DNA of 64,000 bases from Candidatus Pacearchaeota archaeon (GTDB lineage: Archaea > Nanobdellota > Nanobdellia > Pacearchaeales > GW2011-AR1). This document shows positions 1-64,000 of this stretch, one piece after another (position 1 is the first letter of the stretch; every line of letters starts with the position of its first letter). A program made the translations under genes and the position numbers. The notes beneath the pieces are model-generated. The model saw only the letters and a program-made list of their open reading frames with translations, did no database searches and was not told the origin of the DNA. The stretch lies in the NCBI GenBank assembly GCA_040879765.1, contig JBBDJQ010000001.1, forward strand, positions 204,263-268,262, read 5' to 3'.

Positions 1-1
1 T

Positions 2-3000
2 CTGGCAGAAGACATAACTCTGAAAGAAAAAGTTACTTCTGGTTGGACAGCTTATACTCCTTCTATTGATGGAACACTTGCAGGAGTTGCAGATATTCCA
101 AGAGGAGAAATCAGATATACCGCAGATAACCTTGGAACAATAAGAGCTCAAGAATACAAGCTATTAAGTTATTTCATACTATCTTCGTCAGAAATAGATG
201 CTGCTGCTGAACTTAGATACAACCTTACATGGGGCTCAAGAAATAAATATGAAGATTCTGCGTTTAAAATAAACACATCAAGATATATTGATGAATCTAG
301 ATTGTCTTACAACATCAGAACAATTGGTAGCTTTAAAGACCGTTCAGCGGAAGCCGATGATGATTCATTGTATGAATTTAATATAACAAACATAGGAGAT
401 CTAAACATTGCAAACAACACATGGAATGTCAGTTTAAGCATTCCTTCGCAATGTACTCAATCAAACCACACAGGAACTTACAATTCTGGGACGGGAAAAA
501 TAACTTGGCCATTAGGACCTTTGAATGTAAGTGACATAAATACTTTCCACTTAAATCTAAACTGTAGTACAGAAAACAGATATGTATTAAGCGCAGAAGC
601 TGTAAATGACACGCAAACAAAAACAAGCTTTTCAAATTCAACAAACATTGACTGTTCTTTCAGCAGTGGAAATGATTGTGTTTCCACAGAAAGCTTCACT
701 TTCAGCAAACCAAGCGATGCAAGATATGAAACCTTGAATAATGTTAACACAACAATCTTCTATAACTGGGATGATTTCAAAACAACAATTGGAGAAGGCT
801 CAGTGAATATTACTAATGATGACGGAAAAGGAAATTTGTTATGGCAAAACTTTTCCATAACAAACCCTGATGGTACAAGTGGAACTGTCTTTTCAAATTA
901 CACTCTTGACGATTCAGAAAAATCTAAATTTGTAAATTCGGCAAGAAATATTAGAGTACGTGCATTTGTGGATTCAACTTCAAGTCCAAATGGAAATGTG
1001 AGTGTACAAAACATTGCATACACATGGGATCATGGAACACTTTTCAACGAAACTCATGAACTTTTCATAGACATACATCCTTTCATATTTGATCTTCCAA
1101 CTCCTGTGCTTTCAACACCTACAAATAATTCTCTACAGGCAGCTGTTCCTGTCGGTTTATCATGGGAAGCTATAGAAGAGCCAGAAGGAGTGGATATAAG
1201 TTATTACGTATTCGGAGATGACACTGATGCATCGACAATTTTAGATACTACAGAAGAAAATCTTTACCTATGGCGTGATCTTGGAGCTCAGCAAGGAATA
1301 TTTTATTGGAAAATAATTGCTACGGATGGAATTTCAAACACCACATCTGAAACACGCCAGTTTGAACTGGATTTATGTCAACCAAACACTGATTTCGCTT
1401 TTGCAGAAAGTTATCCGATGTCTTATGATAATATAACGGACACAATAACTATTTGGGGTAGTAATGGCACTGACTTCGATGCAATGGGCAACAACGAAAG
1501 CAATCCAATAACATTCCAAGAAATATTTGAATTTGGTCAAGCTGTAAGAGGAGTTTGTGCAGTTAACAATCCTTCATCAGGAGCGTATGTTGTATTAAGC
1601 CGTCTTGAATTAGGAAACACAACCGACTCATTAAATACTACTTTCGTAAAGACAACGGGAGAATCGTTAGGCTTTGGTAAGCAGGTTCAATTAAATTTTA
1701 ACGCAACTTTGACATCTGGAAGAGTCACGGCAGGAGGAACACCTCAAGCAGGATCAACACTTGCGTTCTCTGGTTTAGATGCAACAGGTAATGAAGAAGG
1801 ACAGTTTTACACAAAGAGCGGTTCAAATCTAAAATTATTCGACACAGGCGTCTCGCACACCATTGATGCAAACAACTCAAATCCTTTCAGGCTTTATTGG
1901 AATGGAAACACAGAAATAAGAGCAAGCACCTTACAGAACTGGCACACAATAAGATTCTTTGGAAGTAATAATATAATAAACAATATGATTTTGACAGATA
2001 TGGGTGAAGGTTTCTTCCCTGCAACAACACAAACAGGAACGCTGACAACTGTAAGACCTAGCGGAATTGATACTGGCGGTTTAATGTTGTTCACTGAAAA
2101 CACTTCTTTAACAGAGCCAAATTTCACAATAACAGGCCTAGAGGTTTCAGAATCAACAAACGACATACTCGTTCAAAATTATACTGGGAAAGCGATTTTG
2201 ATAAACCCTACACTAAACTTCAGCAACATAAACTGGACAGAAGGTTCCTTCGGTGGAAGCATTGAAAGAAAATTCGATTACACTCCAACGATAACTGATT
2301 CAATAGGTGCATCTGTTGCAAACACAACACTTGTGTTACTTGACACAAAAGGAGATTTAATTTTCTCATTGAAAACAGACGCTCAAGGAAGCATTCCAAA
2401 ACAGATAATTACAAGGGCACTCTATGATTACAATTTCAAAACCGGAGACGACCAAGGACCTCACACACTTTACATACAAAAATACGGAAGCAATTTCCAG
2501 ACAGCGGCTAAAGCTTTCTCTGCAGCGACGGTTGAAACCTTGCAATTAGGTGATAATCAATTCACAACGCTTTCAGAGTCAGGAGCAGAAGCTTTGGAAA
2601 ACATAACATACAACGCTCCAACTCAAGTAAGCCATGGTGATGAGATAAATACTACTTGGAGTACTTCTGGAACGTTGGCAAACGCCCCAATAGACCAGTG
2701 CCAGTTCTTTGCAATTTTCGCGAACAGCACAAAACTTGTTGAAGGGGCAAGCAACAACTTTACAATAAATTATGCAACAGGAGAAGTTACATTCAACCAA
2801 GACATGTCTGATTATGAAATCCGCCCAGTGTATTCTTACGGAGGAAATGTTACAGTTACAAATGGTTTGACAGTTGCAGAAGCGTTTACAATGAAAGACC
2901 TTTACGACTTTACACAACAGCAAACAACTCAAAACAACTTGTCAGCAGACCTATTGACTGTTGATGGATTAACTTACACATTCTGTGTGGACCTTGCTTT

Positions 3001-6000
3001 AGGAAACAACGACACCGCTGGAAGTATTTCAGACCCAGAAGCAACAATAGAATTCAACGACGGTTATGATGTCATTGTCGGAGATAAAGGAGGTTTGCTT
3101 GACTTGGCAGGGGTTGGAGGAACAGGAACTGTTGAAAATATTGATGTAGGGAAACCACAGATAAAGCTTGGAGAAACGCAGACAGTATTAGTAAGCTTGA
3201 CAAATGATGTGGGAGACCCTTTAACAGGAGAAACAATTACTGCAAATGTTCATTTCCCTGATGGAACTATCTGGCTTGAAGACAAAGTATTCACAGAATT
3301 CACTGATGGGTTTTACAGATTGGAATTTAACATGCCTTCAATAGATAATGAAATTCCTTACGGAATTTATTCTGTGCATGTATTTGGACAAGGATTTAGC
3401 GCTGTAAGAACATTTGAATTTGTGCCTGAACTTGATTTAATCTCAAGATTTAGGGTCGGTGACAAGATATTTGATATAAATTTAGCGCATTTGGATAAAG
3501 GAACAGGAAACGTTACTTTGAAATTTGAAACCTTTAATCCAAGAAGTGAAAATAAGACTTTCTCGCAATTTGACCTTTGGGAAAGAAATTATTTTATGCT
3601 TTTGCCGACAACTCTTATGGCTTCTCACTTTGATGTAGATGTTTATGAAATGAATAACAGCAGAGAGATAAATTTTGACAGTTTTGAAGACCAAAATATA
3701 AGTGACTGGAGTTTCTCAGGAGATATAATAAATCTTACAGTTGCAGAAACAACTCTTTTAAGAGACAACTTTGCATTGAATGTAACTCTTAATTTCTCAA
3801 CAGGAAACGGAACAATTGCAAAGAACATTTCATCAACAGATTTCTCAAATGTTGCAAATGAATTAAGGGAGTTTGATGTTGAATACTATCTTCCTGATCT
3901 TCAACTAGAAAACATCTCTATAAAACTAAAGACAAATGAAACAGATTATTTTGTTGAGAACAGGGAATTAAGAGGTTGGAAGATATTGTTTTCGGGAGAA
4001 TCGGCAACACACATAGATTCTTTTGATTATGATAAACTGCAAACTTTCGGAAATCCAAACATTTCAAACATAACAGGAATTGAAATAACATTCATAGGAA
4101 CAGACAATTACACTACGCCAACTTCAATTTTGGTTGATGATGTTGAATTGCATAAATTGGAAATTTTCCCTCATGACAGAATGGGCTCAAAATTCTTATC
4201 TTCTGTAACAAGCACTCTTTTCTGGTGGAATGGAGATGGAACTTACAGGCTTGAAAGTAGAGAGGAAAAAGAGTATACAGTAATATTACAGTCTCTTGAA
4301 TTTGAATGGCTCACAACATGGGCAAATGATTTCCCTAATGACGCTTTCATACAGGAAAAATACCAAGAGGCTTTAGATGCAAACTTTTATTATGAGATTT
4401 TAGTGCCGTTTGAGCAGGTTAAAGGTTATTTACTTGCAAACACTGACAAAAAACTTTTCATTGTTTCAGACATTGGAACAAGTTACAATCCAGGAGATAA
4501 AGCAACAGCAAACATAGTTACTTACGATAACACTGCAAATCTTGTTACTGCGAATGTAACTGTCACTGCAAAATACCCGAATGGAACAACCTTCTCACAA
4601 GGAACTCCAACAGAAAGCTCAACAGGAATCTACAACTACAGTTTTGTAATTCCTTCAACACTTGGAGATTATTCAACATTAATAACTGCAAATGATTCTG
4701 TGAATAAAGACGCGAGAATACATACTATCTCTGTTGTTTCGGCAACCTCTGGCTCAGGAACAGGTGGTTTGGCCTTGAACATGTTCAACTCTGTTGGAAG
4801 CAGTTATGATTTGGGAGAAACCGTAAGGCTTTTCACTACAACTGTGAATTCCTCCGGATCATTAGTTAACTCAACAGTTAATGTTGCAACATTTGACCCG
4901 GACGGAACTCAAATAAACAGCGGGGAATCTATAAGAATTTCCGAAGGAAGATTTGAGTATAACTTTACTGCGCCGAGTACAGAAGGAACCTATAGGCTTA
5001 ATATTGATTCAAACTACTCTGGAGATGAAGCTCATGACACAGAGGCGTTTATCATATCTTCAGGCGGAGGCAGTGGCGGAGACGCCTCAGTTCCACAAAT
5101 ACAAGTAGAAGCACCAAATTCCATAGATACAAACACTAACTTTAGCATAACCTCTCTTACAACTAATAAAAATGGTGTAGCAACTAGTTGTGATTCTGGA
5201 GCAAACGTAACAATAAGAGATACTTTAGCAGGAACAAACCTTGTTGACAATGAAGCAATGACAAACTTCGGAACAGGTTTGTACAATTACACTTACTCGA
5301 CTGGAACAAGCTCAAGCTTCCTTACTGTAATTGATTGTACTATTTCGGGGGTTGAATACAAAGGAATAAAATCCTTTTCAACACAAGGCGTGGCATTGCC
5401 ATCAGGAGCAGTGGTAGAAATGTCCGACTTTGATGAGGTTCTTGCAGGAAACGATTACAGGGCAAAGGTTTGGGTATTTGACCAAAACGGAAATCCAATA
5501 AACGCCAATTCAATCCCAACAGTAACTCTATATGATCCATTAAGAAACATAATTGTGCAAGATGTTTCAATGACTCAAGATTCAACTGGAATTTATGTTT
5601 ATAATTTCACAACCTCGAGTACTCAAACCGGAGGTGTCTGGGAAACTATAGCAAATGTGGTTGTAAATGGTGTAACTTACTCTCCATCAGATTTCTGGGA
5701 ACTTGAATCCAGTCCTGCAGAAGTTAAGATAAATGAAATATCAGATAAAACAGTGCCAACAATAAGTGCTGATGTGACAATTACAAATGAGGGTAACAGC
5801 AATCAAGAATACCAATATGAATACTGTATTGTTTCTCAACAAAGCAATCAGTGTGGAGGAGATGACGATGAGGATTATGCCTCAGGAGCTAAACTACTAA
5901 GTCCTGGACAGAGTTTTAATCCAACTTTGAATCTTGAAGTTTTGACAGCAGGAGATTATTACTTCAAGCTTGTTGTTTACTTTGGAACAGAAAAATCTGG

Positions 6001-6691
6001 AGCTTCCCAATTATTCACTGCAGTTGATGAAGATACCACAACAAGCGAGCCAAGTTCTGGTGGGGGTAGTGGAAGTGCTGGCGGAGGGGGAGCAGCAACG
6101 CCAAGTGAAGAACTACCTGTGGAAGGAAAATCTGAATTATTCAATATAGAAATAAATATACCTGAAAGAAACCAAAGAATTGCTCCGGGGGAAAACATTG
6201 CCGCAGGAATAAAAATCACAGACTTCAGCTCAGTAAAAGGTGCCAAAAACATTACACTATATTACTACATAGAAAACTCTAAAGGTATTGTCTACTCTGA
6301 AAAATTCGAGCAACTAACTTTGAATGAGGTTTTAGAAATATTGCGTGAAATTAAAATCCCTAAAGACACTCCTGAAGGGGCATATTCTTTTGTGGCAAAA
6401 ATTGAATATCAAGAAGAAGTGGCAATAGGAAAAAAAACCTTCAGTGTTGTTAAAGAAGATATATTGACCCCTCCTTTAACAGAAAAAGTAAATCTTTATC
6501 TAATAGCAATAATATTAATTGTTGCATTAATCATACTTTTACTCATGAGATTTTTCTATGGGGGAAAAAGAGGAAATCTAAAAAAAGACTATGCACACAG
6601 AAAGAGAAAATGGTTTGGTAAGAGTAAAACAGCCCATAGCTATCATGAAAGAGAAAGCTTAAAAAAGATTATTAGGCACATTAAGGAATAA
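2..6691 (+). CDS. Giant secreted/surface glycoprotein (S-layer/adhesin-like), 5' truncated by window edge
   Basis: Frame 2 is open from the window start (LAEDITLKEKVTSGW...), so the TTG at 302 is not the true start. Thr/Ser/Asn-rich with many N-x-S/T sequons, an FN3-like block, five Ig/MG2-like modules, a Gly/Ser linker, a C-terminal hydrophobic helix (NLYLIAIILIVALIILLLMRFF) and a basic tail. Confidence 0.9.
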   Translation: MAEDITLKEKVTSGWTAYTPSIDGTLAGVADIPRGEIRYTADNLGTIRAQEYKLLSYFILSSSEIDAAAELRYNLTWGSRNKYEDSAFKINTSRYIDESRLSYNIRTIGSFKDRSAEADDDSLYEFNITNIGDLNIANNTWNVSLSIPSQCTQSNHTGTYNSGTGKITWPLGPLNVSDINTFHLNLNCSTENRYVLSAEAVNDTQTKTSFSNSTNIDCSFSSGNDCVSTESFTFSKPSDARYETLNNVNTTIFYNWDDFKTTIGEGSVNITNDDGKGNLLWQNFSITNPDGTSGTVFSNYTLDDSEKSKFVNSARNIRVRAFVDSTSSPNGNVSVQNIAYTWDHGTLFNETHELFIDIHPFIFDLPTPVLSTPTNNSLQAAVPVGLSWEAIEEPEGVDISYYVFGDDTDASTILDTTEENLYLWRDLGAQQGIFYWKIIATDGISNTTSETRQFELDLCQPNTDFAFAESYPMSYDNITDTITIWGSNGTDFDAMGNNESNPITFQEIFEFGQAVRGVCAVNNPSSGAYVVLSRLELGNTTDSLNTTFVKTTGESLGFGKQVQLNFNATLTSGRVTAGGTPQAGSTLAFSGLDATGNEEGQFYTKSGSNLKLFDTGVSHTIDANNSNPFRLYWNGNTEIRASTLQNWHTIRFFGSNNIINNMILTDMGEGFFPATTQTGTLTTVRPSGIDTGGLMLFTENTSLTEPNFTITGLEVSESTNDILVQNYTGKAILINPTLNFSNINWTEGSFGGSIERKFDYTPTITDSIGASVANTTLVLLDTKGDLIFSLKTDAQGSIPKQIITRALYDYNFKTGDDQGPHTLYIQKYGSNFQTAAKAFSAATVETLQLGDNQFTTLSESGAEALENITYNAPTQVSHGDEINTTWSTSGTLANAPIDQCQFFAIFANSTKLVEGASNNFTINYATGEVTFNQDMSDYEIRPVYSYGGNVTVTNGLTVAEAFTMKDLYDFTQQQTTQNNLSADLLTVDGLTYTFCVDLALGNNDTAGSISDPEATIEFNDGYDVIVGDKGGLLDLAGVGGTGTVENIDVGKPQIKLGETQTVLVSLTNDVGDPLTGETITANVHFPDGTIWLEDKVFTEFTDGFYRLEFNMPSIDNEIPYGIYSVHVFGQGFSAVRTFEFVPELDLISRFRVGDKIFDINLAHLDKGTGNVTLKFETFNPRSENKTFSQFDLWERNYFMLLPTTLMASHFDVDVYEMNNSREINFDSFEDQNISDWSFSGDIINLTVAETTLLRDNFALNVTLNFSTGNGTIAKNISSTDFSNVANELREFDVEYYLPDLQLENISIKLKTNETDYFVENRELRGWKILFSGESATHIDSFDYDKLQTFGNPNISNITGIEITFIGTDNYTTPTSILVDDVELHKLEIFPHDRMGSKFLSSVTSTLFWWNGDGTYRLESREEKEYTVILQSLEFEWLTTWANDFPNDAFIQEKYQEALDANFYYEILVPFEQVKGYLLANTDKKLFIVSDIGTSYNPGDKATANIVTYDNTANLVTANVTVTAKYPNGTTFSQGTPTESSTGIYNYSFVIPSTLGDYSTLITANDSVNKDARIHTISVVSATSGSGTGGLALNMFNSVGSSYDLGETVRLFTTTVNSSGSLVNSTVNVATFDPDGTQINSGESIRISEGRFEYNFTAPSTEGTYRLNIDSNYSGDEAHDTEAFIISSGGGSGGDASVPQIQVEAPNSIDTNTNFSITSLTTNKNGVATSCDSGANVTIRDTLAGTNLVDNEAMTNFGTGLYNYTYSTGTSSSFLTVIDCTISGVEYKGIKSFSTQGVALPSGAVVEMSDFDEVLAGNDYRAKVWVFDQNGNPINANSIPTVTLYDPLRNIIVQDVSMTQDSTGIYVYNFTTSSTQTGGVWETIANVVVNGVTYSPSDFWELESSPAEVKINEISDKTVPTISADVTITNEGNSNQEYQYEYCIVSQQSNQCGGDDDEDYASGAKLLSPGQSFNPTLNLEVLTAGDYYFKLVVYFGTEKSGASQLFTAVDEDTTTSEPSSGGGSGSAGGGGAATPSEELPVEGKSELFNIEINIPERNQRIAPGENIAAGIKITDFSSVKGAKNITLYYYIENSKGIVYSEKFEQLTLNEVLEILREIKIPKDTPEGAYSFVAKIEYQEEVAIGKKTFSVVKEDILTPPLTEKVNLYLIAIILIVALIILLLMRFFYGGKRGNLKKDYAHRKRKWFGKSKTAHSYHERESLKKIIRHIKE

Positions 6692-6704
6692 GAAAAAAGA
6701 AAAA

Positions 6705-7499
6705 ATGAAACATAAAGGAAACATAATAGCAATAATGTCACCAAAAGGAGGCGTCGGAAAAACAGTAACTACTGCAAATCTTGCCGCGGCTTTAGCATTA
6801 GTTTATGATAAAAAAGTTCTTGCTGTTGATACAAACGTTTCTACTGCTTCATTGGGCATGCATTTTGGCATTTTCTTTCCAGAACATACTCTTCAGGATA
6901 TTTCCGGTAATGCCGGCGATGAGAAATCCCTTCATGTTTACCACCAAAACCTCCACATAATTCCTGCTTCAATAAAAATAAAAAAGAAAGAAAAAAATTT
7001 AAATTCGCTGAGAGAAAACCTCTATTCCACAGTTAAAAATTACGAGAAATTCTTAAAGAGTTTGTCTGATGATTACTATTTAATTCTTCTTGACTGTTCT
7101 CCAGGATTTGACCTTGAGACTTTGGCAGCCATGCAGGTTGCTTCTGGGTTGATCATTGTTACAAACCCAGATTATCCTTCAATCATAACAGCAGCAAGAG
7201 CAATTGAATATGCTAAAAAAATAAAGATGCCTGTCGGAGGACTTGTGTTAAATCAGGTAAGAAAAAAGAAATACGAACTAAAAAAGGAACATATTGAAGA
7301 TGCACTTAAAATAAAAATTCTTGAAGAGATTCCGTACGATAGGAAAGTACAGGAATCAATTGCAAATAGAAAACCTGTTGTTTTGTTCAAGCAAAATTCA
7401 AAATCAGGCAGGGCATTTCAAAAATTGGCTGCTTCCATTTGCGGAGAGGATTATAGGGATTCGTGGATTAGAAAAATAATTAAAAAAGTAAAACGATGA
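6705..7499 (+). CDS. MinD/ParA-family ATPase
   Basis: Deviant Walker A SPKGGVGKT, AVDTN, LLDCSPG, C-terminal amphipathic helix SWIRKIIKKVKR. Confidence 0.9.
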   Translation: MKHKGNIIAIMSPKGGVGKTVTTANLAAALALVYDKKVLAVDTNVSTASLGMHFGIFFPEHTLQDISGNAGDEKSLHVYHQNLHIIPASIKIKKKEKNLNSLRENLYSTVKNYEKFLKSLSDDYYLILLDCSPGFDLETLAAMQVASGLIIVTNPDYPSIITAARAIEYAKKIKMPVGGLVLNQVRKKKYELKKEHIEDALKIKILEEIPYDRKVQESIANRKPVVLFKQNSKSGRAFQKLAASICGEDYRDSWIRKIIKKVKR

Positions 7500-7793
7500 A
7501 CAAATTTAAAATCAAAGGAGAATAAATAAAAATATTTTTTTATATTGGTCATTTTTTAACCTGGTTTTGCCAATAATAAATTCTTTTGAAATAGCCGATG
7601 TGATAAGGAACTATGGTGGTATTCCAGTAGTCAAAGTTGCCTAGATACATCTCATGCCTATCATCTTGGTTTTGATATTAATAATACCTAATTAGATATT
7701 TTGAAATTATGATTCAAAGAAAGGGTGTTTAGATATGAGAAAAAAGACTAATAAACAAATTTAAAAATAAAAAATGGTTAAGAGAATAAGAAT

Positions 7794-8231
7794 ATGGTAG
7801 CACTAATAAACGACATTGCAATAATCTTCCTTGTTTTTGTAATCCATATTGTTGCAATAATCTATACATGGAAAGTCGGACTAATATTTAATTCAAGGTC
7901 TTGGAATTTTATAATGGCAGCATTTATTATACTTCTTTTTTGGGATATGGTTAATTTTTTGAACTTATTTGAACTTATTTATTATGACCACCCCTATATG
8001 TTGTTCATAAATCAAATTTATTTACCCTTAATATTTTGGATTTTGATAAGTTTGGGAATGGCTAGGATTTATTATAACATAAGACATTCTATGAATATCG
8101 AAAAAAAATTAAAGAATTCCGAGAATACAAAAAAATCTGCAGATAAGAATTCTGGAAAGAAGAAAAAAAAAGGTAAAAGACTAACTTTTGATGAAAGAGT
8201 TTCAAAAATTTTAGAAAGAGAGGGAGTTTAA
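7794..8231 (+). CDS. Hypothetical membrane protein (~3 TM helices, basic C-terminus)
   Basis: Three hydrophobic segments followed by a Lys-rich tail. Confidence 0.75.
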   Translation: MVALINDIAIIFLVFVIHIVAIIYTWKVGLIFNSRSWNFIMAAFIILLFWDMVNFLNLFELIYYDHPYMLFINQIYLPLIFWILISLGMARIYYNIRHSMNIEKKLKNSENTKKSADKNSGKKKKKGKRLTFDERVSKILEREGV

Positions 8232-8238
8232 TTTAAAT

Positions 8239-8601
8239 ATGGCGAATGAAGATAAAGATTTCGATAAAGAAGAGAAAAGAATAGATGAGGAAGAAAAAGG
8301 ATTAAAAATAAAGAAATTAATTTTGAAACTCTCAAGGGCAAAAGATGCTTTAACTAGATCTAAGAGGGCTAAAAAGAAATTAGATCCAATGGACAAATAT
8401 CTTTATGATGAAGAGATAAATTTGAATAAAGAATTACCTGGGGTAAAGAAGAAGCTTGAAAAACTTATGGAAGAGAAGGAGGAAATAGAAAAGAAAAAAG
8501 ATTATCTTGACAAAGCTATAGAAAAACTAAATAAGTCAATAGATAGTCAAAATAAGAGAATTCTTGAAATCGGAAAGAAGTTGAATAAAGTAAGAAGGTA
8601 A
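8239..8601 (+). CDS. Hypothetical coiled-coil protein
   Basis: K/E-rich heptad-like sequence, 7 nt after the previous stop. Confidence 0.7.
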   Translation: MANEDKDFDKEEKRIDEEEKGLKIKKLILKLSRAKDALTRSKRAKKKLDPMDKYLYDEEINLNKELPGVKKKLEKLMEEKEEIEKKKDYLDKAIEKLNKSIDSQNKRILEIGKKLNKVRR

Positions 8602-8602
8602 T

Positions 8603-9976
8603 TTAATCTCTATTTATTTCTTTTTCAATTATTTCCTTGGCAACTTTGAAATCCGCTCTTTTGTTTGAGATTTTCATAACCTGGCCTATTAAGAAATTTA
8701 TGGATTCCTTTTTACCTTGTTTGTAATCTTCTGCAGCTTTTGGATTTTTTCTAATAACTTCTTTTGCTATTTTTTTAATCTCTGATTTTGAAGAAATCTT
8801 CTTAGAACTTTTAGCTTTCTCTTTCGGAGAAAATGATTTTGGAATAAACTCATTTAAAATTTCTTTTGCTTTTAATTCTGTAATGGTTTTTCTCTCAATT
8901 AGCTTTAGAAGCTCTATAAAATGATTTGTTTGAATTGAGACTTCATGAAGTTCTTTTTTTGAATAATTTAAAACTCTCAATAATTCTCCAGTAACCCAGC
9001 GACTTGCAAGTTTTGGTTCGACTTTTTTTATTATTTGTTCGAAAAATTCAACCAAATCTAAATTAGTTGTAAGGATTTCTGCATGTTTTTTCTCGATTTT
9101 ATGTTTTTTTATAATCCCTTTTATTTTTTCTTGAGGTCTTTCAGGTAAAGATTTTTTCTCTTTATCAATTTCTTTTTTATCCACTTTCAAAACAGGCAAG
9201 TCTGGTTCTGAAATAAATCTGTAGTCTTCTGCTAATTCTTTATCCCTCATCTTCATAGTCTTTCCAGAAATTTCATCAAACATTCTTGTCTCAAGTTTTT
9301 TTGCTAGCTCTCCTGGCTTGCTTTGCCTAGAAATTTCATATTCAATTGCCCGTTCTATGTTCTTTAAGCTGTTGATATTTTTTATCTCAACTCTTTCTCC
9401 TTTTAATTCAGGAATAGAAACATTAACATCTGCCTTGACTCCTAGGGTTCTATCAATTATTTTCATGTAAGTTAGAGTTTCGACTAATTGTTTCATCCAT
9501 CTTATGACTTGTTTTGAATTTATGAAATCTGGCTCTGTAACAATTTCAATTAAGGGATAACCTGATTTGTTATAATCTATTTCCCCTGTTTTTGGATTCC
9601 ATGCTGCAGGATCTTCTTCTAAATGCGCCTCGGTTATTTTTATGTTTTGGAAATTTCCATTTTCACAGAAAGGAATTACATGACTTCCAGAAATTGTGTT
9701 TTGATATCCTTTTGGTAAATCCGGCCAGCTGTAATGTTTTCTTTGCCAAGCCACTTTGGGATTAATTTTGCATCCAAGAATTAGTGCTATTTGAATTCCT
9801 TTTCTTATTGCTTTTTTATTTGGTAGCATGAGTTTTGCTCCTGGTTGCCCAGTGCAAATTGGACATATGTTTGTGTTTGGTTTGCTTATCTTTGATCCGT
9901 GTGTGGAATTACATGAACAGAATAATTTTTCCTTTGTTTTAAGATATCCATGGATTTCTAATCCTATTTTGACCAT
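8603..9976 (-). CDS. gatB: Asp-tRNA(Asn)/Glu-tRNA(Gln) amidotransferase subunit B
   Basis: KIGLEIH, NTNICPIC, YSWPDLPKGYQ, HLEEDPA, PLIEIVTEPD, C-terminal Yqey-like domain (FLIGQVMK). Confidence 0.97.
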   Translation of the reverse strand: MVKIGLEIHGYLKTKEKLFCSCNSTHGSKISKPNTNICPICTGQPGAKLMLPNKKAIRKGIQIALILGCKINPKVAWQRKHYSWPDLPKGYQNTISGSHVIPFCENGNFQNIKITEAHLEEDPAAWNPKTGEIDYNKSGYPLIEIVTEPDFINSKQVIRWMKQLVETLTYMKIIDRTLGVKADVNVSIPELKGERVEIKNINSLKNIERAIEYEISRQSKPGELAKKLETRMFDEISGKTMKMRDKELAEDYRFISEPDLPVLKVDKKEIDKEKKSLPERPQEKIKGIIKKHKIEKKHAEILTTNLDLVEFFEQIIKKVEPKLASRWVTGELLRVLNYSKKELHEVSIQTNHFIELLKLIERKTITELKAKEILNEFIPKSFSPKEKAKSSKKISSKSEIKKIAKEVIRKNPKAAEDYKQGKKESINFLIGQVMKISNKRADFKVAKEIIEKEINRD

Positions 9977-10025
9977 AATTCAAAAAAGAAAATGTGCTTT
10001 ATTAATTTGATGTCTTTGTGAAAAG

Positions 10026-10033
10026 TTTTTATA
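10026..10033 (+). promoter_or_regulatory. TATA-like box for gatD (probable leaderless transcript)
   Basis: TTTTTATA preceded by purine-rich AAAAG, 21 nt before the ATG. Confidence 0.5.
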
Positions 10034-10054
10034 TCTTGTTTAGCTTTTGGGGTT

Positions 10055-11338
10055 ATGACTTTAGAGAAGGTAAATCCTGGAGACTATGTTGAGGTAGATT
10101 TGATCAAGGATTCTTACAAAGGATTTTTCCTTGATGATTCTGAAAATAAGGGAGTTGCTTTGATAAAACTCGATTCAGGATATAATGTTGGATTTAATAG
10201 AAAAGATATTTTGAATTTAAAATTAATTAATAAGGCTTCAGCTAATGAGGATTTGCCTGACTTAAAAAAATCTTCTGATAGGCCCAATGTCGCTATGATA
10301 ATTACAGGAGGGACCATTGCAGCTAAGATGAATTCTAGAAAGGGAGGAGTTGATTGGCTTGATGAACCAAAATCTTTGTTTAAATTTTATCCGGAAATTT
10401 TTGATCTTGTTAATATTTCTAAAGTCGAGGTTCCTTTTATGAAGGCTTCTGAAGATATGGATTTTAAAGATTGGCAAAAGATAGCAAAAACTGTAAAAAA
10501 ACTTTTGAATGATTCAAATATTAAGGGAGTCATAATTACTCATGGGACTGATTTTTTACATTATACTTCTTCAATGTTGGGTTTCTTTTTGAAGGATTTG
10601 AATAAACCAGTTGTTTTAACTTATTCTCAGAAATCAATTGATCGTGCATCTTCAGATGCTAATTTGAATTTGAAATGTGCTGCTTTGGCTGCAATCTCTG
10701 AAATGGCTGAAGTTATGCTTGTTGGGCATGGGACAATTAATGACAATTTTTGTTTTGCTCTTCCAGGAAATAAGTCTAGAAAAATGCATTCATCAAGAAG
10801 AGACGCCTTTAAGGCTGTTAATGAAAAACCATTTGCCAAAATTTTTGAAGACAGGATAGAAATAATTAGAAATTATAATAAAAGGGACAATAAGAAAAAA
10901 GTTAAATTGGATTTGAAGTTTGAAAATAAAGTAGCTTTGATTAAATTTTATCCGGGGCAAAATCCGGACTTTCTTGATTATTATGTTAAGAAAAAATATA
11001 AAGGTTTAGTGATAGAAGCTTCGGGCCTTGGGCATTTGCCAAGTAGGAGATCTAGAAATTCTTGGATAAAAAAGTTGAAAGAAATTCAAGACAATGGAAT
11101 TACTGTTTGTATTACAACCCAGACAATTTATGGAAGGGTTGATGGATTTGTTTATTCTAATGGTAGAGAGGTTTTGAAAACCGGCGCTATTTATTTAGAA
11201 GATATGTTGCCCGAAACAGCTTTTGTTAAACTGGGATGGGTTTTAGGACATGGAGAGTGGATTAAGAGTAAAGAAATAATAAGACAGAAAATGCTTGAGA
11301 ATATTTCTGGAGAATTTAATGAAAGGTTAGAAGTTTAA
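10055..11338 (+). CDS. gatD: Glu-tRNA(Gln) amidotransferase subunit D
   Basis: N-terminal IKLDSGYNVG, asparaginase motifs TGGTIA and THGTD, KMHSSRRDAF. Confidence 0.96.
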   Translation: MTLEKVNPGDYVEVDLIKDSYKGFFLDDSENKGVALIKLDSGYNVGFNRKDILNLKLINKASANEDLPDLKKSSDRPNVAMIITGGTIAAKMNSRKGGVDWLDEPKSLFKFYPEIFDLVNISKVEVPFMKASEDMDFKDWQKIAKTVKKLLNDSNIKGVIITHGTDFLHYTSSMLGFFLKDLNKPVVLTYSQKSIDRASSDANLNLKCAALAAISEMAEVMLVGHGTINDNFCFALPGNKSRKMHSSRRDAFKAVNEKPFAKIFEDRIEIIRNYNKRDNKKKVKLDLKFENKVALIKFYPGQNPDFLDYYVKKKYKGLVIEASGLGHLPSRRSRNSWIKKLKEIQDNGITVCITTQTIYGRVDGFVYSNGREVLKTGAIYLEDMLPETAFVKLGWVLGHGEWIKSKEIIRQKMLENISGEFNERLEV

Positions 11339-11754
11339 TGTTTCTTTTTTTTGTGGAGGTTTTTTTCAATTCTTTTAAGCTGAGATTTTATTTCTAAGAT
11401 TGCTTTTTCAGCTCTTCTGTTAACTAGGTAATCATATTTTGCTTCAGCCCTATCTCTTTGATAGGTTCTATTTTGAGACATGAGAATTATTGGTGCTTGT
11501 ACTGCTGCTAGTGTCGAAAGTATGAAATTTAGTAAAATAAATGGATAAGGGTCCCAAGCTTTTCCGAATATTATCCAAGCAGTATTTATAGACATCCATA
11601 TTAACAAGAAAACCCCGAGGCTTATTATGAATGTCCAACTTCCTGCCCATTTTGTTAGTCCATCTGCAGCCCTTTGCCCAAAAGTTCTCGGGAGCTTACT
11701 AATTGGGTGCTCCACATCAAGAAACTTTGATTTGTGTTTCACCTTTTTTCCCAT
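11335..11754 (-). CDS. DUF1003-family membrane protein
   Basis: TFGQRAAD...GSWTFII...DPYPFILLNFILS...QAPIILMSQNR. Confidence 0.85.
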   Translation of the reverse strand: MGKKVKHKSKFLDVEHPISKLPRTFGQRAADGLTKWAGSWTFIISLGVFLLIWMSINTAWIIFGKAWDPYPFILLNFILSTLAAVQAPIILMSQNRTYQRDRAEAKYDYLVNRRAEKAILEIKSQLKRIEKNLHKKKKH

Positions 11755-11943
11755 TTCTTATCAAAGTATTTCTCAGTTATAAATTTATTTGAAGTTTTTA
11801 TAATTACTAAGGTTGAGGTGTTTAGCATTCTTTGAGATTATAAACTTTTTAAATAAAAAAGGATTAATCATATATCTGAATTTGATATAATTGCATAATT
11901 AAAAGTTAATTGAAGAAATAAAAGGAAGTCTTCTCTTGATTAA

Positions 11944-12372
11944 TTAAACCCTATCAGAGATTACTGCGCCGATTGATGAAGGAAAGGTAACTATTGCTAC
12001 TGTTTTAAATGCTAAAATGGCATTGTCATTCCAATGAGTTACATCTATAGACCATAGAAATAGGGCCACAACTATGAAAGAGATTATATAGGTTGCAAAA
12101 ATCCTTTTTGTCATTTCAGATAGGTGGTAAATTGGATTTTTCATTATGTTTTTTCTGTGGTAATGGTAATATGTGAAGATCCCTATGAAAAAGAATGTTA
12201 GGAGGATTATTACCAATATCTTGAAAATCGAAAGTGTTTCTCCAAGTTCCCAGACTTCTTGGGTGAAGCCTACAGGAATAGCTAATATAAATGCTCCAAT
12301 AATTATCTGCAAAAAATCATGGAAACTAACATTTGTTTTTATGGGTCTTTTCGAGTCTGCCTGATTTTTCAT
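11944..12372 (-). CDS. DUF2391-family membrane protein
   Basis: DFLQIIIGAFILAIPVGFTQEVW, four TM segments, FPSSIGAVISD. Confidence 0.75.
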   Translation of the reverse strand: MKNQADSKRPIKTNVSFHDFLQIIIGAFILAIPVGFTQEVWELGETLSIFKILVIILLTFFFIGIFTYYHYHRKNIMKNPIYHLSEMTKRIFATYIISFIVVALFLWSIDVTHWNDNAILAFKTVAIVTFPSSIGAVISDRV

Positions 12373-12480
12373 TTATCTGTTTCGTGATTCATCGTTATAA
12401 ACTTATTTAAATTACATTTATTAACTACTCTTGAGTTACTAATAGCAAGGTTTTTAAAGTAGAAACCAGTAGTTTGTTTT

Positions 12481-13284
12481 ATGAGTAGCAGATATATTAC
12501 TGGGGAATTAGTCAAAGAATTAAATAATGGGTTTTATCAGCTAGAGGACCATGATGAGTATGAGGTTGATGTATGTTGCCATCATAGGATGAGGAGAGCG
12601 ATAGAGAAAAACGCTAAATTAAATTCTTTTAGAATGGAAAATCCAAATACCGAGATTCCTTTTTCAATCCCTAAAAATAGAAAGCGCCATAGAATAAAAA
12701 AAGGAATAGAAAGTATTAATGCCGCATCTCAATGGGCTAAGGCTAATTTTGACCCAGATAATCTTGATGAATCCTTTTTTAGGGGAATTGCAAAAAGAAT
12801 TTTTCCAGACATGTATGCCGGAGACTTTGCATGGTATAGGGATACTGGAACAACAATAAGTGGTGCAAGTGTCACTCCTCCATACCCTTATAAATTACAG
12901 GAGATAGAAATTCCAAAGTTTACTGAAGAATTAAAATCTCTTTTAAAATACAAGGAAAAAATAAATGGGGTGGAAGCAGCAATTTATGCTCATCTGCATT
13001 TGGTGAGGATTCACCCCTTTGTTGATGGAAATGGAAGAACTTGCAGGGTTTTACAAGATACAATTTTGGATTCCTATGGAATTCCAGTTCCGGTTATAGA
13101 ATCTGGCGAAAGAATGACTTATTATTCTCTTTTAGATAGTGCTGTATATGATTGGAAACATAAGGGGGGAAAAGAAAGAGGAAATGTAACAAAAGGAGAA
13201 AGAATTTTTTATGATTACCTTGCAGGAAAGGTAAATATTTCACTTGAGAAGGTTATTGAAAGTTGTAATAAACACAACCAATAA
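12481..13284 (+). CDS. Fic-domain protein (AMP transferase family)
   Basis: Complete motif HPFVDGNGRTCR; N-terminal SFRMEN fits (S/T)xxxE(G/N). Confidence 0.92.
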   Translation: MSSRYITGELVKELNNGFYQLEDHDEYEVDVCCHHRMRRAIEKNAKLNSFRMENPNTEIPFSIPKNRKRHRIKKGIESINAASQWAKANFDPDNLDESFFRGIAKRIFPDMYAGDFAWYRDTGTTISGASVTPPYPYKLQEIEIPKFTEELKSLLKYKEKINGVEAAIYAHLHLVRIHPFVDGNGRTCRVLQDTILDSYGIPVPVIESGERMTYYSLLDSAVYDWKHKGGKERGNVTKGERIFYDYLAGKVNISLEKVIESCNKHNQ

Positions 13285-13319
13285 ACAAATTTAATAAACC
13301 ATCCTTCTTTTTCTTATTT

Positions 13320-14765
13320 ATGTCTGAAGAGATTGATTATGAAAAAGTTGGCTTGAAGTGTGGTTTGGAAATCCACCAGCAATTAGACACTGAAAAATTG
13401 TTTTGCAATTGTCCTTCTCTTATAAGAAAAGACGATCCTGAGTTTTTTGTTGAAAGAAAACTTCATGCAGTTGCAGGAGAAAGTGGAGAAGTTGATAAGG
13501 CCGCAGAATATCAGGCAGCTTTGAAAAAAACATATTCTTATCAAGGATACTCAACAACTTGCTTGGTTGAATTTGATGAATCTCCTCCTAGAGAAATTAA
13601 TTCTGAAGCTTTAAGGATAGCAACTCAAATTTCTATTTTACTTAATGCAAAAATTATTCCAATAACTCAAATAATGAGGAAGATAGTTATTGATGGCTCT
13701 AATACTTCTGGCTTTCAGAGAACGGTTCTTTTTGCTAGGGATGGATTTGTTGAAACTTCTTATGGAAAAGTCAGGATAGATACAATTTGTTTAGAAGAAG
13801 ATTCTGCAAGAATTGTTTCTAAGGAAAAAGACAAAGTTATTTTTAGACTTGATAGGCTTGGAATTCCTTTAATTGAAATTGCAACTGCGCCAGATATAAA
13901 AAATCCTGAACAGGCAAAAGAAGTGGCACTTTATATTGGAAATGTTTTGCGGAGTTGTAAGGTTAAAAGGGGCTTGGGAACAATAAGGCAGGACGTCAAT
14001 GTTTCTGTTAAAAAAGGAAAGCGGGTTGAAATAAAAGGGGTTCAGAATCCTGAGCTAATCAAGAAAGCAGTTGAAGAAGAAGCTAAGAGACAGATTGGTT
14101 TAATTGAAAAGAAGAAAAAATTTGAATCAGAAGTTAGAAAAGTTTTGCTTGATGGAAAGACAGAATTTTTGAGACCAATGCCTGGAGCCTCAAGAATGTA
14201 CCCTGAAACAGATTTGCCTTTATTGAGAATTCATAGAGATTTTATTAATCATATAAAGAAGAATTTACCCAAATTAAGACAAGAATCCGAAAGAGAATTA
14301 AAAAGAAAAGGACTATCTCAAGAATCAATAAAGATGATTCTTTCTGGTTATTTAGATGACTTTGAAGAATTACTTAAAATTTATTCTAAAGATCCTGAAT
14401 TAATTGCAAAGATGCTTACAGTTTGGAGGAGAGAGATTTCTACAAAATCGAAAAAAACTTTAAAGGCAATGGAAGAGATTATAAACTTCGATGTTTTGTC
14501 AAAAATTTTAACTGAAGTAAAAAAAGGAATGTTAAGAAAAGAATATGTTCGTCAAATATTTTCTGATTTAGTTAAAGGGATTCCCTTAGAAGATTCTATA
14601 AGAAGGGAAGAATCAAACTTTGATGAGATTGAAGAAAAGATTATTTCGATTATAAAATCTAAGCCTGGGCTTTCTGAAAAGGCTTATATGGGATTGGCTA
14701 TGAAGGAATTTAAAGGAAAAATTTCTGGAAGTGAGGTGATAAAAATACTTAAGAAACATTTTTGA
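13320..14765 (+). CDS. gatE: Glu-tRNA(Gln) amidotransferase subunit E, short form
   Basis: GLKCGLEIHQQL, DGSNTSGFQRT, LEEDSAR, LDRLGIPLIEIAT, KRGLGTIRQDVN, RPMPGASRMYPETD. Confidence 0.96.
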   Translation: MSEEIDYEKVGLKCGLEIHQQLDTEKLFCNCPSLIRKDDPEFFVERKLHAVAGESGEVDKAAEYQAALKKTYSYQGYSTTCLVEFDESPPREINSEALRIATQISILLNAKIIPITQIMRKIVIDGSNTSGFQRTVLFARDGFVETSYGKVRIDTICLEEDSARIVSKEKDKVIFRLDRLGIPLIEIATAPDIKNPEQAKEVALYIGNVLRSCKVKRGLGTIRQDVNVSVKKGKRVEIKGVQNPELIKKAVEEEAKRQIGLIEKKKKFESEVRKVLLDGKTEFLRPMPGASRMYPETDLPLLRIHRDFINHIKKNLPKLRQESERELKRKGLSQESIKMILSGYLDDFEELLKIYSKDPELIAKMLTVWRREISTKSKKTLKAMEEIINFDVLSKILTEVKKGMLRKEYVRQIFSDLVKGIPLEDSIRREESNFDEIEEKIISIIKSKPGLSEKAYMGLAMKEFKGKISGSEVIKILKKHF

Positions 14766-14804
14766 TATCAAACATTTTAAAAATGTATCTTGTTTATTTT
14801 TTGC

Positions 14805-15137
14805 ATGGATGACGGAATTAGTGTTGGAGGAATTGTTAAGACCTCTTTAGTTACTGCTTTAACCATAGCAGCAGCACTGGTTTGGAAGGATGTTTTCACC
14901 CATACAATAGAGATTCTTTTTCCCGGAGAAATTCTTTTTTATCAATTTATTGGAGCAATTATTGCCACAGTCCTTGTTGTGTTAGTTATTTACGTGGTTC
15001 TTAAAACAGAAAGCAGAGCAGAGATTCTTATAAGGGATTTAACTCATGTAGATAAAAAGAAGAGGAAGAAAATAATAAAAGAAATTAAAGAAGCGGAAAG
15101 AAAAAATGAAAAAAGAAAGTATAGGAAATCTAAGTAA
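14805..15137 (+). CDS. Small membrane protein (DUF5654-like)
   Basis: ATG at 14805 preferred; SLVTALTIAAALVWKD plus a second TM helix. Confidence 0.6.
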   Translation: MDDGISVGGIVKTSLVTALTIAAALVWKDVFTHTIEILFPGEILFYQFIGAIIATVLVVLVIYVVLKTESRAEILIRDLTHVDKKKRKKIIKEIKEAERKNEKRKYRKSK

Positions 15138-16413
15138 GAATCGGATTTTGATAAAAGATGTTTTTTCAAAAAAATCAGGGAGCGTTGAGATTTTTGGATG
15201 GGTTTCTAACACAAGAGACCTTAGCAAGGTGAAATTCCTTTTAGTCAGAGATTCTTCTGGGACGATTCAAGTTACGGGAATCAAAGGAAAAACAGACGAC
15301 AAGATTTTCAAAGATATGGAAAAGATTTCTCGAGAATCTGTGGTTTATGTTAAAGGTTCTGTCAAAGAATCCAAGCAAGCTCCTGGAGGAAAGGAAATTA
15401 ATCCTGATGAAATTATTGTTTTAAATTCTGCAGAAGAATTACCAATAGATGTTATGGATTTTTCAAAAACTGAATTGCCAAAGAGATTGGATTATAGATT
15501 TTTGGATTTGCACAGAAGAAAAATCCAAAGTATTTTTAATATTCAAGGACAGATTGCAGCATCTTTCAGAAAATTTTTTTATGATGAAGGATTTAAGGAA
15601 GTTTTTTTGCCTTCAATAATTTCGAGTTCAAGTGAGGGGGGAACAGAATTATTTCCAGTTAAATATTTTGAAAAGAAAGCTTATCTTGCTCAAAGCCCCC
15701 AATTATATAAACAGATGATTGCAACCTCTCCTATAGAAAAAGTTTTTACAATTACTCCTGTTTGGCGAGCAGAGAAACACAATACTGTTAGACACATAAA
15801 TGAAGCAAGACAGATGGATATCGAAGTTGCATTTGCTGACCAAGAAATAGTTATGAAACAGCTTGAAAAATCTGTCCAGTTTATTGTTAAGGAATTAAAT
15901 GAAAAATGTAAAGATGACTTGGAAGTTCTTGAATTAAAGTTGAAGGTTCCAAAGGCAAAGTACATTTCTTACGAGGAAACTTGTAAGCTTTTGAATATTT
16001 CTTATGGAGAAGATCTAAATCCTGGGAATGAAAAAGATTTGGAGAAGAAATTTCCAGACACAATTGTTTTTGTACATTCCTGGCCAGCTAAATTAAAACC
16101 TTTTTACATAATGCCTAAAGATGAAAATGCTAAAGCAGAGTTGAGTGAAGGTTTTGATGCTATTTACAAAGGGCTTGAAATTTCCTCGGGAGGACAAAGA
16201 ATTCATCTACCTGCTTTATTGGAAATTTCTTTGAAAGATAAAGGATTGGATCCAAAAGAGTTCAAATCCTACATTGATAGTTTTAGATTTGGAGCCCCCC
16301 CTCATGCAGGATGGTCTATTGGATTAGAAAGATTAACAACTGTTCTTTGCGGTTTGGACAATATAAGAGAAGCCACCCTTTTCCCAAGAGATAGAGATAG
16401 ATTGGAGCCTTAA
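15106..16413 (+). CDS. aspS: Aspartyl-tRNA synthetase, archaeal short type, probably non-discriminating
   Basis: OB-fold GWV..RD, AYLAQSPQLYKQ, motif 2 WRAEKHNTVRHINE, motif 3 GLERL; Pro in L1 loop (KQAPGG). Confidence 0.93.
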   Translation: MKKESIGNLSKNRILIKDVFSKKSGSVEIFGWVSNTRDLSKVKFLLVRDSSGTIQVTGIKGKTDDKIFKDMEKISRESVVYVKGSVKESKQAPGGKEINPDEIIVLNSAEELPIDVMDFSKTELPKRLDYRFLDLHRRKIQSIFNIQGQIAASFRKFFYDEGFKEVFLPSIISSSSEGGTELFPVKYFEKKAYLAQSPQLYKQMIATSPIEKVFTITPVWRAEKHNTVRHINEARQMDIEVAFADQEIVMKQLEKSVQFIVKELNEKCKDDLEVLELKLKVPKAKYISYEETCKLLNISYGEDLNPGNEKDLEKKFPDTIVFVHSWPAKLKPFYIMPKDENAKAELSEGFDAIYKGLEISSGGQRIHLPALLEISLKDKGLDPKEFKSYIDSFRFGAPPHAGWSIGLERLTTVLCGLDNIREATLFPRDRDRLEP

Positions 16414-17211
16414 ATGAAAATAGTTGTCTTTGGATGCTTACATGGTTCTAAGAAAGCCAAAAGAGCCCCTCTAAAAGGGACGAATTTAATTCTTATTGCA
16501 GGAGATTTAGGAAAGGCGGATTTGATGAGGGAGATGTATTTCAAAAATATTGAGAGGAAGAAAAAAGGATTAGAGGAAATTGAATATTCTCCCAAGGAAC
16601 AAAAGAGGGCCTTTATGGAAGCTTACGATTCTTCAGTTGAAATTGTAGAATTTTTATCAAGTTTTGCGCCAGTTTACATGATTTACGGAAATGTTGAAAT
16701 TTCAAATAAAGAGACTAAGAAACTTTCAAAAGAAATAGGGTTGAAGTTACCTTCTTTAACAGATAAATTAAATTCAATGAAAAATGTTAGGATTATTAAT
16801 AATAAATTTGTTAAGTTCAAACATCTAAGGATCGGAGGAGTCAAATTTTTTACAGATTCTTGCTGGGTAAGAGAATTTAAACCAAAAGATTATTCAGATA
16901 ATTTGAAGAAAGCGAAAAAAGCGTCCAAAAAAGTTGAAGAGGTTTTGAAAAAATTTAAAGATTTAGATATTTTCATTTCTCACCAGCCACCTTATGGAAT
17001 TTTAGATAGAGTCACAGCTAAATTTGCTCCAAAACATTGGAAAGGAAAAAATGCTGGAAGCAAAGTTTTGTTAAATTATGTTGAGAAGAAAAAACCAAAA
17101 TTTCATTTATGTGCGCATATTCATGAAGGAAAAGGAAGGAAAAAAATTGGAAAAACTGAGATTATTAATATAGGCTCCAACGGAGATTACGTTGTTTTGA
17201 ATATAGATTAA
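16414..17211 (+). CDS. Calcineurin-like metallophosphoesterase with variant motifs
   Basis: GCLHG, AGD, GNVE, SHQPP, HIHE. Confidence 0.85.
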   Translation: MKIVVFGCLHGSKKAKRAPLKGTNLILIAGDLGKADLMREMYFKNIERKKKGLEEIEYSPKEQKRAFMEAYDSSVEIVEFLSSFAPVYMIYGNVEISNKETKKLSKEIGLKLPSLTDKLNSMKNVRIINNKFVKFKHLRIGGVKFFTDSCWVREFKPKDYSDNLKKAKKASKKVEEVLKKFKDLDIFISHQPPYGILDRVTAKFAPKHWKGKNAGSKVLLNYVEKKKPKFHLCAHIHEGKGRKKIGKTEIINIGSNGDYVVLNID

Positions 17212-17241
17212 TCTTAAATACTTTCTCTTTTTGTTAAGGTT

Positions 17242-17508
17242 ATGTCAAATGATTTTTTATTCCACAAGGTTTCTGAGGATGAAAAGAAATCTATAAAGCA
17301 AGAAGCAAAGGAGATTATGGAAAAATTTTCTGAGAAGCTTTCTAAAATAGATGATAAATCCTTAGAAGTTTTTGTAGAGAGGAATGAGTTTGAAAGGGAA
17401 GAGAACGAAAATGAATCTAAGGTTGATGAAGATTTTAGGAAAAGAATTCTTGATAATGCTCCAAATAAAAATGAGGATTTTATTCTGGGAGAAAAGAAAG
17501 GATGGTAG
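17242..17508 (+). CDS. gatC: Amidotransferase subunit C (GatC-like)
   Basis: 88 aa acidic protein, C-terminal RILDNAPNKNEDFI, position upstream of gatA. Confidence 0.7.
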   Translation: MSNDFLFHKVSEDEKKSIKQEAKEIMEKFSEKLSKIDDKSLEVFVERNEFEREENENESKVDEDFRKRILDNAPNKNEDFILGEKKGW

Positions 17509-17978
17509 ATTTAGAAAAAATTGATTGGGAGGGGATTATCATTTCTGCCATAGAAAACCCAAAATCTTTTGATTTTTGTGGATTCAAGGAGTTGAAAGAA
17601 AAATCTATTGAAGAAGAAAAGCATTTCAAAGAAAAAACTGTTTTTGAGAATAGCAATTATAAACTTATTTTTAAGATTGGATGGGATAAAAGAAAATTTT
17701 TCTTTTTATATGAACATAAAATAATTAATAAAAATTCTGGAGAAGTTATAGCTAGAGTTGATGAATCTCATGGTCTCCATAGGCCTCACAGGCATATTCA
17801 TTCTGGAGAATTTGTAATCTTTAACCCAGAAGCTTTAGTTGAAAAGTTGGAGCACCCAATCATTTCCTTGATAATAAATTCTGAAAGCGAAGAAAGGAAA
17901 AAAGAATGGATATTTCAATTAGCTAATGAATTAAAATTTTCACAAAAGAATTGGAGATACTTAAAATTAGGAAAATGA
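17502..17978 (+). CDS. Hypothetical protein with RxDxxHG...PHxH motif
   Basis: Overlaps the gatC stop and the gatA start (ATGA). Confidence 0.7.
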   Translation: MVDLEKIDWEGIIISAIENPKSFDFCGFKELKEKSIEEEKHFKEKTVFENSNYKLIFKIGWDKRKFFFLYEHKIINKNSGEVIARVDESHGLHRPHRHIHSGEFVIFNPEALVEKLEHPIISLIINSESEERKKEWIFQLANELKFSQKNWRYLKLGK

Positions 17979-19300
17979 CAACTGAACAAAAATTAAAAAA
18001 ATATTTGGAAGAGATTGAAAGAAATGATAAAAAAGGAAAAGAAATAAATGCCTTTCTTCAATTACGGAATGAAAAAGAGTTAATTAATGAAGCAAAAGAA
18101 ATTGATAAAAAAATAAAATTGGGAAAGGCAGGGAAGCTTGCTGGAAAAATAATTGCTGTTAAAGCAAACATAAATGTTTTGGGCTTGAATATTTCTTGTG
18201 GAAGTAAGGTTTTGGAAAATTATAAAGGAACTTATGATGCAGATGTTATAAAAAAAATAAAATCTGAAGATGGTTTGATCATTGGTTTAACCAATATGGA
18301 TGAATTTGCTTCTGGTTCTTCTGGAGAAACATCTGCTTTTGGTCCGACAAGGAATCCAAAGAATTCAGAATTAATTCCCGGAGGTTCTTCAAGTGGCTCA
18401 GCAGCTTCGGTAAGTGCTGGTTTTTGTGATATGGCTTTAGGTTCAGATACCGCAGGAAGTATAAGGAATCCTGCAAGTCATTGTGGAGTTGTGGGTATAA
18501 AACCAAGCTATTCAAGTGTTTCAAGATATGGATTAATTGATTTATCAATGAGTTTAGATCAGATTGGACCTTTAGCAAAAAATGTTTATGAATCTGCACT
18601 TTTGCTTGAAACCATAATGGGAAAATCTGAAAAAGATTCTATCTCTCAAGATTCCTCGATAAATCTTAAAGAAATTGAAAAAGTCCCAAAAAATATTGTT
18701 GTTGGTTTGTTGGATTTTGATTTTGGAGATGAAGAAATAAGGAATAAAATAAATGAGAAAGCTGAAGAAGCAGCAAATAAATATGGTTGGATTTTGAAAA
18801 AAATTTCTTTACCTTCGATTGAATTTTCAGTTGAGACCTATTATCCTTTGGTTTATGTCGAATTTTTTTCTTCTACTAGGAGATTGGATGGAAGAAGATA
18901 TGGATTAAAAATAGAAGATGCTGCTGGTCCTGAAGTTTTGAGAAGAATACTTGGAGGTTTAGAAATAAGCAAGGCTGAATATAGTGGGAGGTATTATCAT
19001 AAGGCTTTGAAAGCCAAAAAAATAATTGAAAATGAATTTGACAAAGTTTTTAATAAAATTGATTGCATAATTTCTCCGACTGTTCCAAAACTACCTCATA
19101 AAATTGGAAGTAAAATTTCAGTTGAAGAAATGTATGCTTATGATGCCTTAACTGTTCCTTCTAATTTGGCAGGAAATTGTGCAATTTCAATTCCTGTCTC
19201 GGAAATTGATGGAGTTCCTGTTGGATTGCAAATTGTTTGCGATAAATTTCAAGAAGAAAAGATGTTTAAGATTGCAAGAAGTATAGAAAAATTAGGATAA
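17975..19300 (+). CDS. gatA: Amidotransferase subunit A (amidase signature)
   Basis: IAVKAN, TNMDEFASGSS, PGGSSSGSAA, GSDTAGSIRNPASHCG. ATG at 17975 preferred over TTG at 17951. Confidence 0.96.
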   Translation: MTTEQKLKKYLEEIERNDKKGKEINAFLQLRNEKELINEAKEIDKKIKLGKAGKLAGKIIAVKANINVLGLNISCGSKVLENYKGTYDADVIKKIKSEDGLIIGLTNMDEFASGSSGETSAFGPTRNPKNSELIPGGSSSGSAASVSAGFCDMALGSDTAGSIRNPASHCGVVGIKPSYSSVSRYGLIDLSMSLDQIGPLAKNVYESALLLETIMGKSEKDSISQDSSINLKEIEKVPKNIVVGLLDFDFGDEEIRNKINEKAEEAANKYGWILKKISLPSIEFSVETYYPLVYVEFFSSTRRLDGRRYGLKIEDAAGPEVLRRILGGLEISKAEYSGRYYHKALKAKKIIENEFDKVFNKIDCIISPTVPKLPHKIGSKISVEEMYAYDALTVPSNLAGNCAISIPVSEIDGVPVGLQIVCDKFQEEKMFKIARSIEKLG

Positions 19301-19707
19301 AGTTGGACTTGAAATAAAAAATATATAATACATTACCAGTATATTTTACATAAGAGATGATGATGTCCCTTACATGAACTAAGTTTTTCAGCTGAAACTG
19401 ATTCCACTAGTATAAGGCCATGCAATGCTCTGATGAAATTTGCTTGGTTAGTTTGAAAGAGGCAAAAAATTATAATTTGATTGGATGAATTTATGAAGAA
19501 ATAGAAATTTTGAATAAAAAATTGAAAACTGAAATGCCTCTGGGTGGAATAAATACTCTTTTTAGCATTTTCTGGCTTTTTCAAATAGCTCTTTTACAAT
19601 CAAAATATTTTTAAAGATCGAAGATGTAGTTTTTTTAAGCTCGGGGTTAAATTTATCCAGAAAGAGGATTTTCTCTTTGAGAAATTGCTCGAGTAATAGG
19701 AGTTGAA

Positions 19708-19714
19708 AGGAGGT
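19708..19714 (+). promoter_or_regulatory. Shine-Dalgarno site of ftsZ
   Basis: AGGAGGT 8 nt before the ATG. Confidence 0.7.
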
Positions 19715-19722
19715 ATAAAATA

Positions 19723-20802
19723 ATGGTTTTAGATTTTGCAAGAGAGGCAATAGAGAATGCACAGAGTCATAGTATTAATTTTGACGAACTGAAAGCAGGA
19801 AAGGCAAACATAAAGGTTGTTGGTGTTGGTGGAATGGGTTCAAATGCTGTTACATGGTTGTACAATAAAGGAATTGAAGGTGCAACTGTTTATGCAATGA
19901 ATACGGACGCTTTACATCTAAGTGTTACTAAATGTGATGAAAAACTCCTATTAGGAAGGGAGCTAACTCGTGGACTAGGAGCCGGTGGAATGCCTAATGT
20001 GGGAAGAGAAGCTGCTAAGGAATCATTGTCTGAGATTAAGAAAATTGTTGCTGGAGCTGATATGGTTTTTGTAATTGCAGGAGGAGGTGGAGGTACCGGA
20101 AGTGGTGCTGCACCAATAGTTGCACAACTAGCTAAAGAAACAGGAGCAATAGTTATTGGTGTTGTGACAATGCCTTTCGAGTCTGAAAGGGCTAGATTGG
20201 ACAAGGCAGAGTTTGCTCTTCAAGAATTGAGGGATCAAACGGATACTTGTATTGTTATAGATAACACTAAACTTGTGGACATAGCAGGACAGCTTCCAAT
20301 TGAACAGGCTTTTGCTGTTGCTAATGAGTTAATAAGCACTATGACTAAGGGACTTGTTGAAACTATTACGCTTCCAAGTTTGATTAATTTGGATTACGCT
20401 GATGTTTCTACAATTATGAGAGATGGAGGAGTTGCTGTTATTGGGATTGGTGAAGCTGACACTCAGAACAGAGTTGCTGAGGCAGTTCAACAAGCTTTAG
20501 CTCATCCTTTACTTGATGTTGATTATAAAGGCGCTACAGGAGCCTTAGTACATGTTACCGGAGGAACTGACTTGAAATTAGAAGAATTTGATACAATTGG
20601 TAGAACTGTATCAGAGAATTTAAATCAAGACGCACAAGTTATAATTGGGGCAAGAATCAACAAGGATTTTGTTGGTAAGGTTAGAGTTATAACAATCATG
20701 ACTGGAGTCAAATCTCCTTATGTGCTTTCGAAGACAACCGAAGAACAGGCATTCCCTGTTTCTAAGGAGGTTTCTGATTTAGGAATTGAGGTTTGGAAGT
20801 AA
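19723..20802 (+). CDS. ftsZ: Cell division protein FtsZ
   Basis: VVGVGGMGSN, GLGAGG, tubulin signature GGGGTGSG, NLDYADV. Confidence 0.97.
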   Translation: MVLDFAREAIENAQSHSINFDELKAGKANIKVVGVGGMGSNAVTWLYNKGIEGATVYAMNTDALHLSVTKCDEKLLLGRELTRGLGAGGMPNVGREAAKESLSEIKKIVAGADMVFVIAGGGGGTGSGAAPIVAQLAKETGAIVIGVVTMPFESERARLDKAEFALQELRDQTDTCIVIDNTKLVDIAGQLPIEQAFAVANELISTMTKGLVETITLPSLINLDYADVSTIMRDGGVAVIGIGEADTQNRVAEAVQQALAHPLLDVDYKGATGALVHVTGGTDLKLEEFDTIGRTVSENLNQDAQVIIGARINKDFVGKVRVITIMTGVKSPYVLSKTTEEQAFPVSKEVSDLGIEVWK

Positions 20803-20869
20803 TTCCAAACTTCTTTTTATTTTTTTATTTTTTACATATTTTTTTAAGCTATAGATTTGTCTATGTTTA

Positions 20870-21289
20870 ATGAAATTAATTGGCCCCGGAATTTATAGAG
20901 GTAGTGAAGGGGAAGAAACAACAATAAGAACCCACCCTTCAAGAAGATATGAATTATTTTTAAGAAAAGAATCTTTTTCAGGAGATAGTTTTTATATGGG
21001 AATTAAATTTAGCCCTCCTTTTCCTCTCATGGTTGAAATGAAGGAGGAATCTTCAAACTCTATTTTTAATGATTCTTATATTTTTTCTGAAGAAGGAGAT
21101 TGTATTAATCATAGCTATTCTACAGAAGACTTGATAAGCATGGAAGTTAAATCCTCAGGGAGAGATAATAGCATAGCAAGATTAATTGTTAAGGGAGATT
21201 TAATTAAAAAATTACTTGATATTGGTCCTGCGTCATTCAATTTTTCTAAACACCCAATTTTTAATGCTCTTAGAGATAATTCTATTTGA
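20870..21289 (+). CDS. Hypothetical protein (ORFan-like)
   Basis: 139 aa ORF; TTTTTAAG 21 nt upstream. Confidence 0.65.
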   Translation: MKLIGPGIYRGSEGEETTIRTHPSRRYELFLRKESFSGDSFYMGIKFSPPFPLMVEMKEESSNSIFNDSYIFSEEGDCINHSYSTEDLISMEVKSSGRDNSIARLIVKGDLIKKLLDIGPASFNFSKHPIFNALRDNSI

Positions 21290-21844
21290 TTAAATATCTA
21301 AATCTCTTTCTTTTTTCATCTCTTTTATTTGAGCATCATTGAATCTGAGAACTTCATCCAGTCTTATTTTTCTTGGCTTTTTGTTTTCGTTTGTATACCC
21401 TATCGGAAAAACAGCTTCTAAATCAGATCCTTTTGGAATTTTAAAAAGATATTTTATTTTTTCTTCGTCTTTAAAATGCCCAACCCAACAAGTTGCTAAA
21501 CCCAAGTCATGAATTTTTAATAAAAAGTTTTGAATTGCTGCTCCTGCTTGTTGCCTGGAATAACATTCTTTTTTAGCTCCAAAAGAGTCCATTGTTTTTA
21601 ATGGGGCAGAGTAAACTACAACCATATATCTCGATTTAGAAATAAATTCTTGTTCCGAATCTTTTGCAACTTCTTCTATCTTTTTCTTGTCATTAACTAG
21701 GATAAATTTTAATGGAAAATTATTTCCTGCTGTGGGGGAATACCTCATAGAATCAATGGCTTCAATTATGTCTCTCCAATCTGGAACTTTATCTGTAAAT
21801 TTCCTTACACTTCTTCTGTTCTTTATTACTTCTCCTATATCCAT
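21290..21844 (-). CDS. Nitroreductase-family protein
   Basis: IKNRRSVRKF, PTAGN, AIQNFLL...GLATCWVG. Confidence 0.92.
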   Translation of the reverse strand: MDIGEVIKNRRSVRKFTDKVPDWRDIIEAIDSMRYSPTAGNNFPLKFILVNDKKKIEEVAKDSEQEFISKSRYMVVVYSAPLKTMDSFGAKKECYSRQQAGAAIQNFLLKIHDLGLATCWVGHFKDEEKIKYLFKIPKGSDLEAVFPIGYTNENKKPRKIRLDEVLRFNDAQIKEMKKERDLDI

Positions 21845-21883
21845 TTTATTGGAAAGGAGAAGATGTTTTTAAAATTAGTTGTT

Positions 21884-22975
21884 TCAAAATCTAATTTCTC
21901 CACCACCTAAAACTTCTTTCCCTTTGTACAAAACTATTGCTTGCCCTTCTGAAACTCCGGTTATGGATTTATTCAGGGTAACTTTGATTTTTCCTTTTTG
22001 AGAGTATACTTTTCCTGGAAGGAGCTCTCCAACTTGCCTAATTCTTACAAGGACTTTAGAATTATTTTTTGGCTTTTTATCTATCCAATGGGGTTTTAGA
22101 ATTTTCATTTGTTTTCTAAGTAAAATTTTATGTCCTTCTGGTGCTGCAACGATATTATTTTTCTTAGCATCCTTTTTCGCAACATACCATTTTCTTAAAT
22201 TACTTTCATTATCAATTTGCTTTGAAATCTTAGTTCCATATTTTGTTCCCAGCTTTTCTCCGATTGTGTAATAATGGATTCCTTTATGACCTCCTATAAT
22301 TTTCCCTTCTGGATTTAGGATTTTTCCATTTTTTTCCTTTATTCTTTTTTTTAGAAATTCCTTGAAATCAACTTTCCCTATAAAACAAATCCCAACAGTT
22401 GATTTTTTATCAAAGTTTGGGAATTTATTTTCTTTTGCAATCTGTCTGACTTGGGCTTTTGTATATTCTCCAATTGGAAAAAGAGTATGTTTCAATTCTT
22501 TTTGATTTATTCTATATAAGAAATAGGATTGGTCTTTTGATTCATCTTTTGCCCTTAATAATTTAAAATTGTTTTTTGATTTTTTAATTTTTGAAAAATG
22601 TCCGGTTACAATGAATTCTGCTCCAAGTTTTTTTGCCTCTTTTATTAGCATTGGGAATTTAATTTTTTGATTACAATCTACGTCTGGATTTGGGGTTACC
22701 CCTTTTTTATAATCTTTAAGCATTTTTTTCACAACTTGGTCTTTATATTCTTTTTCAAAATCAAAAGTGATTAGAGGAATATTGAGTTTAGAAGCAATCT
22801 TTATTGCATATTCTCTTTCTTTTTTCCAATTACATTCTCCAAATTCATCTTTGGTATCAGACCAGTTTTTCATAAACGCACCTATGACCTCATAACCTTT
22901 TCTTTTCATGAGGAGAGCAGCTACAGAAGAATCAACTCCGCCAGACATAGCAACTAAAACTCGTTTTGACTTCAT
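21884..22975 (-). CDS. mnmA: tRNA 2-thiouridylase MnmA (bacterial type)
   Basis: AMSGGVDSS, TPNPDVDCNQKIKF, KDQSYFL, GICFIG, C-terminal GQAIVLY...LGGG. Confidence 0.95.
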   Translation of the reverse strand: MKSKRVLVAMSGGVDSSVAALLMKRKGYEVIGAFMKNWSDTKDEFGECNWKKEREYAIKIASKLNIPLITFDFEKEYKDQVVKKMLKDYKKGVTPNPDVDCNQKIKFPMLIKEAKKLGAEFIVTGHFSKIKKSKNNFKLLRAKDESKDQSYFLYRINQKELKHTLFPIGEYTKAQVRQIAKENKFPNFDKKSTVGICFIGKVDFKEFLKKRIKEKNGKILNPEGKIIGGHKGIHYYTIGEKLGTKYGTKISKQIDNESNLRKWYVAKKDAKKNNIVAAPEGHKILLRKQMKILKPHWIDKKPKNNSKVLVRIRQVGELLPGKVYSQKGKIKVTLNKSITGVSEGQAIVLYKGKEVLGGGEIRF

Positions 22976-23009
22976 AATTCAACTTATCAAGAGTTATTTA
23001 AAAAATAAA

Positions 23010-23082
23010 CGTCCTGGAGAGGACTCGAACCTCCGACAACATGGTTAACAGCCATGTGCTCTACCTGCTGAGCTACCAGGAC
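23010..23082 (-). tRNA. tRNA-Asn(GTT)
   Basis: Acceptor GTCCTGG/CCAGGAC with G73, anticodon arm CATGG-CTGTTAA-CCATG, T-loop TTCGAGT; no encoded CCA. Confidence 0.96.
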
Positions 23083-23114
23083 CCAAGTTTCAAAAATGAA
23101 AATGGTATTTAAAT

Positions 23115-23621
23115 TTAATTACCTTCTTTTAAACCCAAATCAACTACGGGTTTTACTTTCTTTTTTTCCAAAAAACTATAAACATTTGATTGCTTGCTTC
23201 CTCGGACTATGGCTTGAATTGCCTCTTCGGCTTTTTTCAAATTTTCAGGATAACCTATAACCCCCACCTTGTTCTCATCTGTTTCAAAAAAACAATCTGT
23301 TAGATCATGTAAAACTTTCAAAGTTTTTCCACCCCTTCCAATTATTCTTGCTCTTATTCTTTCTAAATCTTTTCTTCTTGTATAATCTTTTATATTTAAG
23401 ATTTCAAAATCAAAATCTTCATTTTTTAGCAAAATTGCAACTTCAAATCTAAATCCAAAATTAAGCGCTTCAATAACTTTCCCAGCAAAATACTCTTTTT
23501 CTCCTGAACTATCAATAAATAATTCTCTCCCGCGGTTAGTTATTTTTACTTTTAGCTCTTTTTCTAATCTGTCTTTATTATTCAATATCTTTCTAATTTT
23601 TTCAGAATAGATTTTTTCCAT
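23115..23621 (-). CDS. KH-domain rRNA-processing protein (Dim2/Pno1-like)
   Basis: RIIGRGGKT GxxG loop; typical neighbour of aIF-1A. Confidence 0.85.
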   Translation of the reverse strand: MEKIYSEKIRKILNNKDRLEKELKVKITNRGRELFIDSSGEKEYFAGKVIEALNFGFRFEVAILLKNEDFDFEILNIKDYTRRKDLERIRARIIGRGGKTLKVLHDLTDCFFETDENKVGVIGYPENLKKAEEAIQAIVRGSKQSNVYSFLEKKKVKPVVDLGLKEGN

Positions 23622-23622
23622 T

Positions 23623-23931
23623 TTAGAACTCCAAAGTTTCTGTTTCTATGTATCCGTTTTTTTTCAGCCAACCAACTTGGTTTTTAGAATATTTGAAAAT
23701 AACATCTCCTTTATCTTTGTCCAATTCCCAGGGCTCTATTATTACTATGTCTCCTGGACGAAGCCATAATTTTCTTTTCAATCTTCCTGGAACCCTAGAA
23801 TTTCTAGATTTTCCATCAAAACAATTAACCATCATTTTGTTCCCTCCAAGTCTTTGCTCTATAATTCCCATTACTTCTTCGCCTCTTGGAAGTCTTACTC
23901 TGGTAATTTTTTGCTCATTGTTATTTTCCAT
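23623..23931 (-). CDS. eif1a: Translation initiation factor aIF-1A
   Basis: RVRLPRGEE, RVPGRLKRKLWLRPGDIVIIEPW. Confidence 0.95.
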   Translation of the reverse strand: MENNNEQKITRVRLPRGEEVMGIIEQRLGGNKMMVNCFDGKSRNSRVPGRLKRKLWLRPGDIVIIEPWELDKDKGDVIFKYSKNQVGWLKKNGYIETETLEF

Positions 23932-23982
23932 CTATATACTTCGAGAAAACAATCTTTATAAAATTAGGGGCTATAAAATTTT

Positions 23983-24207
23983 ATGACTTTTTATTATGAA
24001 GTTAATAATCCTGGGCAAAGGTTTTATTTGGTTGCTGGAGGATATGATTCTGTGGAAGAGGCTTGGGAAGGTTTAGAAGTTTTAGATCATCTTCTTTTAG
24101 ATGGTGCAGAAATTAATGTTGGAGAATCAATTTACAAAGAAAAAAATTCTGGTGTGAAAGATTTCAAATCTTGGTTTATTGAAACTTTTGCGCATTTAGC
24201 CCGCTAA
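23983..24207 (+). CDS. Small hypothetical protein
   Basis: 74 aa; TTTATAAA 20 nt upstream. Confidence 0.6.
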   Translation: MTFYYEVNNPGQRFYLVAGGYDSVEEAWEGLEVLDHLLLDGAEINVGESIYKEKNSGVKDFKSWFIETFAHLAR

Positions 24208-24504
24208 TTAAATTAAAACTAATGCGAAAGGAATCCCTTGGATTTTTTTTACGTTTGAATCAGAAATAATTCCTGCTTTTTTAGCAGTTTCAATTGATTT
24301 TGGGCCGACTATATTGAATGTAGAATCTTCTATACTCATTCTTTTTATCATCCAGAGAATTTTCTCTTCAGTTATTTCTTGGCCTGAAAAGAAGCTTTCT
24401 TTCACATCTAATTGAAATCGTCCTTCCTCAAATTTTTTCCCTAGAATTTCTTTGTCACAAATTGCAACTACGTTTCTGTAAGACTTGATAATATTTATTA
24501 GCAT
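24208..24504 (-). CDS. DUF424-family protein
   Basis: VVAICDKEILGKKFEEG..LDVKESFF, NIVG. Confidence 0.85.
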   Translation of the reverse strand: MLINIIKSYRNVVAICDKEILGKKFEEGRFQLDVKESFFSGQEITEEKILWMIKRMSIEDSTFNIVGPKSIETAKKAGIISDSNVKKIQGIPFALVLI

Positions 24505-24526
24505 ACCAATCTAAACTTTTCTTATA

Positions 24527-24721
24527 TTAAAAAGCTTTTTTCGCATCTCCACTCGAGATTGATTTTTCCGCATCGTCTTTTGACATGATTTTGCACATTC
24601 CACAATCGCAGTCAGCACATTTCCCTTTTGCCATAAAACCTCCACGAGCAGTTTTTGTCATTTGGGCATCTTTCATGTTCTTTCCGTTTTCTTTACATCT
24701 CATACATCTTGCTTGTATCAT
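24527..24721 (-). CDS. Small Cys-rich protein (DUF5679-like)
   Basis: CMRC...KGKCADC; SD GGAGG upstream. Confidence 0.75.
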   Translation of the reverse strand: MIQARCMRCKENGKNMKDAQMTKTARGGFMAKGKCADCDCGMCKIMSKDDAEKSISSGDAKKAF

Positions 24722-24771
24722 TTTTGCCTCCGTTTTATTTTTAGGTTAGGGTTTTCTATTTTATAAGGCTT

Positions 24772-24981
24772 GCGATTAGCCATACGCTTCGGCAAATTGT
24801 GCTAAAGCGAAATTGATTTCCTTTGCGATTAGCCATACGCTTCGGCATAATGTGTCTTCGACATCATTGATTTCCTTTGCGATTAGCCATACGCTTCGGC
24901 GGGAAATAGGCGATTAGCCATACGATTCTACTTCGCTGCATATGCTTCGCCAGGAAACAGGCGATTCCACCTCCTTCGTTC
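24772..24981. repeat. Tandem cluster of modular GC-rich repeat family (locus 1)
   Basis: GCGATTAGCCATACGCTTCGGC at 24772, 24825 and 24879, partial at 24910, then related GATTC-type modules to ~24981. Confidence 0.95.
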
Positions 24982-25029
24982 ATTGTATAGTATTCTCTAA
25001 AGGATTATCCATTAGCGATTGCTGACTTT

Positions 25030-25327
25030 GTAAATCAGGTTTTTTTTAGGGGGATAATTTTAATCAGAATTAGGATCAATTAAACCCGTTTTGAAAAATT
25101 GCTATGTTTGGTCTGGATTTTTCTAAACAATTTGGAAACTGTTTTGTGTCATACAAGAATCATCTTTGAAAATAATTCACTAGTTCCATCAGAAGCCATT
25201 TCAATAACTAGATTTGAGTCATCTCTTATTGCAGCGCATAGTATCTTCTAATATGGGACATCGCGCTTGGTGTAAATACAAATCTCATATGAATCAATCT
25301 TTTTCTTTTAAGTTGCTCGTAATTCAT
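25030..25327 (-). pseudogene. Possible degraded ORF
   Basis: MNYEQLK... continues after a frameshift as KIDSYEICIYTKRDVPY*KILCAAIRDDSNLVIEMASDG... Confidence 0.3.
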
Positions 25328-25328
25328 A

Positions 25329-25748
25329 CTAAATTTTTCCCCTAACAGAATGTTTTGCCCCACATGCTAAACAATGAATAAAAGTTGTTCTGCTTTGAGA
25401 GTCTTTAGCTAATTCTGTATCGGGCTTTCCACACTCTTTACATAAAACAAATTCTTTCAAGTATTCTTCAATTTTTTGATTTATTTTTTTGCTTGGAATT
25501 CTATTATTTAATATGAATCTTTCTCCGTCTTGGTGTCCCGAGGTTGCAAGTTCTTTAAGCAAGAATTTTTTGAAATGTTCTTTGTCTCTTCTTATGTAAT
25601 CTGCTATCTGTGAGAAATTTGTTAAGATTGTTTTTTTACCTTCAAAAGACCCTTCTATGTTTTGGATTTTGAATCTAGTCTCCTCTGTGTCTTCTACTCT
25701 TTTTACTTTCTTGTAAGCTTCTTCAAGTAATTTTTCATAATTTTCCAT
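25329..25748 (-). CDS. eif2b: Translation initiation factor aIF-2 beta
   Basis: YEKLLEEAY, TILTNF, KELATSG, CKECGKPDT, CLACGA. Confidence 0.95.
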   Translation of the reverse strand: MENYEKLLEEAYKKVKRVEDTEETRFKIQNIEGSFEGKKTILTNFSQIADYIRRDKEHFKKFLLKELATSGHQDGERFILNNRIPSKKINQKIEEYLKEFVLCKECGKPDTELAKDSQSRTTFIHCLACGAKHSVRGKI

Positions 25749-25808
25749 TATCTTCTCTTGAGTTTTCGCTATATAAATCTTTATAAATCTCTTGATTTTA
25801 AATTTTGT

Positions 25809-26186
25809 ATGGAGGTTGGTGCATCCTTGGAAACTTCAGAGGCAAATAAGAAAAGAATTGATAGAGTTAATTCGAGGAGAAGAGCAGATAGAAGAATAGA
25901 GGAGATATTTGGATCAGGTTTTATAATATCAAATTATCCTGGAATAACTAATATCTATAAAACAAAAGGGATTTTTCAAAAAAAAGTTCAGGAAATTTGT
26001 AGCATAGATTATATGAATGGAGAGGTTATTTCTTATTCTTATTCTTTTGATTCAGATTTTCAAGAACAAATTCAAAAAGCATATTTCTCTCTTGCCGCAT
26101 ATTTAGATTGTGATGGAATTGGAAGATTTGGGGAAGTTGAATTGAGATGGGAATGTAAATTCCCTAATCTCGAGGCTGTTTTATGA
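25809..26186 (+). CDS. Hypothetical protein
   Basis: ATG at 25809, 21 nt after TTTATAAA. Confidence 0.6.
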   Translation: MEVGASLETSEANKKRIDRVNSRRRADRRIEEIFGSGFIISNYPGITNIYKTKGIFQKKVQEICSIDYMNGEVISYSYSFDSDFQEQIQKAYFSLAAYLDCDGIGRFGEVELRWECKFPNLEAVL

Positions 26187-26234
26187 AAGGGAGGCAATAA
26201 CTAGATTTATAAATCTGCTGATTCTTATTATTTA

Positions 26235-26786
26235 ATGATCAAGAATGTAGTTTTTGGGATTGCGATTATGATTCTTACAATTTCTGTAGGAGTTTATGGA
26301 ATTAACTTAGTTTTTGATTCTCCAGAATATAGTAATTTTTGTGGAGAATTTAGAACGCAGGAGATTATAGAGACTCAAACTCAGTGTGAATCTATTGGTG
26401 GAAAATGGACTAGTTATGAAATAAAATGTATAACTGATGAACCTTGTCCTCAGGGATATTGTGACCGGGACTACCAATGTAGGCAGGATTATGAAGAGGC
26501 ACAGGAGAATTATTACAGAAATGTTTTCTTTGTTGTAGTTCCTTTGGGAGTTGTTTTAATTGGATTGGGCGCTTTCATATTTGGACTTGAATCTGTGGGC
26601 GCAGGTTTGATGGGTGGAGGGGTTGGATTGATTCTATTTGGGGTCGGAGGATTTTGGAGATTTGCAGGAGACTGGATTAAATTTACATTATCTTTACTTG
26701 GACTTGCCGCAGTTATAGTGACAGCTTATTGGTTTAATTTAAAAAATTGGAATATTTGGAAGAAAAAAAGTAGAAAGAAAAAATAA
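26235..26786 (+). CDS. Hypothetical membrane protein with Cys-rich extracytoplasmic loop
   Basis: N-terminal TM, six-Cys loop, three C-terminal TM helices. Confidence 0.8.
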   Translation: MIKNVVFGIAIMILTISVGVYGINLVFDSPEYSNFCGEFRTQEIIETQTQCESIGGKWTSYEIKCITDEPCPQGYCDRDYQCRQDYEEAQENYYRNVFFVVVPLGVVLIGLGAFIFGLESVGAGLMGGGVGLILFGVGGFWRFAGDWIKFTLSLLGLAAVIVTAYWFNLKNWNIWKKKSRKKK

Positions 26787-26788
26787 TT

Positions 26789-27427
26789 TTATCCTAACCA
26801 CCTAATTACGTTTGGCCTTGGCTCAAAAACTGTTCCTTCTTCAAGTAATTTTTGAATTTCGGTTTCTATTTGTTCTTTTGGAATTTCGTTAATTTGAGAA
26901 ATTATTGATTCTTTTTCTATTCCACCTTGAGCTTCTGCATTTTTTATTAAATCCGTAATTTTTTCCCTAAAATCTTTTCTTACTTCTTTATTAGGTTGGG
27001 AATTTTGATTTGGGGTTTGCAGTGCATTTGCTTTTTCTAATTCCAATTTCCTTACAACAAGATATCTTGGATCTGTTTCTTTAACTGTTTCTGGAGAAAT
27101 ATAAATTTCATCATTGAAGTATCTTAAAACTCCAATAACAATCACTGTCTTTCCATGTTCAATATCTTTTATTTTTTCTATATCATCTCCAAAAACCTTG
27201 AGTTTTGTTTGCCCTGAAGCATCATCAAGAGTTATGAAAACATATTTTTTTTCCTCATCAACTACATATTTATCGACAATACTTGCAACCACATTTACTC
27301 TTACAACTCTTTTTCCGTTTAAATTCAAGTGGGTAAATTTCTCATTTTCAATTACTGGCTTTCCAGATAAAATGTCTCCAATTCTTAATTTGTATGCAAC
27401 GTTTCGTTTAAATTGTTCTTCAGGCAT
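26789..27427 (-). CDS. OB-fold ssDNA-binding protein with C-terminal winged helix (RPA2/RPA32-like)
   Basis: RVNVVASIV, TLDDASG, VIVIG.LR, FEPRPNVIRWL; adjacent to MCM. ATG at 27427 preferred, because the listed GTG lies inside the repeat. Confidence 0.8.
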   Translation of the reverse strand: MPEEQFKRNVAYKLRIGDILSGKPVIENEKFTHLNLNGKRVVRVNVVASIVDKYVVDEEKKYVFITLDDASGQTKLKVFGDDIEKIKDIEHGKTVIVIGVLRYFNDEIYISPETVKETDPRYLVVRKLELEKANALQTPNQNSQPNKEVRKDFREKITDLIKNAEAQGGIEKESIISQINEIPKEQIETEIQKLLEEGTVFEPRPNVIRWLG

Positions 27428-27428
27428 C

Positions 27429-27501
27429 GTGATTCCACTCACTTCGTTCGTTGCATACGCTTAGCCAGGAAACAGGCGATTCCGCTTCGTTGCATACGCT
27501 T
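27429..27501. repeat. Modular repeat family (locus 2)
   Basis: 70/73 nt identical to 31981-32053; 1 nt from the start codon. Confidence 0.95.
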
Positions 27502-27563
27502 TGTCCGAATTTTAGATTTTTATTTAATTTTTTCATTTTATTTTAATTTTTTTTAAATGCATT

Positions 27564-29576
27564 TTACATCTTTTGAACATAACCCGAACGTGGTTCATAA
27601 ATTATGCTGTTTTTAATTAGTTCTGTTATAGCTTCATCAATTTCGTCTTTTTCTAATTTTCCCTCTAGTTCTTTTTCTATTTCTTCTATAGGAATTAAAT
27701 CTCCGACCTTGTTTTTTAATTGATTTATAGTGTCTCTAACTATGAAAACCTTATTTCTTTTTGAAGTTGACATTCCAGAAATTCTATCTATGTCTATGGT
27801 TTTTGATTCGTAGTCATAACCAACTTGCATAAGATAATATTTCATTATATCTATGGATTTTTTTGCATCCTCTTTTGTGACGATGCTATCTAAGCGTACT
27901 TTTGCAGAAGCTTCAGACATTCTAATCAAGGCTTCTAATTGTCTTGCAGAGATTGGGATTGGTCTTAGAGAGGCATCTGAAGATACCTGTGAATTTCTCA
28001 AATCTATGTAGAATTTTTCTATTTCTTGAATTGCTTCCTCACTTAATTTTGGAACTATTTTCTGTTTTGAATAAGCAACATATTTTCTGAACATTTCTCT
28101 TGGGATTATCATCGCTTTTCCTTCTTTTCTGTGTTCGTCTAAAATGTGCCGTGCAATCAAGGTGTCTTTCTCTCTGTTTGGAATATCTCTTAATGTAAAT
28201 ATAACATCAAAACGATTTATTAAAGTTGGAGGCAAATCAATTTGCTGCGAGATTGATTGAAAAGGGTCGAATCTACCGAACTTTGGATTCGCTGCCGCTA
28301 AAACAGAGGTTTCGGCTTTTAGGGTCGCTTGAACATTCGCCTTACTTATTGTTATGGTTTGCTGTTCCATTGCCTCATGCATTGAGGATCGATCCTGAGG
28401 GTCCATTTTTTCTAATTCATCTATGCAAACTAAACCTTTATTTGCAAGAACCATTGCTCCTGCTTCCAAAGACCAACCTCTCAGGTATTCGTCTCTTACA
28501 ACTGTTGCTGTTAGTCCTGCTCCAGACGCAGATTTACCAACAACATATCTTCCTTTTGGAGAAATCTCAGCCATGAAATTAAGTGTGACGGATTTTGCAA
28601 CCCCCGGGTCTCCTATAAGGAGTATGTGTATGTCTCCCCGAGATCTTTGCCCATCTATGTGGATTTTTTTTACACCTCCAAAAAGTTGAAGGATCAGGGA
28701 TCTTTTTATTTCCTCGTGGCCCCAAACTGATGGAACAATGCTTTTTGCAAGCTTGTCAAAAATTTCTGGGTCTTTTGAAAGTTCAAGTATTTCTTTTTCA
28801 TCTTCTTCACTTATGTCTAATTCTTCAAAGGTTTCTTCAAGAGCTATAAGATTGTTAACTTCTATAGCTAATTCAAACCTTGTTGACAATCCTCCAGAGG
28901 CTAATGGAACTGGAACTTCTTTCAAAACTCCGATTACTTTTACTCTACTACCTGGAGTTGTCTTTTCCTCCATTCTTGGCTCAACTAAATCTTCTTTTAC
29001 AAAAACATTTAGTCTTTTTGGTTGCTCTCCTCCAGAAAGAGATTCTGGAGATTCTTCAATTACTAATCTTTGAGTATCAACCATCTTTCTACTTACTTGC
29101 CTGAATCCACCTTTTCTTCCACATGAACACCTTGTAGGTTCTCTGAATTTTTTTTCTAGTTGCATTACTCCCTGAATTGTCCCACAGCTTGGACATTCAA
29201 AAGAAGCTTGAATAACCTGGGGTCTTACATCACTTGCTTGGCGAATAATCCCCTCAACAACAACCATCTCATTTAGATTTCTAGAACGAATATTCCTTAT
29301 CTTTATTTGCAAACTAGCAGGCATGTTGAACAATCTTACTCTGACGTTCTTTAACATTGGGGAATCTTCTATTGCCAATTCTATTAAGCTAAGAACTTCT
29401 TCGGGATTTGATAGTGTTTCTTCAGAAAGTTTACTTGAAAACTCTGAAAGCTTCATAAAGTCTATGAAAATAACGTTGTTTCCTTGCTTTATTGAGTCTG
29501 CTAACTCTCTTTTATGGAAATCAAAAAAATTCTTCGCCTCTATTATTAATGCTTCTTTTGTCTTCGCCTCTGCCAT
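27564..29576 (-). CDS. mcm: Replicative MCM helicase
   Basis: CPSC...CSC zinc finger, GDPGVAKS, VCIDELEKM, AAANPKFGRF, ARQLEALIR; no intein. Confidence 0.97.
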   Translation of the reverse strand: MAEAKTKEALIIEAKNFFDFHKRELADSIKQGNNVIFIDFMKLSEFSSKLSEETLSNPEEVLSLIELAIEDSPMLKNVRVRLFNMPASLQIKIRNIRSRNLNEMVVVEGIIRQASDVRPQVIQASFECPSCGTIQGVMQLEKKFREPTRCSCGRKGGFRQVSRKMVDTQRLVIEESPESLSGGEQPKRLNVFVKEDLVEPRMEEKTTPGSRVKVIGVLKEVPVPLASGGLSTRFELAIEVNNLIALEETFEELDISEEDEKEILELSKDPEIFDKLAKSIVPSVWGHEEIKRSLILQLFGGVKKIHIDGQRSRGDIHILLIGDPGVAKSVTLNFMAEISPKGRYVVGKSASGAGLTATVVRDEYLRGWSLEAGAMVLANKGLVCIDELEKMDPQDRSSMHEAMEQQTITISKANVQATLKAETSVLAAANPKFGRFDPFQSISQQIDLPPTLINRFDVIFTLRDIPNREKDTLIARHILDEHRKEGKAMIIPREMFRKYVAYSKQKIVPKLSEEAIQEIEKFYIDLRNSQVSSDASLRPIPISARQLEALIRMSEASAKVRLDSIVTKEDAKKSIDIMKYYLMQVGYDYESKTIDIDRISGMSTSKRNKVFIVRDTINQLKNKVGDLIPIEEIEKELEGKLEKDEIDEAITELIKNSIIYEPRSGYVQKM

Positions 29577-29664
29577 ATATGAAATTTAGAGGCGATTTGT
29601 TTTTATAGTTTGTTGTTAAAAATTAAGCATAATCAAGAATAATGGTTATTTCTTAAGAGTAAAA

Positions 29665-30222
29665 TTAGTAATTCTTCAAAGCAGCTTTAACATTTTTAAG
29701 AAGTTGGGTCATACTTTCTTCCAATTGCTGTTTGTTCTTTGTTCCAGTACAAACGAGCTTTCCATTAGAGAAAAGAAGAAATGTGGCATTTGGTTCGATT
29801 AATTTATAAACTAAACCAGGGAATTGTTCTGGTTCATATTCGGTATTTTCCATTTCTAAAGCTAAGAAATTCAAATTAAGTTTGAGGTCTATGGTTCCTG
29901 AAGCAACAATATTTTGAACAGTTACTTTGGGTTTTATAGTAATTTTAATATTTATTTTTTTAAGTTGTTTTATCACTTCTTGAATTACTTTGTTAACTTG
30001 AGTAATTGATTTTGTTCCAGTGCAAACAAGGTTTCCTGAGGAGAATACCAAGACTGCTGATTTTGGTTCTTTGACCCTTAAAACCAAACCAGGGAATGTT
30101 TTTGGGTTATATTCAGTGTTTGGTTGATTTTTTGCAAGCTTAACTAATGGAATAGGTTTTTCTAAAGAAGTTGTTGCAACAATATTTTGAATTTGATAGT
30201 TGCTTTTAGATTTTGCTGCCAT
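29665..30222 (-). CDS. tbp: TATA-box binding protein
   Basis: Two repeats NIVA...EYxPExFPGLV...LxFSxGxLVCTG. Confidence 0.97.
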   Translation of the reverse strand: MAAKSKSNYQIQNIVATTSLEKPIPLVKLAKNQPNTEYNPKTFPGLVLRVKEPKSAVLVFSSGNLVCTGTKSITQVNKVIQEVIKQLKKINIKITIKPKVTVQNIVASGTIDLKLNLNFLALEMENTEYEPEQFPGLVYKLIEPNATFLLFSNGKLVCTGTKNKQQLEESMTQLLKNVKAALKNY

Positions 30223-30267
30223 TTTATTCTATTTATAAAAGAAAGCTATTTATAAAGGTTTTTGGAA

Positions 30268-31980
30268 TCAACCATATACATAATTTCTTTTTTGATTTGC
30301 GAAATCTTTTTTGAGTTCATCCAATGTATTAACTTCTGAAATGTGTTTATCTGGTCTTAAGGTTATGAATCTTGGAAATCTTAAAGCCCAACCAGAGTTA
30401 TAATTTGGAGATTTTTGAATTTGCTGATATGTTACTGCAACTACTATTTTTGGTTTTATTTCTACAGACTTTCCTTTTTCCTTTGTTATGTAAGGTTTCA
30501 ATAAATTGGTTAGAGATTCAAATGTTATATCTTCTTCTCCTGCTTCAGATTTTTCCTTTATCCCTATTCCAACTTTTCCGACTTCTAAATATTTCTCTCC
30601 ATGTTTACAAGAGATAATAAAACTTGACATCCAGCCTCCTCTTTTTCCAGCACCATATTCTGCACCAGTGATAACTAAATCTAAATCCCTTTCTTCTGGT
30701 TTCATCTTAACCATGTTCCCAACTCTTCTTCCAGGCCTGTATGGAGATTCAAGATTTTTGAACATAATCCCTTCTTGTGAATTTTTCAAAGCTTCTTTAT
30801 AGAATTTTTCAGCTTTATTTTCATCATCAGTAATTAATTGTTTGGAGGAAATTATTTTGTAGGGTTTATCTGTGACTATTTTCCTAAGTAACTTTGTTCT
30901 TTTTTTGAAAGGTTCATTTAACATAGATTTCCCATTGTGGTAGAGTATATCGAAAATATTTAACTCAACTGGAAGTTCATCTTGTAGTTTTTGAATATCG
31001 TATTTCCTCCTTATTCTTTGACTTATTTTTTGGAAATCAGTGTACTCTTTTGTTTTTTTATCATAGCCTACTGCTTCAGAATCTAAGATGAATGACTTTC
31101 CTTTGACATATTTTTTTATGTAATTAACAACTTCTGGAAATTGATTTGTTACGTTTTCTAAACTTCTTGTAAATACAATTAATTTGTCATCTTGCTTATG
31201 GATCAACATTCTGAAGCCATCATATTTATATTCTAGGGCACAAGGGCATCCAACTTCCTTAAACCCTTCTTTTATTGATGTGACTTTTTTTGGAAGCATA
31301 GCTTTTATTGGCTTTCCAATTTTAAGATGGACTTTTTCTAAATCTTTTAATTTCCCTTTTTTTGCAATTCCAAAAACCTCAGAGATGTCATTTGCTTTAT
31401 CTATTGTTTCTTGTATTTTTAGTGAACATTCTTTATCTCCTTTGAAAAACGCAGAACATAGGGCTTCACGAATTGTACTTTCTTGAACCCCAATTCTTAA
31501 ATCTCCAATTAAAGTCCTTACTAAATATTGTGAACCTATTGGGGAAGCAGAGGTCAAAAGTTCTGTGATTAATGCAAGTTTTTTATTAATGGATCCTTTA
31601 CCTTCTAACTCTGGAAGTTTCCTTAAATTACTCAAAACTTTTTCTGTTGTCAATGCAATTTCATGAAGTGTGGATTGTTTCTTTTTCTTTTTTAATTTCT
31701 CGGCAACTTGCCCTAAATCTCCAAGATTTTTCCACTCCTTGACTACTTCATTTTTATCTGTCCCAACTGCAAGAGCAATAGATTTTATGGCTAATTGATT
31801 GCTTATCCCGATTCTTCTTTGATCGCTTTCAGGATAAATATCTCCCATAAGAAGGTACATGACTTCTTTGTCTAACTCATGGACTTGAGTTAAAAATTTA
31901 GAAAGAATTTTTATTTTTTCAAGTCTTTTTGTCGTTGAAGCTAAGGCTTCATAAGTTTCAGCGAGTTTCTTGTAAAGCAT
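30268..31980 (-). CDS. lig: ATP-dependent DNA ligase
   Basis: EYKYDGFR, ILDSEAV, EGIMFK, YRPGRR, ALRFPRF. Confidence 0.97.
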   Translation of the reverse strand: MLYKKLAETYEALASTTKRLEKIKILSKFLTQVHELDKEVMYLLMGDIYPESDQRRIGISNQLAIKSIALAVGTDKNEVVKEWKNLGDLGQVAEKLKKKKKQSTLHEIALTTEKVLSNLRKLPELEGKGSINKKLALITELLTSASPIGSQYLVRTLIGDLRIGVQESTIREALCSAFFKGDKECSLKIQETIDKANDISEVFGIAKKGKLKDLEKVHLKIGKPIKAMLPKKVTSIKEGFKEVGCPCALEYKYDGFRMLIHKQDDKLIVFTRSLENVTNQFPEVVNYIKKYVKGKSFILDSEAVGYDKKTKEYTDFQKISQRIRRKYDIQKLQDELPVELNIFDILYHNGKSMLNEPFKKRTKLLRKIVTDKPYKIISSKQLITDDENKAEKFYKEALKNSQEGIMFKNLESPYRPGRRVGNMVKMKPEERDLDLVITGAEYGAGKRGGWMSSFIISCKHGEKYLEVGKVGIGIKEKSEAGEEDITFESLTNLLKPYITKEKGKSVEIKPKIVVAVTYQQIQKSPNYNSGWALRFPRFITLRPDKHISEVNTLDELKKDFANQKRNYVYG

Positions 31981-32058
31981 GTGATTCCACTCACTTCGTT
32001 CGTTGCATATGCTTAGCCAGGAAATAGGCGATTCCGCTTCGTTGCATATGCTTAGCCA
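31981..32058. repeat. Modular repeat family (locus 3)
   Basis: Abuts the lig ATG directly; two internal GATTCC...GCATATGCTTAGCC sub-units. Confidence 0.95.
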
Positions 32059-32121
32059 TTTTAATTTTTCGAAATAATTTTCCTCTTTAGAAAATCAAGA
32101 AATGGAAGTTTTTAAGTTTGA

Positions 32122-32694
32122 TTATTTCCCTTTCCTACCTTGTGCCCTTATACTTGGTCTTACCTTAAGCTCTCTGGATTTTTTTCTTAATCCTCTAGAT
32201 TTGTTTCCTGCCGATGTCAATCCCCTGAAAACTCTGCCTTTGTTTGCAGGTGTCGTAATCCACTTAAGCTTTTTATCTGATTTTATTTCTGGCCTATTTG
32301 GGTCGACTAAGATTACTTCATAGAAATAATGAATTCCATCTTTTCCAATATTGTAGGAATTTAGCACTTCTAAATTCTTGTATTTTCTTCCTGCTCTTTG
32401 CTCTGCAATCCACTTATAATTCATCTTAAGATTCTTTCTTGTGTGCAATCTCTTAGATCTACGTCCTTTGTTTGGTCTGGGTCTTTTGTGCCCTCCCCTC
32501 TTTAATTTTACTCTTAAGATTGTAAATCCTTTCTTATCCTTGTATCCCAAAGCTCTAGCCCTATCTAGTCTTAGAGGTTTATCAACCCTAGTTATTGATT
32601 GGCTTTTTCTCCATTCAACCATTCTTTCCCTAAGTGTTTTTTTCTCTGGCTTTTTCCAAGCTTCCTTTATGTAATGATATAATCCTTTAACCAT
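32122..32694 (-). CDS. rpl15e: 50S ribosomal protein L15e
   Basis: RLDRARALGYK, NLEVLNSY, RVFRGLTSAG. Confidence 0.97.
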   Translation of the reverse strand: MVKGLYHYIKEAWKKPEKKTLRERMVEWRKSQSITRVDKPLRLDRARALGYKDKKGFTILRVKLKRGGHKRPRPNKGRRSKRLHTRKNLKMNYKWIAEQRAGRKYKNLEVLNSYNIGKDGIHYFYEVILVDPNRPEIKSDKKLKWITTPANKGRVFRGLTSAGNKSRGLRKKSRELKVRPSIRAQGRKGK

Positions 32695-32733
32695 GTGCGA
32701 TTAGTCATACGCTTCGACAATTTGTGCTGAAGC
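32695..32733. repeat. Modular repeat family (locus 4)
   Basis: GTGCGATTAGTCATACGCTTCGACAATTTGTGCTGAAGC matches the unit plus spacer at 24772-24808; abuts the rpl15e ATG. Confidence 0.85.
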
Positions 32734-32892
32734 AATGTTTATTATTTATCAAAGAAAAAAGTGGTTTTTAAATCTTAGGATTTTGAACCCCAAAAATTTG
32801 AACTGGATCTCCACGCAAACTAAAGAAAATTTTGTAGGTTTTAAAGTTTCTTAAACAAACTTTTTTAAATTGATTATTGTATTTGATTCTGA

Positions 32893-32967
32893 GAGCCTGT
32901 AGCTCAGCCTGGTTAGAGCACTACTCTGATAAGGTAGGGGTCCAAGGTTCAAATCCTTGCAGGCTCA
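32893..32967 (+). tRNA. tRNA-Ile(GAT)
   Basis: GAGCCTG/CAGGCTC acceptor, CTACT-CTGATAA-GGTAG, T-loop TTCAAAT. Confidence 0.96.
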
Positions 32968-32977
32968 TTTATATTAA

Positions 32978-33259
32978 TTGAAAATGGAAAGTGAGAAATG
33001 CTCTTATTGCGGAAATGAATCCAAACATTTTTCTGCTCCAGACATGGACGGAGAAGTTAGAGGATTTTGCACAGAACACTTCGTTAAAGAATTTGAAGGA
33101 AAGGAGTTGTTTTTGAGAAATTATTTAGATTCTCTTATGAATGATTTTTCTAAGACTGGAGAAATTGGAGAGAGGGATAAGAAGGCTTTGTTTGAGATAG
33201 AAAAAAATTTCCCAGAAATAGCTGAAGAATTTAGATTTCTTCTCGATGAAGCTAGGTAA
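32978..33259 (+). CDS. Hypothetical protein with CxxC...CxxH motif
   Basis: CSYC...FCTEH; 10 nt after the tRNA 3' end. Confidence 0.6.
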   Translation: MKMESEKCSYCGNESKHFSAPDMDGEVRGFCTEHFVKEFEGKELFLRNYLDSLMNDFSKTGEIGERDKKALFEIEKNFPEIAEEFRFLLDEAR

Positions 33260-33919
33260 TTATTCTTTGGAATCTAATTCGATAAGCAATTTACCTTTAG
33301 AAAAATTGTAGTCAATTATTGGGAAGCTTATAGGAATTATTTTTGTATAAGCTTTGTTTTTTGTTCTGGCTCTTATTTCTATGTTGTTTTCAAGTCTTGT
33401 TATTGAAATATCTTTTAAGGATTTTACTCCTGGAATATTTATTTCATAAATAACTTTATCTGAAAATCTTCTTACATTTGTTCTTGGCTCATTTTTTGGA
33501 AGTTCGGAGAAACCTTCTAAATTATTTTGAGGCAATTCCAAATCCATAAACTCTTCTTTTATTTCGTGTTTCTTTTTCTTTGTTGTTTTCTTTGGATTTG
33601 GGTTATCGATTCTTTTTCCATTTATGAATAGTTGGAAATTTGATTTTGGTTCTTGATGGTTTTGCTTATTTGCTTCTTTTTGCATTTCTTTTTCAAGCAT
33701 TTTTATTGCATTTTCAAACATTTTCCCAACAACTTTTCCTCCTACTCCTCCAAATAAAGAATTTTGTATGTCTTCTAATCCGTTTAGTAAATCATCTTCC
33801 CCTAACATTCCAGAATCCTTTTTTGATTTTTTATCGCAAAGATTTCCACAATGTGGGCAAAACAAATATTTACTATTTACACCTTCTCCGCACCTCTTAC
33901 ACTTCTTCTTGTTGAACAT
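33260..33919 (-). CDS. Zinc-ribbon plus Hsp20/alpha-crystallin-like protein
   Basis: N-terminal CKRC..CPHCG; C-terminal YEINIPGV...YNFSKGKLLIEL. Confidence 0.75.
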   Translation of the reverse strand: MFNKKKCKRCGEGVNSKYLFCPHCGNLCDKKSKKDSGMLGEDDLLNGLEDIQNSLFGGVGGKVVGKMFENAIKMLEKEMQKEANKQNHQEPKSNFQLFINGKRIDNPNPKKTTKKKKHEIKEEFMDLELPQNNLEGFSELPKNEPRTNVRRFSDKVIYEINIPGVKSLKDISITRLENNIEIRARTKNKAYTKIIPISFPIIDYNFSKGKLLIELDSKE

Positions 33920-34025
33920 ATTTCATTCAATGTCTGTGCTTTTAAATAATTTATTGTCTTCTGTTCTCGAGGTTCTAAAAATCACTTTTAAGAAGTTTTT
34001 TATAGGCAATATTTGTTAGATTTTA

Positions 34026-34418
34026 ATGAAAACAATACAAGAATCTAGAAAAATAGAGTCTGTTAGAAGTCCTCATGTTCGGTATCATTGGGAATCCTCA
34101 AAAGATGATAAGGGAATTTTGAAATATGGTGTGCTGGTGGTTAGCAAATATAGGGTTCAAAGAGAAGAAATTATGGATAGGATTTTTGGAGATATCGCGT
34201 CTATTCATTCTGGCATAGAAGTTCTTAGAGAAGTTGAGGGAAGTATTTTGAATAGTCATGGGCTTAGATACTTGTTTAATCAGTTTGATACTCCAGTAAA
34301 ACCCTCTGAGATTCAATGGCATGATTTTGGTTTGCCTGTTGTCCGAGATAGAGGATTGTATGAGCGTGTTAAGAAAGGGGCCAGTGTTGAGGCTTATATC
34401 GAAAGCCTTTTTAGTTAG
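34026..34418 (+). CDS. Hypothetical protein
   Basis: 130 aa; TTTTTATA 22 nt upstream. Confidence 0.6.
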   Translation: MKTIQESRKIESVRSPHVRYHWESSKDDKGILKYGVLVVSKYRVQREEIMDRIFGDIASIHSGIEVLREVEGSILNSHGLRYLFNQFDTPVKPSEIQWHDFGLPVVRDRGLYERVKKGASVEAYIESLFS

Positions 34419-34448
34419 GTTTTTATAACTCTTTAATTTGTTTTTCTA

Positions 34449-35828
34449 ATGGTAAAGAAATTTTATGTGACAACAGCAATAGACTATGTTAATGGAAAAC
34501 CCCACATAGGACATGCGTTTGAGAAAGTTTTAGCTGATGCTTTAGTTAGATGGAATAAGCTAAATGGAAAGAGGGTTTGGTTCCTTACTGGGACAGACGA
34601 TAATGCCCAGAAGAATGCATTGATTGCTAAAGAAAAAGGGATCCCTGTTAAAAAATTTGTTTCCGAAAATGCTAAGAGATTCCAAGAGTTGTGTGATTCC
34701 TTAAATGTAAAGTATGATAGATTCATAAGAACAGTTGATAAAGACCATGTTAAAAAATCACAAGAAATTTTTAAGAAGGTTTTTGATAGGGGGGAAATTT
34801 ATAAAGGAAAATATGAGGGCTCTTATTGTCAAGGATGTGAAGCTTTCAAAACAGAGAAAGATTTAGTTGATGGAAAATGTCCTGAGCATGATAAAAAACC
34901 AGAATGGCTTTCAGAAGCTGCATATTTTTTTAAACTTAGTAAATATAAATCTAAAATTTTGAAGTTTGCTGAAAGCTATATTGTTCCAGATTCAAGAAAA
35001 AATGAAATTATTACAAGGATTAAATCTGAAGGCTTGAAGGATTTATGTGTTTCAAGAACAAATTTAGATTGGGGAATTGACTCTCCAATAGATAAGAAAT
35101 TCAAGATTTATGTTTGGTTTGATGCTTTGATTAATTATATCTCTGGATCTGGAAAAAATGAAGAAAACTGGCCAGCCGACGTACATGTGATTGGAAAAGG
35201 AATTAATTGGTTTCACTCTGTTATTTGGCCTGCAATTTTACTTTCTTCTGGATATGAAAAACCTAAGAAACTTTTGGTTCATGGATATTTAAATATTCAC
35301 GGGAAGAAAATATCTAAATCTTTAGGAAATGTAATTGATCCTTTAGAACTTGTTGAAAAGTATGGTTCTGATGCTGTAAGGTATTCTCTTTTGAGATGCT
35401 CTGTTTTTGAAGATTCTGATTACTCAGAGGAAATTTTAATTCAAAGAAATAATGATGAACTTGCTGATAAGCTTGGCAATCTTGTTTCAAGAGTTTCTGC
35501 TTTAGTTGAGAAATATGGTTTGGAAAAAAGTGAAGGAAATCTGATTAAGGATTTAAACCTGAATGAAATAGAAAGATATTTGGAGAACTTTGAATTTGAC
35601 AAGGCCCTGTTAGAAATTTTTTATTTTTTAGGAAAATGTAATGAGTATATTCAAGTAAAAAAACCCTGGGAAACTAAAGATAAAAAAGTTTTATATGAAT
35701 TGGTTGAAGCTATAAGAAAAATAAATCCTTATCTTGGGATTTTTATTCCAAGAGCTTCGGAGAAAATTGAGAATATTTTCAAAACTGATAAAATTGAAAA
35801 AGCTCCAATTTTGTTTAAGAAGATTTAG
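34449..35828 (+). CDS. metG: Methionyl-tRNA synthetase, short single-knuckle type
   Basis: TTAIDYVNGKPHIGH, TGTDD, YCQGCEAF...CPEH, YVWFDALINY, KISKS. Confidence 0.95.
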   Translation: MVKKFYVTTAIDYVNGKPHIGHAFEKVLADALVRWNKLNGKRVWFLTGTDDNAQKNALIAKEKGIPVKKFVSENAKRFQELCDSLNVKYDRFIRTVDKDHVKKSQEIFKKVFDRGEIYKGKYEGSYCQGCEAFKTEKDLVDGKCPEHDKKPEWLSEAAYFFKLSKYKSKILKFAESYIVPDSRKNEIITRIKSEGLKDLCVSRTNLDWGIDSPIDKKFKIYVWFDALINYISGSGKNEENWPADVHVIGKGINWFHSVIWPAILLSSGYEKPKKLLVHGYLNIHGKKISKSLGNVIDPLELVEKYGSDAVRYSLLRCSVFEDSDYSEEILIQRNNDELADKLGNLVSRVSALVEKYGLEKSEGNLIKDLNLNEIERYLENFEFDKALLEIFYFLGKCNEYIQVKKPWETKDKKVLYELVEAIRKINPYLGIFIPRASEKIENIFKTDKIEKAPILFKKI

Positions 35829-35840
35829 GTCGATTAAGAA

Positions 35841-35911
35841 TGCGCCAGCCGGGAATCGAACCCAGGTCACAAGCTTGGGAAGCTCATATTCTGCCACTAA
35901 ACCACTGACGC
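35841..35911 (-). tRNA. tRNA-Gly(CCC)
   Basis: GCGTCAG/CTGGCGC acceptor, TGAGC-TTCCCAA-GCTTG, T-loop TTCGATT. Confidence 0.95.
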
Positions 35912-35952
35912 ATAGATTTTAAAAAACTAGTTTATTCATAAGTTTTACTAGA

Positions 35953-36312
35953 ATGATTAAAATATATTATAATCCGGCGTGCTCGAAGTGCAGAAATGCA
36001 AGGTCTTTCTTTGATGAAAAGGGAGTTGAATATGAGATTTATGAATATTTGGAAAAGGGATTGAGCATAGAAGAGCTGAGGAAAATACTTGATCTTGGGA
36101 ATTTGGACGCCAAAGAAATAGCGAGGATTAATGATGAAGAATATAGAGAATTTTCTGAAGGAAAGGATCTCAGCGAGGATGAAGTTCTTGGTTTAATATC
36201 AAAAAATCCCAGACTCTTGCAAAGACCCATAATTGTTGGAGAGGACTTTGCAATCGTTGCAAGAGATGAAGATTCTTTAAATAAAGTTAAAACTTTAGTA
36301 AGAGATGATTAA
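35953..36312 (+). CDS. ArsC/Spx-family protein
   Basis: IYYNPACSKCRNA, PRLLQRPII. Confidence 0.88.
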   Translation: MIKIYYNPACSKCRNARSFFDEKGVEYEIYEYLEKGLSIEELRKILDLGNLDAKEIARINDEEYREFSEGKDLSEDEVLGLISKNPRLLQRPIIVGEDFAIVARDEDSLNKVKTLVRDD

Positions 36313-36649
36313 AAAAGAAATAAATTTTGAGGATTGGGAAAATCTTGATATAAGAATTGGAAAAATTGTCAAGGTTGATGAAATAGAAGGAGCAGATAAA
36401 CTTTACAAATTAAATGTAAGCTTTGGAGAGGAGATTGGAGAAAGGACAATTTGCGCTGGAATAAAACAATATATTTCAAAAGAAGAGTTAGAGGGAAAGA
36501 AGTCTCCTTTTCTTGTTAATTTGGCTCCAAGAAAATTAAAAGGAGTTGAAAGTCAGGGGATGATTTTGGCTGCTGGTTCAAGGGAAGAAAATAAATTTGT
36601 TCTGCTTGAACTAAGTGAAGATATTGAAGAAGGAAGCAAGGTTAGTTAA
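36305..36649 (+). CDS. Stand-alone tRNA-binding OB protein (Trbp111/MetRS C-domain-like)
   Basis: FEDWENLDIRIGKI, ADKLYKL, NLAPRKLKGVESQGMILA. Confidence 0.9.
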   Translation: MIKKEINFEDWENLDIRIGKIVKVDEIEGADKLYKLNVSFGEEIGERTICAGIKQYISKEELEGKKSPFLVNLAPRKLKGVESQGMILAAGSREENKFVLLELSEDIEEGSKVS

Positions 36650-36660
36650 TCCTGACGTCG

Positions 36661-36745
36661 GCTCGCTTCTGTTGAATGGGGAGAAGAATGCAAAATTTTT
36701 TGTTTATTAGATATAAATTTTATTAATGGGCGAGCGGAGCGAGTG
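36661..36745. repeat. Imperfect inverted repeat with CGAGCGGAGCGAG arm
   Basis: GCTCGCTTC (36661-36669) can pair with GGAGCGAGT (36736-36744) around an AT-rich loop. Confidence 0.45.
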
Positions 36746-36813
36746 ATATTTGAATTTTAAAATGCATAATAATTCATGATAAAGTATTTAAGTGGGGATT
36801 TTTTTGAGTTTTT

Positions 36814-37341
36814 ATGGGATTGGATGAGTTACCTGATAGTGTTTTGGACAGAGATAATAAAGCCTTACAGAAAATGATTGAAAAAAGAAATGAGGATATT
36901 TTAAGCAGGAGCAAAAATTGGAAGGTGGAACATCTTTGGGAAGCTGTTGATAGAGAATATATCGGGGATTTGCCTGAAGGCTGGGAGTATTCAGATTATG
37001 TTTCACAAATTAATTTTCTTTCAGGTTCCATAATCTTGAGAGGTGAGGCAAAGGATAGTTTAATCCTAAGGACCTATTGGGAGCCCCAGGGTAATTCATT
37101 TTGTGAAAATTATTTATGGAGGCAAAGAATAGATAATTCTGATCACACCGGAGGTAGTATCTGGGGTGAATGTTTTGGAGAACTCCCTGAACATTTTGAT
37201 AGTTATTCTGAAAAAAAACTTGTTGATTGGCATAAAGATGCATTGGATAAACACAAAAAAGTTTTGGATAAAATAGAAGAAGATTATCTTTCTCCGTCAG
37301 GTTTAGTAATTGGTGGGGATTTTTTGAAAAAATTCTCTTAA
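36814..37341 (+). CDS. Hypothetical acidic, Trp-rich protein
   Basis: 175 aa; TATTTAAG 21 nt upstream. Confidence 0.7.
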   Translation: MGLDELPDSVLDRDNKALQKMIEKRNEDILSRSKNWKVEHLWEAVDREYIGDLPEGWEYSDYVSQINFLSGSIILRGEAKDSLILRTYWEPQGNSFCENYLWRQRIDNSDHTGGSIWGECFGELPEHFDSYSEKKLVDWHKDALDKHKKVLDKIEEDYLSPSGLVIGGDFLKKFS

Positions 37342-37363
37342 TTTTTGAAAAGAAATTCTCCAA

Positions 37364-38152
37364 TCAGTCCCTATTTCTCTTAATTTTTCTGAATAATCTT
37401 TCAAGTAAACTTTCTTTATCTTCGTTTGAATCATATTCAATATCTAGGATTTTTGCTGCAATTTCCTTGTATGCTCTAGATGGGTTTGATTTTGGATGAG
37501 TATTTACAACAGGACTTTTCAAATTCAAAGATCTTTTTACATCCATGTCATGTGGAATCATCCCTAAAATTGGAACCTCTAATATTTCCCTAACATTGTC
37601 TGGTTGCATTTCTATTTTATCTTTTCTAACTTTTGTCATAATTACTCCAAGCACATCTTTCTTCATACTTTCTGCAACCTTTATTGCCTTTAGAGCATCA
37701 GTTATTGCTGGAATTTCTGGATTTGTTATAACTATTAATTCATCTGCAATATCTATTGCTGAAAAAGCTTCCTCTCCTAATCCGGCGGCACTATCAATTA
37801 TAACTATATCTGCAACTTTTTTCAAATCTTTTTTCAAATCTTTTAGCTTTTCAGATTTTATTTTTTTTAATTCTTTTACAGAAAGCGAGGAAGGAATTAT
37901 TCTTATTCCGGATTCATGTTCATATATTGCTTCAGACAAATCTGCTTTATTTGACAAAACATGGTTTAAGCTTACCGGAGCTTCAGGACATCCTAAATGG
38001 ATTCCAACATTTGGAGTCGTTAAATTTGCATCAACTACTAAAACTTTTTTCCCAAAATAACACATGGCTGCAGCTAAATTGATTGCAGATGTGGTTTTAC
38101 CAACTCCTCCCTTTCCTGAAGTTATTACAATTACTTTGGTCATTTTAAGCAC
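37364..38152 (-). CDS. minD: Cell division ATPase MinD (archaeal type)
   Basis: SGKGGVGKTT, VDAN, IIDSAAG, amphipathic tail LLERLFRKI. Confidence 0.92.
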   Translation of the reverse strand: MLKMTKVIVITSGKGGVGKTTSAINLAAAMCYFGKKVLVVDANLTTPNVGIHLGCPEAPVSLNHVLSNKADLSEAIYEHESGIRIIPSSLSVKELKKIKSEKLKDLKKDLKKVADIVIIDSAAGLGEEAFSAIDIADELIVITNPEIPAITDALKAIKVAESMKKDVLGVIMTKVRKDKIEMQPDNVREILEVPILGMIPHDMDVKRSLNLKSPVVNTHPKSNPSRAYKEIAAKILDIEYDSNEDKESLLERLFRKIKRNRD

Positions 38153-38170
38153 AAATTAAGAAAATTCGTT

Positions 38171-38611
38171 TTACTTAAGGAGAAATTGTTTTGTAGAACT
38201 TATAAACTTTTCTAACATTTCAGCGTAAATTTTGAGTTGGTCAAGGTTTATGTTGATTTCTTCACCTCGATAAATGACCCTTAATGTTACATTTTTTCTA
38301 AATTCCCCTATCTTTTCTCTTCTCAATTCTTCAATTTTTTTGAACATTTCATATAAGTCAAGGGTTTCAATGAAGTTTTTTTCTTTTTTGAAAAGTTTCC
38401 TTACTTCAATTAATCTTGAAGCAGGGTTTGTTGGAATAGAAGATATTTTTTTCTTTTTTTTGGCGTGAGCCAAAATATGGTCTATACTTATATCTATCAT
38501 GCCTCTCCAACGTAGAATTAGGTTGAGAATGACATCGCATGTTTTAGTATACTTTAGACTAACATAAAGCAAATGGTCTGCGCTAATTTTTTCTTGAATT
38601 ATTTCTTCCAT
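38171..38611 (-). CDS. Hypothetical protein
   Basis: 146 aa ORF in an apparent operon with NAC and minD. Confidence 0.75.
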   Translation of the reverse strand: MEEIIQEKISADHLLYVSLKYTKTCDVILNLILRWRGMIDISIDHILAHAKKKKKISSIPTNPASRLIEVRKLFKKEKNFIETLDLYEMFKKIEELRREKIGEFRKNVTLRVIYRGEEININLDQLKIYAEMLEKFISSTKQFLLK

Positions 38612-38673
38612 ACAAAATCCTACTTTAGAAGTATACGTAGAAAGGATTTGCGGCTTTTTATATTTATTCTTTA

Positions 38674-39012
38674 TTAACTTAACTGCATAATTGCACTTGC
38701 TAAGTCCCCTGTTTGTTCTAAAGCCCTTTTTGCATCTTCTTCTGAGGAATTTGTCCTTTCCATCACTGTCTTTATGTCTTCTTCAGGAATCCCCCTCTCC
38801 TCTTTTATATCTCCGGAAATCTGAAAGCTTTCCTGCCCTTGCATCTTTATTCTTGTAACAGATGGATTTTCTATGATTATTTTGTCATTTGGATTATTAG
38901 CTTTTTCTATTATGACCCTTGTTGAAGGTATTTCATCCTGAGAGATTCCCATCTGCTTCATGACTGCTTGCATTTTCTTTGGATCCAATCCCCCACCCAA
39001 TCCTGGTAACAT
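38674..39012 (-). CDS. nac: Nascent polypeptide-associated complex protein
   Basis: PKKMQAVMKQMG, IENPSVT, C-terminal UBA-like EDIKTVMERT...GDLASAIM. Confidence 0.93.
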   Translation of the reverse strand: MLPGLGGGLDPKKMQAVMKQMGISQDEIPSTRVIIEKANNPNDKIIIENPSVTRIKMQGQESFQISGDIKEERGIPEEDIKTVMERTNSSEEDAKRALEQTGDLASAIMQLS

Positions 39013-39167
39013 TAGAAAAAAACCTCCAATCCAATCCTGAAGAATACAATTAACGCCACGAAAATAATTACATGGGAAGGTTTCAGTGTGAAGAAACTTT
39101 CGTAGCCTTCATTGAATCTCATTAATCCCCCAAACCCAGAGGGAATGTTAACACTTTGATTTGCCAT
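39012..39167 (-). CDS. secG: Preprotein translocase subunit Sec61beta (51 aa, absent from the ORF track)
   Basis: My translation: MANQSVNIPSGFGGLMRFNEGYESFFTLKPSHVIIFVALIVFFRIGLEVFF; GLMRF..E..(L/I)xP plus TM; TAATG overlap with nac. Confidence 0.88.
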   Translation of the reverse strand: MANQSVNIPSGFGGLMRFNEGYESFFTLKPSHVIIFVALIVFFRIGLEVFF

Positions 39168-39206
39168 GGCTTTTCTAATTTTTAGAGGTATTAAAAGTTT
39201 TCGTAA

Positions 39207-39236
39207 GCGATTCCGCTTCGCTGCATACGCTTCGCC
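39207..39236. repeat. Modular repeat family (locus 5)
   Basis: GCGATTCCGCTTCGCTGCATACGCTTCGCC between the divergent secG and valS TATA boxes. Confidence 0.88.
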
Positions 39237-39279
39237 AAAACACTGAAAACTTTATAATAATCTTTTAGCTTGAATAAAG

Positions 39280-41655
39280 ATGAAGGAGAAAGATTTTGAT
39301 TTCAAACATACTGAAAATAAATGGAAAGCTTTTTGGGAGAAAGAAGGAATTTTTAAAATAGATTTTAAGAAAAAAATTAATTATTCTATAGATACTCCTC
39401 CTCCAACAGTTTCAGGGAAGATGCACATCGGCCATGCATTTAGTTATGCCCAACAAGATTTTATTGCAAGATTTAGGAGAATGGTTGCAGCTGAGAAAAA
39501 GGAATCTATTTTTTACCCTTTTGGAACTGATGATAATGGGCTCCCTACTGAAAAACTTATTGAGAAAATAAACAAAGTTAAGAGTAAAGAGATGTCTCGT
39601 GCCGATTTTATTGAACTTTGTGTTAAAACTTTGAAAAAAATTACCCCTAGTTTTATTCAAGATTGGAAGGATTTGGGAATGTCCTGTGATTTTGAAAAAA
39701 CCTATTCTACAATAGATGATAATTCAAGAAAACTCTCTCAAAAATTCTTTATAGAACTTTATAATAAAAAGAAAATATACAAAAAAGAATTCCCAACTCT
39801 TTGGTGTCCAGATTGTCAAACTTCTATTGCCCAGGCAGAACTTGAAGATAGAGAAGAAAAAAGTTTATTTTCAACACTTAAATTTTCATCTGAAGGTCAG
39901 GATTTATTGATTGCTACAACAAGACCAGAAATGCTTGAAGCTTGTGTTACAATTTTTGTTAACCCAAAGGACAAAAGGTATAAAAAATTGATTGGTAAAA
40001 AAGCAAAAGTCCCATTATTCAATTTTGAAGTTCCAATAATTGCTGACAAATCTGCTGATATGGAAAAAGGAACTGGGGTTTTGATGGTTTGTTCTTATGG
40101 AGATAAATTTGACGTTGATGCCATAAACAGGTATAAACTGAAACCAAAATTGATTTTAGACAAGAAGGGATTCATTTCTAAAGGAAAATATAATGGGATG
40201 TTTGTTAAGAAAGCCAGGAAGGAAATCCTTAAAGATTTGGAAAAAGCAAATTTAATTTCAGAGCAAAAAGAAATTAACCATGTTGTGAATTGCCATGATA
40301 AATGTGGAACTCCTATAGAATTTATAACAACAGAACAATGGTTCATTAAAATTTTAGAGGGCAAATCAAAATGGATTGAATTGGGCAATAAAGTTAAGTG
40401 GCATCCTGAATTTATGAAAAAACGTTATGATAATTGGGTTAATGGGTTGGAATGGGACTGGGGAATTTCTAGAGAAAGACATTTTGGGATTCCTATTCCA
40501 ATTTGGTATTGTGGATCTTGTAATGAAATAATTTTACCTAATGAAAAAGAACTTCCTATTGATCCTCTAGAAGTTAATAAAAAATGTCCCAAATGTAGGA
40601 AAGATGCAGAACCAGAGAGTAAGGTTTTGGATACTTGGGTGACTTCATCACTAACTCCGCAAATTACAAGTTCTTTATTTGATGAAAAAGTTAAAATCCC
40701 TTTTTCTTTGAGGCCTAATGCCCATGACATAATTAGAACTTGGGCTTTTTACACAATTGTTAGAAGTTATTTACATGAAAAGAAAATTCCTTGGAATGAT
40801 ATAATTATTTCAGGAGTTGTTTCTCTTAAAGGAGAGAAAATGAGCAAATCTAAAGGAAATGTTATCGAACCAAAAGAAATTCTTGATAAATATGGTGCCG
40901 ATGCTTTGAGATTCTGGGCCGCCGGTTCTAAGCTGGGAAGCGATTTAGATTATCAAGAAAAAGATTTAGTTGCTGGAACAAAGATGATAAACAAGTTAAG
41001 AAACGCAACCAAATTTGTTTTTATGAATTTAGAAAATTATGATTTTAAGAAACCAAAGAAGTTGGAAAAGATAGATGAAGAATTTTTAATTGAATTAGAC
41101 AGAGTTGTCTTTGTTACAACCTCTTATTTCAAATCTTATGAGTATTCAAGAGCAAAATCAAACATTGAAGAATTTTTTTGGAAGTTTTTTTGTGATTTTT
41201 ATTTAGAGACTGTAAAGAAAAGAGTGTATAATGAAAAAGGAGATAAGAAGAGATCTGCTCAATATACTCTGTATAAATCTCTTTTAGGAATTATTAAAAT
41301 GTTGGCTCCAATAACACCTTTCATAACGGAAGAAATTTATCAAGAATATTTTAAGAAAAACGAAAAAGATAAATCAATTCATTCTAGTGCTTGGCCGGAA
41401 TTCGATAGAAAGTTGGAAGGGTGGGATGATGAAAAAATAAAATCTTCTGCAAATGAAATAACTTTGTTTGTAGAGATGCTATCAAAAGTGAGATCTGAAA
41501 AAACCAAAGCACAAAAACCAATGAATGCTGAAATTATTTTAACTTTGGATAAATCAAGGCATGACGATTTAGTTGATTTGTTGAATGATTTGAAAGATGT
41601 TACAAATGCTAAAGAAATCAAGGTTGGTAACTTCAAAGTTAAATTTACAGATTAA
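39280..41655 (+). CDS. valS: Valyl-tRNA synthetase (archaeal type)
   Basis: PPPTVSGKMHIGH, DWGISRERHFG, KMSKS. Confidence 0.96.
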   Translation: MKEKDFDFKHTENKWKAFWEKEGIFKIDFKKKINYSIDTPPPTVSGKMHIGHAFSYAQQDFIARFRRMVAAEKKESIFYPFGTDDNGLPTEKLIEKINKVKSKEMSRADFIELCVKTLKKITPSFIQDWKDLGMSCDFEKTYSTIDDNSRKLSQKFFIELYNKKKIYKKEFPTLWCPDCQTSIAQAELEDREEKSLFSTLKFSSEGQDLLIATTRPEMLEACVTIFVNPKDKRYKKLIGKKAKVPLFNFEVPIIADKSADMEKGTGVLMVCSYGDKFDVDAINRYKLKPKLILDKKGFISKGKYNGMFVKKARKEILKDLEKANLISEQKEINHVVNCHDKCGTPIEFITTEQWFIKILEGKSKWIELGNKVKWHPEFMKKRYDNWVNGLEWDWGISRERHFGIPIPIWYCGSCNEIILPNEKELPIDPLEVNKKCPKCRKDAEPESKVLDTWVTSSLTPQITSSLFDEKVKIPFSLRPNAHDIIRTWAFYTIVRSYLHEKKIPWNDIIISGVVSLKGEKMSKSKGNVIEPKEILDKYGADALRFWAAGSKLGSDLDYQEKDLVAGTKMINKLRNATKFVFMNLENYDFKKPKKLEKIDEEFLIELDRVVFVTTSYFKSYEYSRAKSNIEEFFWKFFCDFYLETVKKRVYNEKGDKKRSAQYTLYKSLLGIIKMLAPITPFITEEIYQEYFKKNEKDKSIHSSAWPEFDRKLEGWDDEKIKSSANEITLFVEMLSKVRSEKTKAQKPMNAEIILTLDKSRHDDLVDLLNDLKDVTNAKEIKVGNFKVKFTD

Positions 41656-41704
41656 CTAATTTTATAACCTAAATTTTTAAAAATATTTGATTTTATCTAA
41701 TTTT

Positions 41705-42115
41705 ATGAGTTCGGATTTTAGGATGGCACATTTACACTACTTTGGTGAAAAGCATATTGATTCTTACAGAAGAGGGGTGGGGGATTATTTGGAAAGATTG
41801 GACGAATTCGCTTTTCTTCCAACTATGATTTTGCCAAACGGATTTGAAAAAACTTCTGATTTTAATAGGACAGGTTACCTTTTGGTTTTAGAATTGGAAA
41901 ACTCTCAACCTCAGAGATTTGCTGATGCCCTTATTCATCTTCTTTCTTCAGAAAGAGATTTTTTGCCAAAGTCTGTTTCTTGTAGCAGGCTTAAGGACTA
42001 TAGTTTGGTTGGAGGGATTCTTGATTCTAGTTTTAATGGAGAATCAAGACTATCTAATGGATTTTTAAGAATTCCTAGATTTTTTAATCAGAGAGATATT
42101 GTAAGCATTAACTAA
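41705..42115 (+). CDS. Hypothetical protein
   Basis: ATG at 41705, 23 nt after TTTTTAAA. Confidence 0.6.
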   Translation: MSSDFRMAHLHYFGEKHIDSYRRGVGDYLERLDEFAFLPTMILPNGFEKTSDFNRTGYLLVLELENSQPQRFADALIHLLSSERDFLPKSVSCSRLKDYSLVGGILDSSFNGESRLSNGFLRIPRFFNQRDIVSIN

Positions 42116-42145
42116 TTTTATAAACGCCTAACTATTTCGTTTAAA

Positions 42146-43231
42146 ATGATAAGTACTAAGCAAGAGTTGGAAGATATTTTAGAAATTTTAGAAGATTTTA
42201 AGGGCAAGGCCACAGAACTTATAACAGTGTATATTCCTGCAGGGTATGATGTTAATGCTGTTCAAAGGCAATTGGAAGCAGAAAAGGGAACTGCTAAAAA
42301 CATAAAATCTACATCTACAAGGAAGAATGTCTCTGAAGCTTTGGAAAAGATAGTTCGGCATTTGAAGACTCTTAAGAAAACTCCTGAAAATGGTTTGGGA
42401 ATTTTTTGTGGTAATGTTTCTAATATTGAAGGGCAGGATGATTTGCAAATTTGGATTGTTGAACCTCCTATGCCTTTGAAATCTAGATTGTATAGATGTG
42501 ACAAGGATTTTGTTCTTGAACCACTTAAAGAAATGCTAGAAGTTACAGAAGTTTTTGCATTACTTGTTATGGATAGGAAAGAAGCTACAATTGGCTTGCT
42601 TGAAGGAAAGAGGATAGAAGTTCTTCAAAAAATGACTTCGGGAATCCCTAGCAAGGTTAGAGCAGGCGGGCAGAGTTCTCAGAGATTCCATAGGATCACA
42701 GAGGGTTTGACAAAAGATTTTTACAATAGGATTGCTGAAGAAATGAAGAAAATATTTTTCGAGATGAAAAAATTAAAAGGGATTCTTGTTGGAGGACCTA
42801 TTCCAACCAAGGATGAATTTCTGGATGGAGATTATTTGGTTACTAAATTAAGAGAGAAGGTTATTGGAGTTCAAGATCTTGGTGATTCTGACGAATCTGG
42901 TTTGAAAGAATTGGTTAACAAATCTGAAGAGATTCTTGCAAACCAAGAAGTTGTTCATGAAAGAAAACTCCTTGAGAAATTTTTTGAAGAATTGGGAGAA
43001 CATCCAGATTTAGTTGCTTATAAGGAAGGAGATATAAGAAAGGCTTTGGAATATGGGGCAGTTGAAACTTTAATTCTTTCAAAAAACCTTGATAAAAAAC
43101 TTGCAAAAGATTTGAAATCCTTGGGACTGAATATTTCTTCAACTATAGAATTTGTCTCTCTTGAAACAACGGAAGGAGAGCAATTTTCTAAGTTGTCTGG
43201 CATGGGGGCTTTGTTAAGATATAAAATTTAA
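42146..43231 (+). CDS. prf1: Peptide chain release factor aRF1
   Basis: TELITVYIP, NIKS, YRCD, RAGGQSSQRF, GMGALLRY. Confidence 0.97.
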   Translation: MISTKQELEDILEILEDFKGKATELITVYIPAGYDVNAVQRQLEAEKGTAKNIKSTSTRKNVSEALEKIVRHLKTLKKTPENGLGIFCGNVSNIEGQDDLQIWIVEPPMPLKSRLYRCDKDFVLEPLKEMLEVTEVFALLVMDRKEATIGLLEGKRIEVLQKMTSGIPSKVRAGGQSSQRFHRITEGLTKDFYNRIAEEMKKIFFEMKKLKGILVGGPIPTKDEFLDGDYLVTKLREKVIGVQDLGDSDESGLKELVNKSEEILANQEVVHERKLLEKFFEELGEHPDLVAYKEGDIRKALEYGAVETLILSKNLDKKLAKDLKSLGLNISSTIEFVSLETTEGEQFSKLSGMGALLRYKI

Positions 43232-43665
43232 GCTTCTTGAAATCCTATTCTTTCCATCATCAAAGCTAAAGATTGAATTAATGAAGCCAACCCTGCTATC
43301 GCAATTATGGAGATGAAAATCTTCCCGAGATCTCCAGGAATCAGAAAATAAATTGATAATACTGCTAAAGCCATCCAAATTCCAACACACCATGGGCAAA
43401 TTATCAATTCGTAGATTGTTCTCATGAATGAATTTTTTCTTTCGAAGAAATCTCTTAAGAAAGACATAATCTTATTGTAAGCTACAAGCCTTATCATTCT
43501 GAAAGTTGCTAAAGAAATTATTGTTAATTCTAAAACTCCTAGGTTTGTTAAGAATCTTGGATTTGTTTGAATTATTTTATAAGATAAATAAAAAGCAACT
43601 AGGATAAATAAAACTGAGAAAGTAAAATTCCAAAAATTTTGAAACTTGTAAGCCTGTTTTTCCAT
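43228..43665 (-). CDS. DUF1360-family membrane protein
   Basis: LATFRMIRLV, ELIICPWCVGIW. Confidence 0.75.
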   Translation of the reverse strand: MEKQAYKFQNFWNFTFSVLFILVAFYLSYKIIQTNPRFLTNLGVLELTIISLATFRMIRLVAYNKIMSFLRDFFERKNSFMRTIYELIICPWCVGIWMALAVLSIYFLIPGDLGKIFISIIAIAGLASLIQSLALMMERIGFQEA

Positions 43666-43670
43666 TATTG

Positions 43671-44048
43671 TTATCTCCTATCTACACAATAATTTCCAGG
43701 ACCATGGGCCAGAACCATAATTAAACCACCAATTATTGCCAGGTTTTTCAAGAATACATTTATTTCTCCTTCTCCAATGTGGAAAATTATACTTGCTAAT
43801 GCTGTGAATATTATTAATATTGTGGCAACAGATCTTGTCTTGAAACCAGTAAGAAGCATCAAACCTCCAACCACTTCAATTATTATAGCAACCATTGCAA
43901 GAAGTGTAGCAAAGGGCAATCCAAAAGATTGAATGAATCCAACTGTTCCGTCAAAACCCGTAATTTTTCCAACCCCTGCAACTATGAAAACCAAAGATAT
44001 GAAAACTCTTCCAATCAATGGAGCACATTTCACCAAATTTCTATTCAT
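43671..44048 (-). CDS. DoxX-family membrane protein
   Basis: IGRVFISLVFIVAG..KI, EVVGGLMLLTG..TR, KNLAIIGGL, GPG.Y. Confidence 0.92.
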   Translation of the reverse strand: MNRNLVKCAPLIGRVFISLVFIVAGVGKITGFDGTVGFIQSFGLPFATLLAMVAIIIEVVGGLMLLTGFKTRSVATILIIFTALASIIFHIGEGEINVFLKNLAIIGGLIMVLAHGPGNYCVDRR

Positions 44049-44082
44049 ATGCGGAACAAATTATTTTACTATTTAAATCTTA

Positions 44083-44366
44083 TTAATTTAAGTTTTCTAT
44101 CAGTTTTTGGAGATATTCATTCCTATCTTTATCAGAAATGTTTCCATATCCAGAACCCGTCAAGTAGGTAATTCCTGCTATTCCATTTTCATAATTTCTT
44201 GGGATTAGCGTCATCCCAGAAGGGAAAATAGTACCTTTTCTTATTCTTATGTTCGAATCTTTATCTCTTCTTACCTTATATCCTAAATCTTTTGAGACCT
44301 TTTCTATTGCCTTTTCAAGACCTTCAAGACTAACAATTTTTCCAAATTCTTTTAACTCGTTTTTCA
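44083..44366 (-). CDS. Hypothetical protein
   Basis: Protein-like portion starts MKNELKEFGK at 44366; the upstream part of the listed ORF overlaps scpB and looks spurious. Confidence 0.5.
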
Positions 44367-44460
44367 TGTTTTTTATAGTGCTTTTTTTGTTATAAGGTTT
44401 TTTGTGATTGAAAATATACTTAAACACAATCTTTAAAATTTGATTTAACATGAATTCTTT

Positions 44461-45039
44461 ATGAGTGATGGGAAAGGAATCTCGGAAAATATAATTGGCA
44501 GAACTGTGGAGGAAATAGAAGATTCTCAGGAGAAGGAAGATTTGAAGAAACTTGAAGCGATTTTTTTTATTTCTGGAAGGTTTTTGACAATGCAAGAATT
44601 GATTTCTTTTTCTGATTTGAATCCAATAATGTTAAGAGATTTGATTGAAAAACTTAAAGAAAAATATAATACGGATGATTCTGCTATAGAAATTGTTTAC
44701 AAAAATAACGCTTGGAAGATGGATGTTCGGCAGGAATATTTTAAGATTGTTAATAGGATGGCGACTGGTTCTTCCGAATTTTCAAAATCCGAGAAGGAAA
44801 CCTTGGCTATAATTGCATACAAACAACCGATAAAACAATCTGTTTTGATAAAGATAAGAAGTAATAAGGCTTATGACCACATAAAAAAGTTTAACGATTT
44901 AGGATTGATAAAAAGAAAAAAGATTGGGCACACTTATGAGATAAGTTTGAGTGATGAGTTTTATGAATATTTTAATCTTGAAGATTCTGATAGAAATAAA
45001 AATCCGTTAAAGGAATCTGTGGAAGTGAAAGATGATTAA
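44461..45039 (+). CDS. scpB: SMC-Scp complex subunit ScpB
   Basis: LEAIFFISG, ETLAIIAYKQPIKQS.LIKIR. Confidence 0.9.
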   Translation: MSDGKGISENIIGRTVEEIEDSQEKEDLKKLEAIFFISGRFLTMQELISFSDLNPIMLRDLIEKLKEKYNTDDSAIEIVYKNNAWKMDVRQEYFKIVNRMATGSSEFSKSEKETLAIIAYKQPIKQSVLIKIRSNKAYDHIKKFNDLGLIKRKKIGHTYEISLSDEFYEYFNLEDSDRNKNPLKESVEVKDD

Positions 45040-46261
45040 TACAATTACAATTATTTATTTTTTTTATATGTTTATTGTGCTTTATTTTTTATTTTTATTT
45101 TCTTTAACTTTTTTGCAAAATAAGAAAGAGATGTTCTCTTCCCCAGAAATAACTAAAGAATATTCTATCTCTGTTCTTATTCCTGCCCATAATGAAGAGA
45201 GAACAATAAGGAGTACTGTTGAAGGTGTTTTAAATTCAGATTATAAAAACATAGTCGAGATAATTATAATTACAAATGCTTGCACAGATAATAGTTTAAA
45301 GATTGCAAGAGAACTTTCTAAGAAACATAAAATTGTCAAGTGTTTAAATTCTGAAGTTCCAAGTAAGGCGAATGCATTGAATGAGGCTTATAAGATTGCA
45401 AAAGGAGAATTAGTTGCAGTTGTTGATGCGGATTCCTATCCAGATAAAAATGCACTTTCAAGTATGGTTGGATTTTTTGATGATTGGAAGGTTGGGGCAG
45501 TTACAACTAGGGTTTTGGTAAAACATAGGAATAATTTTTTAAGAAAAATGCAGGCAGTTGAATACAAGGTGATTGCATTTACTCGTAGACTTTTGGGATT
45601 TTTAGATTCTATTTATGTGACTCCCGGGCCTTTAGCACTTTACAGGAAGAAGGCTTTGGAAGATATTGGGGGTTTTGACACAAAGAACATGACTGAAGAT
45701 ATAGAAGCTACATGGCATGTTATTCACGAAGGTTATAAGGTTAGGATGTCTTTTGTTTCGAAGGTTACGACTGTTGCCCCTTCAAAATTTAGAGATTGGT
45801 TTACTCAAAGGGTCCGTTGGAATATCGGAGGAATTCAAACCATTCTTAAATACAAAAATTGTTTTCTCAAAAAAGGAATGTTGGGCTTTTTCATTTTGCC
45901 TCTTTTTACTTTTTCATTATTGCTTAGTATTTTTGGGCTTGGATTTTTTCTTTATAGATTTTCAAGAAGTTTTTTAGTCAAGTACTTATCAGTAAAATAT
46001 TCTTTGGAGGCTCAGACAGCAGTTTTGCTTTTGGAAGACTTGGCTTTTAGCCCTTCGATTTTGAATTTTTTCGGAATAATTCTTTTCGCTTTGGGGATGA
46101 GTTTTGTTCTATATGCCTTGTATTATGTTAATAGGCATATTGGCGAAAAGGAAAGCTTTTTTATTGTTGTTTTTTATTCAATAATATACATCTTGCTTAG
46201 ACCGATTGTGCTTGTCACAGGGTTATACAAACTTGCAAGAGGGAAATACTCATGGCGGTAA
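45032..46261 (+). CDS. Processive GT2 glycosyltransferase (IcaA/PgaC/CesA-like)
   Basis: IPAHNEE, SKANALN, VVDAD, TED, QRVRW; N- and C-terminal TM helices. Confidence 0.92.
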   Translation: MINTITIIYFFYMFIVLYFLFLFSLTFLQNKKEMFSSPEITKEYSISVLIPAHNEERTIRSTVEGVLNSDYKNIVEIIIITNACTDNSLKIARELSKKHKIVKCLNSEVPSKANALNEAYKIAKGELVAVVDADSYPDKNALSSMVGFFDDWKVGAVTTRVLVKHRNNFLRKMQAVEYKVIAFTRRLLGFLDSIYVTPGPLALYRKKALEDIGGFDTKNMTEDIEATWHVIHEGYKVRMSFVSKVTTVAPSKFRDWFTQRVRWNIGGIQTILKYKNCFLKKGMLGFFILPLFTFSLLLSIFGLGFFLYRFSRSFLVKYLSVKYSLEAQTAVLLLEDLAFSPSILNFFGIILFALGMSFVLYALYYVNRHIGEKESFFIVVFYSIIYILLRPIVLVTGLYKLARGKYSWR

Positions 46262-46923
46262 AAATATTTGAAAGTAAGAAACATGTTTTTTGGCAGGCCT
46301 TTTTCCTAACTGTGTTATTCTTTTTTTTCGGTTTAGTTATGGGAACCTACCTAGAACAATCTCGTGCAGAAATTCTTAATTCTAATTTTTATGAATCTGA
46401 GGTTCTTTTATATGATTCTTTTGCCCTTAACAATTTAATTGAAAATCCTTCCATATCTTGTGAGCAATTAGTTAGATCTAATGTGAGATTTGCTGACAGA
46501 ATTTATGAAGAGGCTAGAGAATTAGAAAGATTTGATGAATCTTCTAAACTGACTCAGTCAATAAAAACAATCCATAAGAAATACGATGTTCTAAGAACTT
46601 TGTTATGGATAAATGTAATTTCTGTTAAAGAGAAATGTCCTAACATTGTTAATAGTGTGGTTTATCTTTACATTTATGACACTGAAGAAATTTCCATTAG
46701 GTCTGAACAAGCAGTTTGGAGTAAGATTTTGGGAGACTTAAAAACTGAAAGAGGTAGTGAGGTAATTCTCATTCCTATTGCTGTCGATCAAGGAGTCAAT
46801 TCGCTAGATTCTTTGAATGATATTTATGGAATAAACTCATTTCCCTCAGTTATAATAAATGAGGAACATGTTATTTCTGAAATTAAAACTGCAAAAGAGT
46901 TAGGAAACTATCTTATCAATTAG
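46252..46923 (+). CDS. Membrane-anchored hypothetical protein coupled to GT2
   Basis: 10-nt overlap with GT2; one N-terminal TM; C-terminal YGINSFPSVIINE is thioredoxin-like. Confidence 0.75.
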   Translation: MAVKIFESKKHVFWQAFFLTVLFFFFGLVMGTYLEQSRAEILNSNFYESEVLLYDSFALNNLIENPSISCEQLVRSNVRFADRIYEEARELERFDESSKLTQSIKTIHKKYDVLRTLLWINVISVKEKCPNIVNSVVYLYIYDTEEISIRSEQAVWSKILGDLKTERGSEVILIPIAVDQGVNSLDSLNDIYGINSFPSVIINEEHVISEIKTAKELGNYLIN

Positions 46924-46974
46924 TCTATTTTATAGGATAAAAATATTAAAAAACGTCTGAAACTATAGTTTTTT

Positions 46975-47634
46975 ATGGAATATTGTTTTATTTGTGCTGA
47001 ACCTGAAACAAAGGCTTTGTTGTTCGACGTTGTTGCTATGAATGGAGTTAGGAAAATTTGTGGGAAATGTTCTTCTAAAGAAGGTTTGCCTTTGGTCCGG
47101 GATGAATCTGAAAATTTTGAAATTCCTTCAACAAGAGAAAGGCTAATAGACATTCATAAGAAAGAAAATTCTTGGGAAAGAAAAACTTTTGAAAAACCAT
47201 TTGAAGGAGAAAATAAAAATAGAAATGAAGTAGCGATAAATCCAAACACTGATTTAAACGATGAATTAATAGACAACTTTCATTGGATTGTTATGAGGGG
47301 TAGAAGAACAAAACATTTGACCCATGAGCAGCTTGCAGAAGTTTTGGGCGTTCAACCAGAAGTGATAAAAAACATTGAAAAAGGACGATTTCCTCCAAGG
47401 AGAGATTTATTGAGAAAGATGCAATCATATCTTGGGATTTTGATTATGAAAAAACCAGGGTTTGTAAGAAACAAGGAAGTTAGAAGAGATTTTCATAAGG
47501 GCAAGGAATTTGATTTAGATCCTGAAAAAGTTGAGAATCTCACGATTGCAGATTTGCAAGAAATGAAACTAAGAAAAAAAATGCAAGATGAATTGGATAA
47601 AAATTTTGAACAAGACAGAAAAGAACCATATTGA
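46975..47634 (+). CDS. Zinc-ribbon plus HTH protein (aMBF1-like)
   Basis: CFIC...ICGKC; LTHEQLAEVLG...IKNIEKG. Confidence 0.75.
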   Translation: MEYCFICAEPETKALLFDVVAMNGVRKICGKCSSKEGLPLVRDESENFEIPSTRERLIDIHKKENSWERKTFEKPFEGENKNRNEVAINPNTDLNDELIDNFHWIVMRGRRTKHLTHEQLAEVLGVQPEVIKNIEKGRFPPRRDLLRKMQSYLGILIMKKPGFVRNKEVRRDFHKGKEFDLDPEKVENLTIADLQEMKLRKKMQDELDKNFEQDRKEPY

Positions 47635-48061
47635 GAAAAAACTTAGTGAGCAGTATGGATCTGATTCTATTGAAGGAGAGTTAGCTATAAGGGGAAAGGA
47701 TAAAATTTTTTTATTTTCTGGAGGTTTTAATTCTGATGATTTGAAAAGATTAGCAAAGGCAATATTTATTGAGAGAATTGGAGTTTATTTTGCGAAAGAA
47801 GATGAAAGAATGGGTGGGATAAGATTGAGTATAGAAGGTTCGCAAATCCTTAAAAATAAATTGAAAAAAAATGTTTTTGAATTAAACCATGAACAAACTG
47901 AAGAATGGATGCAAGGAAAAGAATTGAGAATAAAAACTGGAAAGAAGGGTTTTTTGATTATGAAGAGTGGAGATAATTTTTTGGGAACTGGAAAAGCTTC
48001 TGAGGAAAAAATTGGGAATTTTATCCCAAAGAATAGACGGTTAAAAGAAAGCTTAGCTTAG
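47588..48061 (+). CDS. NIP7-like pre-PUA/PUA protein
   Basis: ERIGVYFA, RLSIEG, EWMQGKEL, DNFLGTG, NFIPKNRR. Confidence 0.65.
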   Translation: MNWIKILNKTEKNHIEKKLSEQYGSDSIEGELAIRGKDKIFLFSGGFNSDDLKRLAKAIFIERIGVYFAKEDERMGGIRLSIEGSQILKNKLKKNVFELNHEQTEEWMQGKELRIKTGKKGFLIMKSGDNFLGTGKASEEKIGNFIPKNRRLKESLA

Positions 48062-48131
48062 ATATTACGCATAGGCATTGCAAAAAATCAAATATTGATA
48101 ATTTTATAAAACGAATTCTTTTTATGATTTG

Positions 48132-49016
48132 ATGGATAGAGAAAAAGTTATTAGGGCAGGAAAGATTGCTTCCGAGGTTAGAGAATATGCTCGAGGATTC
48201 ATAATAAAGGGAATGCCTTTGATTGAAATTGCCAATAAGATTGAAGAAAAAATGGCTTCTTATGGCGAAGAGGTTAAACCAAGCTTTCCAACTTGTTTGA
48301 GTGTAAATCACTTGGCGGCTCATGGAACTCCAAGCTATGATGATGAAAGAATTGCTGAAGGACTTTTGAAGGTTGATATGGGGGTTCACTTAGATGGGTG
48401 GATTTCTGATACGGCATTTTCAATTGACTTGGAAAATTCAGAAGAAAATAAAAAAATAATTCAAGCTTCTGAAAAAGCTTTGGAATGTGCAATTAGTACG
48501 ATAAAAAAAGGAGTTGAAGTAGGAAATATTGGAAAAGCAGTGCAGGGAGCAATTGAGTCTTTGGGTTTTAATCCTATTGTTAATCTTTGTGGACATCAAA
48601 TAAAACATTATGAATTACATTCTGATATCTCAATACCTAATTTTGATAATAAAAATTCAACAGAAATTCCTGAAGGTTTGTTTGCAATAGAGCCCTTTGC
48701 AACTCCTGGATTAGGAAAGGTTAAAGATGGGCAGGATTCAGGGATTTATATTTTAATTGATGGAAAAACTCCGAGAAGCGATTTAGCAAGAGAAGTTTTA
48801 GCATTTATAGCAGAAGAATATCAAACCTTGCCTTTTTGCTCTAGGTGGATTGTTAAGAAATTTGGCTCAAAAGCTTTGTTAGCTTTGAGGCAATTGGTTG
48901 AGAATGGAAATCTTCATAGTTACCCTGAATTAATGGAGGCTTCAGGAGAGAATGTTGCTCAAACTGAACACACAATTCTTGTTGAGAGAGATAAGATAAC
49001 TGTGACAACTAAATAA
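48132..49016 (+). CDS. map: Methionine aminopeptidase type II
   Basis: AAHGTP, KVDMGVHLDGWISDTA, NLCGHQI, AIEPF, AQTEHT. Confidence 0.96.
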   Translation: MDREKVIRAGKIASEVREYARGFIIKGMPLIEIANKIEEKMASYGEEVKPSFPTCLSVNHLAAHGTPSYDDERIAEGLLKVDMGVHLDGWISDTAFSIDLENSEENKKIIQASEKALECAISTIKKGVEVGNIGKAVQGAIESLGFNPIVNLCGHQIKHYELHSDISIPNFDNKNSTEIPEGLFAIEPFATPGLGKVKDGQDSGIYILIDGKTPRSDLAREVLAFIAEEYQTLPFCSRWIVKKFGSKALLALRQLVENGNLHSYPELMEASGENVAQTEHTILVERDKITVTTK

Positions 49017-49350
49017 ATAATGGTTGCTCATAAAAAGTTTCGATTTCTTCTTGCATAATCCCTGATAATTCTTCACCTAGTCCGTCACGATTAATTTCTA
49101 TTAGGTGCAGATATGATCTAATTTTATTTCCTCTAATTTCAAATAAATAAATTGCCTCACCCTTTTTTTCTTTTGGTCTAAAGTAAAACATTCTCGATTT
49201 TAGGGGAGATTGTAATTGGGGCATTTGTTCAAAAAAAGTAGTTGTTGATAGGCAATGGTAATCATTTCCAATTTTGAAATCCCTATAATTTTTTGGTTGA
49301 ATTATTTCTGTCCCTTGTTCATCAATGATTGATTTTAAATCTTTGTCCAT
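49009..49350 (-). CDS. Hypothetical protein
   Basis: Last gene of a co-oriented accessory run. Confidence 0.6.
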   Translation of the reverse strand: MDKDLKSIIDEQGTEIIQPKNYRDFKIGNDYHCLSTTTFFEQMPQLQSPLKSRMFYFRPKEKKGEAIYLFEIRGNKIRSYLHLIEINRDGLGEELSGIMQEEIETFYEQPLFI

Positions 49351-49382
49351 ATTTGTTAATTTTCAATGTAAGTTGTTTGTAT

Positions 49383-49718
49383 TTAAAAAATGTTTTGTGG
49401 ATTTGGTTCAACATATGGAAGATTTTCTCCATTTTCACAGGAGATTGCAGTGTAGTGTTTTATCCATTTGGACTCCAGCCCACTTCTAACATCCTTCATT
49501 GTTTCTAGAGCTTTTTCATCTAAATTTTTTAATTTAAAAGACATTTTAATTTCTGGATTAAAATGTTTAATGGCTTGCATTCTTTTATGGATCCTTGATT
49601 GTGAAAGCTTTTCTATTTCTGCATAATCAAATGCTTGAATGACTCTGTTTTGTAAAACCAAATCAATAATTTCATCATCAAAACCTTTTTCAATATAGAA
49701 CATAACCTCTGCTTTCAT
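49383..49718 (-). CDS. Hypothetical protein
   Basis: 1 nt after the previous stop in the run. Confidence 0.65.
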   Translation of the reverse strand: MKAEVMFYIEKGFDDEIIDLVLQNRVIQAFDYAEIEKLSQSRIHKRMQAIKHFNPEIKMSFKLKNLDEKALETMKDVRSGLESKWIKHYTAISCENGENLPYVEPNPQNIF

Positions 49719-49719
49719 T

Positions 49720-49974
49720 TTAGTTTTTCAAAAATCCATATAATTCTTGGAAGTGGGTTGGACAAATTCCATGAGAGATTTTTTTTGAATATGTGCTTAT
49801 GAGCAAGTCGTACATTTCCTTATCTTCCCCCTTGTTAAACCAATAATCCCCATTTTCTGTTGGAACCTTTATGCCTCCGATTTCTTCACTAGGTTTACAG
49901 ACTGAAATAATCGAGTTTTCTTCTTCTGCTCTTTCAAGCATTTTTTCTAAAGTGTTTTTAATTTCAGGTTCCAT
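49720..49974 (-). CDS. Small protein with SHGICP motif
   Basis: ISVC...GDYW...ISHGICPTHFQELY. Confidence 0.7.
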   Translation of the reverse strand: MEPEIKNTLEKMLERAEEENSIISVCKPSEEIGGIKVPTENGDYWFNKGEDKEMYDLLISTYSKKISHGICPTHFQELYGFLKN

Positions 49975-49981
49975 TCTATTT

Positions 49982-50356
49982 TTATCCTTCCAAATATTTT
50001 TTTATTCTTCTTCCAGCTGTAGGGTCTGGTCTTGTAAAATAATCTTTTGCTCCTAATTCTAATGCTCTTTCTCCAATTTCATCATTACCAGAATAGAACA
50101 TGAAAAAATCTATTTCATCTAGTTGTTTGGCATAATTTTTTAAGACTTCATATTCACTTATCTTAGGCAAATCTCTATCTAAAATTACTGCCCTAATATT
50201 CTTTGAATTTTCTAATCTATTACTCAATTTTTCTCCATTTTCGAACATTTCAAATTCATACCCTTCTTTTAGAGTTCTAGCTAATAAAACCTTATCTAAG
50301 CTTCTGTTCATGAGGTCGGAACTTGCTATTAATATAGAATTTCTTTTGGATGTCAT
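49982..50356 (-). CDS. Stand-alone, degenerate response-regulator receiver domain
   Basis: ILIASSD, GYEF, AVILDRDLP, RALELGAKDYFTRP; SD AGGAGGT. Confidence 0.8.
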   Translation of the reverse strand: MTSKRNSILIASSDLMNRSLDKVLLARTLKEGYEFEMFENGEKLSNRLENSKNIRAVILDRDLPKISEYEVLKNYAKQLDEIDFFMFYSGNDEIGERALELGAKDYFTRPDPTAGRRIKKYLEG

Positions 50357-50532
50357 TTTATACCTCCTTCCGTAACAACAACTACCTGATCATCGCTACT
50401 ATATAGATTATGAATTTTTCTTTCATATGGCTCTATAATTCCTGAAGAGAGGGTTGAAACTATGTTTCTGTTTGGCAATTTAGTTTGATTAACTGACTTC
50501 TCCATTTCACTTTCAGAGTATTCTCTTTCCAT
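50353..50532 (-). CDS. Small hypothetical protein (59 aa, absent from the ORF track)
   Basis: MEREYSESEM...VVVTEGGIK; ATGA overlap with the receiver gene; TATA-like TTTTTAAA upstream. Confidence 0.5.
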   Translation of the reverse strand: MEREYSESEMEKSVNQTKLPNRNIVSTLSSGIIEPYERKIHNLYSSDDQVVVVTEGGIK

Positions 50533-50596
50533 AAAATTTCAAGTTGATTTTCTTTTAAAAATCTTTCTATTTGTTATTACTAAAGAGTTATAAGAA

Positions 50597-52897
50597 TTAG
50601 CCCAGATAACTATTTCCCTGTGTTGGGATTGCTGCCTTTGAAGATTTAAGGAAATTCTCTTCCATCTTTTTATAAACTTCTATGGTTGGCTTACTTACAC
50701 TTGGTCTCACTTTGTTGAGTGCTTCTTCGAAATGTTTCTTCTTAACTTCCTTAGCATCTATAGATTCTCTTAATGAAAGCATTCCTGCTTCTCTTGTCAA
50801 AGATTCTAAATCAGCGCCTGTGTAGCCTGCAGTTTTTTTAGCTAAATCTTTTATTTTGACATCTTTTGCCAAAGGCATATTTCTTGTGTGGATGTTTAGA
50901 ATTGATTCTCTTCCTGGTTCCTCTGGTGAGCTCACTAAAAGAATTTTATCAAATCTTCCAGGTCTTAATAATGCTGGATCTAACATGTCTGGACGATTTG
51001 TTGCCCCTACAATTAAAATATCTTTCAAATCTTCTAAGCCATCCATTTCAGCCAACAATTGATTTAGAACTCTTTCAGTTACCTTTGATCCTCCCGAATC
51101 TCCCAACCCTCTCCTTCCTGCTAGGGAATCAATCTCATCAAAGAAAACAACACATGGGGCTACTTGTCTGGCTCTTTCGAAAATTTTTCTAACTCCTTCT
51201 TCAGATTTTCCAACCCACATACTCAATAAGCTTGGACCTTTAACCTGTATAAAATTTGCTCCTGATTCTTTTGCAACAGCCTTTGCCAAAAGAGTTTTTC
51301 CTGTTCCTGGAGGTCCGTAAAGTAAAATTCCTCTTGAAGGTCTTATCCCAATTCTCTTAAAGCTTTCAGCATATTTCATTGGCCATTCAACTGCTTCTTT
51401 TAATTCTTGTTTTACTTCTCCTAATCCTCCAACTTGTTCCCAAGTTATATTTGGGATTTCAACTAAAACTTCTCTCATAGCTGAAGGCCTTACAGTTCTC
51501 AGAGCATTCATGAAATCATCATGTTTAACAATTAATTTTTCTAAAATGTTTTGGGGAATTTTTTCTGCACCATCAAGTTTCATCTTGGGCAAGTATTTTC
51601 TTAGGACAGACATTGCTGCTTCTTTTGATAGTGATTCTAAATCCGCACCAACAAATCCATGAGTTGTTGCGGCAAGCTCATCAAGATTGACATCTTTATC
51701 TAGAGGCATACCTCTTGTGTGGATTTTTAGAATTGATAATCTGCCTTCTTTATCTGGAACATTTATTGCAATTTCTCTATCAAATCTTCCCGGCCTTCTT
51801 AATGCAGGGTCAAGAGCATTCACTCTATTAGTCGCTCCTATAACTATTACCTTTCCTCTTGATTTCAATCCATCCATCATTGTAAGAATTTGACTTACCA
51901 CCCGTCTTTCAACCTCTCCCATGGTCTCTTCCCTCTTTGAAGCAATTGCATCTATTTCATCTATGAAAATAATGGTTGGTGCAGTTTTTTCTGCCTCTTC
52001 GAAAATATCTCTAATCTTTTTTTCAGATTCTCCATAGAATTTGGACATTATCTCTGGGCCATTAAGTAATATAAAATTTGCATCCGATTCATTTGCAACA
52101 GCCTTTGCCAAAAGAGTTTTTCCTGTTCCTGGAGTTCCATGCAATAAAACTCCCTTAGGAGCTTCTATTCCTAACTTGTCAAATATTTCTGGATGTTTCA
52201 TTGGTAGCTCAACCATCTCCCTTATTTTCTTTATCTCCTCAGTTAAACCTCCAATGTCTTCATAATTTATTTCTGGAATTTTCTCATCTGTTAATTCAAC
52301 TGCTTTTGGATTTAGAATCACTTCTGTGTTTTCAGTTATGATTACAGGTTGGTTTGGATTTGAATTTACAACCATGAATTTTATTTGGGTGATATTTCCC
52401 CCAAGGTTTCCGAATCCCATTTCATTAAAGAAATCCCCAAAAATATCATTTAATCCTCCTAACTCATCAGACATCAAATCTTTTCTTCTTTGAACTCCTC
52501 CAAGGACAACTATGTCCCCTTTTAAGATGCTTCTTCCAAGTAAGCCCCTTTTTAAAGATTCAGGATCTCCTTGAACCATAACTCCTTTTTGGGCCGGGGC
52601 AATCATGACCTTTTTAGCCTCTTTAACATCAACTTTAGAAATTGAAATTATGTCTCCGATGCCTGCCTTTGCATTTCTTCTTATTATGCCATCTATTCTT
52701 ATGATTCCCTCTCCAACGTCTGCAGGATAGGCTCTGTCGGCTATTGCGACAGTTTCTCGATTACCTTTTACCATTATTACATCTCCTCTCCTAATCTCCA
52801 AATCTCTCATTGCTTCAGAATCAATTCTTGCAATCCCTTTATACGCATCATCTTGTAATGCTTCTGCAATTTTTAGCTGAACTGCTTTCTTAACCAT
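50597..52897 (-). CDS. cdc48: CDC48/VCP AAA+ ATPase
   Basis: Two AAA modules ([16 protein letters not shown]), IDEID/FDEID, RRPGRFD. Confidence 0.97.
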
Positions 52898-53265
52898 TAT
52901 CTGTGCCTCCTCTTTGGGGTTTCTAGCTCTCCGAAATTTAGGGAAACCCTTCTAAAATCTTCAAAACATAACCTTACCATATCGTCCATCATTTGTTTTT
53001 GAGTATTCATAAAAGAAACAATTTCTTTAGGTATAGAGACGGCGTAGCTATTTCCTACAAGTCTCATTTTAACTGAGAATTCTTTGTTCTTCAAATTTAT
53101 AAATTTATTGTAATTATACTCATCAATTGGATGAATTATCGTTTCTCCACATTTTGCGCAATTCATTGCTCTTATCACAAATCCATTTTTATGGCTTTCC
53201 GACTTTTGCATCTCTTTATTGCAACTTTCACATAAAATTTTATTGTCGAAAATGTCTTTTACCAT
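52897..53265 (-). CDS. Zinc-ribbon plus AbrB/MazE-type DNA-binding protein
   Basis: CESC...CAKC; KMRLVGNSYAVSIPKEI; TAATG overlap with cdc48; ATG at 53265 preferred. Confidence 0.75.
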   Translation of the reverse strand: MVKDIFDNKILCESCNKEMQKSESHKNGFVIRAMNCAKCGETIIHPIDEYNYNKFINLKNKEFSVKMRLVGNSYAVSIPKEIVSFMNTQKQMMDDMVRLCFEDFRRVSLNFGELETPKRRHR

Positions 53266-53323
53266 TTGGTATATACTTGTAATGTATACTTGATGTATAT
53301 CTTTATTTATAAAGGTTATGGTG

Positions 53324-53680
53324 TTAAGACAATTCAAAAACACTTTCAAGATAAACTCTTGCTTTTTTATTTTGATTTTCTTCAAAATTTGGCAAGCCAT
53401 ATTTTGTCAGAATTTTTTCTAAGTATTCAGTTTGATTTTCAGATAATCTTATTGAGAAAGGCCTTTTTAATTCCAAAGCACCTTTTTTAGACACTTTAAA
53501 TTCGTTAAATTTATATGCTTCTATCCTTCCTGAAACTTGATTTCTTATTGCTACCACATTTCTACTGACGATTCTACTTTTGTCTTGGAAAGTTCCAAGG
53601 AAAAACCCGGGCATTTTACCCGACCAATTAGCTAAAAAGTATATTTTTCCGTAAGCAAGTTCTTCTAGTTCTCTACCCAT
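53324..53680 (-). CDS. Hypothetical protein
   Basis: 118 aa ORF with a TATA-like element upstream. Confidence 0.55.
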   Translation of the reverse strand: MGRELEELAYGKIYFLANWSGKMPGFFLGTFQDKSRIVSRNVVAIRNQVSGRIEAYKFNEFKVSKKGALELKRPFSIRLSENQTEYLEKILTKYGLPNFEENQNKKARVYLESVFELS

Positions 53681-53747
53681 ACGAAATAATTAGATATCTT
53701 TTTTAATAATTAATATGTTTTTGAATATATTCCTTTAAATATAATTT

Positions 53748-54071
53748 TTATCTGTATCTTGACATAAATTTAATCCTTTCAAGCTCGGCATCTGGAGAGT
53801 AGTCGTCATTAAATGCTCCACCCAAATCCCTCCAATAATTATTGAGCTCTTCATATGTAACCTCGCATTCTTTAAAGTCTAAATCATCTTCAGTTGGGAA
53901 ATCAGTTCTGATGGATAAATATTTTTCATGAGTTCTTATTCTTGTTTCTGAATCCAAATTCCTTTCATAAGCCTCTCCTATTAGTTTAACAAGAACATCT
54001 TCATCTGTGGATCCATCAGGATGGAATAATGCTTCTTCAGAACTTGGCAAGTTTACTATGGTTTTTGTCAT
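53748..54071 (-). CDS. Hypothetical acidic protein
   Basis: 107 aa D/E-rich ORF. Confidence 0.65.
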   Translation of the reverse strand: MTKTIVNLPSSEEALFHPDGSTDEDVLVKLIGEAYERNLDSETRIRTHEKYLSIRTDFPTEDDLDFKECEVTYEELNNYWRDLGGAFNDDYSPDAELERIKFMSRYR

Positions 54072-54240
54072 TTTATTTTTTTGTTTTGCTTGTTTAAATT
54101 GATTTATGTTCTATAATTTACTAATCTTTTCTATAAGCAAGTCTTCCAAGTTGCCATCCATGGAAGAGTCATATTTTTGTTTTTAAGGATTATTAATTTT
54201 AAACCAATCATCTTAAAAATAGATTTGGCTTTTCTCCTGA

Positions 54241-54963
54241 ATGAGTATAAAAAAAGATGCGAAAAAATCAAATAAGTTGTTTGAAGAAAAATTTAATAAA
54301 GAATTAGGATTGAAAAAACAAATTTACCCAGAAAAGAAACCTTCATTTCAACCAAAAAAAATCTGGGATAAATTTTGGTTTATAATCTGGAAAGACGACT
54401 CTCTAAAAGGCTGGATTCTTTCAATTATTTTTATTTTTATTTTAATCAAGTTTGTTTTTTTCCCTGGTTTGAGTCTTATTACTGGAACTTCTTTACCTTT
54501 GGCAATTGTAGAATCTTGCAGTATGTATCATGAAGGGAATTTGTTTTCTGATTCTGATGCTTGGTATGAAAGACATGAAGAAAAATATGGGGATTTTGAG
54601 ATAAACCAAGAAAACTTTTCTAAATTTCCTTTTCAAGATGGTTTCAACAAAGGAGATATTCTTTTTATCGTTGGAACTAAATCAAGTAATTTGGAAGTTG
54701 GAGATGTGATTGTATTCAGTGCAAATTCTAGAAATCCCGTCATCCATAGAATAATAAATATTGAGGAAGGTGAAGATGGAAGAATTATCTCAACTATTGG
54801 GGATAATAATGGGGTGCAATTGTCTTCTGAGAAAAAAATTTCTGAAGACAAAATTCTTGGAAGGGCTGTTTTAAAGATTGCACCTTATTTTGGCTGGGTT
54901 AAATTGATTTTTTTTGAACCTTTGAGGCATATTTCTGAAAGAGGTTTGTGTTATGAGAACTGA
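54241..54963 (+). CDS. Signal peptidase I (S26, archaeal/ER-type Ser-His)
   Basis: TM followed by VESCSMY, GD.IVF, PVIHRII, GDNN. Confidence 0.85.
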   Translation: MSIKKDAKKSNKLFEEKFNKELGLKKQIYPEKKPSFQPKKIWDKFWFIIWKDDSLKGWILSIIFIFILIKFVFFPGLSLITGTSLPLAIVESCSMYHEGNLFSDSDAWYERHEEKYGDFEINQENFSKFPFQDGFNKGDILFIVGTKSSNLEVGDVIVFSANSRNPVIHRIINIEEGEDGRIISTIGDNNGVQLSSEKKISEDKILGRAVLKIAPYFGWVKLIFFEPLRHISERGLCYEN

Positions 54964-55038
54964 TTTTTGCTATTATGGAATGGCATTTCAATAAAGAAAC
55001 CTTTTTAAAATCAAGTTTTTTAAAACCCAAATAGAAAC

Positions 55039-55353
55039 ATGGAATTCTGTCCTAAGTGTGGTGCGGTTTTGATAAAAAAAACTAAGAATTTTGGATGTCC
55101 AAGATGTAATTATTCTACCAAGGACAAGGTTAAATTAAGTTCTAGTGAGAAGGTCACTGAATCAAAAGAAGTTGCTGTGGTTAAAGGCAAGGAAATTAAT
55201 ACTGAACCAGTCATAGCAGAGAATTGTAAAAAGTGTGGAAATAACCAAGCTTACTTCTGGACTATTCAAACTCGTGCAGGTGATGAGGCAGAAACCAAAT
55301 TCTTTAGATGCACAGATACTAAGTGTGGATATACTTGGAGAGAGTATAGGTAA
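55039..55353 (+). CDS. tfs: Transcription factor S (TFS/RpoM)
   Basis: FCPKCG, CPRC, CKKCG, QTRAGDEAET, C...CGYTWREY. Confidence 0.95.
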   Translation: MEFCPKCGAVLIKKTKNFGCPRCNYSTKDKVKLSSSEKVTESKEVAVVKGKEINTEPVIAENCKKCGNNQAYFWTIQTRAGDEAETKFFRCTDTKCGYTWREYR

Positions 55354-55387
55354 ACTTTAAAACTTCTTTTTTAATTAATATTTAATT

Positions 55388-55540
55388 GGCTCCGTAGCTC
55401 AGCCTGGTTAGAGCACTGGACTTTTATGCCCAACTTTCTTTAAAGAAAGTTCGGCGCTCAAAGAATAAAGCAAATTGCTTTGCTCAAGAGTGAATCGCAA
55501 AGAGATCCAGGTGTCGGGGGTTCAAATCCCCTCGGGGCCA
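55388..55540 (+). tRNA. tRNA-Lys(TTT) with 78-nt intron at 37/38 (55427-55504)
   Basis: GGCTCCG/CGGGGCC acceptor, CTGGA/TCCAG anticodon stem; bulge-helix-bulge with CTTT:AAAG central helix and two 3-nt bulges. Confidence 0.93.
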
Positions 55541-55541
55541 T

Positions 55542-55781
55542 TTATTTTTTCTTAGAAATATTTTTTAGGTTCTTTGCAAGGTTAGCTCTCTTTTCTAAAA
55601 GTTTTGTAACCTTTATTTTCTTTTTACCTAATCTGGAAGGATTTGTTATTGTGTCTCCTGGTTTAGAAGCTATTATTTTATTTAGCAGAGAAATAGGTAT
55701 TTTTTTATCCAAAGAAATTCCAAGTTGCTTATGTAATGTACCTTTTTTCATCCGGATTTTTTGAATCCATTTTATCACCAT
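55542..55781 (-). CDS. Small very basic protein
   Basis: KWIQK..KKGTLHKQLG..KKIP...RANLAKNL; TATA-like element upstream. Confidence 0.7.
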   Translation of the reverse strand: MVIKWIQKIRMKKGTLHKQLGISLDKKIPISLLNKIIASKPGDTITNPSRLGKKKIKVTKLLEKRANLAKNLKNISKKK

Positions 55782-55868
55782 ATTTTAATATATAAAAAAT
55801 AATTAATAAATTTAACGAAAATAATAACAAATAACAAAATCCTTTTCTATGCTTGTCGAGGTCGTGAG

Positions 55869-56135
55869 TTATCTGACTAGTTTTTGAATCTCTTCAATAG
55901 AATCTGCAACTTCTTTACCTTTCTTGGTTAGCTGTATCACTTTTATCCGACCCCTTTTTTCGAAATTTACTAACCCAAGTTCTTCCAACGTTTGCAGAAT
56001 TTTCACTGCGTGGCTGTAAGTGCAGTCTACTTCTTTAGCCAAAATACTTCCATACCTCATTCTAGAATTCCTTTTCAAAGATACCAACATCATTGCCGGC
56101 TTTCTCCTGAAAAAGAGGTCGAAGTTTTCTTTCAT
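55869..56135 (-). CDS. Winged-helix transcriptional regulator
   Basis: SILAKEVDCTYSHAVKILQTLEELGLVNFEKRGR..LTKKG. Confidence 0.88.
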   Translation of the reverse strand: MKENFDLFFRRKPAMMLVSLKRNSRMRYGSILAKEVDCTYSHAVKILQTLEELGLVNFEKRGRIKVIQLTKKGKEVADSIEEIQKLVR

Positions 56136-56296
56136 TTTATTTTATCTATATACTCTAATGAATATATCGAAGTATAATCCTTTTAAAGGTTTTGTCTAGT
56201 AATTTTGGAGTACTGATTGGGGGTTATTTTATGTAATTTTTATTTTTATTTTTGTAAAAGAGTAAAATTCTTAAGGTAAATTGGATTTGTTAAATT

Positions 56297-56962
56297 ATGA
56301 AAAAGAAAAAGAAAAGCGATTCCACTTCATCTCATACGCTTCGCCATGGAACGACTGGAATGACTAGGATTCTTGCAGTTGGAGATTTGCATGGAGACCG
56401 AAGACTAATAGATGGGCTGGCAAAAAAAGCCAAAGATGAAAATGTTGACTTGGTAATTTTAGCTGGCGATTTGACTTTTGCTGAAACTTCAACAGAAAAT
56501 ATAGTTGGACCTTTTCTCAAGGCAGGAAAAGAAGTTTTGATAATTCCTGGAAACCATGAATCGCCTGCAACCACAGAATTTTTGTCAAAGAAATATTTAG
56601 ACACGACACATCTTCATGGAAATCATTTTATTAAAGGTAATCTTGGAATTTTTGGAGCTGGTGGAGCAGATATAGGGGTTTATCAGATTGATGATTCTGA
56701 AATTCTTAAACTGTTGGGAAAAAGCCACGACAAGGTTAAATCTCTTGATAAAAAATTAATGGTGACCCACATACATCCTGCAGGAACAAATTCGGAATTT
56801 TCTGGTTTTAAGGGCTCCAAGGCTGTGAGAAAAGCGATAGATAAATTTCAGCCAGATGTTGCAGTTTTTGCACACATTCATGAGGCTGCTGGAACTGAGG
56901 ACAAAATAGGAAAGACAAGGGCAATAAATGTCAGCAGGAAGGGGAAGGTTTTTGAGGTTTGA
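56297..56962 (+). CDS. Calcineurin-like metallophosphoesterase with repeat-encoded N-terminal extension
   Basis: GDLHG, AGD, GNHE, TH, HIHE. TTCTTAAG 21 nt before ATG 56297; alternative ATG at 56360. Confidence 0.9.
   Translation: MKKKKKSDSTSSHTLRHGTTGMTRILAVGDLHGDRRLIDGLAKKAKDENVDLVILAGDLTFAETSTENIVGPFLKAGKEVLIIPGNHESPATTEFLSKKYLDTTHLHGNHFIKGNLGIFGAGGADIGVYQIDDSEILKLLGKSHDKVKSLDKKLMVTHIHPAGTNSEFSGFKGSKAVRKAIDKFQPDVAVFAHIHEAAGTEDKIGKTRAINVSRKGKVFEV
56316..56345. repeat. Modular repeat family (locus 6, in-frame within CDS)
   Basis: GCGATTCCACTTCATCTCATACGCTTCGCC; translated as SDSTSSHTLRH. Confidence 0.8.
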
Positions 56963-56999
56963 ATCATAAGATTTTTAAATCAATAGTTTATTTATTTTT

Positions 57000-57359
57000 A
57001 TGGTGGATTCAGTAGTTCCGATTGAAAAAATATTTAAGGACCCTGGTTTGATTAATGCAACCCGGGAACTAACCAGATCATCTATGTTGGACAATGTTAG
57101 AGAAGGGGTCATCTATGTTCTCTGGAAGGGGCTTGTAAATCAACCTTTTAATCTTGTTGGAGGATTTGCCGAAGGAAACAGAATGTATCTGCGTCTAAGA
57201 TCTGAAAATGCTGAGGGAATCATGGATGTTTGTGAATTACCTGAAGTATATAACAAAAGATTTATTGATAAAGTGCACCCTTTTGATGAGGGAGATATAA
57301 AGAAGATTCTTCTTAAAAGTGGAATCTATCCTCCTTACGATAAATTTTACTTGCGATGA
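57000..57359 (+). CDS. Hypothetical protein
   Basis: TTTTTAAA 20 nt upstream. Confidence 0.65.
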   Translation: MVDSVVPIEKIFKDPGLINATRELTRSSMLDNVREGVIYVLWKGLVNQPFNLVGGFAEGNRMYLRLRSENAEGIMDVCELPEVYNKRFIDKVHPFDEGDIKKILLKSGIYPPYDKFYLR

Positions 57360-57370
57360 CTTTAATTTAG

Positions 57371-57880
57371 TCAAACCTCATACAAATAAACTCCCTTTTC
57401 TTTCTTCTTGGGTTTCATATCTTTAAATTTCCAAGTATTTGAAATAATTTTTGAACCTTTCTTTAATTCTATTTTCAATTTTGACTCAATATTTTTCATA
57501 ACATATGAAATTTGAAATATGCAAACAATGTTGAATTTAGATAAATTAACTTTCCTATAATCTCCTTGGTGGATTTTTGCAAGTTTTTCCAAGCCTAATT
57601 TTTTTATTTTTCTCCTTGAGATGAAAACTAATAATGGATTTATTTCGTATCCTTCAGCCCTGAATCCGTGATTAGCAAATTCCATTACTATTGTTCCCGA
57701 GCCTGAGCCGAGGTCGACAACTTTTTTTGATTTATTTTTTCCAGCAAATTTCACCATTCTTTCTAATGTTTTTCTATCTGTGGGTTCGAAGGGTGCTCCA
57801 AAGATAAAACCAGAGAGCCAAAATAGGGAAAGGAAAATAATTATAAGAATTATTGCCACCAATACTCCTGGAATAAACAT
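57371..57880 (-). CDS. Membrane-anchored SAM-dependent methyltransferase
   Basis: N-terminal TM, GAPFEPT, VVDLGSGSG, GYEINP, GSKIISNTW. Confidence 0.88.
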   Translation of the reverse strand: MFIPGVLVAIILIIIFLSLFWLSGFIFGAPFEPTDRKTLERMVKFAGKNKSKKVVDLGSGSGTIVMEFANHGFRAEGYEINPLLVFISRRKIKKLGLEKLAKIHQGDYRKVNLSKFNIVCIFQISYVMKNIESKLKIELKKGSKIISNTWKFKDMKPKKKEKGVYLYEV

Positions 57881-57961
57881 TTTATTTTAAATGAAAATGG
57901 TTTTATAGAGTTTTTCAAAAAGAAAAACTTAAAATCTCTGGTATGACTTGTATATTGTAAG

Positions 57962-60295
57962 ATGCCTAGAAAAGCCCCGCAGAAAAGCAAAGAAGAAAAA
58001 TTAGCAGAAGGTTTTTTTCCCGTTGATGCTGATGATTTAAAGAGAGCTATAGAAAAACCGACAAAGGTGACAGTTCAAAGGGAAGAATTTTCTGATGAAC
58101 CCAAAAAACCTAGGGAAACTAGGGAAACTTCCAAGAAAACCACGAGAACTAAGAAATCTAAAACAACAAAAACTCCCAAGGTTAAGGAATTCAAAACCCC
58201 CGAAATTTCTTTAAAGAAAAATGGTTATGAATTGATTATAACTGAAAAACCTCAGGCAGCCTCCAAAATTTCTGATGCATTGTCTAATGGAAAAGCAAGA
58301 CGTAATAGTGTTGGAAATGTTTCCTATTATGAATTTGAGAATCCTATAGAAAAAGGAAAGGAGGTTGTGGTTGCTTGCACGGTTGGGCATTTGCTAACTT
58401 TAAAACAAGATCATAATGTAAAAGTGGGAGAACCTGTTTTTGATATTTCTTGGATTCCAAATTACATGGCGAGGAAAGGAGATTTTACTAAAAGATATTA
58501 TGAAGTTTTATCTAGGCTTGCAAAAGGCGCTGGAAGTATTACTGTGGCGACAGACTATGACATAGAAGGAGAAGTCATAGGTTTTAACGCTGTTAGATTT
58601 ATTTGCGGACAAAAAGATGCAAGCAGAATGAAGTTTTCCACTTTAACAGAAAAAGAGCTTAATGAAAGTTATAACAACAAAAGTTCTTCATTGGATTGGG
58701 GGCAAGCGATTGCAGGAGAGACAAGACATTATTTAGATTGGATTTATGGGATAAATCTTTCGAGAGCTTTGATGAATTCTTTGAAGTCTATTGGAAGATT
58801 TAGGATAATGTCTATTGGAAGAGTTCAAGGTCCAACTTTGAAGCTCCTGGTTGAAAAAGAAAAATCAATTAAGGATTTTAAATCCGAAACCTATTGGCAA
58901 GTTTTTCTGAAATTGAAAGATTCTGAATTAGAGTTGAAACACAATAGAGATTTATCAAGGAAATCTGATCTGAAGAAATTTGAATATCTCAAAGGCAAAG
59001 ATATCGAAGTTAGAACAGAAAAAAGAGAACAGTTGCTCCAACCAAATCCCCCCTTTAATCTTACAACTTTGCAAACTGAGGCTTACAATCTTTATGGGAT
59101 ATCTCCAAATAGGACTTTGCAAATTGCACAATCACTTTATTTGAATGGTTTGATTTCTTATCCTAGAACTTCAAGTCAAAAACTTCCAGCTTCAATAAAT
59201 TATAGAGAAATTTTGAACAAGGTTTCTGAAAAATACAATGTTGAGGATTTGATCAAAAGAAAAAACCCAATTGAAGGTAAAAAATCTGACCCCGCTCATC
59301 CCTCTATTTATCCAACTGGAAATTCTCCAAGTTCTGGTTTTCCTGATGATGAAGCCAAAGTTTTCAGCCTCATAGAAAAAAGATTTTTGGCTCTTTTTTG
59401 TGAAGATGCTATTATAGATAATAAAAAAATAATTGCTGAAAAAGATAAACTGATTTTTTCTACTTCGGGGCTTGTAATTAGAGAAAAAAATTGGATGAAA
59501 TTATATCCTGTAAAGATGAATGAAAAGGAAATTCCTGATATTGATGGTTCTTGCGAAGTTGAAAATGTAAGAACTGAAGAAAAACAAACTCAACCTCCAA
59601 GACGTTATTCTCCCGCCTCGATTATTTCAATACTTGAAAAAAGGAATCTTGGAACCAAGGCAACTAGGACAGGAATTTTGGAAACCCTTTATACAAGGAA
59701 TTATATAAAAGAAAAAAGCATTGAGGCGACTTCGTTGGGAATTTCTTTGATTGATACACTTGAAAAATATTCTCCAATTATTGTTGATGAAAAGCTTACA
59801 AGAGATTTTGAAAAAGAAATGGAAGGAATCCAAAATGCACAGAGTGGTTTTGAAGAAAAAAAGAAGAAGATTCTTGAAAAGGCTAAACAAACCTTAATAA
59901 AAATTTTAGAAAATTTTTCCAAACATGAGCAAGATATTGGAAAAGAATTGTTTGATGCAAATGTTGCTTTGACTGAAAAATTGAAGGAAGAAAATAAATT
60001 GGTTCAATGTCCTGTTTGTAAGAAAGGAGATTTGGCAATAACATACTCTAAAAAAACTCAAAGATATTTTGTGGCCTGCAATGCTTATCCAAATTGTAAA
60101 ACTACTTTTTCTCTTCCTCCAAATGGATTGATAAAAAAATCTGGAAAAATTTGTGAAGGATGTGGTTATCTAAAATTGATTAGATTGTCTAAAGGAAGGA
60201 GGCCTTGGGAATTTTGTTTTAATCCTGAATGTGAAGATAATAAAAAAAGATTAGAAGAATATAGGAAAAAACAATTAGGGAAAGAAGGACAATAA
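57962..60295 (+). CDS. topA: DNA topoisomerase I (type IA)
   Basis: ITEKP, ATDYDIEGE, SIGRVQGPTL, catalytic ISYPRT, LGTKATR, C-terminal zinc ribbons. Confidence 0.96.
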   Translation: MPRKAPQKSKEEKLAEGFFPVDADDLKRAIEKPTKVTVQREEFSDEPKKPRETRETSKKTTRTKKSKTTKTPKVKEFKTPEISLKKNGYELIITEKPQAASKISDALSNGKARRNSVGNVSYYEFENPIEKGKEVVVACTVGHLLTLKQDHNVKVGEPVFDISWIPNYMARKGDFTKRYYEVLSRLAKGAGSITVATDYDIEGEVIGFNAVRFICGQKDASRMKFSTLTEKELNESYNNKSSSLDWGQAIAGETRHYLDWIYGINLSRALMNSLKSIGRFRIMSIGRVQGPTLKLLVEKEKSIKDFKSETYWQVFLKLKDSELELKHNRDLSRKSDLKKFEYLKGKDIEVRTEKREQLLQPNPPFNLTTLQTEAYNLYGISPNRTLQIAQSLYLNGLISYPRTSSQKLPASINYREILNKVSEKYNVEDLIKRKNPIEGKKSDPAHPSIYPTGNSPSSGFPDDEAKVFSLIEKRFLALFCEDAIIDNKKIIAEKDKLIFSTSGLVIREKNWMKLYPVKMNEKEIPDIDGSCEVENVRTEEKQTQPPRRYSPASIISILEKRNLGTKATRTGILETLYTRNYIKEKSIEATSLGISLIDTLEKYSPIIVDEKLTRDFEKEMEGIQNAQSGFEEKKKKILEKAKQTLIKILENFSKHEQDIGKELFDANVALTEKLKEENKLVQCPVCKKGDLAITYSKKTQRYFVACNAYPNCKTTFSLPPNGLIKKSGKICEGCGYLKLIRLSKGRRPWEFCFNPECEDNKKRLEEYRKKQLGKEGQ

Positions 60296-60326
60296 TTCTT
60301 ATAAAGATTAATCTGCTGTTTTTGTT

Positions 60327-60917
60327 ATGACTGGAGATGGTTCGAGGGGAGAATTCAAATTTCTCAATGATGAAGAAGGCTTAGAGCTTCCAGAGTTTGT
60401 TGGGGCTCCCGGATATGAAGAAAGGATGAAAGAGGCTCATGAGAGAAATGAGTCTATAATTGCTAAATCCCAATCTTATGAGAGCATGGTTATTCCTTTT
60501 TCTGGAAAAGTTAAGATGATTGAAGGGCATAATATCCCTTACTCTGATGGAAGAAGTTTTCAAATTCCGGGAAATAGTGGGGCTAGAGGGTGGACCCATC
60601 AATGTAGAGAATTGGTTATTTTGTTAGACGAAGAAAAACCTCTTCTGATTTTTTCTGGAAATGCTAATGTTAGAGTAGGAGATGAGATTAAAGCATATGT
60701 TTTTTGTGGCAGACAGGAATTTTTAGAATCGGAAGGGCTTTCTCGTTTAGGTTTGGATTCTGGGAGATTGCCAAGTGTTTTTATTCCTAGAGAATTTGGA
60801 GAAGTAGAAAGGATTCTTTATTTGGAAACTTTTGGTGGAAATAAAATGGTTTCTAGAGATTTCTCAAATGATTGCCCCAGAAATATTGTTGATTCTATAA
60901 GAGAAATCAAATATTAA
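60327..60917 (+). CDS. Hypothetical protein
   Basis: 196 aa; CTTATAAA 21 nt upstream. Confidence 0.65.
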   Translation: MTGDGSRGEFKFLNDEEGLELPEFVGAPGYEERMKEAHERNESIIAKSQSYESMVIPFSGKVKMIEGHNIPYSDGRSFQIPGNSGARGWTHQCRELVILLDEEKPLLIFSGNANVRVGDEIKAYVFCGRQEFLESEGLSRLGLDSGRLPSVFIPREFGEVERILYLETFGGNKMVSRDFSNDCPRNIVDSIREIKY

Positions 60918-60956
60918 AAATAAATAAAAGAAGAGACTGAAAATAAAAACAATTAA

Positions 60957-61163
60957 TTATCTTCTTTTTTTGCTTTTACTTGTTGAAGATTTCATACCAC
61001 CAAAACATTTTTTACATGCTAGTGAATGAATCAATAGCAAAGCAGCAGCGATTACAACAAGCCACTCTGAAACTTGTGTAGATAGAATCTGTCCTGACCA
61101 AATTGTGAAAATTAAAACCACTAAAGCCAATACAACTTCAACCCACTTACAATCGCAATTCAT
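60957..61163 (-). CDS. Small two-TM membrane protein
   Basis: SD GGAGGTG before ATG 61163; two hydrophobic helices and a basic tail. Confidence 0.7.
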   Translation of the reverse strand: MNCDCKWVEVVLALVVLIFTIWSGQILSTQVSEWLVVIAAALLLIHSLACKKCFGGMKSSTSKSKKRR

Positions 61164-61228
61164 TAACACCTCCTTGACTATTTTACTTGAAGAGATATAT
61201 TGAATGAGATTAATAAATGTTTTTGTGA

Positions 61229-62431
61229 TTAGAACCAGTTTGAAATCTTTTTTTGGGTCAAAATTTCTGTCATTATTTTACTTTGTTTTAAAATAAATTC
61301 TGGATTAAAATTGAATTTTATTTTTGAAATCTCTTTTGCAGCATTTAACAAATCTTTTTTTGAATCGAATGACATTTTTCTTCCTAATGCTTTTTTTACA
61401 CTTTCTCTTACAACCCAAACTCCTAAAGATGCCCAGTAACCAGGAGTTTCTAATCTTATTACTAAAACACTGGCTTGACGTCTTATTGAATCTAGATATT
61501 TTGCTATTGGAAGTCTTGTAGCATAATATCCTCCTGCAGTATTGGAGGCATAATTTTTTCTCCCAAAGAAATTTTCGAAATCTGTGGAAGCTTTTATTTT
61601 GGTCGTTGGATTCCAAGAAGAATTTGGATAATATAATTCAAATAGTTCGAAATTGAAAACGTCTGGAAAAAGCAGGATTAAATATTGATTTCCCATAAAT
61701 TCCCCAAAGAAGAGTTCGTAATTTTCAATCCATTTGTAGTCTCTTATTTTTTGAAGTAATTGTTTTGTGATTATGTCATCCGTTGCTGTTATTGCCCATC
61801 TTGTTGGAACAAGCTTTTTATCTCTCTTTAAACCCAAAACCCCAACGCTTAAAATTTTACTTAATGAGTATTCATCAAACTTTCCTTTGTATAAATATTT
61901 AATTCCCTCTACCGCTTTTATATCATCATTTATTATCCTATCAACTTTTCTGTGAACCTTTACATTGGAAGTTATTTTTGCCTGTTTCAAACTGGCACGA
62001 ATTCCATGAGGGGTAACTACTTTATCTTTTTGTCTTTCAAAATTTAAACCCCTCTTTAATTCTAATTCTATATCTACAGGTCTTGAGGCAACAGCAATTT
62101 CCTGGGCAATTTCAACAAACTTTTTTTTCAATCTAGAATCTGTGACCTGGGTTTGAAATCTTGAATTCAAAAGGCTTTCACGAATTTTCATAACGTCCTG
62201 GATTTGGAAATTATTATTTGCCCAATATTTTGAGTCATCATAAATCCAAGCATTATCGTTTCTTTCTAATGGACTTAGAATTCCCACATTTACTAATGGA
62301 TATTGTGATTTTGAACCGATGAAAACACTAGGGGGAGAATTGCTGTCTAATTTTGATATGTTTGATAAATCTTTAACTTTGAATTTAGTATCAGTAATTT
62401 TCTTTATAACCTCAAATTTTATGTCCTCCAT
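61229..62431 (-). CDS. nreA: Nre-family DNA repair protein (NreA)
   Basis: SPPSVFIG, LVPTRWAITATD, GGYYATRL, SLGVWVVRE, C-terminal PIP-like QKKISNWF. Confidence 0.92.
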   Translation of the reverse strand: MEDIKFEVIKKITDTKFKVKDLSNISKLDSNSPPSVFIGSKSQYPLVNVGILSPLERNDNAWIYDDSKYWANNNFQIQDVMKIRESLLNSRFQTQVTDSRLKKKFVEIAQEIAVASRPVDIELELKRGLNFERQKDKVVTPHGIRASLKQAKITSNVKVHRKVDRIINDDIKAVEGIKYLYKGKFDEYSLSKILSVGVLGLKRDKKLVPTRWAITATDDIITKQLLQKIRDYKWIENYELFFGEFMGNQYLILLFPDVFNFELFELYYPNSSWNPTTKIKASTDFENFFGRKNYASNTAGGYYATRLPIAKYLDSIRRQASVLVIRLETPGYWASLGVWVVRESVKKALGRKMSFDSKKDLLNAAKEISKIKFNFNPEFILKQSKIMTEILTQKKISNWF

Positions 62432-62466
62432 TTTTTCTTAGACTCTAAAAACTATTTATATCTATC

Positions 62467-63207
62467 TTAAATCCAACCTTTCTTGAAAATCCCTTCGTTT
62501 CTTATTTCAAAAATTAGTTCTTTTTGTGGTAAACTTCTATGCTTTAGAAGAATGGCTTTTTTTCTTTTGTACTCATTACGTAATTCAATTATGCATTTAC
62601 TCCAATATTTTAGTAAATCTCCCCCGACAAAGTTGACTTCTTTTATAATCCCTTTTTTTATTTCTTCTTCAGAAAGAAAGCTTGAATAAACTTGATTGGT
62701 TATCATAATTGGGATTTTTTTCTTTCTTGAAATTTCAGAAAGAATTCTCATTTGTTGTGCAACTCCAGAATTTAGAGATCTTACTCTTTCTTCGGAACCT
62801 TGTCCTGATTTTGAAGCTTCTCCTAATTCTAAACGATAAAGGGTTGCCATGCCATCTATTACAATTAAACCAACTTGCTCTTTTCTTAACTCATCTAAAA
62901 GAATTGAGAAACTTTTATTTTGCTCCTCAAGGTTTGTAGGTTCTAAGAGGAAGATATTTTTTAGAATTTCTTCATACCCTTCGGGGATTATTTGTTTTAC
63001 TCTTTCTATAGAAAATCCTCCTTCCGTATCTATGAAAATTACTTTTTTTCCTTTTTTTGCTTGGCTACAGGCAGCAAGAATGGACATATTTGTTTTTCCA
63101 GAGCCCGGGGGTCCAGCAATCATGGTGATGACATCTTTTTCATAACCTCCATGCAACCAATGATTCAAATCGTAGCTTCCTGTAGAAATTTTAGAAACAT
63201 TTTCCAT
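62467..63207 (-). CDS. radB: DNA repair/recombination protein RadB
   Basis: GPPGSGKT, IDTEGGFS.ER, ITNQV, LLKHRSLP. Confidence 0.93.
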   Translation of the reverse strand: MENVSKISTGSYDLNHWLHGGYEKDVITMIAGPPGSGKTNMSILAACSQAKKGKKVIFIDTEGGFSIERVKQIIPEGYEEILKNIFLLEPTNLEEQNKSFSILLDELRKEQVGLIVIDGMATLYRLELGEASKSGQGSEERVRSLNSGVAQQMRILSEISRKKKIPIMITNQVYSSFLSEEEIKKGIIKEVNFVGGDLLKYWSKCIIELRNEYKRKKAILLKHRSLPQKELIFEIRNEGIFKKGWI

Positions 63208-63249
63208 ATTAATTATGATTTATAATGATTAATAAGAATTATTGTATTA

Positions 63250-63606
63250 TTACTTTATACTTCTTTCATGATATCTTGAACCTGGAGCATAGATTGTTAT
63301 GTCTCCTTGACAAGTTCTATGATTCACTGAATAACCACTTTTTTTCATTTCAAGTTTTTGTATTCCTGCTGCGCTTAAACTGAGGGTTAGTCTACTCATG
63401 TCTGCTAATGGAGTGTTTGGAGGGAATAGTCCAATAAATTTTCCATTTATCTTTTCATTTTTTTGGAGTTCAATATTAAGCTCTTTTTCAAGATTTCCAA
63501 GACTCAATCTTACAGAACCCCTGAGAGTTTGATTTTCTATTAATTCTGGAACTTCTCCTTTCTGCAAATGGACATAAGCATCCCTTCCATCTAAAATAAT
63601 TTTCAT
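63250..63606 (-). CDS. Hypothetical protein
   Basis: 118 aa ORF with a TATA-like element upstream. Confidence 0.6.
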   Translation of the reverse strand: MKIILDGRDAYVHLQKGEVPELIENQTLRGSVRLSLGNLEKELNIELQKNEKINGKFIGLFPPNTPLADMSRLTLSLSAAGIQKLEMKKSGYSVNHRTCQGDITIYAPGSRYHERSIK

Positions 63607-63657
63607 AGATTTTTCTTAATGTTTTAGGTTTAAAAGGATTTCCATACAATCGAAGGA

Positions 63658-63921
63658 TTATTTTAACTTTGAAAATTCTGATTCAATTCTTTCAAGCTCT
63701 TTTGTTGCAGCAGTAACTGCGTCATTAACTGCCTTTTTTGGAGATTTACCTTTTGTTTTTATGGCTAGGATTGGATTTTTAGTTGGGTGTTCCCTTCGCC
63801 AAGCAGCAAAGGTTACGGAATCATCTTTATTCAAGAATGTTCTTACTAATTCGGTAATTGTAAGGTTATCGAATTCAATTTCCATTTCATCCTTTGAATC
63901 TTTTATAACTTTTAGTTCCAT
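63658..63921 (-). CDS. rpoL: RNA polymerase subunit L (Rpo11)
   Basis: MELKVIKDSKDEMEIE, FAAWRREHP, I.TKG.SPKKA. Confidence 0.9.
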   Translation of the reverse strand: MELKVIKDSKDEMEIEFDNLTITELVRTFLNKDDSVTFAAWRREHPTKNPILAIKTKGKSPKKAVNDAVTAATKELERIESEFSKLK

Positions 63922-63943
63922 TAGAAGAAAATTGAAATTTGAT

Positions 63944-64000
63944 TTATAAAACTTTCTTAAACTTGGCTATGAAGAAACCTTCTGTATTATTGTCTTGAGG
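63944..64000 (-). CDS. C-terminal fragment, probably RsmB/NOP2-type RNA m5C methyltransferase
   Basis: PQDNNTEGFFIAKFKKVL* resembles the family's P...EGFFIA ending; only 18 aa visible. Confidence 0.5.
   Translation of the reverse strand, partial: PQDNNTEGFFIAKFKKVL

Follow-up and report, generated by a model that had tools for sequence, protein, structure and literature searches.

Pairing of a rare clade of MinD-type ATPases with anchored surface proteins in Nanoarchaeota, including a giant glycoprotein of a DPANN archaeon

In the DNA studied here, the gene encoding a giant membrane-anchored surface glycoprotein is followed directly by the gene of a MinD-type ATPase, and our neighbourhood survey recovered this arrangement in about 20 independent loci, a recurrence that shows that it is not due to chance. 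Such a recurrent pairing suggests a role of the ATPase in placing or clustering the surface protein. The explanation that we favour, with moderate confidence, is that the ATPase is a cargo-dedicated MinD, docking on the tail of the adhesin to position or cluster it.

The window (the whole stretch of DNA analysed, 64,000 nucleotides) comes from a tiny DPANN archaeon of symbiotic type. An original prediction had described in it an anchored open frame of at least 2229 aa, then, 13 nt further on, a MinD/ParA ATPase with an intact signature lysine and an amphipathic C-terminus, followed by a 3-TM protein and a coiled-coil protein, as well as a separate and more canonical minD elsewhere. All of these genes were found, and both ATPase traits with them (KGGVGKT with K14 and K19; hydrophobic moment 0.86); for the coiled-coil protein, the 120-aa K/E-rich helical ORF is present and the coiled coil itself is suggested by its composition and by weak Pfam matches only. 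The features of the window are:

2 to 6691, plus strand: giant surface glycoprotein, C-terminal 2229 aa (open frame running off the start of the window)
4484 to 4684, plus strand: ectodomain MG2 domain (alpha-2-macroglobulin type, Ig-like) with the best score (PF01835, E 3.9e-22, residues 1495-1561 of the giant protein, P0001)
6134 to 6487, plus strand: conserved juxtamembrane anchor module, just outside the membrane (aligns in all upstream proteins)
6488 to 6556, plus strand: C-terminal TM helix VNLYLIAIILIVALIILLLMRFF (direct reading of the sequence)
6557 to 6655, plus strand: basic cytoplasmic linker (tail alignment)
6656 to 6688, plus strand: terminal tail motif SLKKIIRHIKE, kept beside ATPases of the P0002 type; proposed docking peptide
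6705 to 7499, plus strand: MinD-fold deviant-Walker-A ATPase of 264 aa, hereafter "P0002 type" (Pfam and NCBIfam matches, AlphaFold2 model, tree)
6744 to 6764, plus strand: deviant Walker A KGGVGKT (signature residues Lys14 and Lys19; invariant in 32 family members)
7458 to 7496, plus strand: C-terminal amphipathic helix DSWIRKIIKKVKR, candidate membrane-targeting sequence (hydrophobic moment 0.86; helix in the model)
7500 to 7793, no strand: AT-rich spacer (25% G+C) without a convincing ORF
7794 to 8231, plus strand: 3-TM membrane protein of 145 aa (three hydrophobic helices)
8239 to 8601, plus strand: small helical protein, 120 aa, rich in K/E and probably a coiled coil (composition, weak Pfam matches)
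37364 to 38152, minus strand: canonical archaeal MinD paralogue, outside the module and used for comparison (TIGR01969, 261 bits; canonical clade)

The start of the giant gene lies outside the window, at G000:C1:199404, 4859 nt before the first window position. In full, the gene encodes about 3849 aa; the length is approximate, as the part that precedes the window is interrupted by a scaffold gap of 100 N. The protein begins with a signal peptide (ending ...NYASA, before E), has MG2/Ig-like Pfam matches in the ectodomain and is dense in N-x-S/T sequons, with 3.4 per 100 aa compared with 0.58 for the remainder of the genome; the G+C content of the gene is 0.37, against 0.32 around it. Orthologues with 42-60% identity are found in three other genomes (G383, G021 and G186). 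A profile of the anchor module matches 328 of the 401 genomes of the family, so that the module is a general means of anchoring surface proteins in the lineage. Beyond the TM helix the protein continues into a basic tail of 44 aa. No NCBIfam model matches the giant protein, and an archaeosortase/exosortase sorting signal (PGF-CTERM and relatives) was rejected for this reason and because the tail of 44 aa ends in a conserved peptide, where such signals have a few basic residues after the helix.

The catalytic motifs of the ATPase are intact (KGGVGKT at residues 14-20, D42 and D130) and invariant in the 32 family members, so that it has the signature lysine and the switch I and Walker B aspartates of the ParA/MinD group (deviant Walker A, SIMIBI). 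Its AlphaFold2 model (pLDDT 85.3, pTM 0.86) retrieved with Foldseek, as top PDB matches, the archaeal MinDs 1G3Q, 1ION and 1HYQ (E 1e-20, TM 0.8), and then bacterial MinD, Soj and FlhG; matches to the ArsA_ATPase family of Pfam are weak. The protein is an active-looking MinD with the MinD/ParA fold. The moment of its C-terminus is close to that of canonical MinD (0.89), and the helix, modelled with low confidence, keeps its amphipathic character across the family. With the archaeal MinD model TIGR01969 (minD_arch, curated cut-off 201.75 bits) the ATPase scores 167.4 bits, below the cut-off, and the paralogue at 37364-38152 scores above it.

The source genome encodes three MinD paralogues, the third of which lies outside the window at C1:149646-150377. 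In our tree, 32 ATPases of the P0002 type group apart from other MinDs, in a clade with SH-aLRT 99, and the canonical MinD clade and the clade of the "third" MinD are each distinct from it. By this well-supported phylogeny the P0002 type stands outside the two clades of ordinary MinD found in the lineage; grouping with ordinary MinD would have refuted the original prediction. The clade is rare, being found in about 1-1.5% of the sampled Nanoarchaeota genomes; metagenomes contain more than 110 protein clusters of this type. Within one genus it may be present or absent, whereas nearly every genome has the two ordinary MinDs.

In 19 of the 21 intact loci, the ATPase gene comes directly after the gene of a C-terminally anchored surface protein, on the same strand. 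These upstream proteins range from 96 to 8011 aa. The two genes are separated by at most 20 nt, or overlap, in 17 of the 19 pairs; between the giant gene and its ATPase lie 13 purine-rich nt (TAA GAAAAAAGAAAAA ATG), and in many relatives the stop and start codons overlap. The adjacency, expected to extend beyond a single genome, does so among ATPases that are 43-70% identical, and at the lower end (43-49% identity) it still holds, across at least four GTDB families. Flanking genes other than the pair differ between loci, with some chromosomal downstream neighbours (RNase-Z-like gene, LSM, S8e, TFB) common to several of them.

The tail of the surface protein was then compared between loci. Its last residues follow a family consensus, [DE]-L-[KN]-[KN]-[LI]-[IVM]-x-[HYF]-[IV]-[KR] (tighter form [DE]-L-K-K-[IL]-[IV]-x-[HY]-I-[KR]), that forms a short amphipathic helix, with a hydrophobic moment of 0.85 in the giant protein. 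The motif is carried by 16 of the 21 proteins encoded directly upstream of a P0002 type ATPase and by none of the 23 proteins that have the same anchor elsewhere (Fisher's exact p = 5e-8, a value that overstates independence, the regular expression being post hoc and many loci phylogenetically related). The five motif-less loci include L046/G893, where the upstream gene encodes a soluble Lys-rich protein, and G212, where no surface-protein gene precedes the ATPase. Among the roughly 2360 ORFs of the source genome, the giant protein alone has the motif; two further giant surface proteins, of 2128 and 3410 aa, lack it. Between TM helix and motif, the linker varies freely in sequence and spans 14 to about 100 aa, while the final 10-12 residues remain conserved; this points to selection on the tail peptide itself.

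The small proteins encoded downstream, neither of which has a Pfam match above cut-off, behave differently from the pair. The 3-TM protein, whose Lys-rich cytoplasmic tail ends in ...RVSKILEREGV, is limited to the nearest subclade (five loci including the source): homologues with 44-56% identity (E 1e-30 to 1e-41) come directly after the ATPase in L041, L042, L048 and G484. The 120-aa protein is sporadic, shifts in position and is missing from most loci; G012 has a 39%-identical homologue just upstream of the ATPase, and L041 and G021 have short analogues, of which the one in G021 ends in the tail motif. The spacer at 7500-7793, which corresponds to 0-47 nt in relatives, contains no Rfam family and no terminator-like site. 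Across the clade, only the surface-protein/ATPase pair is conserved. The dedicated module originally proposed is supported in part: the idea is strengthened for this pair by the motif that tracks the ATPase, but it does not extend clade-wide to the 3-TM and coiled-coil proteins.

The P0002 type protein could instead be an ordinary cellular MinD paralogue, serving division, shape or other cargo, in which case operon sharing would have no function and the motif would be a membrane-proximal amphipathic helix of the adhesin family. We consider this unlikely, even though several MinD paralogues are common in archaeal genomes (bioRxiv 10.1101/2020.04.03.021790), an orthologue of the giant protein exists in G383 without a P0002 type ATPase, and an AlphaFold2 model of the natural read-through fusion of tail and ATPase in L041 gave no interface, the tail helix having pLDDT <50 and not docking. 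A paralogue of this kind would not explain why the linkage survives at 43-49% identity while the other neighbours change, why stop and start codons so often overlap, or why the motif, among the proteins with the anchor module that were compared, is found only beside the ATPase; and its patchiness within a genus, next to near-universal ordinary MinDs, is that of accessory cargo modules.

Another role for the ATPase would be that of a biogenesis or quality-control factor, which captures the emerging tail and aids insertion of the last helix, holds the protein for glycosylation or export, or operates an "inside-out" switch of the ectodomain, with no movement along the membrane. SIMIBI NTPases such as Get3/ArsA, FlhF and SRP act in membrane-protein targeting, and the relationship of the ATPase to them speaks for this role, as does translational coupling of its gene to the end of the giant gene, by which the ATPase would be produced next to the completed tail. 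N-terminal signal peptides are present on the upstream proteins, however, so that their C-terminal helix is an ordinary stop-transfer anchor needing no extra factor; upstream proteins of only 302-590 aa show the same pairing, and size is therefore not at issue; and both fold and sequence of the ATPase are those of MinD, not of Get3/ArsA. In addition, the orthologue nearest to the giant protein (55-60% identity, tail ESLKKVERYIKE) is that of G383, a genome with only the two ordinary MinDs, so that a P0002 type ATPase is dispensable for making and anchoring this protein. We judge such a factor improbable, to the same degree as an ordinary MinD.

That MinD-like genes accompany adhesin-bearing type IV filament (T4F) loci is already known from the Thermoproteales (PMC13705601), and the ATPase might accordingly be a T4F accessory, with the giant protein as filament adhesin. 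In subsystem 4G of Pyrobaculum and Thermoproteus, a MinD-like gene is co-localised with arCOG05616, a large Ig-fold adhesin-like protein (PMC13705601), as in our pair, and in L044 pilin-like genes, a T2SSE ATPase and two T2SSF genes lie directly downstream of the MinD-like gene. Nevertheless, this explanation has a very low probability in our view: the sole T2SSE-like gene of the source genome lies at a distance of about 66 kb, the 93%-complete source assembly yielded no gene for a T2SSF platform, T4F core genes are absent here and from the flanks of the other loci (about 19 of 20), and the partner, unlike that of 4G, is held in the membrane by its own helix and has a cytoplasmic tail of docking type. 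A ParA-type cassette for the partition of a mobile element that also carries the adhesin gene, with the small basic coiled-coil protein as DNA-binding adaptor, would fit the patchy distribution even inside a genus, the raised G+C of the giant gene and the small basic helical protein nearby, but is the least credible alternative, as the ATPase is of MinD type with a membrane-targeting-like helix and not a DNA-binding ParA, the locus has no integrase, replication or ParB-like gene, P0003 and P0004 have no ParB, RHH or HTH family match that would make a ParABS partner, the coiled-coil protein is absent from most loci, and several loci share chromosomal downstream neighbours.

A cargo-dedicated MinD has precedents. 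In archaea, the positioning of archaella and chemosensory arrays depends on MinD4, which requires its membrane-targeting sequence (bioRxiv 10.1101/2020.04.03.021790). Like the P0002 type, MinD4 (and MinD2) of Haloferax volcanii is an archaeal MinD-fold deviant-Walker-A ATPase with a C-terminal amphipathic sequence, and a further likeness would be that it places envelope machinery and has no role in Z-ring placement. The P0002 type, in contrast, belongs to another clade and another lineage (DPANN, not Euryarchaeota), and its gene lies directly behind that of one anchored surface protein bearing a tail peptide, whereas the MinD4 gene is away from its cargo.

Genes of ParA/MinD ATPases usually adjoin their cargo genes, and the partners engage through a short charged terminal peptide; FlhG-FliM/FliY, ParC-ParP, PpfA-TlpT, McdA-McdB, BcsQ-cellulose synthase and TadZ/CpaE-Tad pilus in bacteria resemble the system proposed for our pair in having one ATPase per cargo, adjacent genes and a partner recognised by such a peptide, and the MinD-like members use the membrane as matrix (PMC10241942). 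Our archaeal case differs from these in that the proposed cargo is a single-pass giant adhesin bearing the peptide itself, with no separate conserved adaptor. To our knowledge, known ParA/MinD partners use N-terminal peptides, whereas the candidate here is C-terminal and on the cargo. The contact helix of MinE, which is short, basic plus hydrophobic and amphipathic, resembles the tail motif, with the difference that our candidate peptide is part of a membrane protein. The ATPase model superposes on MinD of the E. coli MinD-MinE structures (PDB 3R9I/3R9J) with TM ~0.8, at 24-26% sequence identity.

If the ATPase is a cargo-dedicated MinD, export of the giant protein would be directed by its signal peptide; heavily N-glycosylated, the protein would stay in the membrane through its single C-terminal helix, with a basic flexible tail (25-100 aa in the family) in the cytoplasm that ends in the conserved amphipathic peptide ...ESLKKIIRHIKE. 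The ATPase, translated from the same transcript, would dimerise with ATP, settle on the membrane by its own C-terminal amphipathic helix and bind the tail peptide, as the peptides of MinE, ParB, McdB and FliM/FliY bind their ParA/MinD partners; hydrolysis of ATP would release the tail. The 3-TM and small coiled-coil proteins are lineage-specific accessories that may act as a membrane landmark or as a regulator competing for the same site. Counting against this explanation are the tail helix that did not dock in the L041 fusion model, the G383 orthologue encoded without a P0002 type ATPase, the five loci without the motif and the variation of the accessory proteins across the clade. We infer that the ATPase binds the tail directly, cycles on the membrane and positions the surface protein. 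Repeated cycles would gather, space or place the adhesins, for example in a single patch for attachment, or distribute them to the daughter cells, and the pair may have a role in host attachment, as would suit a presumed episymbiotic lifestyle.

The original prediction had described a giant surface ORF, a MinD-type ATPase and two small proteins, and this locus was found as predicted at 2-8601 of the window, as four same-strand ORFs closed downstream by gatB on the opposite strand. The names of its nearest relatives (Nanoarchaeota, Pacearchaeota or Woesearchaeota) mark the source organism as a DPANN archaeon. The source assembly, from a sediment metagenome, has 525,751 bp in 2 contigs and is 93% complete; the window corresponds to C1:204263-268262 and the giant gene runs off its start. 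The features are as follows.

2-6691, + strand: window part of the giant gene (true start C1:199404; about 3849 aa)
C1:202716-202815: scaffold gap of 100 N, 1.4 kb before the window begins, inside the giant gene (aa 1105-1138)
6488-6556, + strand: single C-terminal TM helix of the giant protein
C-terminus of the giant protein: candidate docking peptide, ...HERESLKKIIRHIKE
6705-7499, + strand: deviant-Walker-A ATPase P0002, 264 aa, 13 purine-rich nt after the giant gene
7500-7793: AT-rich spacer (294 nt, 25% G+C) between the ATPase gene and the 3-TM gene
7794-8231, + strand: P0003, 3-TM protein
8239-8601, + strand: P0004, K/E-rich helical protein

By sequence, the giant protein resembles the surface glycoproteins of archaea: it has a signal peptide at its N-terminus (MWINNKRGLIKKSASIVLVVIALISLIIISNYASA, followed by E), abundant T, S, N and G, MG2 Ig-like domains, 3.4 N-x-S/T sequons per 100 aa as against 0.58 in the remaining genome, and a basic tail of 44 aa after the TM helix that ends in SLKKIIRHIKE. 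Its length and frame continuity are assembly-dependent, because of the 100-N gap inside the gene; that it is one gene is supported by the orthologue in the related genome G383, a single ORF spanning both sides of the gap. The G+C content of the giant gene is 0.37-0.38 (window 1-6000) against 0.30-0.33 in its surroundings, for which the T/S/N/G/D-rich composition may account. The same 0.53-Mb genome encodes two more giant proteins, of 2128 aa (C1:162872-169258) and 3410 aa (C1:407866-418098), both without the tail motif described below and without an adjoining MinD. Just upstream of the giant gene (C1:196826-199188) lie split genes for a "fused MFS/spermidine-synthase-like" membrane protein, which also precede the orthologous locus of G383 (L183 1-1416) and occur in locus L047 (673-2965); as they recur in these two but not in locus L042 or others, they were placed outside the module.

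P0002 is assigned to ParA/MinD by Pfam and NCBIfam, its top model being TIGR01969 (archaeal MinD), against which it scores 167 bits, under the cut-off of 201.75, while the paralogue at 37364-38152 on the minus strand scores 261 bits. Its AlphaFold2 model (pLDDT 85, pTM 0.86) finds its best structural matches in the MinD proteins of Pyrococcus and Archaeoglobus, residues K14, K19, T20, D42 and D130 are invariant across its family, and its C-terminus is an amphipathic helix, as in canonical MinD. The source genome has three MinD paralogues. A maximum-likelihood tree built from 78 sequences puts P0002 and 31 relatives in a clade of their own (SH-aLRT 99), apart from the canonical and third MinD clades, both of which are present in almost every genome of the lineage. 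The third paralogue, outside the window at C1:149646-150377, has the signature S[IL]KGGVGKT[ST]; instead of an amphipathic helix its C-terminus shows the conserved sequence ...EINREIFY..VF. Matches from "Aenigmatarchaeota" that are 35-40% identical were rejected as orthologues, being ordinary MinDs encoded between enolase and CysRS.

Among reference genomes the special ATPase is rare, being found in 6/401 of the family sample, 5/401 of the order sample and 4/401 of the phylum sample, and it spans four or more GTDB families within one class; within a single genus it is present in two genomes and absent from two. More than 110 metagenome protein clusters, at 43-70% identity, also belong to it. 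This patchy distribution and the G+C contrast of the giant gene are compatible with transfer, which may have occurred.

One alternative is that P0002 is an unrelated MinD that happens to lie beside a surface protein gene, and the neighbourhood of its relatives bears directly on this. A metagenome scan with the family alignment gave true members at only 6/80 loci; since its back-translated patterns were too generic, the remaining loci were surveyed through exact-protein look-ups and GTDB genome searches, and 21 intact loci were read in all. In 19 of the 21, the gene directly before that of the ATPase lies on the same strand and its product shares the C-terminal anchor architecture of the giant protein, and 17 of these 19 pairs are separated by at most 20 nt or have overlapping stop and start codons. 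The upstream proteins range from 96 to 8011 aa (recorded sizes: 96, 302, 466, 558, 566, 571, 590, 1229, at least 1473, at least 1500, at least 2280, at least 2313, 3758, about 3849, 4218, at least 4967 and 8011 aa), and the remaining neighbours of the ATPase vary between loci.

When aligned, the C-termini of these upstream proteins have four parts: a conserved juxtamembrane domain, a TM helix, a basic linker that differs in both length and sequence, and a terminal peptide conserved as [DE]-L-[KN]-[KN]-[LI]-[IVM]-x-[HYF]-[IV]-[KR] (examples are ENLKKIIKHIREEV, DNLKKIVRHIKGA, QDLNKLISYIKKEI, EKLKNLISFIREEI, GDLKKIMDHVRKNLR, KDLEKIVEHMKKNIK and PDLHDIIKHMKKDMK). The juxtamembrane anchor domain is widespread, its profile matching 328/401 family genomes. 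By contrast, the tail motif was found in 16/21 proteins adjoining the ATPase and in 0/23 readable anchor-domain proteins elsewhere (Fisher p = 5e-8, for a regular expression written post hoc on data already seen and for loci that are mutually related). Among the roughly 2360 ORFs of the source genome, the giant protein alone carries it. At locus L041 tail and ATPase are naturally fused by in-frame read-through (TAA read as Q); in an AlphaFold2 monomer model of this fusion the tail is helical, with pLDDT below 50, and undocked.

Both the pairing itself and a second alternative, that the ATPase is a biogenesis factor for the giant protein, meet a counter-example in G383, a single-contig genome of the same genus as two ATPase carriers. 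Of all orthologues of the giant protein, the one encoded here is the closest, with 3198 aa, 55-60% identity and the tail ESLKKVERYIKE; a multi-TM protein comes next, and no third MinD was found anywhere in the genome. The ATPase is therefore accessory to the giant protein and dispensable for its production. The third alternative, a component of a type IV filament, has one locus in its favour: at L044 (1717-9113) seven small pilin-like genes come after the MinD-like gene, together with genes for a T2SSE assembly ATPase and two T2SSF platform proteins, and this is the sole locus tying the special ATPase clade to such a system. Membership was rejected for the source genome, where T2SSF was not found and the only T2SSE-like gene is some 66 kb distant. 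A plasmid partition cassette and a sortase-type sorting signal were each rejected by membership tests, and a defence-system reading was dropped because PADLOC matched no defence family.

The original prediction of a dedicated localisation module is supported for the ATPase-adhesin pair and only in part for the two small proteins. Four loci, all in the nearest subclade, have a clear homologue of P0003 (44-56% identity) directly after the ATPase; elsewhere, different small multi-TM proteins stand before or after it. A homologue of P0004, 39% identical, precedes the ATPase in genome G012. In G021 the tail motif terminates an 88-aa coiled-coil protein whose gene lies between those of the giant protein and the ATPase, and in G186 a coiled-coil-like stretch lies within the tail itself, which weakly suggests that the small coiled-coil proteins represent the tail in free-standing form. 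The spacer at 7500-7793 contains no ORF and no Rfam match, and a promoter/terminator scan gave nothing; as the equivalent spacing in relatives is only 0-47 nt, the spacer could represent an internal promoter region or an insert that has decayed.

Several further observations concern these accessory and anchored proteins. Three proteins at different loci have another C-terminal peptide in common, ...[IL][LK][ER]REG[LV]...: P0003 (SKILEREGV, window 8196-8228; sole carrier in the source genome), the anchored protein of 571 aa that precedes the ATPase in G012 (SGILEREGLK, L035 4493-6208) and an anchored protein of 198 aa that follows the ATPase in L052 (KDLKREGLIR, 4038-4634). Many anchored surface proteins without a MinD likewise have a 3-TM protein of about 105 aa encoded directly after them. 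In family genomes that lack the special MinD (L165, L170, L179, L181) the anchored protein of such a pair has the tail end ...[ST]L[LI]K..[MLF]IK.K.; this widespread pairing may reflect an "anchor partner" arrangement of a more general kind, in which MinD is not involved. Large anchored proteins of the same clusters at L035 (3-2855), L152 (2-655) and L043 (1-4355) have long cytoplasmic tails of repeated sigma-70-region-4/LuxR-like helix-turn-helix units, with faint Pfam matches to Sigma70_r4_2 and HTH_23, and could be membrane-tethered DNA-binding surface proteins.

Judged by gene order and sequence conservation, the conserved unit is an anchored surface protein with a terminal peptide together with a dedicated MinD. 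Such a unit fits established ParA/MinD systems: their genes adjoin those of their cargo and their partners are recognised via short charged terminal peptides (PMC10241942); archaeal MinD4 positions envelope machinery (bioRxiv 10.1101/2020.04.03.021790), and MinD-like genes adjoin adhesin-bearing type IV filament loci (PMC13705601). Most likely, the ATPase dimer would bind the membrane in an ATP-dependent and presumably cycling manner, the membrane-bound dimer would capture the tail peptide by direct binding, and the adhesin would thereby be clustered, spaced or placed. The module may also have a role in host attachment; in culture, DPANN archaea are held to their hosts by localised structures of unknown protein composition and assembly (PMC11420986). 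Literature searches gave no report of a P0002-type MinD clade, of the tail motif or of a connection between this clade and giant proteins. It is possible, if somewhat doubtful, that individual giant membrane-anchored DPANN adhesins, each with its own C-terminal docking peptide, form a ParA/MinD cargo class not described before, that a minimal cell of about 0.5 Mb patterns its outer surface from inside in this way, for example as one host-attachment patch inherited at division, and that the small coiled-coil proteins are free-standing tail copies regulating the ATPase.

As the ATPase is genetically tied to one giant protein and to a candidate 10-residue docking peptide, this hypothesis is testable in vitro, without cultivation, and the tail motif provides a sequence signature for locating partner adhesins in metagenomes. 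If true, the ParA/MinD field would gain an archaeal cargo, a membrane protein, whose recognition is direct and needs no adaptor, and the finding bears on how the surface is organised in cells with genomes this small.

Follow-up and report, generated by a model that had tools for sequence, protein, structure and literature searches.

An insertion-less GatE in a Pacearchaeota genome and the probable repeated loss of its AspRS-like domain in DPANN archaea

GatE is the kinase and transamidase subunit of the archaeal amidotransferase GatDE, which converts Glu-tRNA(Gln) to Gln-tRNA(Gln). Canonical members of the family (2D6F, 1ZQ1; TIGR00134/NF003107) are 619-633 aa long, whereas a gatE-like gene in the window (the whole 64,000-nucleotide stretch of a Candidatus Pacearchaeota archaeon genome analysed here) encodes 481 aa. 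This raises the question of what such a short gene encodes, what became of the remaining length and whether the role of the enzyme has changed with it. With a probability of about 0.83, the gene is a functional GatE whose insertion domain a clean in-frame deletion would have removed, one of many such losses that would have occurred independently in small-genome DPANN archaea. The gene and the parts of its product are as follows.

13320..14765, + strand: gatE, an entry of the ORF list with 481 aa plus stop; insertion-less GatE
13320..14120, + strand: cradle (catalytic) domain, part 1, residues 1-267; aligns to 2d6f_C 1-266 with 287 bits
14094..14132, + strand: 13-residue linker, residues 259-271, IGLIEKKKKFESE; from the alignment gap and the comparison of junctions
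14121..14234, + strand: cradle domain, part 2, residues 268-305, with the RPMPGASRMYPETD motif; aligns to 2d6f_C from 396
14235..14762, + strand: helical domain and YqeY-like tail domain, approximately residues 306-481; aligns to 2d6f_C up to 613

Two curated NCBIfam models of GatE recognise the 481-aa protein above their cut-offs (NF003107, 509.5 bits against 456; TIGR00134, 471.9 bits against 319.55), with the model match split in two, first at model positions 2-270 of 630 and then over the C-terminal part. Pfam GatB_N covers residues 13-309 (E 2.6e-57), and PF02637 (GatB_Yqey) is recorded as a precomputed Pfam match on many close homologues of the short GatE. Across 60 short homologues, with identities down to 40%, 42 columns are invariant and include the active-site motifs GLEIHxQ, EED, RQDxN and RMYPETD. 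The invariant residues comprise E17, H19, R120, K121, Q133, R134, E159, E160, E186, R223, Q224, D225, N227, E237 and K239 in the first part of the cradle domain and R285, R292, Y294, E296 and D298 in the second. An AlphaFold2 model built on the alignment of these 60 homologues reached a mean pLDDT of 90.5, and its residues 306-480 are all-helical. Foldseek searches with this model returned GatE chains at the top (1zq1_C, E 9e-39, then 2d6f) and GatB chains after them. In structural alignment the protein shares 35-37% identity with canonical GatE, to which it further corresponds in its cradle, helical and tail domains, its active-site motifs, the presence of an encoded gatD and tRNA(Gln) genes with an A1-U72 pair. 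As the textbook insertion is lacking while the other GatE features tested were found, the protein is filed as an insertion-less variant: it is a GatE orthologue and not a canonical member of the family.

The literal GatE-specific tail motif GXXAXGX was not found in the 481-aa GatE either. A correlation of this change with the deletion of the insertion was considered and rejected, as the motif is missing in most long DPANN GatE too; 112 of the 127 long sequences are without it, as are 47 of the 48 short ones, and it is therefore not tied to the deletion.

In phmmer searches against PDB chains, residues 5-268 aligned with residues 1-266 of M. thermautotrophicus GatE (2d6f_C) and residues 269-479 with residues 396-613, and P. 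abyssi GatE (1zq1_C) likewise aligned in two pieces. The part of 2d6f_C left unaligned (residues ~267-395, ~130 residues) is the AspRS-like (GAD) insertion. In a MAFFT alignment of 182 sequences, the largest gap in the row of the 481-aa GatE falls between residues 267 and 268 (nt 14120/14121), and the insertion columns hold either 0-5 or ~110-150 residues per sequence, with one intermediate and with 0 in the 481-aa GatE. The two-piece alignment and the counts of insertion columns therefore show that the missing length corresponds precisely to the insertion domain and to no other part. A preliminary description of this locus, made from the letters and a list of reading frames, had claimed that the GatE lacks its AspRS-like insertion at 14040-14200; phmmer, the NCBIfam and Pfam models and MAFFT all bear this out, and the gap lies inside that interval. 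The alignment with M. thermautotrophicus and P. abyssi GatE that it proposed left the insertion unmatched. The junction text that it quoted is present in ORF 13320-14765, save that the quotation left out the residues FES; the junction reads ...VEIKGVQNPELIKKAVEEEAKRQIGLIEKKKK-FES-EVRKVLLDGKTEFLRPMPGASRMYPETD.

A GAD domain, or the missing length at another position, was also looked for in the protein and in the 526-kb genome (525,751 bp on two contigs, with a completeness of 93% judged by marker genes), and neither was found. The Pfam model of the GAD domain of bacterial-type AspRS (PF02938), whose fold is that of the canonical GatE insertion, matched neither the 481-aa protein nor any other part of the whole genome, while the same model picks out the insertion of GatE in the four archaeal genomes used as controls. 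A tblastn search of the genome with six insertion domains, taken from the closest long relatives, gave nothing significant (best E 0.59), nor did a custom insertion HMM against its six-frame translation (best E 1.6). These three whole-genome searches argue against a split gene and a stand-alone insertion domain in this assembly.

At the junction itself, the 13-residue linker, a Lys-rich turn, takes the place of the ~145 residues that separate the conserved RQ from VRK in canonical GatE. This RQ-VRK junction measures 8-13 residues in short forms as opposed to 144-148 in long sister sequences, and the linkers vary by clade in length and sequence, which speaks for recurrent change, with 13 residues in the clade of the 481-aa GatE, 12 in the short forms of a genus designated g3 and 8-10 elsewhere. 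In the AlphaFold2 model, pLDDT is 95-97 per 10-residue block across the junction, where a helix (244-263) is followed by a loop and a strand (271-275).

The survey of GatE lengths in DPANN archaea that had been suggested showed the short form to be widespread, usual in the host's order and present in three DPANN phyla. A search of protein databases recovered at least 120 clusters, formed at 90% identity, whose proteins are 467-505 aa long and share 59-72% identity with the 481-aa GatE; several carry the name GatE and come from MAGs of Pacearchaeota or Nanoarchaeota, and among the best 150 representatives at 50% identity the lengths are bimodal (~455-500 versus ~580-660 aa). Public records thus already name such ~480-aa proteins GatE, while no description of a GatE without the insertion was found in a full-text literature search, in which subscription journals were thinly covered. 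Counted by genome, the two forms are distributed as follows.

Host's order: GatE in 149/151 genomes; short ~140; full-length 5 (G008, G102, G047, G080, G118)
Host's phylum sample, all one class: GatE in 139/141 genomes; short 52, long 87
Phylum of an Aenigmatarchaeota MAG: 61 genomes with GatE; short 21, long 40
Micrarchaeota: one MAG short, another MAG long
Thermoplasmatota, as a negative control phylum: GatE in 68/71 genomes; short 0/68

Both forms occur in two families of the class-level sample, and the ~55 named non-DPANN loci that were recovered all gave long matches. The short GatE is thus not peculiar to the host genome. Within the order it is the usual form, in at least two phyla of DPANN archaea it is common, and as far as sampled it is a DPANN feature and a common one. 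Rounded genome sizes, compared by eye, did not obviously differ between genomes with the short and the long form. Seven Thermoplasmatota genomes (G412, G424, G444, G452, G458, G464, G470) have GatE open frames of 677-729 aa, for which a single match, at model positions ~3-270, is listed at E <= 1e-60, and summed in-frame scores hint at further, weaker matches. These long frames may carry an enlarged or strongly diverged insertion, a trend opposite to that in DPANN archaea.

Gene trees of GatE were built with the insertion columns taken out. In a FastTree tree of 182 rows the short forms are scattered among the long ones, and parsimony needs 21 changes, of which at least 13 are forced by well-supported branches. 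An IQ-TREE tree of 70 rows gave 20 changes, at least 12 of them forced, with some long and short forms paired tightly as sisters at 97-100% support. An AU test, with long and short groups defined by the trait itself and run after the first tree had been inspected, rejected the best tree that confined every long form to one side of a branch (delta lnL 821.6; p 2.35e-5). The change between the short and the long form is thus recurrent, and a single origin of the short form is rejected on the evidence of the trees and the AU test. At the level of the order, the GatE tree follows genome taxonomy. Within it the long G008 groups with the short G030, G014 and G020 in family f9 (support 100/99), three long sequences are sister to seven short ones in genus g3, and the 481-aa GatE belongs to an all-short clade that is nested with strong support among long GatE. 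From this topology, at least three changes must have taken place inside one order.

The change counts carry no direction. The scatter of the short forms and the AU rejection are read as recurrent loss, with at least three independent losses in the host's order and at least 12 across the sampled tree probably having occurred in these small-genome archaea. The direction is read as loss because every sampled non-DPANN GatE (68 from Thermoplasmatota and the ~55 named loci) is long, because the similarity of the insertions tracks that of the core within the order (Spearman 0.34, 7,875 pairs), and because the long G102 shares the locus gatE-aspS-gatC-gatA with the short forms of the host genome, G030 and G015. 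It is unlikely that the short form is instead a primitive, GatB-like GatE from before the insertion that was kept in DPANN archaea, with the long forms arising by domain gain. Such an origin would agree with the GatB-rooted trees, in which GatE begins with short branches (first P0254, next P0173 paired with P0195, the latter from an Aenigmatarchaeota MAG; support 84-87%), and with short junctions (…GKK/V..EVR) that resemble the GatB junction (…KKGEK/VEQQT), but it sits badly with the nested position of the host's clade among long forms. As the AU test also rejects a single gain, this reading would need many insertions of a homologous 130-aa domain at one residue, and the insertion domains of the long forms within the order are one another's closest relatives. 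At the very base of the GatE tree the short form could still be primitive, or alleles could have recombined. The G-K-K-type turn that many short GatE forms have in a shape resembling that of GatB could likewise reflect shared ancestry or recombination instead of convergence.

If the insertion was lost, the question arises whether the substrate of the enzyme changed as well. The genes that bear on this lie close by in the window.

8615..9973, - strand: gatB, genuine and separate (TIGR00133, 420.4 bits against 314.8; G000:C1:212877-214235, -)
10055..11338, + strand: gatD, glutaminase partner of GatE, 427 aa (NF003217, 424.4 bits against 310)
15106..16413, + strand: aspS, AspRS of the archaeal non-discriminating type, lying directly after gatE (NF003483, 504.3 against 353)
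17242..17508, + strand: gatC-like gene, 88 aa, below cut-offs (TIGR01827, 42.1 against 52.1; NF000681, 40.5 against 64)
17951..19300, + strand: gatA, 449 aa (TIGR00132, 487.6 against 481.1)
23010..23082, - strand: tRNA-Asn (GUU), substrate of the GatCAB route (ARAGORN, C1 c[227272,227344])

The product of gatD carries the Pfam domains GatD_N, Asparaginase and Asparaginase_C, the model that matches aspS is that of an aspartate--tRNA(Asn) ligase, and a GluRS is encoded in the genome. Both tRNA(Gln) genes (UUG and CUG) have A1-U72 and A73, whereas tRNA(Glu) and tRNA(Asn) have G1-C72. GatCAB presumably serves as a separate route to Asn-tRNA in the host genome, its GatB acting with GatA and GatC and the 481-aa GatE with GatD. 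Across the order, GatB is encoded in 88 of 151 genomes and AsnRS is found above its cut-off in 60, with both in 2 and either in 146. The two switch between closely related genera and are almost mutually exclusive, which points to AsnRS having repeatedly taken the place of the indirect Asn route. The AsnRS of G118 scores 597 bits compared with ~380-455 in other genomes of the order, which suggests an independent origin. Where relatives encode AsnRS without GatB (e.g. G069, G088, G124 and G041), asnS is often found no more than a few kb from gatE.

Given the presence of GatD, of tRNA(Gln) genes with A1-U72 and of a separate Asn route, the 481-aa GatE is therefore most likely still a Gln-specific amidotransferase, as predicted from the content of the genome. 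A changed role towards tRNA(Asn) finds no genomic support, GatB or AsnRS being kept in those 146 of 151 genomes. It is accordingly very improbable that the loss lets the short GatDE act on Asp-tRNA(Asn) as well, as a dual Glu/Asp amidotransferase. The position of gatE directly upstream of the non-discriminating aspS, here and in relatives, would suit such an enzyme, as would the predicted role of the insertion in precluding the binding of this AspRS. However, the near-exclusive GatB or AsnRS is the usual pattern, and the few genomes with neither are incomplete; the host genome itself has gatB, gatA and the gatC-like gene, and its tRNA(Asn) has G1-C72 rather than the A1-U72 of both tRNA(Gln) genes. 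A dual function is thus unsupported, the presence of GatB and AsnRS being complementary and nearly complete across the 151 genomes.

It is scarcely credible that the gene is an artefact of assembly, is in decay or is a GatB paralogue under the wrong name, for although its length equals that of the GatB models and GatB_N is the only Pfam domain seen, the GatB models stay far below their cut-offs (all at least 314; best NF004012, 163.5 bits against 338), the true gatB lies elsewhere, the catalytic residues are invariant in an intact reading frame, and the same length recurs in those 120 or more clusters from independent assemblies and in ~140 genomes of the order. With a separate gatB present, the 481-aa protein is therefore not the GatB of this genome. 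Its resemblance to GatB of GatCAB (S. aureus 2DF4/3IP4, A. aeolicus 3H0L; TIGR00133) lies in the three-domain architecture, in about the same length without the insertion and in a similar tight turn where GatE normally has it. The difference lies in an identity of 20-26% and in a branch with 100% support that separates the GatB outgroup from GatE in the trees. The view of the preliminary description that this is a streamlined, GatB-like GatE thus holds for the domain order of cradle, helical domain and tail, and not for ancestry, since the protein nests among long GatE. For annotation, ~480-aa GatE proteins of DPANN archaea should not be mistaken for GatB or for fragments.

The loss bears on the function proposed for the insertion, which, as the preliminary description stated and the literature agrees, is to govern interactions with synthetases. 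The insertion and the cradle domain have been modelled as a concave pocket for non-discriminating GluRS that would clash with non-discriminating AspRS, and M. thermautotrophicus GatDE binds the former without tRNA (KD 40-100 nM) and does not bind the latter (PMC2943598, PMC2330236). This pocket has been proposed to allow a tRNA-independent transamidosome of non-discriminating GluRS and GatDE, and acquisition of the insertion in early archaea to have steered GatDE to Gln, leaving Asn to GatCAB (PMC2943598). For GatB and bacterial GatCAB, hand-over has been proposed to be mediated by tRNA or to occur by free diffusion (PMC2943598, PMC2330236). As the docking role comes from a structural model and indirect binding data of one species, the effect of losing the insertion is uncertain.

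[quoted passage not shown] With these domains kept, the enzyme should still pair with GatD and amidate Glu-tRNA(Gln). The short GatDE would bind its substrate through A1-U72 and the D-loop, GatE would phosphorylate the glutamyl side chain, and ammonia from GatD would amidate it. What is absent from the 481-aa GatE is the surface that in canonical GatE is proposed to hold GluRS and exclude AspRS, as modelled in M. thermautotrophicus. With this docking surface gone, direct hand-over from GluRS would be replaced by one that is tRNA-mediated, or would be absent, as proposed for bacterial GatCAB; in this lineage, hand-over is thus most likely tRNA-mediated or by free diffusion, by analogy with that system. 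The same clean deletion recurs in related small archaea, and the domain therefore appears dispensable. An insertion-less GatE conserved in hundreds of genomes beside long sisters amounts to a natural test of the docking role, and sisters of long and short form within a single genus allow clean comparisons. If the short GatE is active and Gln-specific, the insertion would be needed for neither catalysis nor specificity, and the docking role alone would remain.

The partner from which the enzyme would receive Glu-tRNA(Gln) is itself reduced. The only GluRS of the genome, encoded outside the 64-kb window (G000:C1:445149-446372; L030:1477-2700, +), has 407 aa and matches positions 6-390 of the 560 of TIGR00463 (archaeal GluRS), with the catalytic Pfam domain alone; tRNA-synt_1c_C (PF03950) had no match anywhere in the genome. 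This truncation, which removes the anticodon-binding domain, occurs in ~40 of the 66 genera sampled in the family. Perhaps, then, the path to Gln-tRNA is minimal here, the GatE being without the domain modelled to hold GluRS and the GluRS without its anticodon-binding domain, so that the two enzymes would meet only on the tRNA. In this tentative and rather doubtful reading, tRNA(Gln) would be selected by GatDE, which would read A1-U72 and the D-loop with its cradle and tail. If true, the repeated losses would make the GatE insertion an optional docking accessory and not what makes GatDE the archaeal Glu-amidotransferase. A general co-variation of the GatE and GluRS truncations was considered and rejected: nearly all genomes of the class-level sample, including those with short GatE, have a full-length GluRS, and in the long-GatE genome G102 the GluRS matches model positions 3-398 alone. 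The two truncations are therefore not generally coupled and coincide here.

Some minor features of the junction and of the locus may be added. In genus g3 the linker of the short GatE (n=7, L031-L037) mostly contains a Cys-x6-Cys pair, e.g. RQKECIKMGKCISEVR, which is present neither in the long g3 sisters nor in other short clades. This Cys pair may staple the new turn through a disulfide or a bound metal. In the host genome, the interval between gatD and gatE (11335-13284) holds two opposite-strand genes for small membrane proteins (11335-11754 and 11944-12372) and a 267-aa ORF (12481-13284) with a Fic-type motif, HPFVDGNGRTCR. Downstream of gatE, a 115-aa ORF (14790-15137), hydrophobic in its N-terminal half and rich in Lys in its tail, overlaps the start of aspS, and a 158-aa ORF (17502-17978) lies between gatC and gatA, overlapping both.

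Follow-up and report, generated by a model that had tools for sequence, protein, structure and literature searches.

In this work we have analysed a stretch of 64 kb (the whole of it is referred to as the window) from a DPANN archaeon of the Nanoarchaeota / Pace-Woesearchaeales type, in which 12 short GC-rich modules form six loci, all of them on the plus strand. The copies in the window are insertions, and their core is shared and conserved across genomes, the family not being private to the genome of the window. Since this core recurs in related genomes, even in frame in a kinase gene, it looks like an undescribed small mobile element. Our best reading is that of a non-autonomous mini mobile element, RPE/REP-like in behaviour and a member of neither family, and we give about an even chance to the six loci being copies of an insertion element that is short, modular, GC-rich, and not palindromic, and that was probably moved in trans.

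The module counts are far above chance. Module A (GCGATTAGCCATACGCTTCGGC) has five matches in the window with three or fewer mismatches, all five on the plus strand, and module B (GCGATTCCGCTTCGCTGCATACGCTTCGCC) has three at the same threshold, with none expected for either. The common core CATAYGCTT was found 12 times against 0.7 expected, 11 of them on the plus strand inside the loci; the remaining one, at 60691 on the minus strand, was discarded as a chance match with no element context. The linker AGGAAAYAG appears at 24952, 27467, and 32019. A repeat search and TRF agree on the layout of 12 modules in six loci, and both recover the tandem array at 24770-24900, in which a 54-nt unit is repeated 2.5 times. 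The element core measures 30–32 nt and has two direct GCGAAGCG repeats spaced 14 nt apart; together with the tail, the units reach 40–54 nt, and the largest mobile unit seen is a dimer of 78 nt. Exact GCGAAGC, highlighted on the minus strand by the first-pass annotation, does occur there four times, each within an element. The window copies are degenerate (three to five mismatches) and of several variants (A, B, and B'), as expected for decaying selfish copies. Identical copies are present in the independent Logan assembly of SRR27977663 (L121), whose contig end falls inside the 24772 array, at about 24881. The six-locus repeat family proposed in that annotation is thus confirmed by counts and by a second assembly.

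The first locus (24772..24990, plus strand) is a composite array that begins with three A modules (24772, 24825, and 24879), each followed by a tail of ~31 nt with the end ATTGATTTCCTTT, and continues with a linker (GGGAAATAG), an A/B hybrid module (24910-24951), another linker (AGGAAACAG, 24952-24960), and a degenerate B module (24961 to ~24990). It is located downstream of eIF2-beta and 3 nt upstream of the TATA-like CCTTATAAAA of a minus-strand Zn-ribbon gene (24527-24721). Two 78-nt dimers, 96% identical to each other and with the similarity ending at the dimer ends, come next. The one at 27429..27506 (plus strand) consists of a long B' (27429-27466), the linker AGGAAACAG, and a B module (27476-27505), and is 1 nt off the ATG (27427) of a minus-strand RPA-like OB-fold gene; the MCM and RPA genes, which are 136 nt apart in the window, overlap with no spacer in the relative L124. 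The other dimer (31981..32058, plus strand; B' 31981-32018, linker AGGAAATAG, B 32028-32057) abuts directly the ATG (31980) of a minus-strand ATP-dependent DNA ligase. A single A-type module (GCGATTAGTCATACGCTTCGAC) with the tail AATTTGTGCTGAAGCAATG spans 32697..32740 on the plus strand (its beginning had been placed at 32695, which we correct here), 2 nt off the ATG (32694) of the minus-strand gene for ribosomal protein L15e. At 39207..39246 (plus strand) there is a single consensus B module (39207-39236), identical to copies in other genomes, with a 10-nt tail (AAAACACTGA); it separates two conserved divergent promoters, that of Sec61-beta (minus strand, ATG 39167) and that of ValRS (plus strand, ATG 39280). 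Lastly, a single B module with five mismatches (56316..56345, plus strand) lies 14 nt upstream of the canonical ATG (56360) of a plus-strand metallophosphoesterase; it is in frame with an upstream ATG (56297) and would read SDSTSSHTLRH, the frame being that found in Bud32 (see below). Overall, copies are 0–2 nt from the start codons of RPA, DNA ligase, and L15e, and the types of placement include the space between divergent promoters, the region upstream of a TATA box, and the interval between TATA box and ATG. The genes adjoining them make up no coherent regulon.

That these copies are insertions follows from the comparison with three syntenic relatives (L122, L124, and L126, DNA ligase protein ~75% identical), in which the orthologous sites are devoid of any module. 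Against L124, the 39207 copy stands out as 40 nt cleanly inserted in a promoter region that is otherwise alignable, and the 32697 copy corresponds to an insertion of ~42 nt between the TATA region and the L15e ATG with respect to all three. The filled and empty orthologous sites, whose comparison the first-pass annotation had suggested, also bear out its remark that target-site duplications are lacking, as none was found in the 39207 comparison with L124 and none is visible by inspection of the other loci. Copies would have entered AT-rich gene-start regions after the split from the closest sampled relatives, and the 78-nt dimer may be able to move as one unit.

The element itself encodes nothing; the enzyme that probably moves it in trans would be encoded at another place in the genome. 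In agreement with the earlier statement that no transposase was seen, none was detected among ~20 of the ~73 window ORFs scanned with Pfam (picked by position or by an HUH-motif filter), nor any Y1 transposase or RAYT, the two ORFs with an HUH-like motif being included in the scan. All six loci have the same orientation, which by chance alone has p ~0.03, and a strand-specific mechanism (single-strand DNA, HUH/Y1-type) may be the cause. The polarity described before is present in the window, but 'regardless of the neighbouring gene's strand' was an overstatement: at five of the six loci a minus-strand gene start is found 0–50 nt to the left. The two directions, that of the elements and that of the minus-strand genes beside them, are confounded. 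GC skew in the 64-kb window tracks gene strand, and sub-motifs outside the elements have little strand bias. No fixed target sequence is evident; CAT or GAT is found within 0–2 nt on the left flank at six of 10 independent sites, four of these being start codons of the other strand, and the rest are unrelated.

Folding of the element, in both strands and as RNA or DNA, was no better than that of shuffled sequence (z from -1.6 to +0.6), and the lack of a fold-supported hairpin is awkward for an HUH/Y1 mechanism. There is a 4-bp stem (GCGA-N7-TCGC), with one compensatory variant (GTGA...TCAC) in B', and the GCGAAGC mini-hairpins on the minus strand; neither was significant in folding, where nearest-neighbour parameters may undervalue such mini-hairpins. 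The repeat search returned no palindrome, no inverted pairing of copies, and no inverted-repeat arms within the loci, and there is no terminal inverted repeat, the ends GCGATTCC... and ...GCTTCGCC not being complementary. With Rfam, only tRNAs in the window pass the gathering threshold, and at E up to 10 nothing was obtained on the element or on a tRNA-linked copy. Neither was any viral or plasmid match to the element found, and we could not match the family to anything described. A CRISPR origin was discarded, the sole array being that of 2.5 units of 54 nt with mutually related 'spacers', and a weak CRISPR-DR match (E = 2.3) falls outside the repeats.

The same 32-mer was retrieved from 12 other contigs (GC 24–37%), 11 of them from a metagenome scan, coming from six JGI sample datasets, and one (L138) via a Bud32 homologue. 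In these Pacearchaeota-like archaeal genomes the core is almost unchanged; some copies are in frame within a Bud32 kinase loop, others touch a start codon, and others adjoin relic tRNA 3' ends. The density is about one per 10–20 kb in loci that were selected for having a copy. IMG/VR, plasmids, and phages gave no copy that could act as a vector. In the Bud32 loop, 33 nt are read as CDSASLHTLRP, at one fixed codon position in six contigs, and also in nine protein clusters, with the insert being 99% identical, the flanks 73%, and the flanking third codon positions 58%. Insert-bearing proteins are interspersed among insert-free ones, and removal of the insert leaves a loop four residues shorter than in any insert-free homologue. 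Other genomes have further families of GC-rich modules in the same loop and in intergenic DNA, the other loop inserts being homologous to the intergenic modules. Insertion into coding sequence thus occurs, and the wider set would comprise GC-rich mini-modules of Pacearchaeota-like genomes whose landing sites are intergenic DNA and, with the frame kept, a surface loop of Bud32 that tolerates them.

This conservation also counts against a mobile element, since drift would be expected of selfish relics and the Bud32 copies keep 99% identity. Identity of this kind at the same codon position across deep divergence requires either homing-like site specificity or selection. Under the mobile-element reading, the copies of different genomes would be nearly identical owing to recent or recurrent spread, and would not be old neutral ones. 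A different explanation, which we consider rather unlikely, is that the 32-mer is a functional cis-acting DNA signal under purifying selection across Pacearchaeota, spread by the insertions and bound by a conserved protein (e.g., a transcription factor operator, an uptake/recognition sequence, or a polar signal for replication or segregation). The contrast between insert and flanks, which includes one genome of 27% GC, speaks for such a signal. So do the paired direct repeats of the core, the single orientation at six of six loci, and the promoter location of window copies, which separate divergent TATA boxes, precede a TATA box by 3 nt, or occupy the TATA–ATG interval. However, the degenerate and varied window copies, the absence of a regulon, the one conserved location inside a coding loop, the low density elsewhere (even in loci chosen for having a copy), and the same promoters without any copy in close syntenic relatives all argue against it. 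More broadly, we hold only as a tentative and doubtful proposal that the 32-mer is a lineage-wide nucleic-acid signal actively kept identical across Pacearchaeota, more than selfish DNA. A homing-like enzyme acting in trans might rewrite the same word at the Bud32 loop, start-codon junctions, and tRNA 3' ends, or selection might act for a strand-polar recognition function; either route, if true, would amount to a kind of sequence-specific insertion or recognition system for which archaea have no described example.

In four contigs (L127, L129, L135, and L136) the element lies directly against a relic tRNA 3' end (T-loop to discriminator, 16–22 nt), with three serial relics in L127. The element start GCGATTCC is T-loop-like (compare TTCGATTCC) and makes a palindrome with the adjacent relic, and the flanks UCGGACUG and CGGUUCGA can pair, bracketing the element. 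These copies lie after complete tRNAs and the T-arm is not restored. As a separate observation, the window's own tRNA-Lys intron has the 3' end GAATCGC, resembling the element. The relics are the classic footprint of integration at tRNA genes, and together with the T-loop-like start and the serial relics they could mean that the core is a fragment from such sites, either the end of an integrative element that has tRNA genes (T-loop and 3' end) as its target or filler DNA copied from a locus of that kind, with the dispersed copies derived secondarily from this source. We find this quite improbable, because only housekeeping genes, and no integrase or mobile genes, neighbour these tRNAs, the inserted segment has just 70–90 nt, the window and Bud32 copies have no tRNA-like duplication, and no tRNA with a matching 3' end was found among the sequences searched.

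Action at the RNA level was judged very improbable. Here the element would be an intron or processing element of the bulge-helix-bulge (BHB) type, a substrate of the archaeal splicing endonuclease, or else a 5' leader transplanted to mRNAs that are normally leaderless, enabling their translation or regulation. In four independent cases the copy abuts a start codon, always with the same sense orientation (RPA, ligase, L15e, and L128/L132), DPANN genomes reportedly have many non-canonical introns and broad-specificity endonucleases, and the pairing flanks and the tRNA-Lys intron end are also in its favour. Nevertheless, no BHB motif can be drawn at the boundaries, and neither a fold above shuffled sequence nor an Rfam match was obtained. 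The element is sense in Bud32 and antisense-equivalent in the 5' leader cases, which one RNA function cannot cover, two window copies precede the TATA box and would probably be left out of the gene's transcript, and splicing out the Bud32 insert would leave the shorter loop described above. An assembly, chimera, or adapter artefact, to which a short GC-rich sequence recurrent in many assemblies and the Logan contig break might point, is effectively refuted by the same copies in two assemblies, the presence of the element with point variants in JGI, ENA, NCBI, and Logan data, the fixed in-frame position in Bud32 of six contigs, and clean boundaries against an empty orthologous site.

Coming back to the mobile element, the genomes of DPANN archaea are very small and compact, and the usual description has them almost devoid of mobile DNA. 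A module family that inserts at promoters and start codons, as well as in frame in an essential kinase of tRNA modification, would give these organisms a new way of varying both genome and proteins. The 99% against 73% contrast in Bud32 is hard to explain by drift and points to an unrecognised insertion or recognition machinery, which phylogenetic profiling could uncover. In practical terms, assemblies break at the modules, as seen in the Logan contig, and gene callers are misled, an internal ATG giving false N-termini (e.g., MQRSGIA...).

Among known systems, DNA uptake sequences (USS/DUS) are likewise fixed words conserved across related species, both intergenic and in frame in tolerant parts of proteins, with upkeep by molecular drive and not by coding need. 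Their cores have 9–12 nt, occur about once per kb in both orientations, and arise by point mutation, not by insertion; to our knowledge, no uptake system is known in this host. Yeast mitochondrial GC clusters, unrelated in sequence and host, are also GC-rich modules of 30–50 nt in a very AT-rich compact genome, with several families, mobile without an enzyme of their own, and adjoining gene starts and other elements, although they are mostly palindromic and often have short AG/TAG-type target duplications. REP/REPIN-RAYT and the IS200/IS605-derived PATE resemble our element in being short, non-autonomous, specific in strand orientation, and free of target-site duplications, but the imperfect palindrome, GTAG-type head, and inverted pairs are missing here, and no fixed target tetranucleotide is evident. 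Besides, REPs are extragenic while this element is also found in coding sequence, and here the 12 modules are all direct on the plus strand, with no RAYT among the scanned window ORFs. In a preprint on 256 Nanobdellota proteomes, K07491 (RAYT/IS200-type Y1) is reported as the sole transposase KO to give strict hits. Archaeal MITEs, listed for Sulfolobus, Halobacterium, and Haloquadratum and for no DPANN in one review (PMC10969869), are similarly small non-autonomous interspersed insertions with filled and empty sites between relatives. This element differs from them in lacking terminal inverted repeats and target-site duplication, in being far shorter than is typical, and in being GC-rich within an AT-rich genome. 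RPEs (Rickettsia palindromic elements) are short non-coding repeats that occupy intergenic DNA but also protein genes, in which they keep the frame and are translated into loops that the protein tolerates (PMC10969869). They share with our element a reduced, symbiont-type genome, several families, intergenic and in-frame copies, and no encoded enzyme, but they are ~150 bp long and palindromic, as opposed to a core of 30–32 nt without a significant fold, have no sequence similarity to it, and do not come from an archaeal host. Of the REP/RPE-like character first proposed, then, the RPE-like in-frame insertion into genes holds and the REP-like palindromes and inverted pairs do not. Translated insertion of the RPE type is found in Bud32 and would be possible in the window for the 56316 copy, from the ATG at 56297, and it would be an archaeal parallel to the selfish DNA in Rickettsia genes.

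The window is archaeal, with genes for eIF2-beta, RPA, MCM, TBP, an ATP-dependent DNA ligase, L15e, NAC, Sec61-beta and ValRS; the nearest DNA ligases are ~75% identical and labelled Nanoarchaeota wherever sources name them, and related Bud32 proteins are labelled Pacearchaeota. The family of short GC-rich repeats that the first-pass annotation placed at six loci is real, with counts far above those of shuffled sequence. Module A (GCGATTAGCCATACGCTTCGGC) has five matches at ≤3 mismatches, module B (GCGATTCCGCTTCGCTGCATACGCTTCGCC) three and the gapped pattern GCGATT-N(3-22)-CATAYGCTT eight, each against 0 expected from dinucleotide-preserving shuffles. The core CATAYGCTT occurs 12 times (0.7 expected), 11 of these on the plus strand within the six loci, and the sole minus-strand match, at 60691, has no element context. 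Direct sequence inspection, repeat finding and TRF gave a layout of 12 modules in total, all on the plus strand. The array at 24772-24990 is composite, with three A units (period 54, each carrying a 31-nt tail) ahead of an A/B hybrid and a degenerate B. Loci 27429 and 31981 each hold a 78-nt dimer of structure B'-AGGAAAYAG-B, and the two dimers share 96% identity. The other three loci have one module each: an A unit plus tail at 32697, a consensus B at 39207 and a diverged B at 56316. The linker AGGAAAYAG, noted earlier as joining the modules, is present in both dimers, whose likeness ends before the AT-rich flanks, so that the dimer brings no promoter along. The Logan assembly of SRR27977663 has the same copies (one contig ends within the 24772-24990 array), and the repeats are therefore no artefact of one assembly.

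Other features were seen in the same stretch. Between the array and the eIF2-beta stop codon lie ~340 nt of non-coding DNA (24991-25328) with no noteworthy ORF and a weak CRISPR-DR (E = 2.3) as sole Rfam match; the orthologous spacer of the syntenic relative L124 has 61 nt in total. A 227-nt direct repeat with 71% identity (51233-51459 and 52055-52281) is internal to a 766-aa ORF (50597-52897), and by coordinate arithmetic the other Logan contig end falls near its first copy. The window starts with a very long ORF (302-6691, up to 2129 aa) containing GC-rich Gly/Ser-type stretches, and a Fic/DOC-domain protein is encoded at 12481-13284.

All six repeat loci occupy short AT-rich spacers at gene starts. 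A minus-strand start (Zn-ribbon, RPA, ligase, L15e or Sec61-beta) lies 0-50 nt to the left of five of them, and two face plus-strand starts (ValRS and metallophosphoesterase). The 56316 copy shares its frame with an ATG further upstream (56297); the start of metallophosphoesterase homologues corresponds to M22 in the longest ORF, so that the canonical ATG is at 56360 and this copy lies 14 nt ahead of it. The single orientation claimed earlier holds at six of six loci (chance p ~0.03), but its independence of gene strand is weakly founded, given the minus-strand start beside five of them, and the GC skew of the window follows gene strand and so cannot show replication direction. The element itself holds an ATG (GTATGCA), which opens small ORFs (e.g., MAKHMQRSGIAYFLAKHMQRTK) at 27429-27506 and 31981-32058, stopping just before the real start codons; in the metagenome contig L132 (393-755) it shares the frame of the gene and creates a false N-terminus, MQRSGIA-MTEGIV…. 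The frame of the small ORFs inside the repeats varies with respect to the genes, and they were judged incidental.

Filled and empty orthologous sites were compared, as had been proposed, and no copy was found at the syntenic loci of three relatives (L122, L124 and L126). The best case for insertion is 39207, where the divergent Sec61-beta/ValRS promoter region matches L124 base for base outside one 40-nt block (a 30-mer plus AAAACACTGA) that is present in the window only; in agreement with the earlier reading, no target duplication is seen against this empty site. In the relatives a TATA-like box precedes the L15e ATG by ~20 nt, and the window has ~42 extra nt abutting that ATG. MCM and RPA overlap in L124 and are 136 nt apart in the window, where a 78-nt dimer stands 1 nt from the ATG of RPA. 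Conservation extends to the Zn-ribbon promoter (CCTTATAAAA...GGAGG...ATG), 3 nt upstream of which the repeat array starts. The copies at the window loci are thus insertions. The archaeal TATA box lies ~26 nt ahead of the transcription start, and this spacing would turn three copies into a new 5' leader and leave two upstream of promoters.

The most likely reading, which we would put at about an even chance, is that of a mini mobile element of the non-autonomous kind. The data indicate insertion, rearrangement of modules, a 78-nt dimer copied as a unit and decay of local copies, which together make up the behaviour of a selfish repeat. As noted at first, no transposase was found among the ~20 window ORFs scanned with Pfam, including the two candidates of a HUH-motif screen, a Fic protein and an ORF without a family match. 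RAYT/IS200-type Y1 transposases insert single strands in one orientation and without duplications; as a candidate mobilising enzyme, one of this type would fit the shared orientation. The one lead to this enzyme is a preprint that gives them as the sole transposase KO with strict matches in Nanobdellota proteomes. No viral or plasmid vector appeared in IMG/VR pattern scans or in blastn against PLSDB and phage genomes.

The finding is larger than first noted. The 30-32-nt core (the 32-mer) is common to 12 other contigs, and several sister module families exist. One scan of JGI metagenomes with the strict B pattern yielded 11 contigs from six sample datasets (24-37% GC), and the twelfth (L138, 27% GC) was found via a Bud32 homologue; all contain (T/C)GCGATTCC(G/A)CTTCG(C/T)TGCATA(C/T)GCTT(C/T)GCCC. 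A loose gapped pattern run against genome contigs gave only single chance matches, in unrelated bacteria. The 32-mer has three contexts in these contigs: a coding loop of Bud32 (the Kae1-associated kinase), a start codon and the region downstream of a tRNA gene. At the start codon (L128 and L132, tRNA-binding-domain gene) its relative orientation is that seen at RPA, ligase and L15e. The Bud32 insert is always in frame between HGDLTTSNM(I/M) and KI(F/Y)(F/M)IDFG, and reads CDSASLHTLRP in L130, L131, L133, L134, L137 and L138. The 33-nt insert is 99% identical among copies, against 73% for flanking coding DNA and 58% for flanking third codon positions. It is found in nine of the best 120 Bud32 clusters, and the seven placed in a short, weakly resolved tree made without the loop are dispersed among insert-free sequences in at least four groups. 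Simple selfish decay fails to explain near-identity between genomes and recurrence at one Bud32 codon position; these need recurrent site-specific insertion or selection, which keeps three other readings alive. That the 32-mer is a functional signal is the best of them, although unlikely when set beside the mobile-element reading.

A derivation from tRNA integration is more doubtful still. It has on its side the copies downstream of complete tRNA genes in L127, L129, L135 and L136, with the order tRNA, covarying hairpin (CUGAAAG loop), spacer, element and a relic of the tRNA from T-loop to 3' end. No integrase was found near these copies, and an integrated mobile element was rejected there, the neighbours being housekeeping genes. 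Further observations concern tRNA genes of the clade. The tRNA-Lys(UUU) of the window (55388-55540) has a 78-79-nt intron at 37/38 whose first ~45 nt share 91% identity with segment 11-56 of L127; there, partial copies of a tRNA-Gln 3' end stand three in series, with the intron-like segment after the third and the 32-mer after the first, which suggests that intron-like and repeat-like modules are swapped around tRNA genes in this clade. On the minus strand of L136 (13500-13600), the first 13 nt of tRNA-Ser(CGA) are duplicated ahead of the gene, the copy being followed by a GC-rich hairpin (GAGGGGGCAACCCCC), and partial duplicates thus occur on both sides of the gene.

The Bud32 loop (HGDLTTSNMIL to KIFFIDFG) is hypervariable in Pacearchaeota, from ~5 to ~60 residues among homologues P0121-P0240. 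In two other genomes with different GC-rich modules in the loop, the insert of L139 (1208-1348) has a ~105-nt alignment with an intergenic segment of L140, and the 5' part of the L140 insert (10376-10555) matches two intergenic segments of its own locus in reverse orientation. GC-rich intergenic islands number 13 in 20 kb of L140 and are essentially only tRNAs in L122, L124 and L126. Since long Bud32 inserts recur between genes, the family of the window is one of several GC-rich mini-module families in these genomes, and none of the others has so conserved a core. Loop peptide motifs also recur (KRGDNxF, AGGRELASEVAS and SDSEPI), matching GC-rich DNA modules that occur between genes as well, and two intergenic GC-rich pieces at 36650-36760 of the window (…GAATGCAAAA… and AATGGGCGAGCGGAGCGAGTGA) resemble L140 family motifs, with no significance in blastn. 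The presence of copies both within and outside coding DNA, and of several sister families, are further marks of the selfish repeat envisaged for a mini mobile element.

An action at the RNA level is, by a little, the least probable of these three readings; the need for insertion or selection keeps it alive. A known RNA was rejected, as Rfam, a match to which would have cost the family its novelty, has none on the element at gathering or E-value threshold. REP-like hairpins were rejected, as the folding of either strand, RNA or DNA, is no better than that of shuffled sequence, and the loci have no inverted arms or terminal inverted repeats. The heptamer GCGAAGC, a specially stable DNA mini-hairpin first observed on the minus strand, has four exact copies there, all inside elements; the folding parameters used here may miss its stability, and the element may therefore still adopt a single-strand structure. 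A literature search found no paper with the exact element sequence, and nothing on DPANN repeats, MITEs or introns describing such elements; a review of prokaryotic MITEs (PMC10969869) lists archaeal ones only in Sulfolobus, Halobacterium, Haloquadratum, Desulfurococcus and "several other archaeal genomes", without mention of a DPANN lineage. Structural membership tests for the RPE, REP and mitochondrial GC-cluster families all failed. The earlier proposal of a REP/RPE-like non-autonomous element is partly supported: unlike REP in structure, the element of the window is like the selfish short interspersed repeats of RPE, REP and mitochondrial GC-cluster type in its behaviour.

Follow-up and report, generated by a model that had tools for sequence, protein, structure and literature searches.

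The window analysed here, a stretch of 64,000 nt from a Candidatus Pacearchaeota archaeon, carries on its minus strand an RPA2-like gene and the gene of an ATP-dependent DNA ligase (lig), with MCM and TBP lying between the two, and a gene for ribosomal protein L15e next to lig. Directly before the start codons of RPA, lig and L15e lie members of a short-repeat family. The features concerned, in window coordinates, are:

24767-24977, minus strand: array of about five units, namely a long one, a hybrid and three short ones spaced 53-54 nt apart, within 607 nt of intergenic DNA
26789-27427, minus strand: RPA2-like gene, OB fold plus RPA_C winged helix, 212 aa
27428-27506, minus strand: two-unit composite repeat before the RPA2-like start; unit 1 GGACAAAGCGTATGCAACGAAGCGGAATCGC+CTGTTTCCT, unit 2 GGCTAAGCGTATGCAACGAACGAAGTGAGTGGAATCAC+G
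27439-27495, minus strand: RPA uORF, 18 codons, MQRSGIACFLAKRMQRTK and stop, beginning at the invariant GTATG of unit 1
27517-27558, minus strand: AT-rich stretch after the MCM stop codon, with candidate retained RPA TATA boxes ATTTAAAAAAAA (27547-27558) and ATTAAATAAAAA (27517-27528)
30268-31980, minus strand: ATP-dependent DNA ligase gene, 570 aa, start backed by homologues
31981-32059, minus strand: two-unit composite repeat before the DNA ligase start, 70/73 identical to the RPA copy
31991-32059, minus strand: lig uORF, 22 codons, MAKHMQRSGIAYFLAKHMQRTK and stop
32060-32116, minus strand: retained lig promoter, CTTAAAAA (32109-32116) and spacer CTTCCATTTCTTGATTTTCTA (32088-32108), as in relatives
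32122-32694, minus strand: ribosomal protein L15e gene, 190 aa
32695-32743, minus strand: 49-nt single-unit repeat AATAAACATTGCTTCAGCACAAATTGTCGAAGCGTATGACTAATCGCAC, flush with the L15e ATG
32744-32772, minus strand: retained L15e promoter, TTTAAAAA (32765-32772) and 21-nt spacer CCACTTTTTTCTTTGATAAAT (32744-32764), the spacer matching 13/19 relatives
39207-39236, minus strand: long core GGCGAAGCGTATGCAGCGAAGCGGAATCGC, standing alone between divergent genes, 10 nt before the Sec61beta TATA box
56316-56345, minus strand: solo long-core variant, antisense to a metallophosphoesterase gene

An earlier note on this DNA had drawn attention to near-identical 73-nt leaders abutting the RPA2-like and lig start codons, and this was reproduced: 27429-27501 and 31981-32053 agree at 70 of 73 nt (96%), and an independent Logan assembly (SRR27977663) gives the identical sequence. 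With gaps allowed, the common segment extends to about 79-86 nt (27428-27506 and 31981-32059). Both leaders terminate in ...GGAATCAC(G) immediately 5' of the ATG, at 27427-27425 for the RPA2-like gene and at 31980-31978 for lig, where 120 homologues confirm the start by their N-termini (M[LRNK]Y[KQ]KLAE). The three differences are all G to A (GCGTATGC/GCATATGC twice, CTGTTTCC/CTATTTCC once). Each leader is made of two sub-units, and the same G or A variant is found in both sub-units of one copy and differs between copies. This pattern, too, had been noted earlier; the local homogenisation then read from it is only possible. The change involved, a transition at a CpG, has turned up again in another lineage (L050 versus L053), so parallel mutation is an alternative.

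The leaders belong to a family of GC-rich, non-palindromic direct repeats (47-51% GC versus 33% for the window), with units of 39-54 nt and a core of 22-31 nt, GGCGAAGCGTATG-(GCT or CAGCGAAGCGG)-AATCGC. Beyond the pair first noticed, the window holds four further family loci (24767-24977, 32695-32743, 39207-39236 and 56316-56345), and all six lie on a single strand within 32 kb of the replication-gene cluster. The pattern AAGCRTATG-N3-12-AATCRC matches the window eight times, always on the minus strand, against none in 100 shuffles, and GAAGCRTATG matches seven times against 0.05 expected. The last unit of the array reaches the TATA box CCTTATAAAA (24759-24768) of a 64-aa DUF5679 gene, and the 56316-56345 copy falls in a 21-residue N-terminal extension or leader of the metallophosphoesterase, where it reads SDSTSSHTLRH, the Pfam domain starting at residue 24. 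MCM and TBP have ordinary TATA boxes and no element. An Rfam covariance-model search returned tRNAs only, even at E<=5, and folding of cores and whole units as ssDNA or RNA, on both strands, gave z from -0.5 to +0.1 and no stable hairpin. None of the window copies has terminal inverted repeats, their ends sharing only GCGA...TCGC (4 nt), and neither target-site duplication nor palindrome was found; the L15e insert, for example, is bounded by ...GATAAAT/AATAAAC and CGCAC/ATGG, the slash marking the junction. Since these three features are lacking, no known transposition chemistry is indicated.

The promoters tell more about how the elements came to be where they are. A TATA box ending 21-22 nt before the ATG is the geometry expected for a leaderless gene. 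This is where the L15e box ends in 13 of 19 relatives, which also share the spacer, and in the window most genes have theirs 21-25 nt ahead of the ATG. The window L15e gene has kept both box and 21-nt spacer, after which 49 nt of repeat run right up to the ATG. The lig promoter is displaced by about 107 nt relative to relatives, the difference consisting of a 28-nt AT-rich stretch (32060-32087) and the repeat, and the RPA insert measures about 101 nt; we infer that the box in use there is either ATTTAAAAAAAA or ATTAAATAAAAA, the latter ending 21 nt before the ATG of the RPA uORF. Canonical TATA boxes at L15e and lig lie upstream of the element and outside it, whereas inside, at -22 to -30, only GCRTATGC or CAAATTG is found. 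The family is absent from 42 orthologous lig loci (638 kb) and from 19 L15e orthologue promoters, and RPA orthologues in relatives lack the element, the closest lig available for comparison being 75% identical. The promoter comparison shows that the elements were inserted into genes whose ancestors were leaderless, at the boundary between the region of transcription start and the ATG: the old TATA box and its spacer of about 21 nt survive upstream, and the element fills the space to the ATG. Targeted insertion at start codons, which the earlier note had offered as one of its explanations, is thereby supported.

The repeat is lineage-restricted, occurring only in some tiny DPANN archaea, where unrelated assemblies (JGI, ENA, NCBI) have the same core in conserved gene positions. 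On other DPANN contigs copies precede SRP54-like and tRNA-binding-protein genes, lie beside tRNA 3' ends and sit in frame within the Bud32 kinase gene, in both orientations relative to local transcription. Distances from the repeat end to the next ATG are skewed towards adjacency, an ATG following the core within 0-2 nt in 9 of 38 copies against a background of 4.5% (P=3.6e-5); five unrelated genes have a core ending at this distance. The earlier note had named a lack of enrichment at start codons as the outcome that would refute it, and its finding withstands this check. Proximity to tRNA genes is likewise raised (7/32 copies versus 3.3%; P=6.8e-5). At four loci (L046, L048, L054 and L055) an intact tRNA stands on one side of the element and, on the other, a degenerate duplicate of that tRNA's T-arm and 3' acceptor strand; the insert at tRNA-linked copies measures about 92 nt and has housekeeping genes as neighbours. 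The window copies show no duplicated tRNA 3' segment. Hairpins occur upstream of the core in some variants (L063, z=-3.4; the four tRNA loci, with covariation) and in none of the window copies. Two contigs, each longer than 400 kb, contain the long core only once, so it is not proliferating everywhere. In the Bud32 gene of several lineages the antisense core forms an in-frame insert of 11 codons (33 nt), placed in a surface loop that separates the catalytic motif from the DFG motif. Its core is 98.8% identical across lineages and the flanking DNA 73-78%, which makes a purely selfish, drifting insert doubtful for this gene; the invariance points to nucleotide-level selection, gene conversion or recurrent site-specific insertion. 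An archaeal BHB intron was sought in Bud32 with RNAalifold on five loci (-8 kcal/mol), and neither a BHB nor compensatory pairs appeared.

The two leaders encode the same short uORF, and both copies translate exactly as the earlier note had stated, stopping 11 nt (RPA) and 10 nt (lig) before the main ATG, close enough for reinitiation. The L15e copy, unlike these, has no uORF stop at such a distance. The frame varies between copies, L047 and L051 giving an in-frame extension, L063 and the window L15e copy short out-of-frame ORFs, and the uORF is not conserved in frame, length or peptide among family members. Since the frame varies in this way and the two differences inside the common uORF are both non-synonymous, the uORF looks incidental; uORFs may arise only because every unit carries the invariant GTATG. 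With a canonical 16S tail assumed, anti-SD pairing is -6.5 kcal/mol for RPA and lig, an intermediate value (rank 12/74) supplied by eight extra nt in unit 2, and -1.2 for L15e; copies in other genomes reach -2.2 to -4.3, and true SDs in the window -9.5 to -11.4. By the same measure, a true SD 5-10 nt upstream of the AUG is absent for RPA, lig and L15e.

We consider it fairly probable, at roughly 60%, that the leaders are sister copies of a two-unit member of this lineage-restricted family, inserted between promoter and ATG, and young because they are 96% identical. Going by promoter geometry, transcripts from the retained promoters would now include the element, giving these genes a 5' UTR of about 49-107 nt that they did not have before. 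The element may spread as a non-autonomous copy, through an enzyme in trans preferring ATG/CAT-flanked sites or gene ends. The leading candidate for that enzyme would be a Y1 HUH (RAYT/IS200-like) transposase, since this is the only transposase family reported in Nanobdellota: RAYT is the sole transposase KO with strict hits there, and has been reported in Pacearchaeales (10.64898/2026.05.13.725050). A search for mobilising genes and an HUH+YxxxNP scan, covering the window and about 870 kb of DPANN loci (genome fragments only), both came back empty. A more tentative idea, to which we give limited credence, is that these repeats represent a kind of archaeal mobile element not described before. 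It would home precisely to the point where a leaderless gene begins, at its first nucleotide, as well as to the ends of tRNA genes, and so make leadered mRNAs; the invariant 22-31-nt core would be the recognition sequence of a trans-acting enzyme or RNA, and the insert would be tolerated at essential genes such as L15e, ligase and RPA because its RNA is removed or can itself support initiation independently of an SD.

The first idea of the earlier note was a leader common to the replication genes that handle ssDNA, acting on translation or co-regulating them. In this respect its interpretation, partly supported overall, finds no support: the leaders are not a control element dedicated to replication genes, as the family also abuts L15e, SRP54-like and tRNA-binding genes, flanks tRNAs and sits inside Bud32, and is missing from MCM and TBP in the very same cluster. 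A functional translational leader, in which the uORF is translated, stops 10-11 nt before the AUG and lets the ribosome reinitiate, coupling RPA and ligase, is accordingly quite unlikely. The uORF stops, the leaderless-start geometry of the TATA-like box before the RPA uORF and the anti-SD pairing from unit 2, at genes that both lack a true SD, would suit it; the absence of the element at lig and RPA in 42 relatives, the non-synonymous differences, the lack of SD-like pairing at L15e and the diversity of uORF outcomes (in-frame extension, overlapping out-of-frame ORF, stop before the ATG) argue against it. A slightly better case, still an unlikely one, can be made for a host DNA-level recognition site, the 22-31-bp core being bound by a conserved DPANN protein, either a regulator or a chromosome organisation or segregation factor (compare parS and ORB sites inside genes), and kept by selection. 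Conservation at the nucleotide level in Bud32 and in tRNA-Ser-linked copies, occurrence in both orientations (which speaks against a single RNA role), the absence of significant folding and the clustering of all six window loci on one strand near the replication genes are in its favour. However, positions are not kept between related genomes at lig, RPA and L15e, the core has no dyad symmetry, its likeness to ORB is that of a half-site missing from the short units, tandem arrays and 96%-identical copies resemble recent duplication, and copies ending flush with an ATG are left unexplained.

That flush ending in five unrelated genes would follow if the core were an RNA processing signal, recognised by an endonuclease that cuts at the 3' end of the element (…AAUCGC(AC)/AUG, cut at the slash) and restores a leaderless mRNA, the element being tolerated before leaderless genes for this reason. 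Leaders lacking a consistent SD although the genes are essential would fit as well, as would the arrays of the CAZKZO MAG: these run from a tRNA 3' end to the following ATG and no promoter intervenes, which implies a processed co-transcript. Yet these arrays differ in sequence and have the opposite element orientation at the ATG, the core shows neither structure nor covariation, and cutting makes no sense for copies that are antisense, upstream of TATA boxes or inside a coding region, so that we regard processing as improbable. It is very improbable that the elements are footprints of site-specific integration, that is, att-flanking arms left by integrative plasmids or viruses using tRNA genes and gene starts. 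The degenerate T-arm and acceptor duplicates beside intact tRNAs are a classic integrase signature and tRNA proximity is enriched, but neither integrase nor cargo genes are nearby, the inserts are only 49-107 nt, the core is on no IMG/VR viral contig and no gene-start duplication exists at lig, RPA or L15e. Chance similarity and artefacts of assembly can hardly be credited: the Logan contig does end inside the array at 24.8 kb, so that repeats can break assemblies, but the independent assembly is identical, the eight pattern matches compare with none expected, and the core recurs in the unrelated assemblies.

On the reading of the elements as insertions between promoter and ATG, essential genes (L15e, DNA ligase and RPA) have gained leaders of 49-107 nt without a Shine-Dalgarno sequence in archaea most of whose genes are leaderless. 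This would provide a natural before-and-after system for archaeal initiation on SD-less leadered mRNAs and for the origin of 5' UTRs, and suggests a mechanism of insertion that chooses its sites to the nucleotide, in genomes otherwise regarded as almost devoid of mobile DNA. Even within a kinase gene the core does not vary, for which no current model accounts. Annotators may take from this family that genes of related function can share an identical upstream sequence without forming a regulon.

Several known systems share part of these properties. Like MITEs, including the IS200/IS605-derived PATEs (PMC10969869), the element is small, non-autonomous, multi-copy, lineage-restricted and missing from orthologous sites, but its window copies have no terminal inverted repeats, target-site duplication or paired subterminal hairpins, and its units (22-49 nt) are shorter than any described PATE. 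PATEs have such hairpins at both ends, with a fixed 4-5-nt target at the left one. Two traits recall IS200/IS605 themselves: the window copies are all on one strand, which fits ssDNA transposition, and 9/38 copies have a CAT at a distance of 0-2 nt from their antisense end, reminiscent of tetranucleotide targets. Putative mobile promoters (PMC3575422) are also near-identical sequences just upstream of non-homologous genes in one genome; the element, however, carries a leader and not a recognisable promoter, the TATA boxes being outside and upstream. The TTCC...GGAA dyad core of archaeal ORB and mini-ORB sites (PMC1904270), which are grouped about an AT-rich unwinding element, is not present, only AGTGGAA being common to them and some long cores, and absent from short units. 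Bacterial REP/BIME sequences, in whose genomes the gene of a RAYT (REP-associated tyrosine transposase) is typically flanked by REPs, are likewise short (about 20-40 nt) and richer in GC than their genome; they do not code for protein, occur dispersed or in small arrays, and have a core conserved across species. But REPs are imperfect palindromes with GTAG/CTAC, found mostly at gene 3' ends, whereas the core described here is non-palindromic, does not fold, lacks GTAG and sits flush with start codons and tRNA ends. Rickettsia palindromic elements resemble the Bud32 copy in being in-frame inserts in protein genes of reduced-genome symbionts, but are palindromes of 100-150 bp that drift with the host gene, while the Bud32 insert is 33 nt, non-palindromic and near-invariant in its nucleotides. 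Ty3 and the Dictyostelium TRE are eukaryotic autonomous retroelements at Pol III transcription starts and tRNA flanks, where they are tethered by TFIIIB/TFIIIC. By analogy only, the archaeal element is like them in inserting 0-2 nt from the transcription start, in its strong association with tRNA genes and in its compact host genome, and unlike them in that no reverse transcriptase or integrase is linked to it. If the tentative idea of a homing element is true, it would be a prokaryotic counterpart of transcription-start targeting by Ty3.

The near-identical leaders that the earlier note had described at the start codons of two replication genes were recovered in a direct-repeat search of the window, in which 27429-27501 and 31981-32053 (minus strand) match at 70 of 73 positions, and the same sequence is present in an independent Logan assembly of SRR27977663. 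Gapped similarity reaches about 79-86 nt (27428-27506 against 31981-32059). Both copies have the 3′ end ...GAAGTGAGTGGAATCAC, which is followed by G-ATG in the gene for the RPA2-like protein (OB fold plus RPA_C; ATG at 27427) and runs directly into the ATG of the DNA ligase gene lig (31980), a start that is the conserved one, 120 homologues beginning M[LRNK]Y[KQ]KLAE. All three differences between the copies are G to A, and two of them are CpG transitions, in GCGTATGC/GCATATGC, one per sub-unit. The upstream ORFs (uORFs) translate as the note had written them, with stops 11 (RPA) and 10 (lig) nt before the main ATG.

These genes lie in a minus-strand series of L15e, lig, TBP, MCM and the RPA2-like gene, with aIF2-beta further on. 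The window has a GC content of about 32-33% and carries archaeal markers (an intron-containing tRNA at 55388-55540, TBP, MCM, aIF2-beta and L15e); the closest ligases, at 73-75% identity, come from MAGs of Pacearchaeota, Woesearchaeota or Nanoarchaeota. The tRNA gene (plus strand, 153 nt, with a long intron) is detected by Rfam and missed by ARAGORN. An ORF of 1757 aa at 1418-6691 (plus strand), whose sole Pfam match is to MG2 (alpha-2-macroglobulin-like) domains, is unusual for a reduced DPANN genome and probably encodes a surface protein. The two longest direct repeats of the window correspond to the two TBP repeats (29738-29848/30011-30121) and to two CDC48 AAA domains (51233-51459/52055-52281); they are ordinary internal gene duplications with no relation to the start-codon repeat.

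The leaders belong to a larger family built of units of 39-54 nt. The core of each sub-unit reads GGCGAAGCGTATG, then GCT or CAGCGAAGCGG, then AATCGC; six loci of the window carry it:

24767-24977, minus strand: array of about five units
before the RPA2-like gene and before lig, minus strand: two composite copies
32695-32743, minus strand: 49-nt single unit, flush with the L15e ATG
39207-39236, minus strand: solo core 10 nt upstream of the Sec61beta TATA box
56316-56345, minus strand: antisense solo core at the 5′ end of a metallophosphoesterase gene

The pattern AAGCRTATG-N3-12-AATCRC has eight matches in the window, all on the minus strand, against none in 100 shuffles. The array is housed in an intergenic region of 607 nt (24722-25328), unusually long for a compact genome; outside the array, about 24990-25328 contains neither an ORF nor an Rfam match and could hide an ncRNA. 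ORFs without a Pfam family cluster round the repeat-bearing region (25809-26186, 26235-26786, 33260-33919, 34026-34418, 36814-37341 and 38171-38611), and the product of 26235-26786 looks like a membrane protein. The antisense core at the metallophosphoesterase gene is contained in a 21-residue N-terminal extension, MKKKKKSDSTSSHTLRHGTTG (56297-56362, plus strand); the Pfam domain begins at residue 24, and the candidate starts are the ATGs at 56297 and 56360.

Comparison with relatives indicates where the element has been placed. At the head of a transcription unit, most window genes show a TTTATAA/TTTAAAA box whose end lies 21-25 nt upstream of the ATG; genes inside operons carry GGAGG. An archaeal TATA box at that distance from the ATG denotes a leaderless mRNA. 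For L15e, the TATA 8-mer ends 21-22 nt before the ATG in 13 of 19 relatives, with a conserved spacer CCAnTTTTTTCT; the window gene keeps TTTAAAAA (32765-32772) and a 21-nt spacer CCACTTTTTTCTTTGATAAAT (32744-32764), after which come exactly 49 nt of repeat and then the ATG. In relatives, lig has TTAAAAAC plus about 20-23 nt and then the ATG; the window gene keeps CTTAAAAA (32109-32116) and a spacer matching that of relatives, followed by an insert of about 107 nt in total, made up of a 28-nt AT-rich stretch and 79 nt of repeat. In the RPA2-like gene the promoter is displaced from the ATG by about 101 nt. Since promoters and spacers are retained upstream, the insertion point of the element lay between the transcription-start region and the start codon; if the old promoters fire at their usual distance, the element would now form a 5′ UTR. 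Primary transcripts are predicted to begin near 32743 for L15e, at about 32085-32088 for lig and at about 27495-27530 for RPA. These leaders of L15e, lig and RPA lack a Shine-Dalgarno (SD) sequence, and translation could proceed by reinitiation after the uORF, by processing to a leaderless mRNA or by SD-independent initiation.

In public collections the same cores turned up on other DPANN contigs, at four kinds of site. In loci L047 and L051 (...GGAATCGCA|ATG) the core is flush with the start of a tRNA-binding-domain protein, and in L063 (...CTAATCGCAC|ATG) it abuts an SRP54-like gene with a junction identical to that of the window L15e. In the MAG CAZKZO, all four copies lie 1-18 nt past tRNA 3′ ends, and arrays occupy all of the space between the tRNA and the following gene's ATG; as there is no TATA box or SD in this space, tRNA-mRNA co-transcripts are implied. 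In four further loci an intact tRNA-Ser or tRNA-Gln lies upstream of the core, and past the core comes a degenerate second copy of that tRNA's T-arm and 3′ acceptor strand. Finally, in the Bud32 kinase the core is antisense and in frame within the gene. The tRNA-linked copies are as follows:

L058, 3780-3960, and L061, 615-745 (CAZKZO): tandem arrays of 40-41-nt units (GGCAGACACTGAGTGAAAATCAAGATGTGTTTATCACCCTA), antisense short core at the head
L046, 124-215; L048, 46-142; L054, 9341-9435; L055, 13326-13420: composite of about 92 nt, in the order hairpin, GGATGTCGGAC, long core, degenerate T-arm/3′ acceptor copy

The hairpin of the composite has an invariant, anticodon-loop-like CUGAAAG loop and a covarying stem, with three of eight pairs compensatory among only four sequences. 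The composite has the look of a miniature insertion of the att type, or else of a tRNA-like 3′ fragment lacking an integrase. The family was not found in 638 kb around 42 lig orthologues or in IMG/VR, and the sole match to the long core in GTDB representative genomes was a chance-level one in Bacillus. No close strain with empty sites was found in the protein database, where the nearest lig is 75% identical. Other material precedes lig elsewhere: two other MAGs share a leader of another sequence, rich in GC and longer than 85 nt, GCGATTT...AAATCGCTTA...CCGCTNAGGTTGT (L001, 2096-2205; L008, 3005-3114), and in L039 a G-rich stretch GGGGCGGGTGGTCGGGGAGTGGATGGTGGG stands directly before the ATG (about 9960-10000). 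The lig start may be a repeated target of different inserts.

Targeted insertion at start codons, one of the two possibilities raised in the earlier note, is supported by the retained promoters, the flush inserts and an enrichment of adjacent ATGs. An ATG lies 0-2 nt past the 3′ end of the core in 9 of 38 distinct copies, against a background of 4.5% (binomial P=3.6e-5); the nine comprise five verified protein starts and four tRNA ends (AATCGC-T-ATGC...). Likewise, of 32 repeat clusters, 7 have a called tRNA no more than 120 nt away (3.3% expected, P=6.8e-5), and two more adjoin truncated or uncalled tRNAs. Selection alone does not account for the flush ATG, because the transcript would be leadered in much the same way wherever in the 21-nt spacer an insert lay; we therefore infer that the inserts reflect some site preference.

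The other possibility, a leader or regulon of replication genes, is not supported, since MCM and TBP are without the element and unrelated genes carry the family. Nor is a uORF peptide likely to be under selection: the element ATG shares the reading frame of the gene in L047 and L051 and opens short out-of-frame ORFs in L063 and in the window L15e, and the two differences within the uORF shared by RPA and lig are both non-synonymous (C/Y and R/H). An SD donor was rejected for lack of consistent pairing: the RPA and lig leaders score -6.5 kcal/mol and the L15e leader -1.2, whereas genuine SDs of the window give -9.5 to -11.4. A portable promoter is contradicted by the canonical TATA boxes kept upstream of the element and by the distance from GTATG to the ATG, which varies by copy type (about -28, -21 and -15). 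An ORB-like Orc1/Cdc6 site was only matched by half, and a viral or plasmid parent found no match in IMG/VR. Rfam gave no match to the repeat at the gathering threshold or at E<=5, and no stable core structure was predicted (z of -1.4 to +1.4 as RNA, about 0 as ssDNA); the element does contain two GCGAAGC mini-hairpin motifs (PMC13037366), the stability of which is missed by nearest-neighbour models.

In Bud32, five loci have a 33-nt antisense insert that encodes CDSASLHTLRP and separates HGDLTTSNMI from KIFFIDFG; it is in the same frame as the core in the metallophosphoesterase extension (S/C-D-S-x-S-x-H-T-L-R), and its junctions are identical across all lineages. A drifting selfish insert is inadequate here, because the insert is near-invariant (98.8% identity) and the flanks have diverged (78% and 73% over 99 nt each side). 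Such invariance could stem from gene conversion, from recombinational spread or from selection at the nucleotide level, exerted through a partner that binds DNA or RNA. Without the insert the loop is four residues shorter than in any insert-free homologue, so that the event combined an insertion with a deletion; a BHB intron was rejected, there being no BHB. Insert-bearing sequences take at least four positions in an NJ tree, which would split them rather than support monophyly, although its 197 columns are too few to be trusted. The HGDLTTSN-to-DFG loop of DPANN Bud32 (KEOPS), normally 11 residues long, is an insertion hotspot (L049, L050, L052, L053, L056 and L071-L073): about 40% of the 120 closest homologues (P0121-P0240) have in-frame inserts of up to +57 residues. 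Many of these are unrelated sequences (e.g. ..GGRELASEVASR.., ..KRGDNNFK..) and, despite being GC-enriched, were not assigned to the family.

The best-supported account is that of a non-autonomous, duplicative repeat family whose copies would land at gene boundaries, beside ATG/CAT. On this view the copies at RPA and lig would be sisters of recent origin, and both their uORFs and their seeming association with replication genes would be by-products. A RAYT signature scan and two Pfam scans of the window and of the DPANN loci examined detected no recombinase, transposase or reverse transcriptase. Among 256 Nanobdellota proteomes, the REP-associated tyrosine transposase RAYT (K07491) is reported to be the only transposase family with strict hits (preprint 10.64898/2026.05.13.725050), so that a Y1 HUH enzyme is the foremost candidate for the mobiliser, as a lead rather than a result. 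The closest known kinds are the small repeats of REP, MITE and RPE type, and the defining features of each were tested; the family departs from all of them, having in the case of MITE and REP neither terminal inverted repeats, target-site duplication nor palindrome, and it is its start-site targeting and invariant core that potentially pose the more interesting question.
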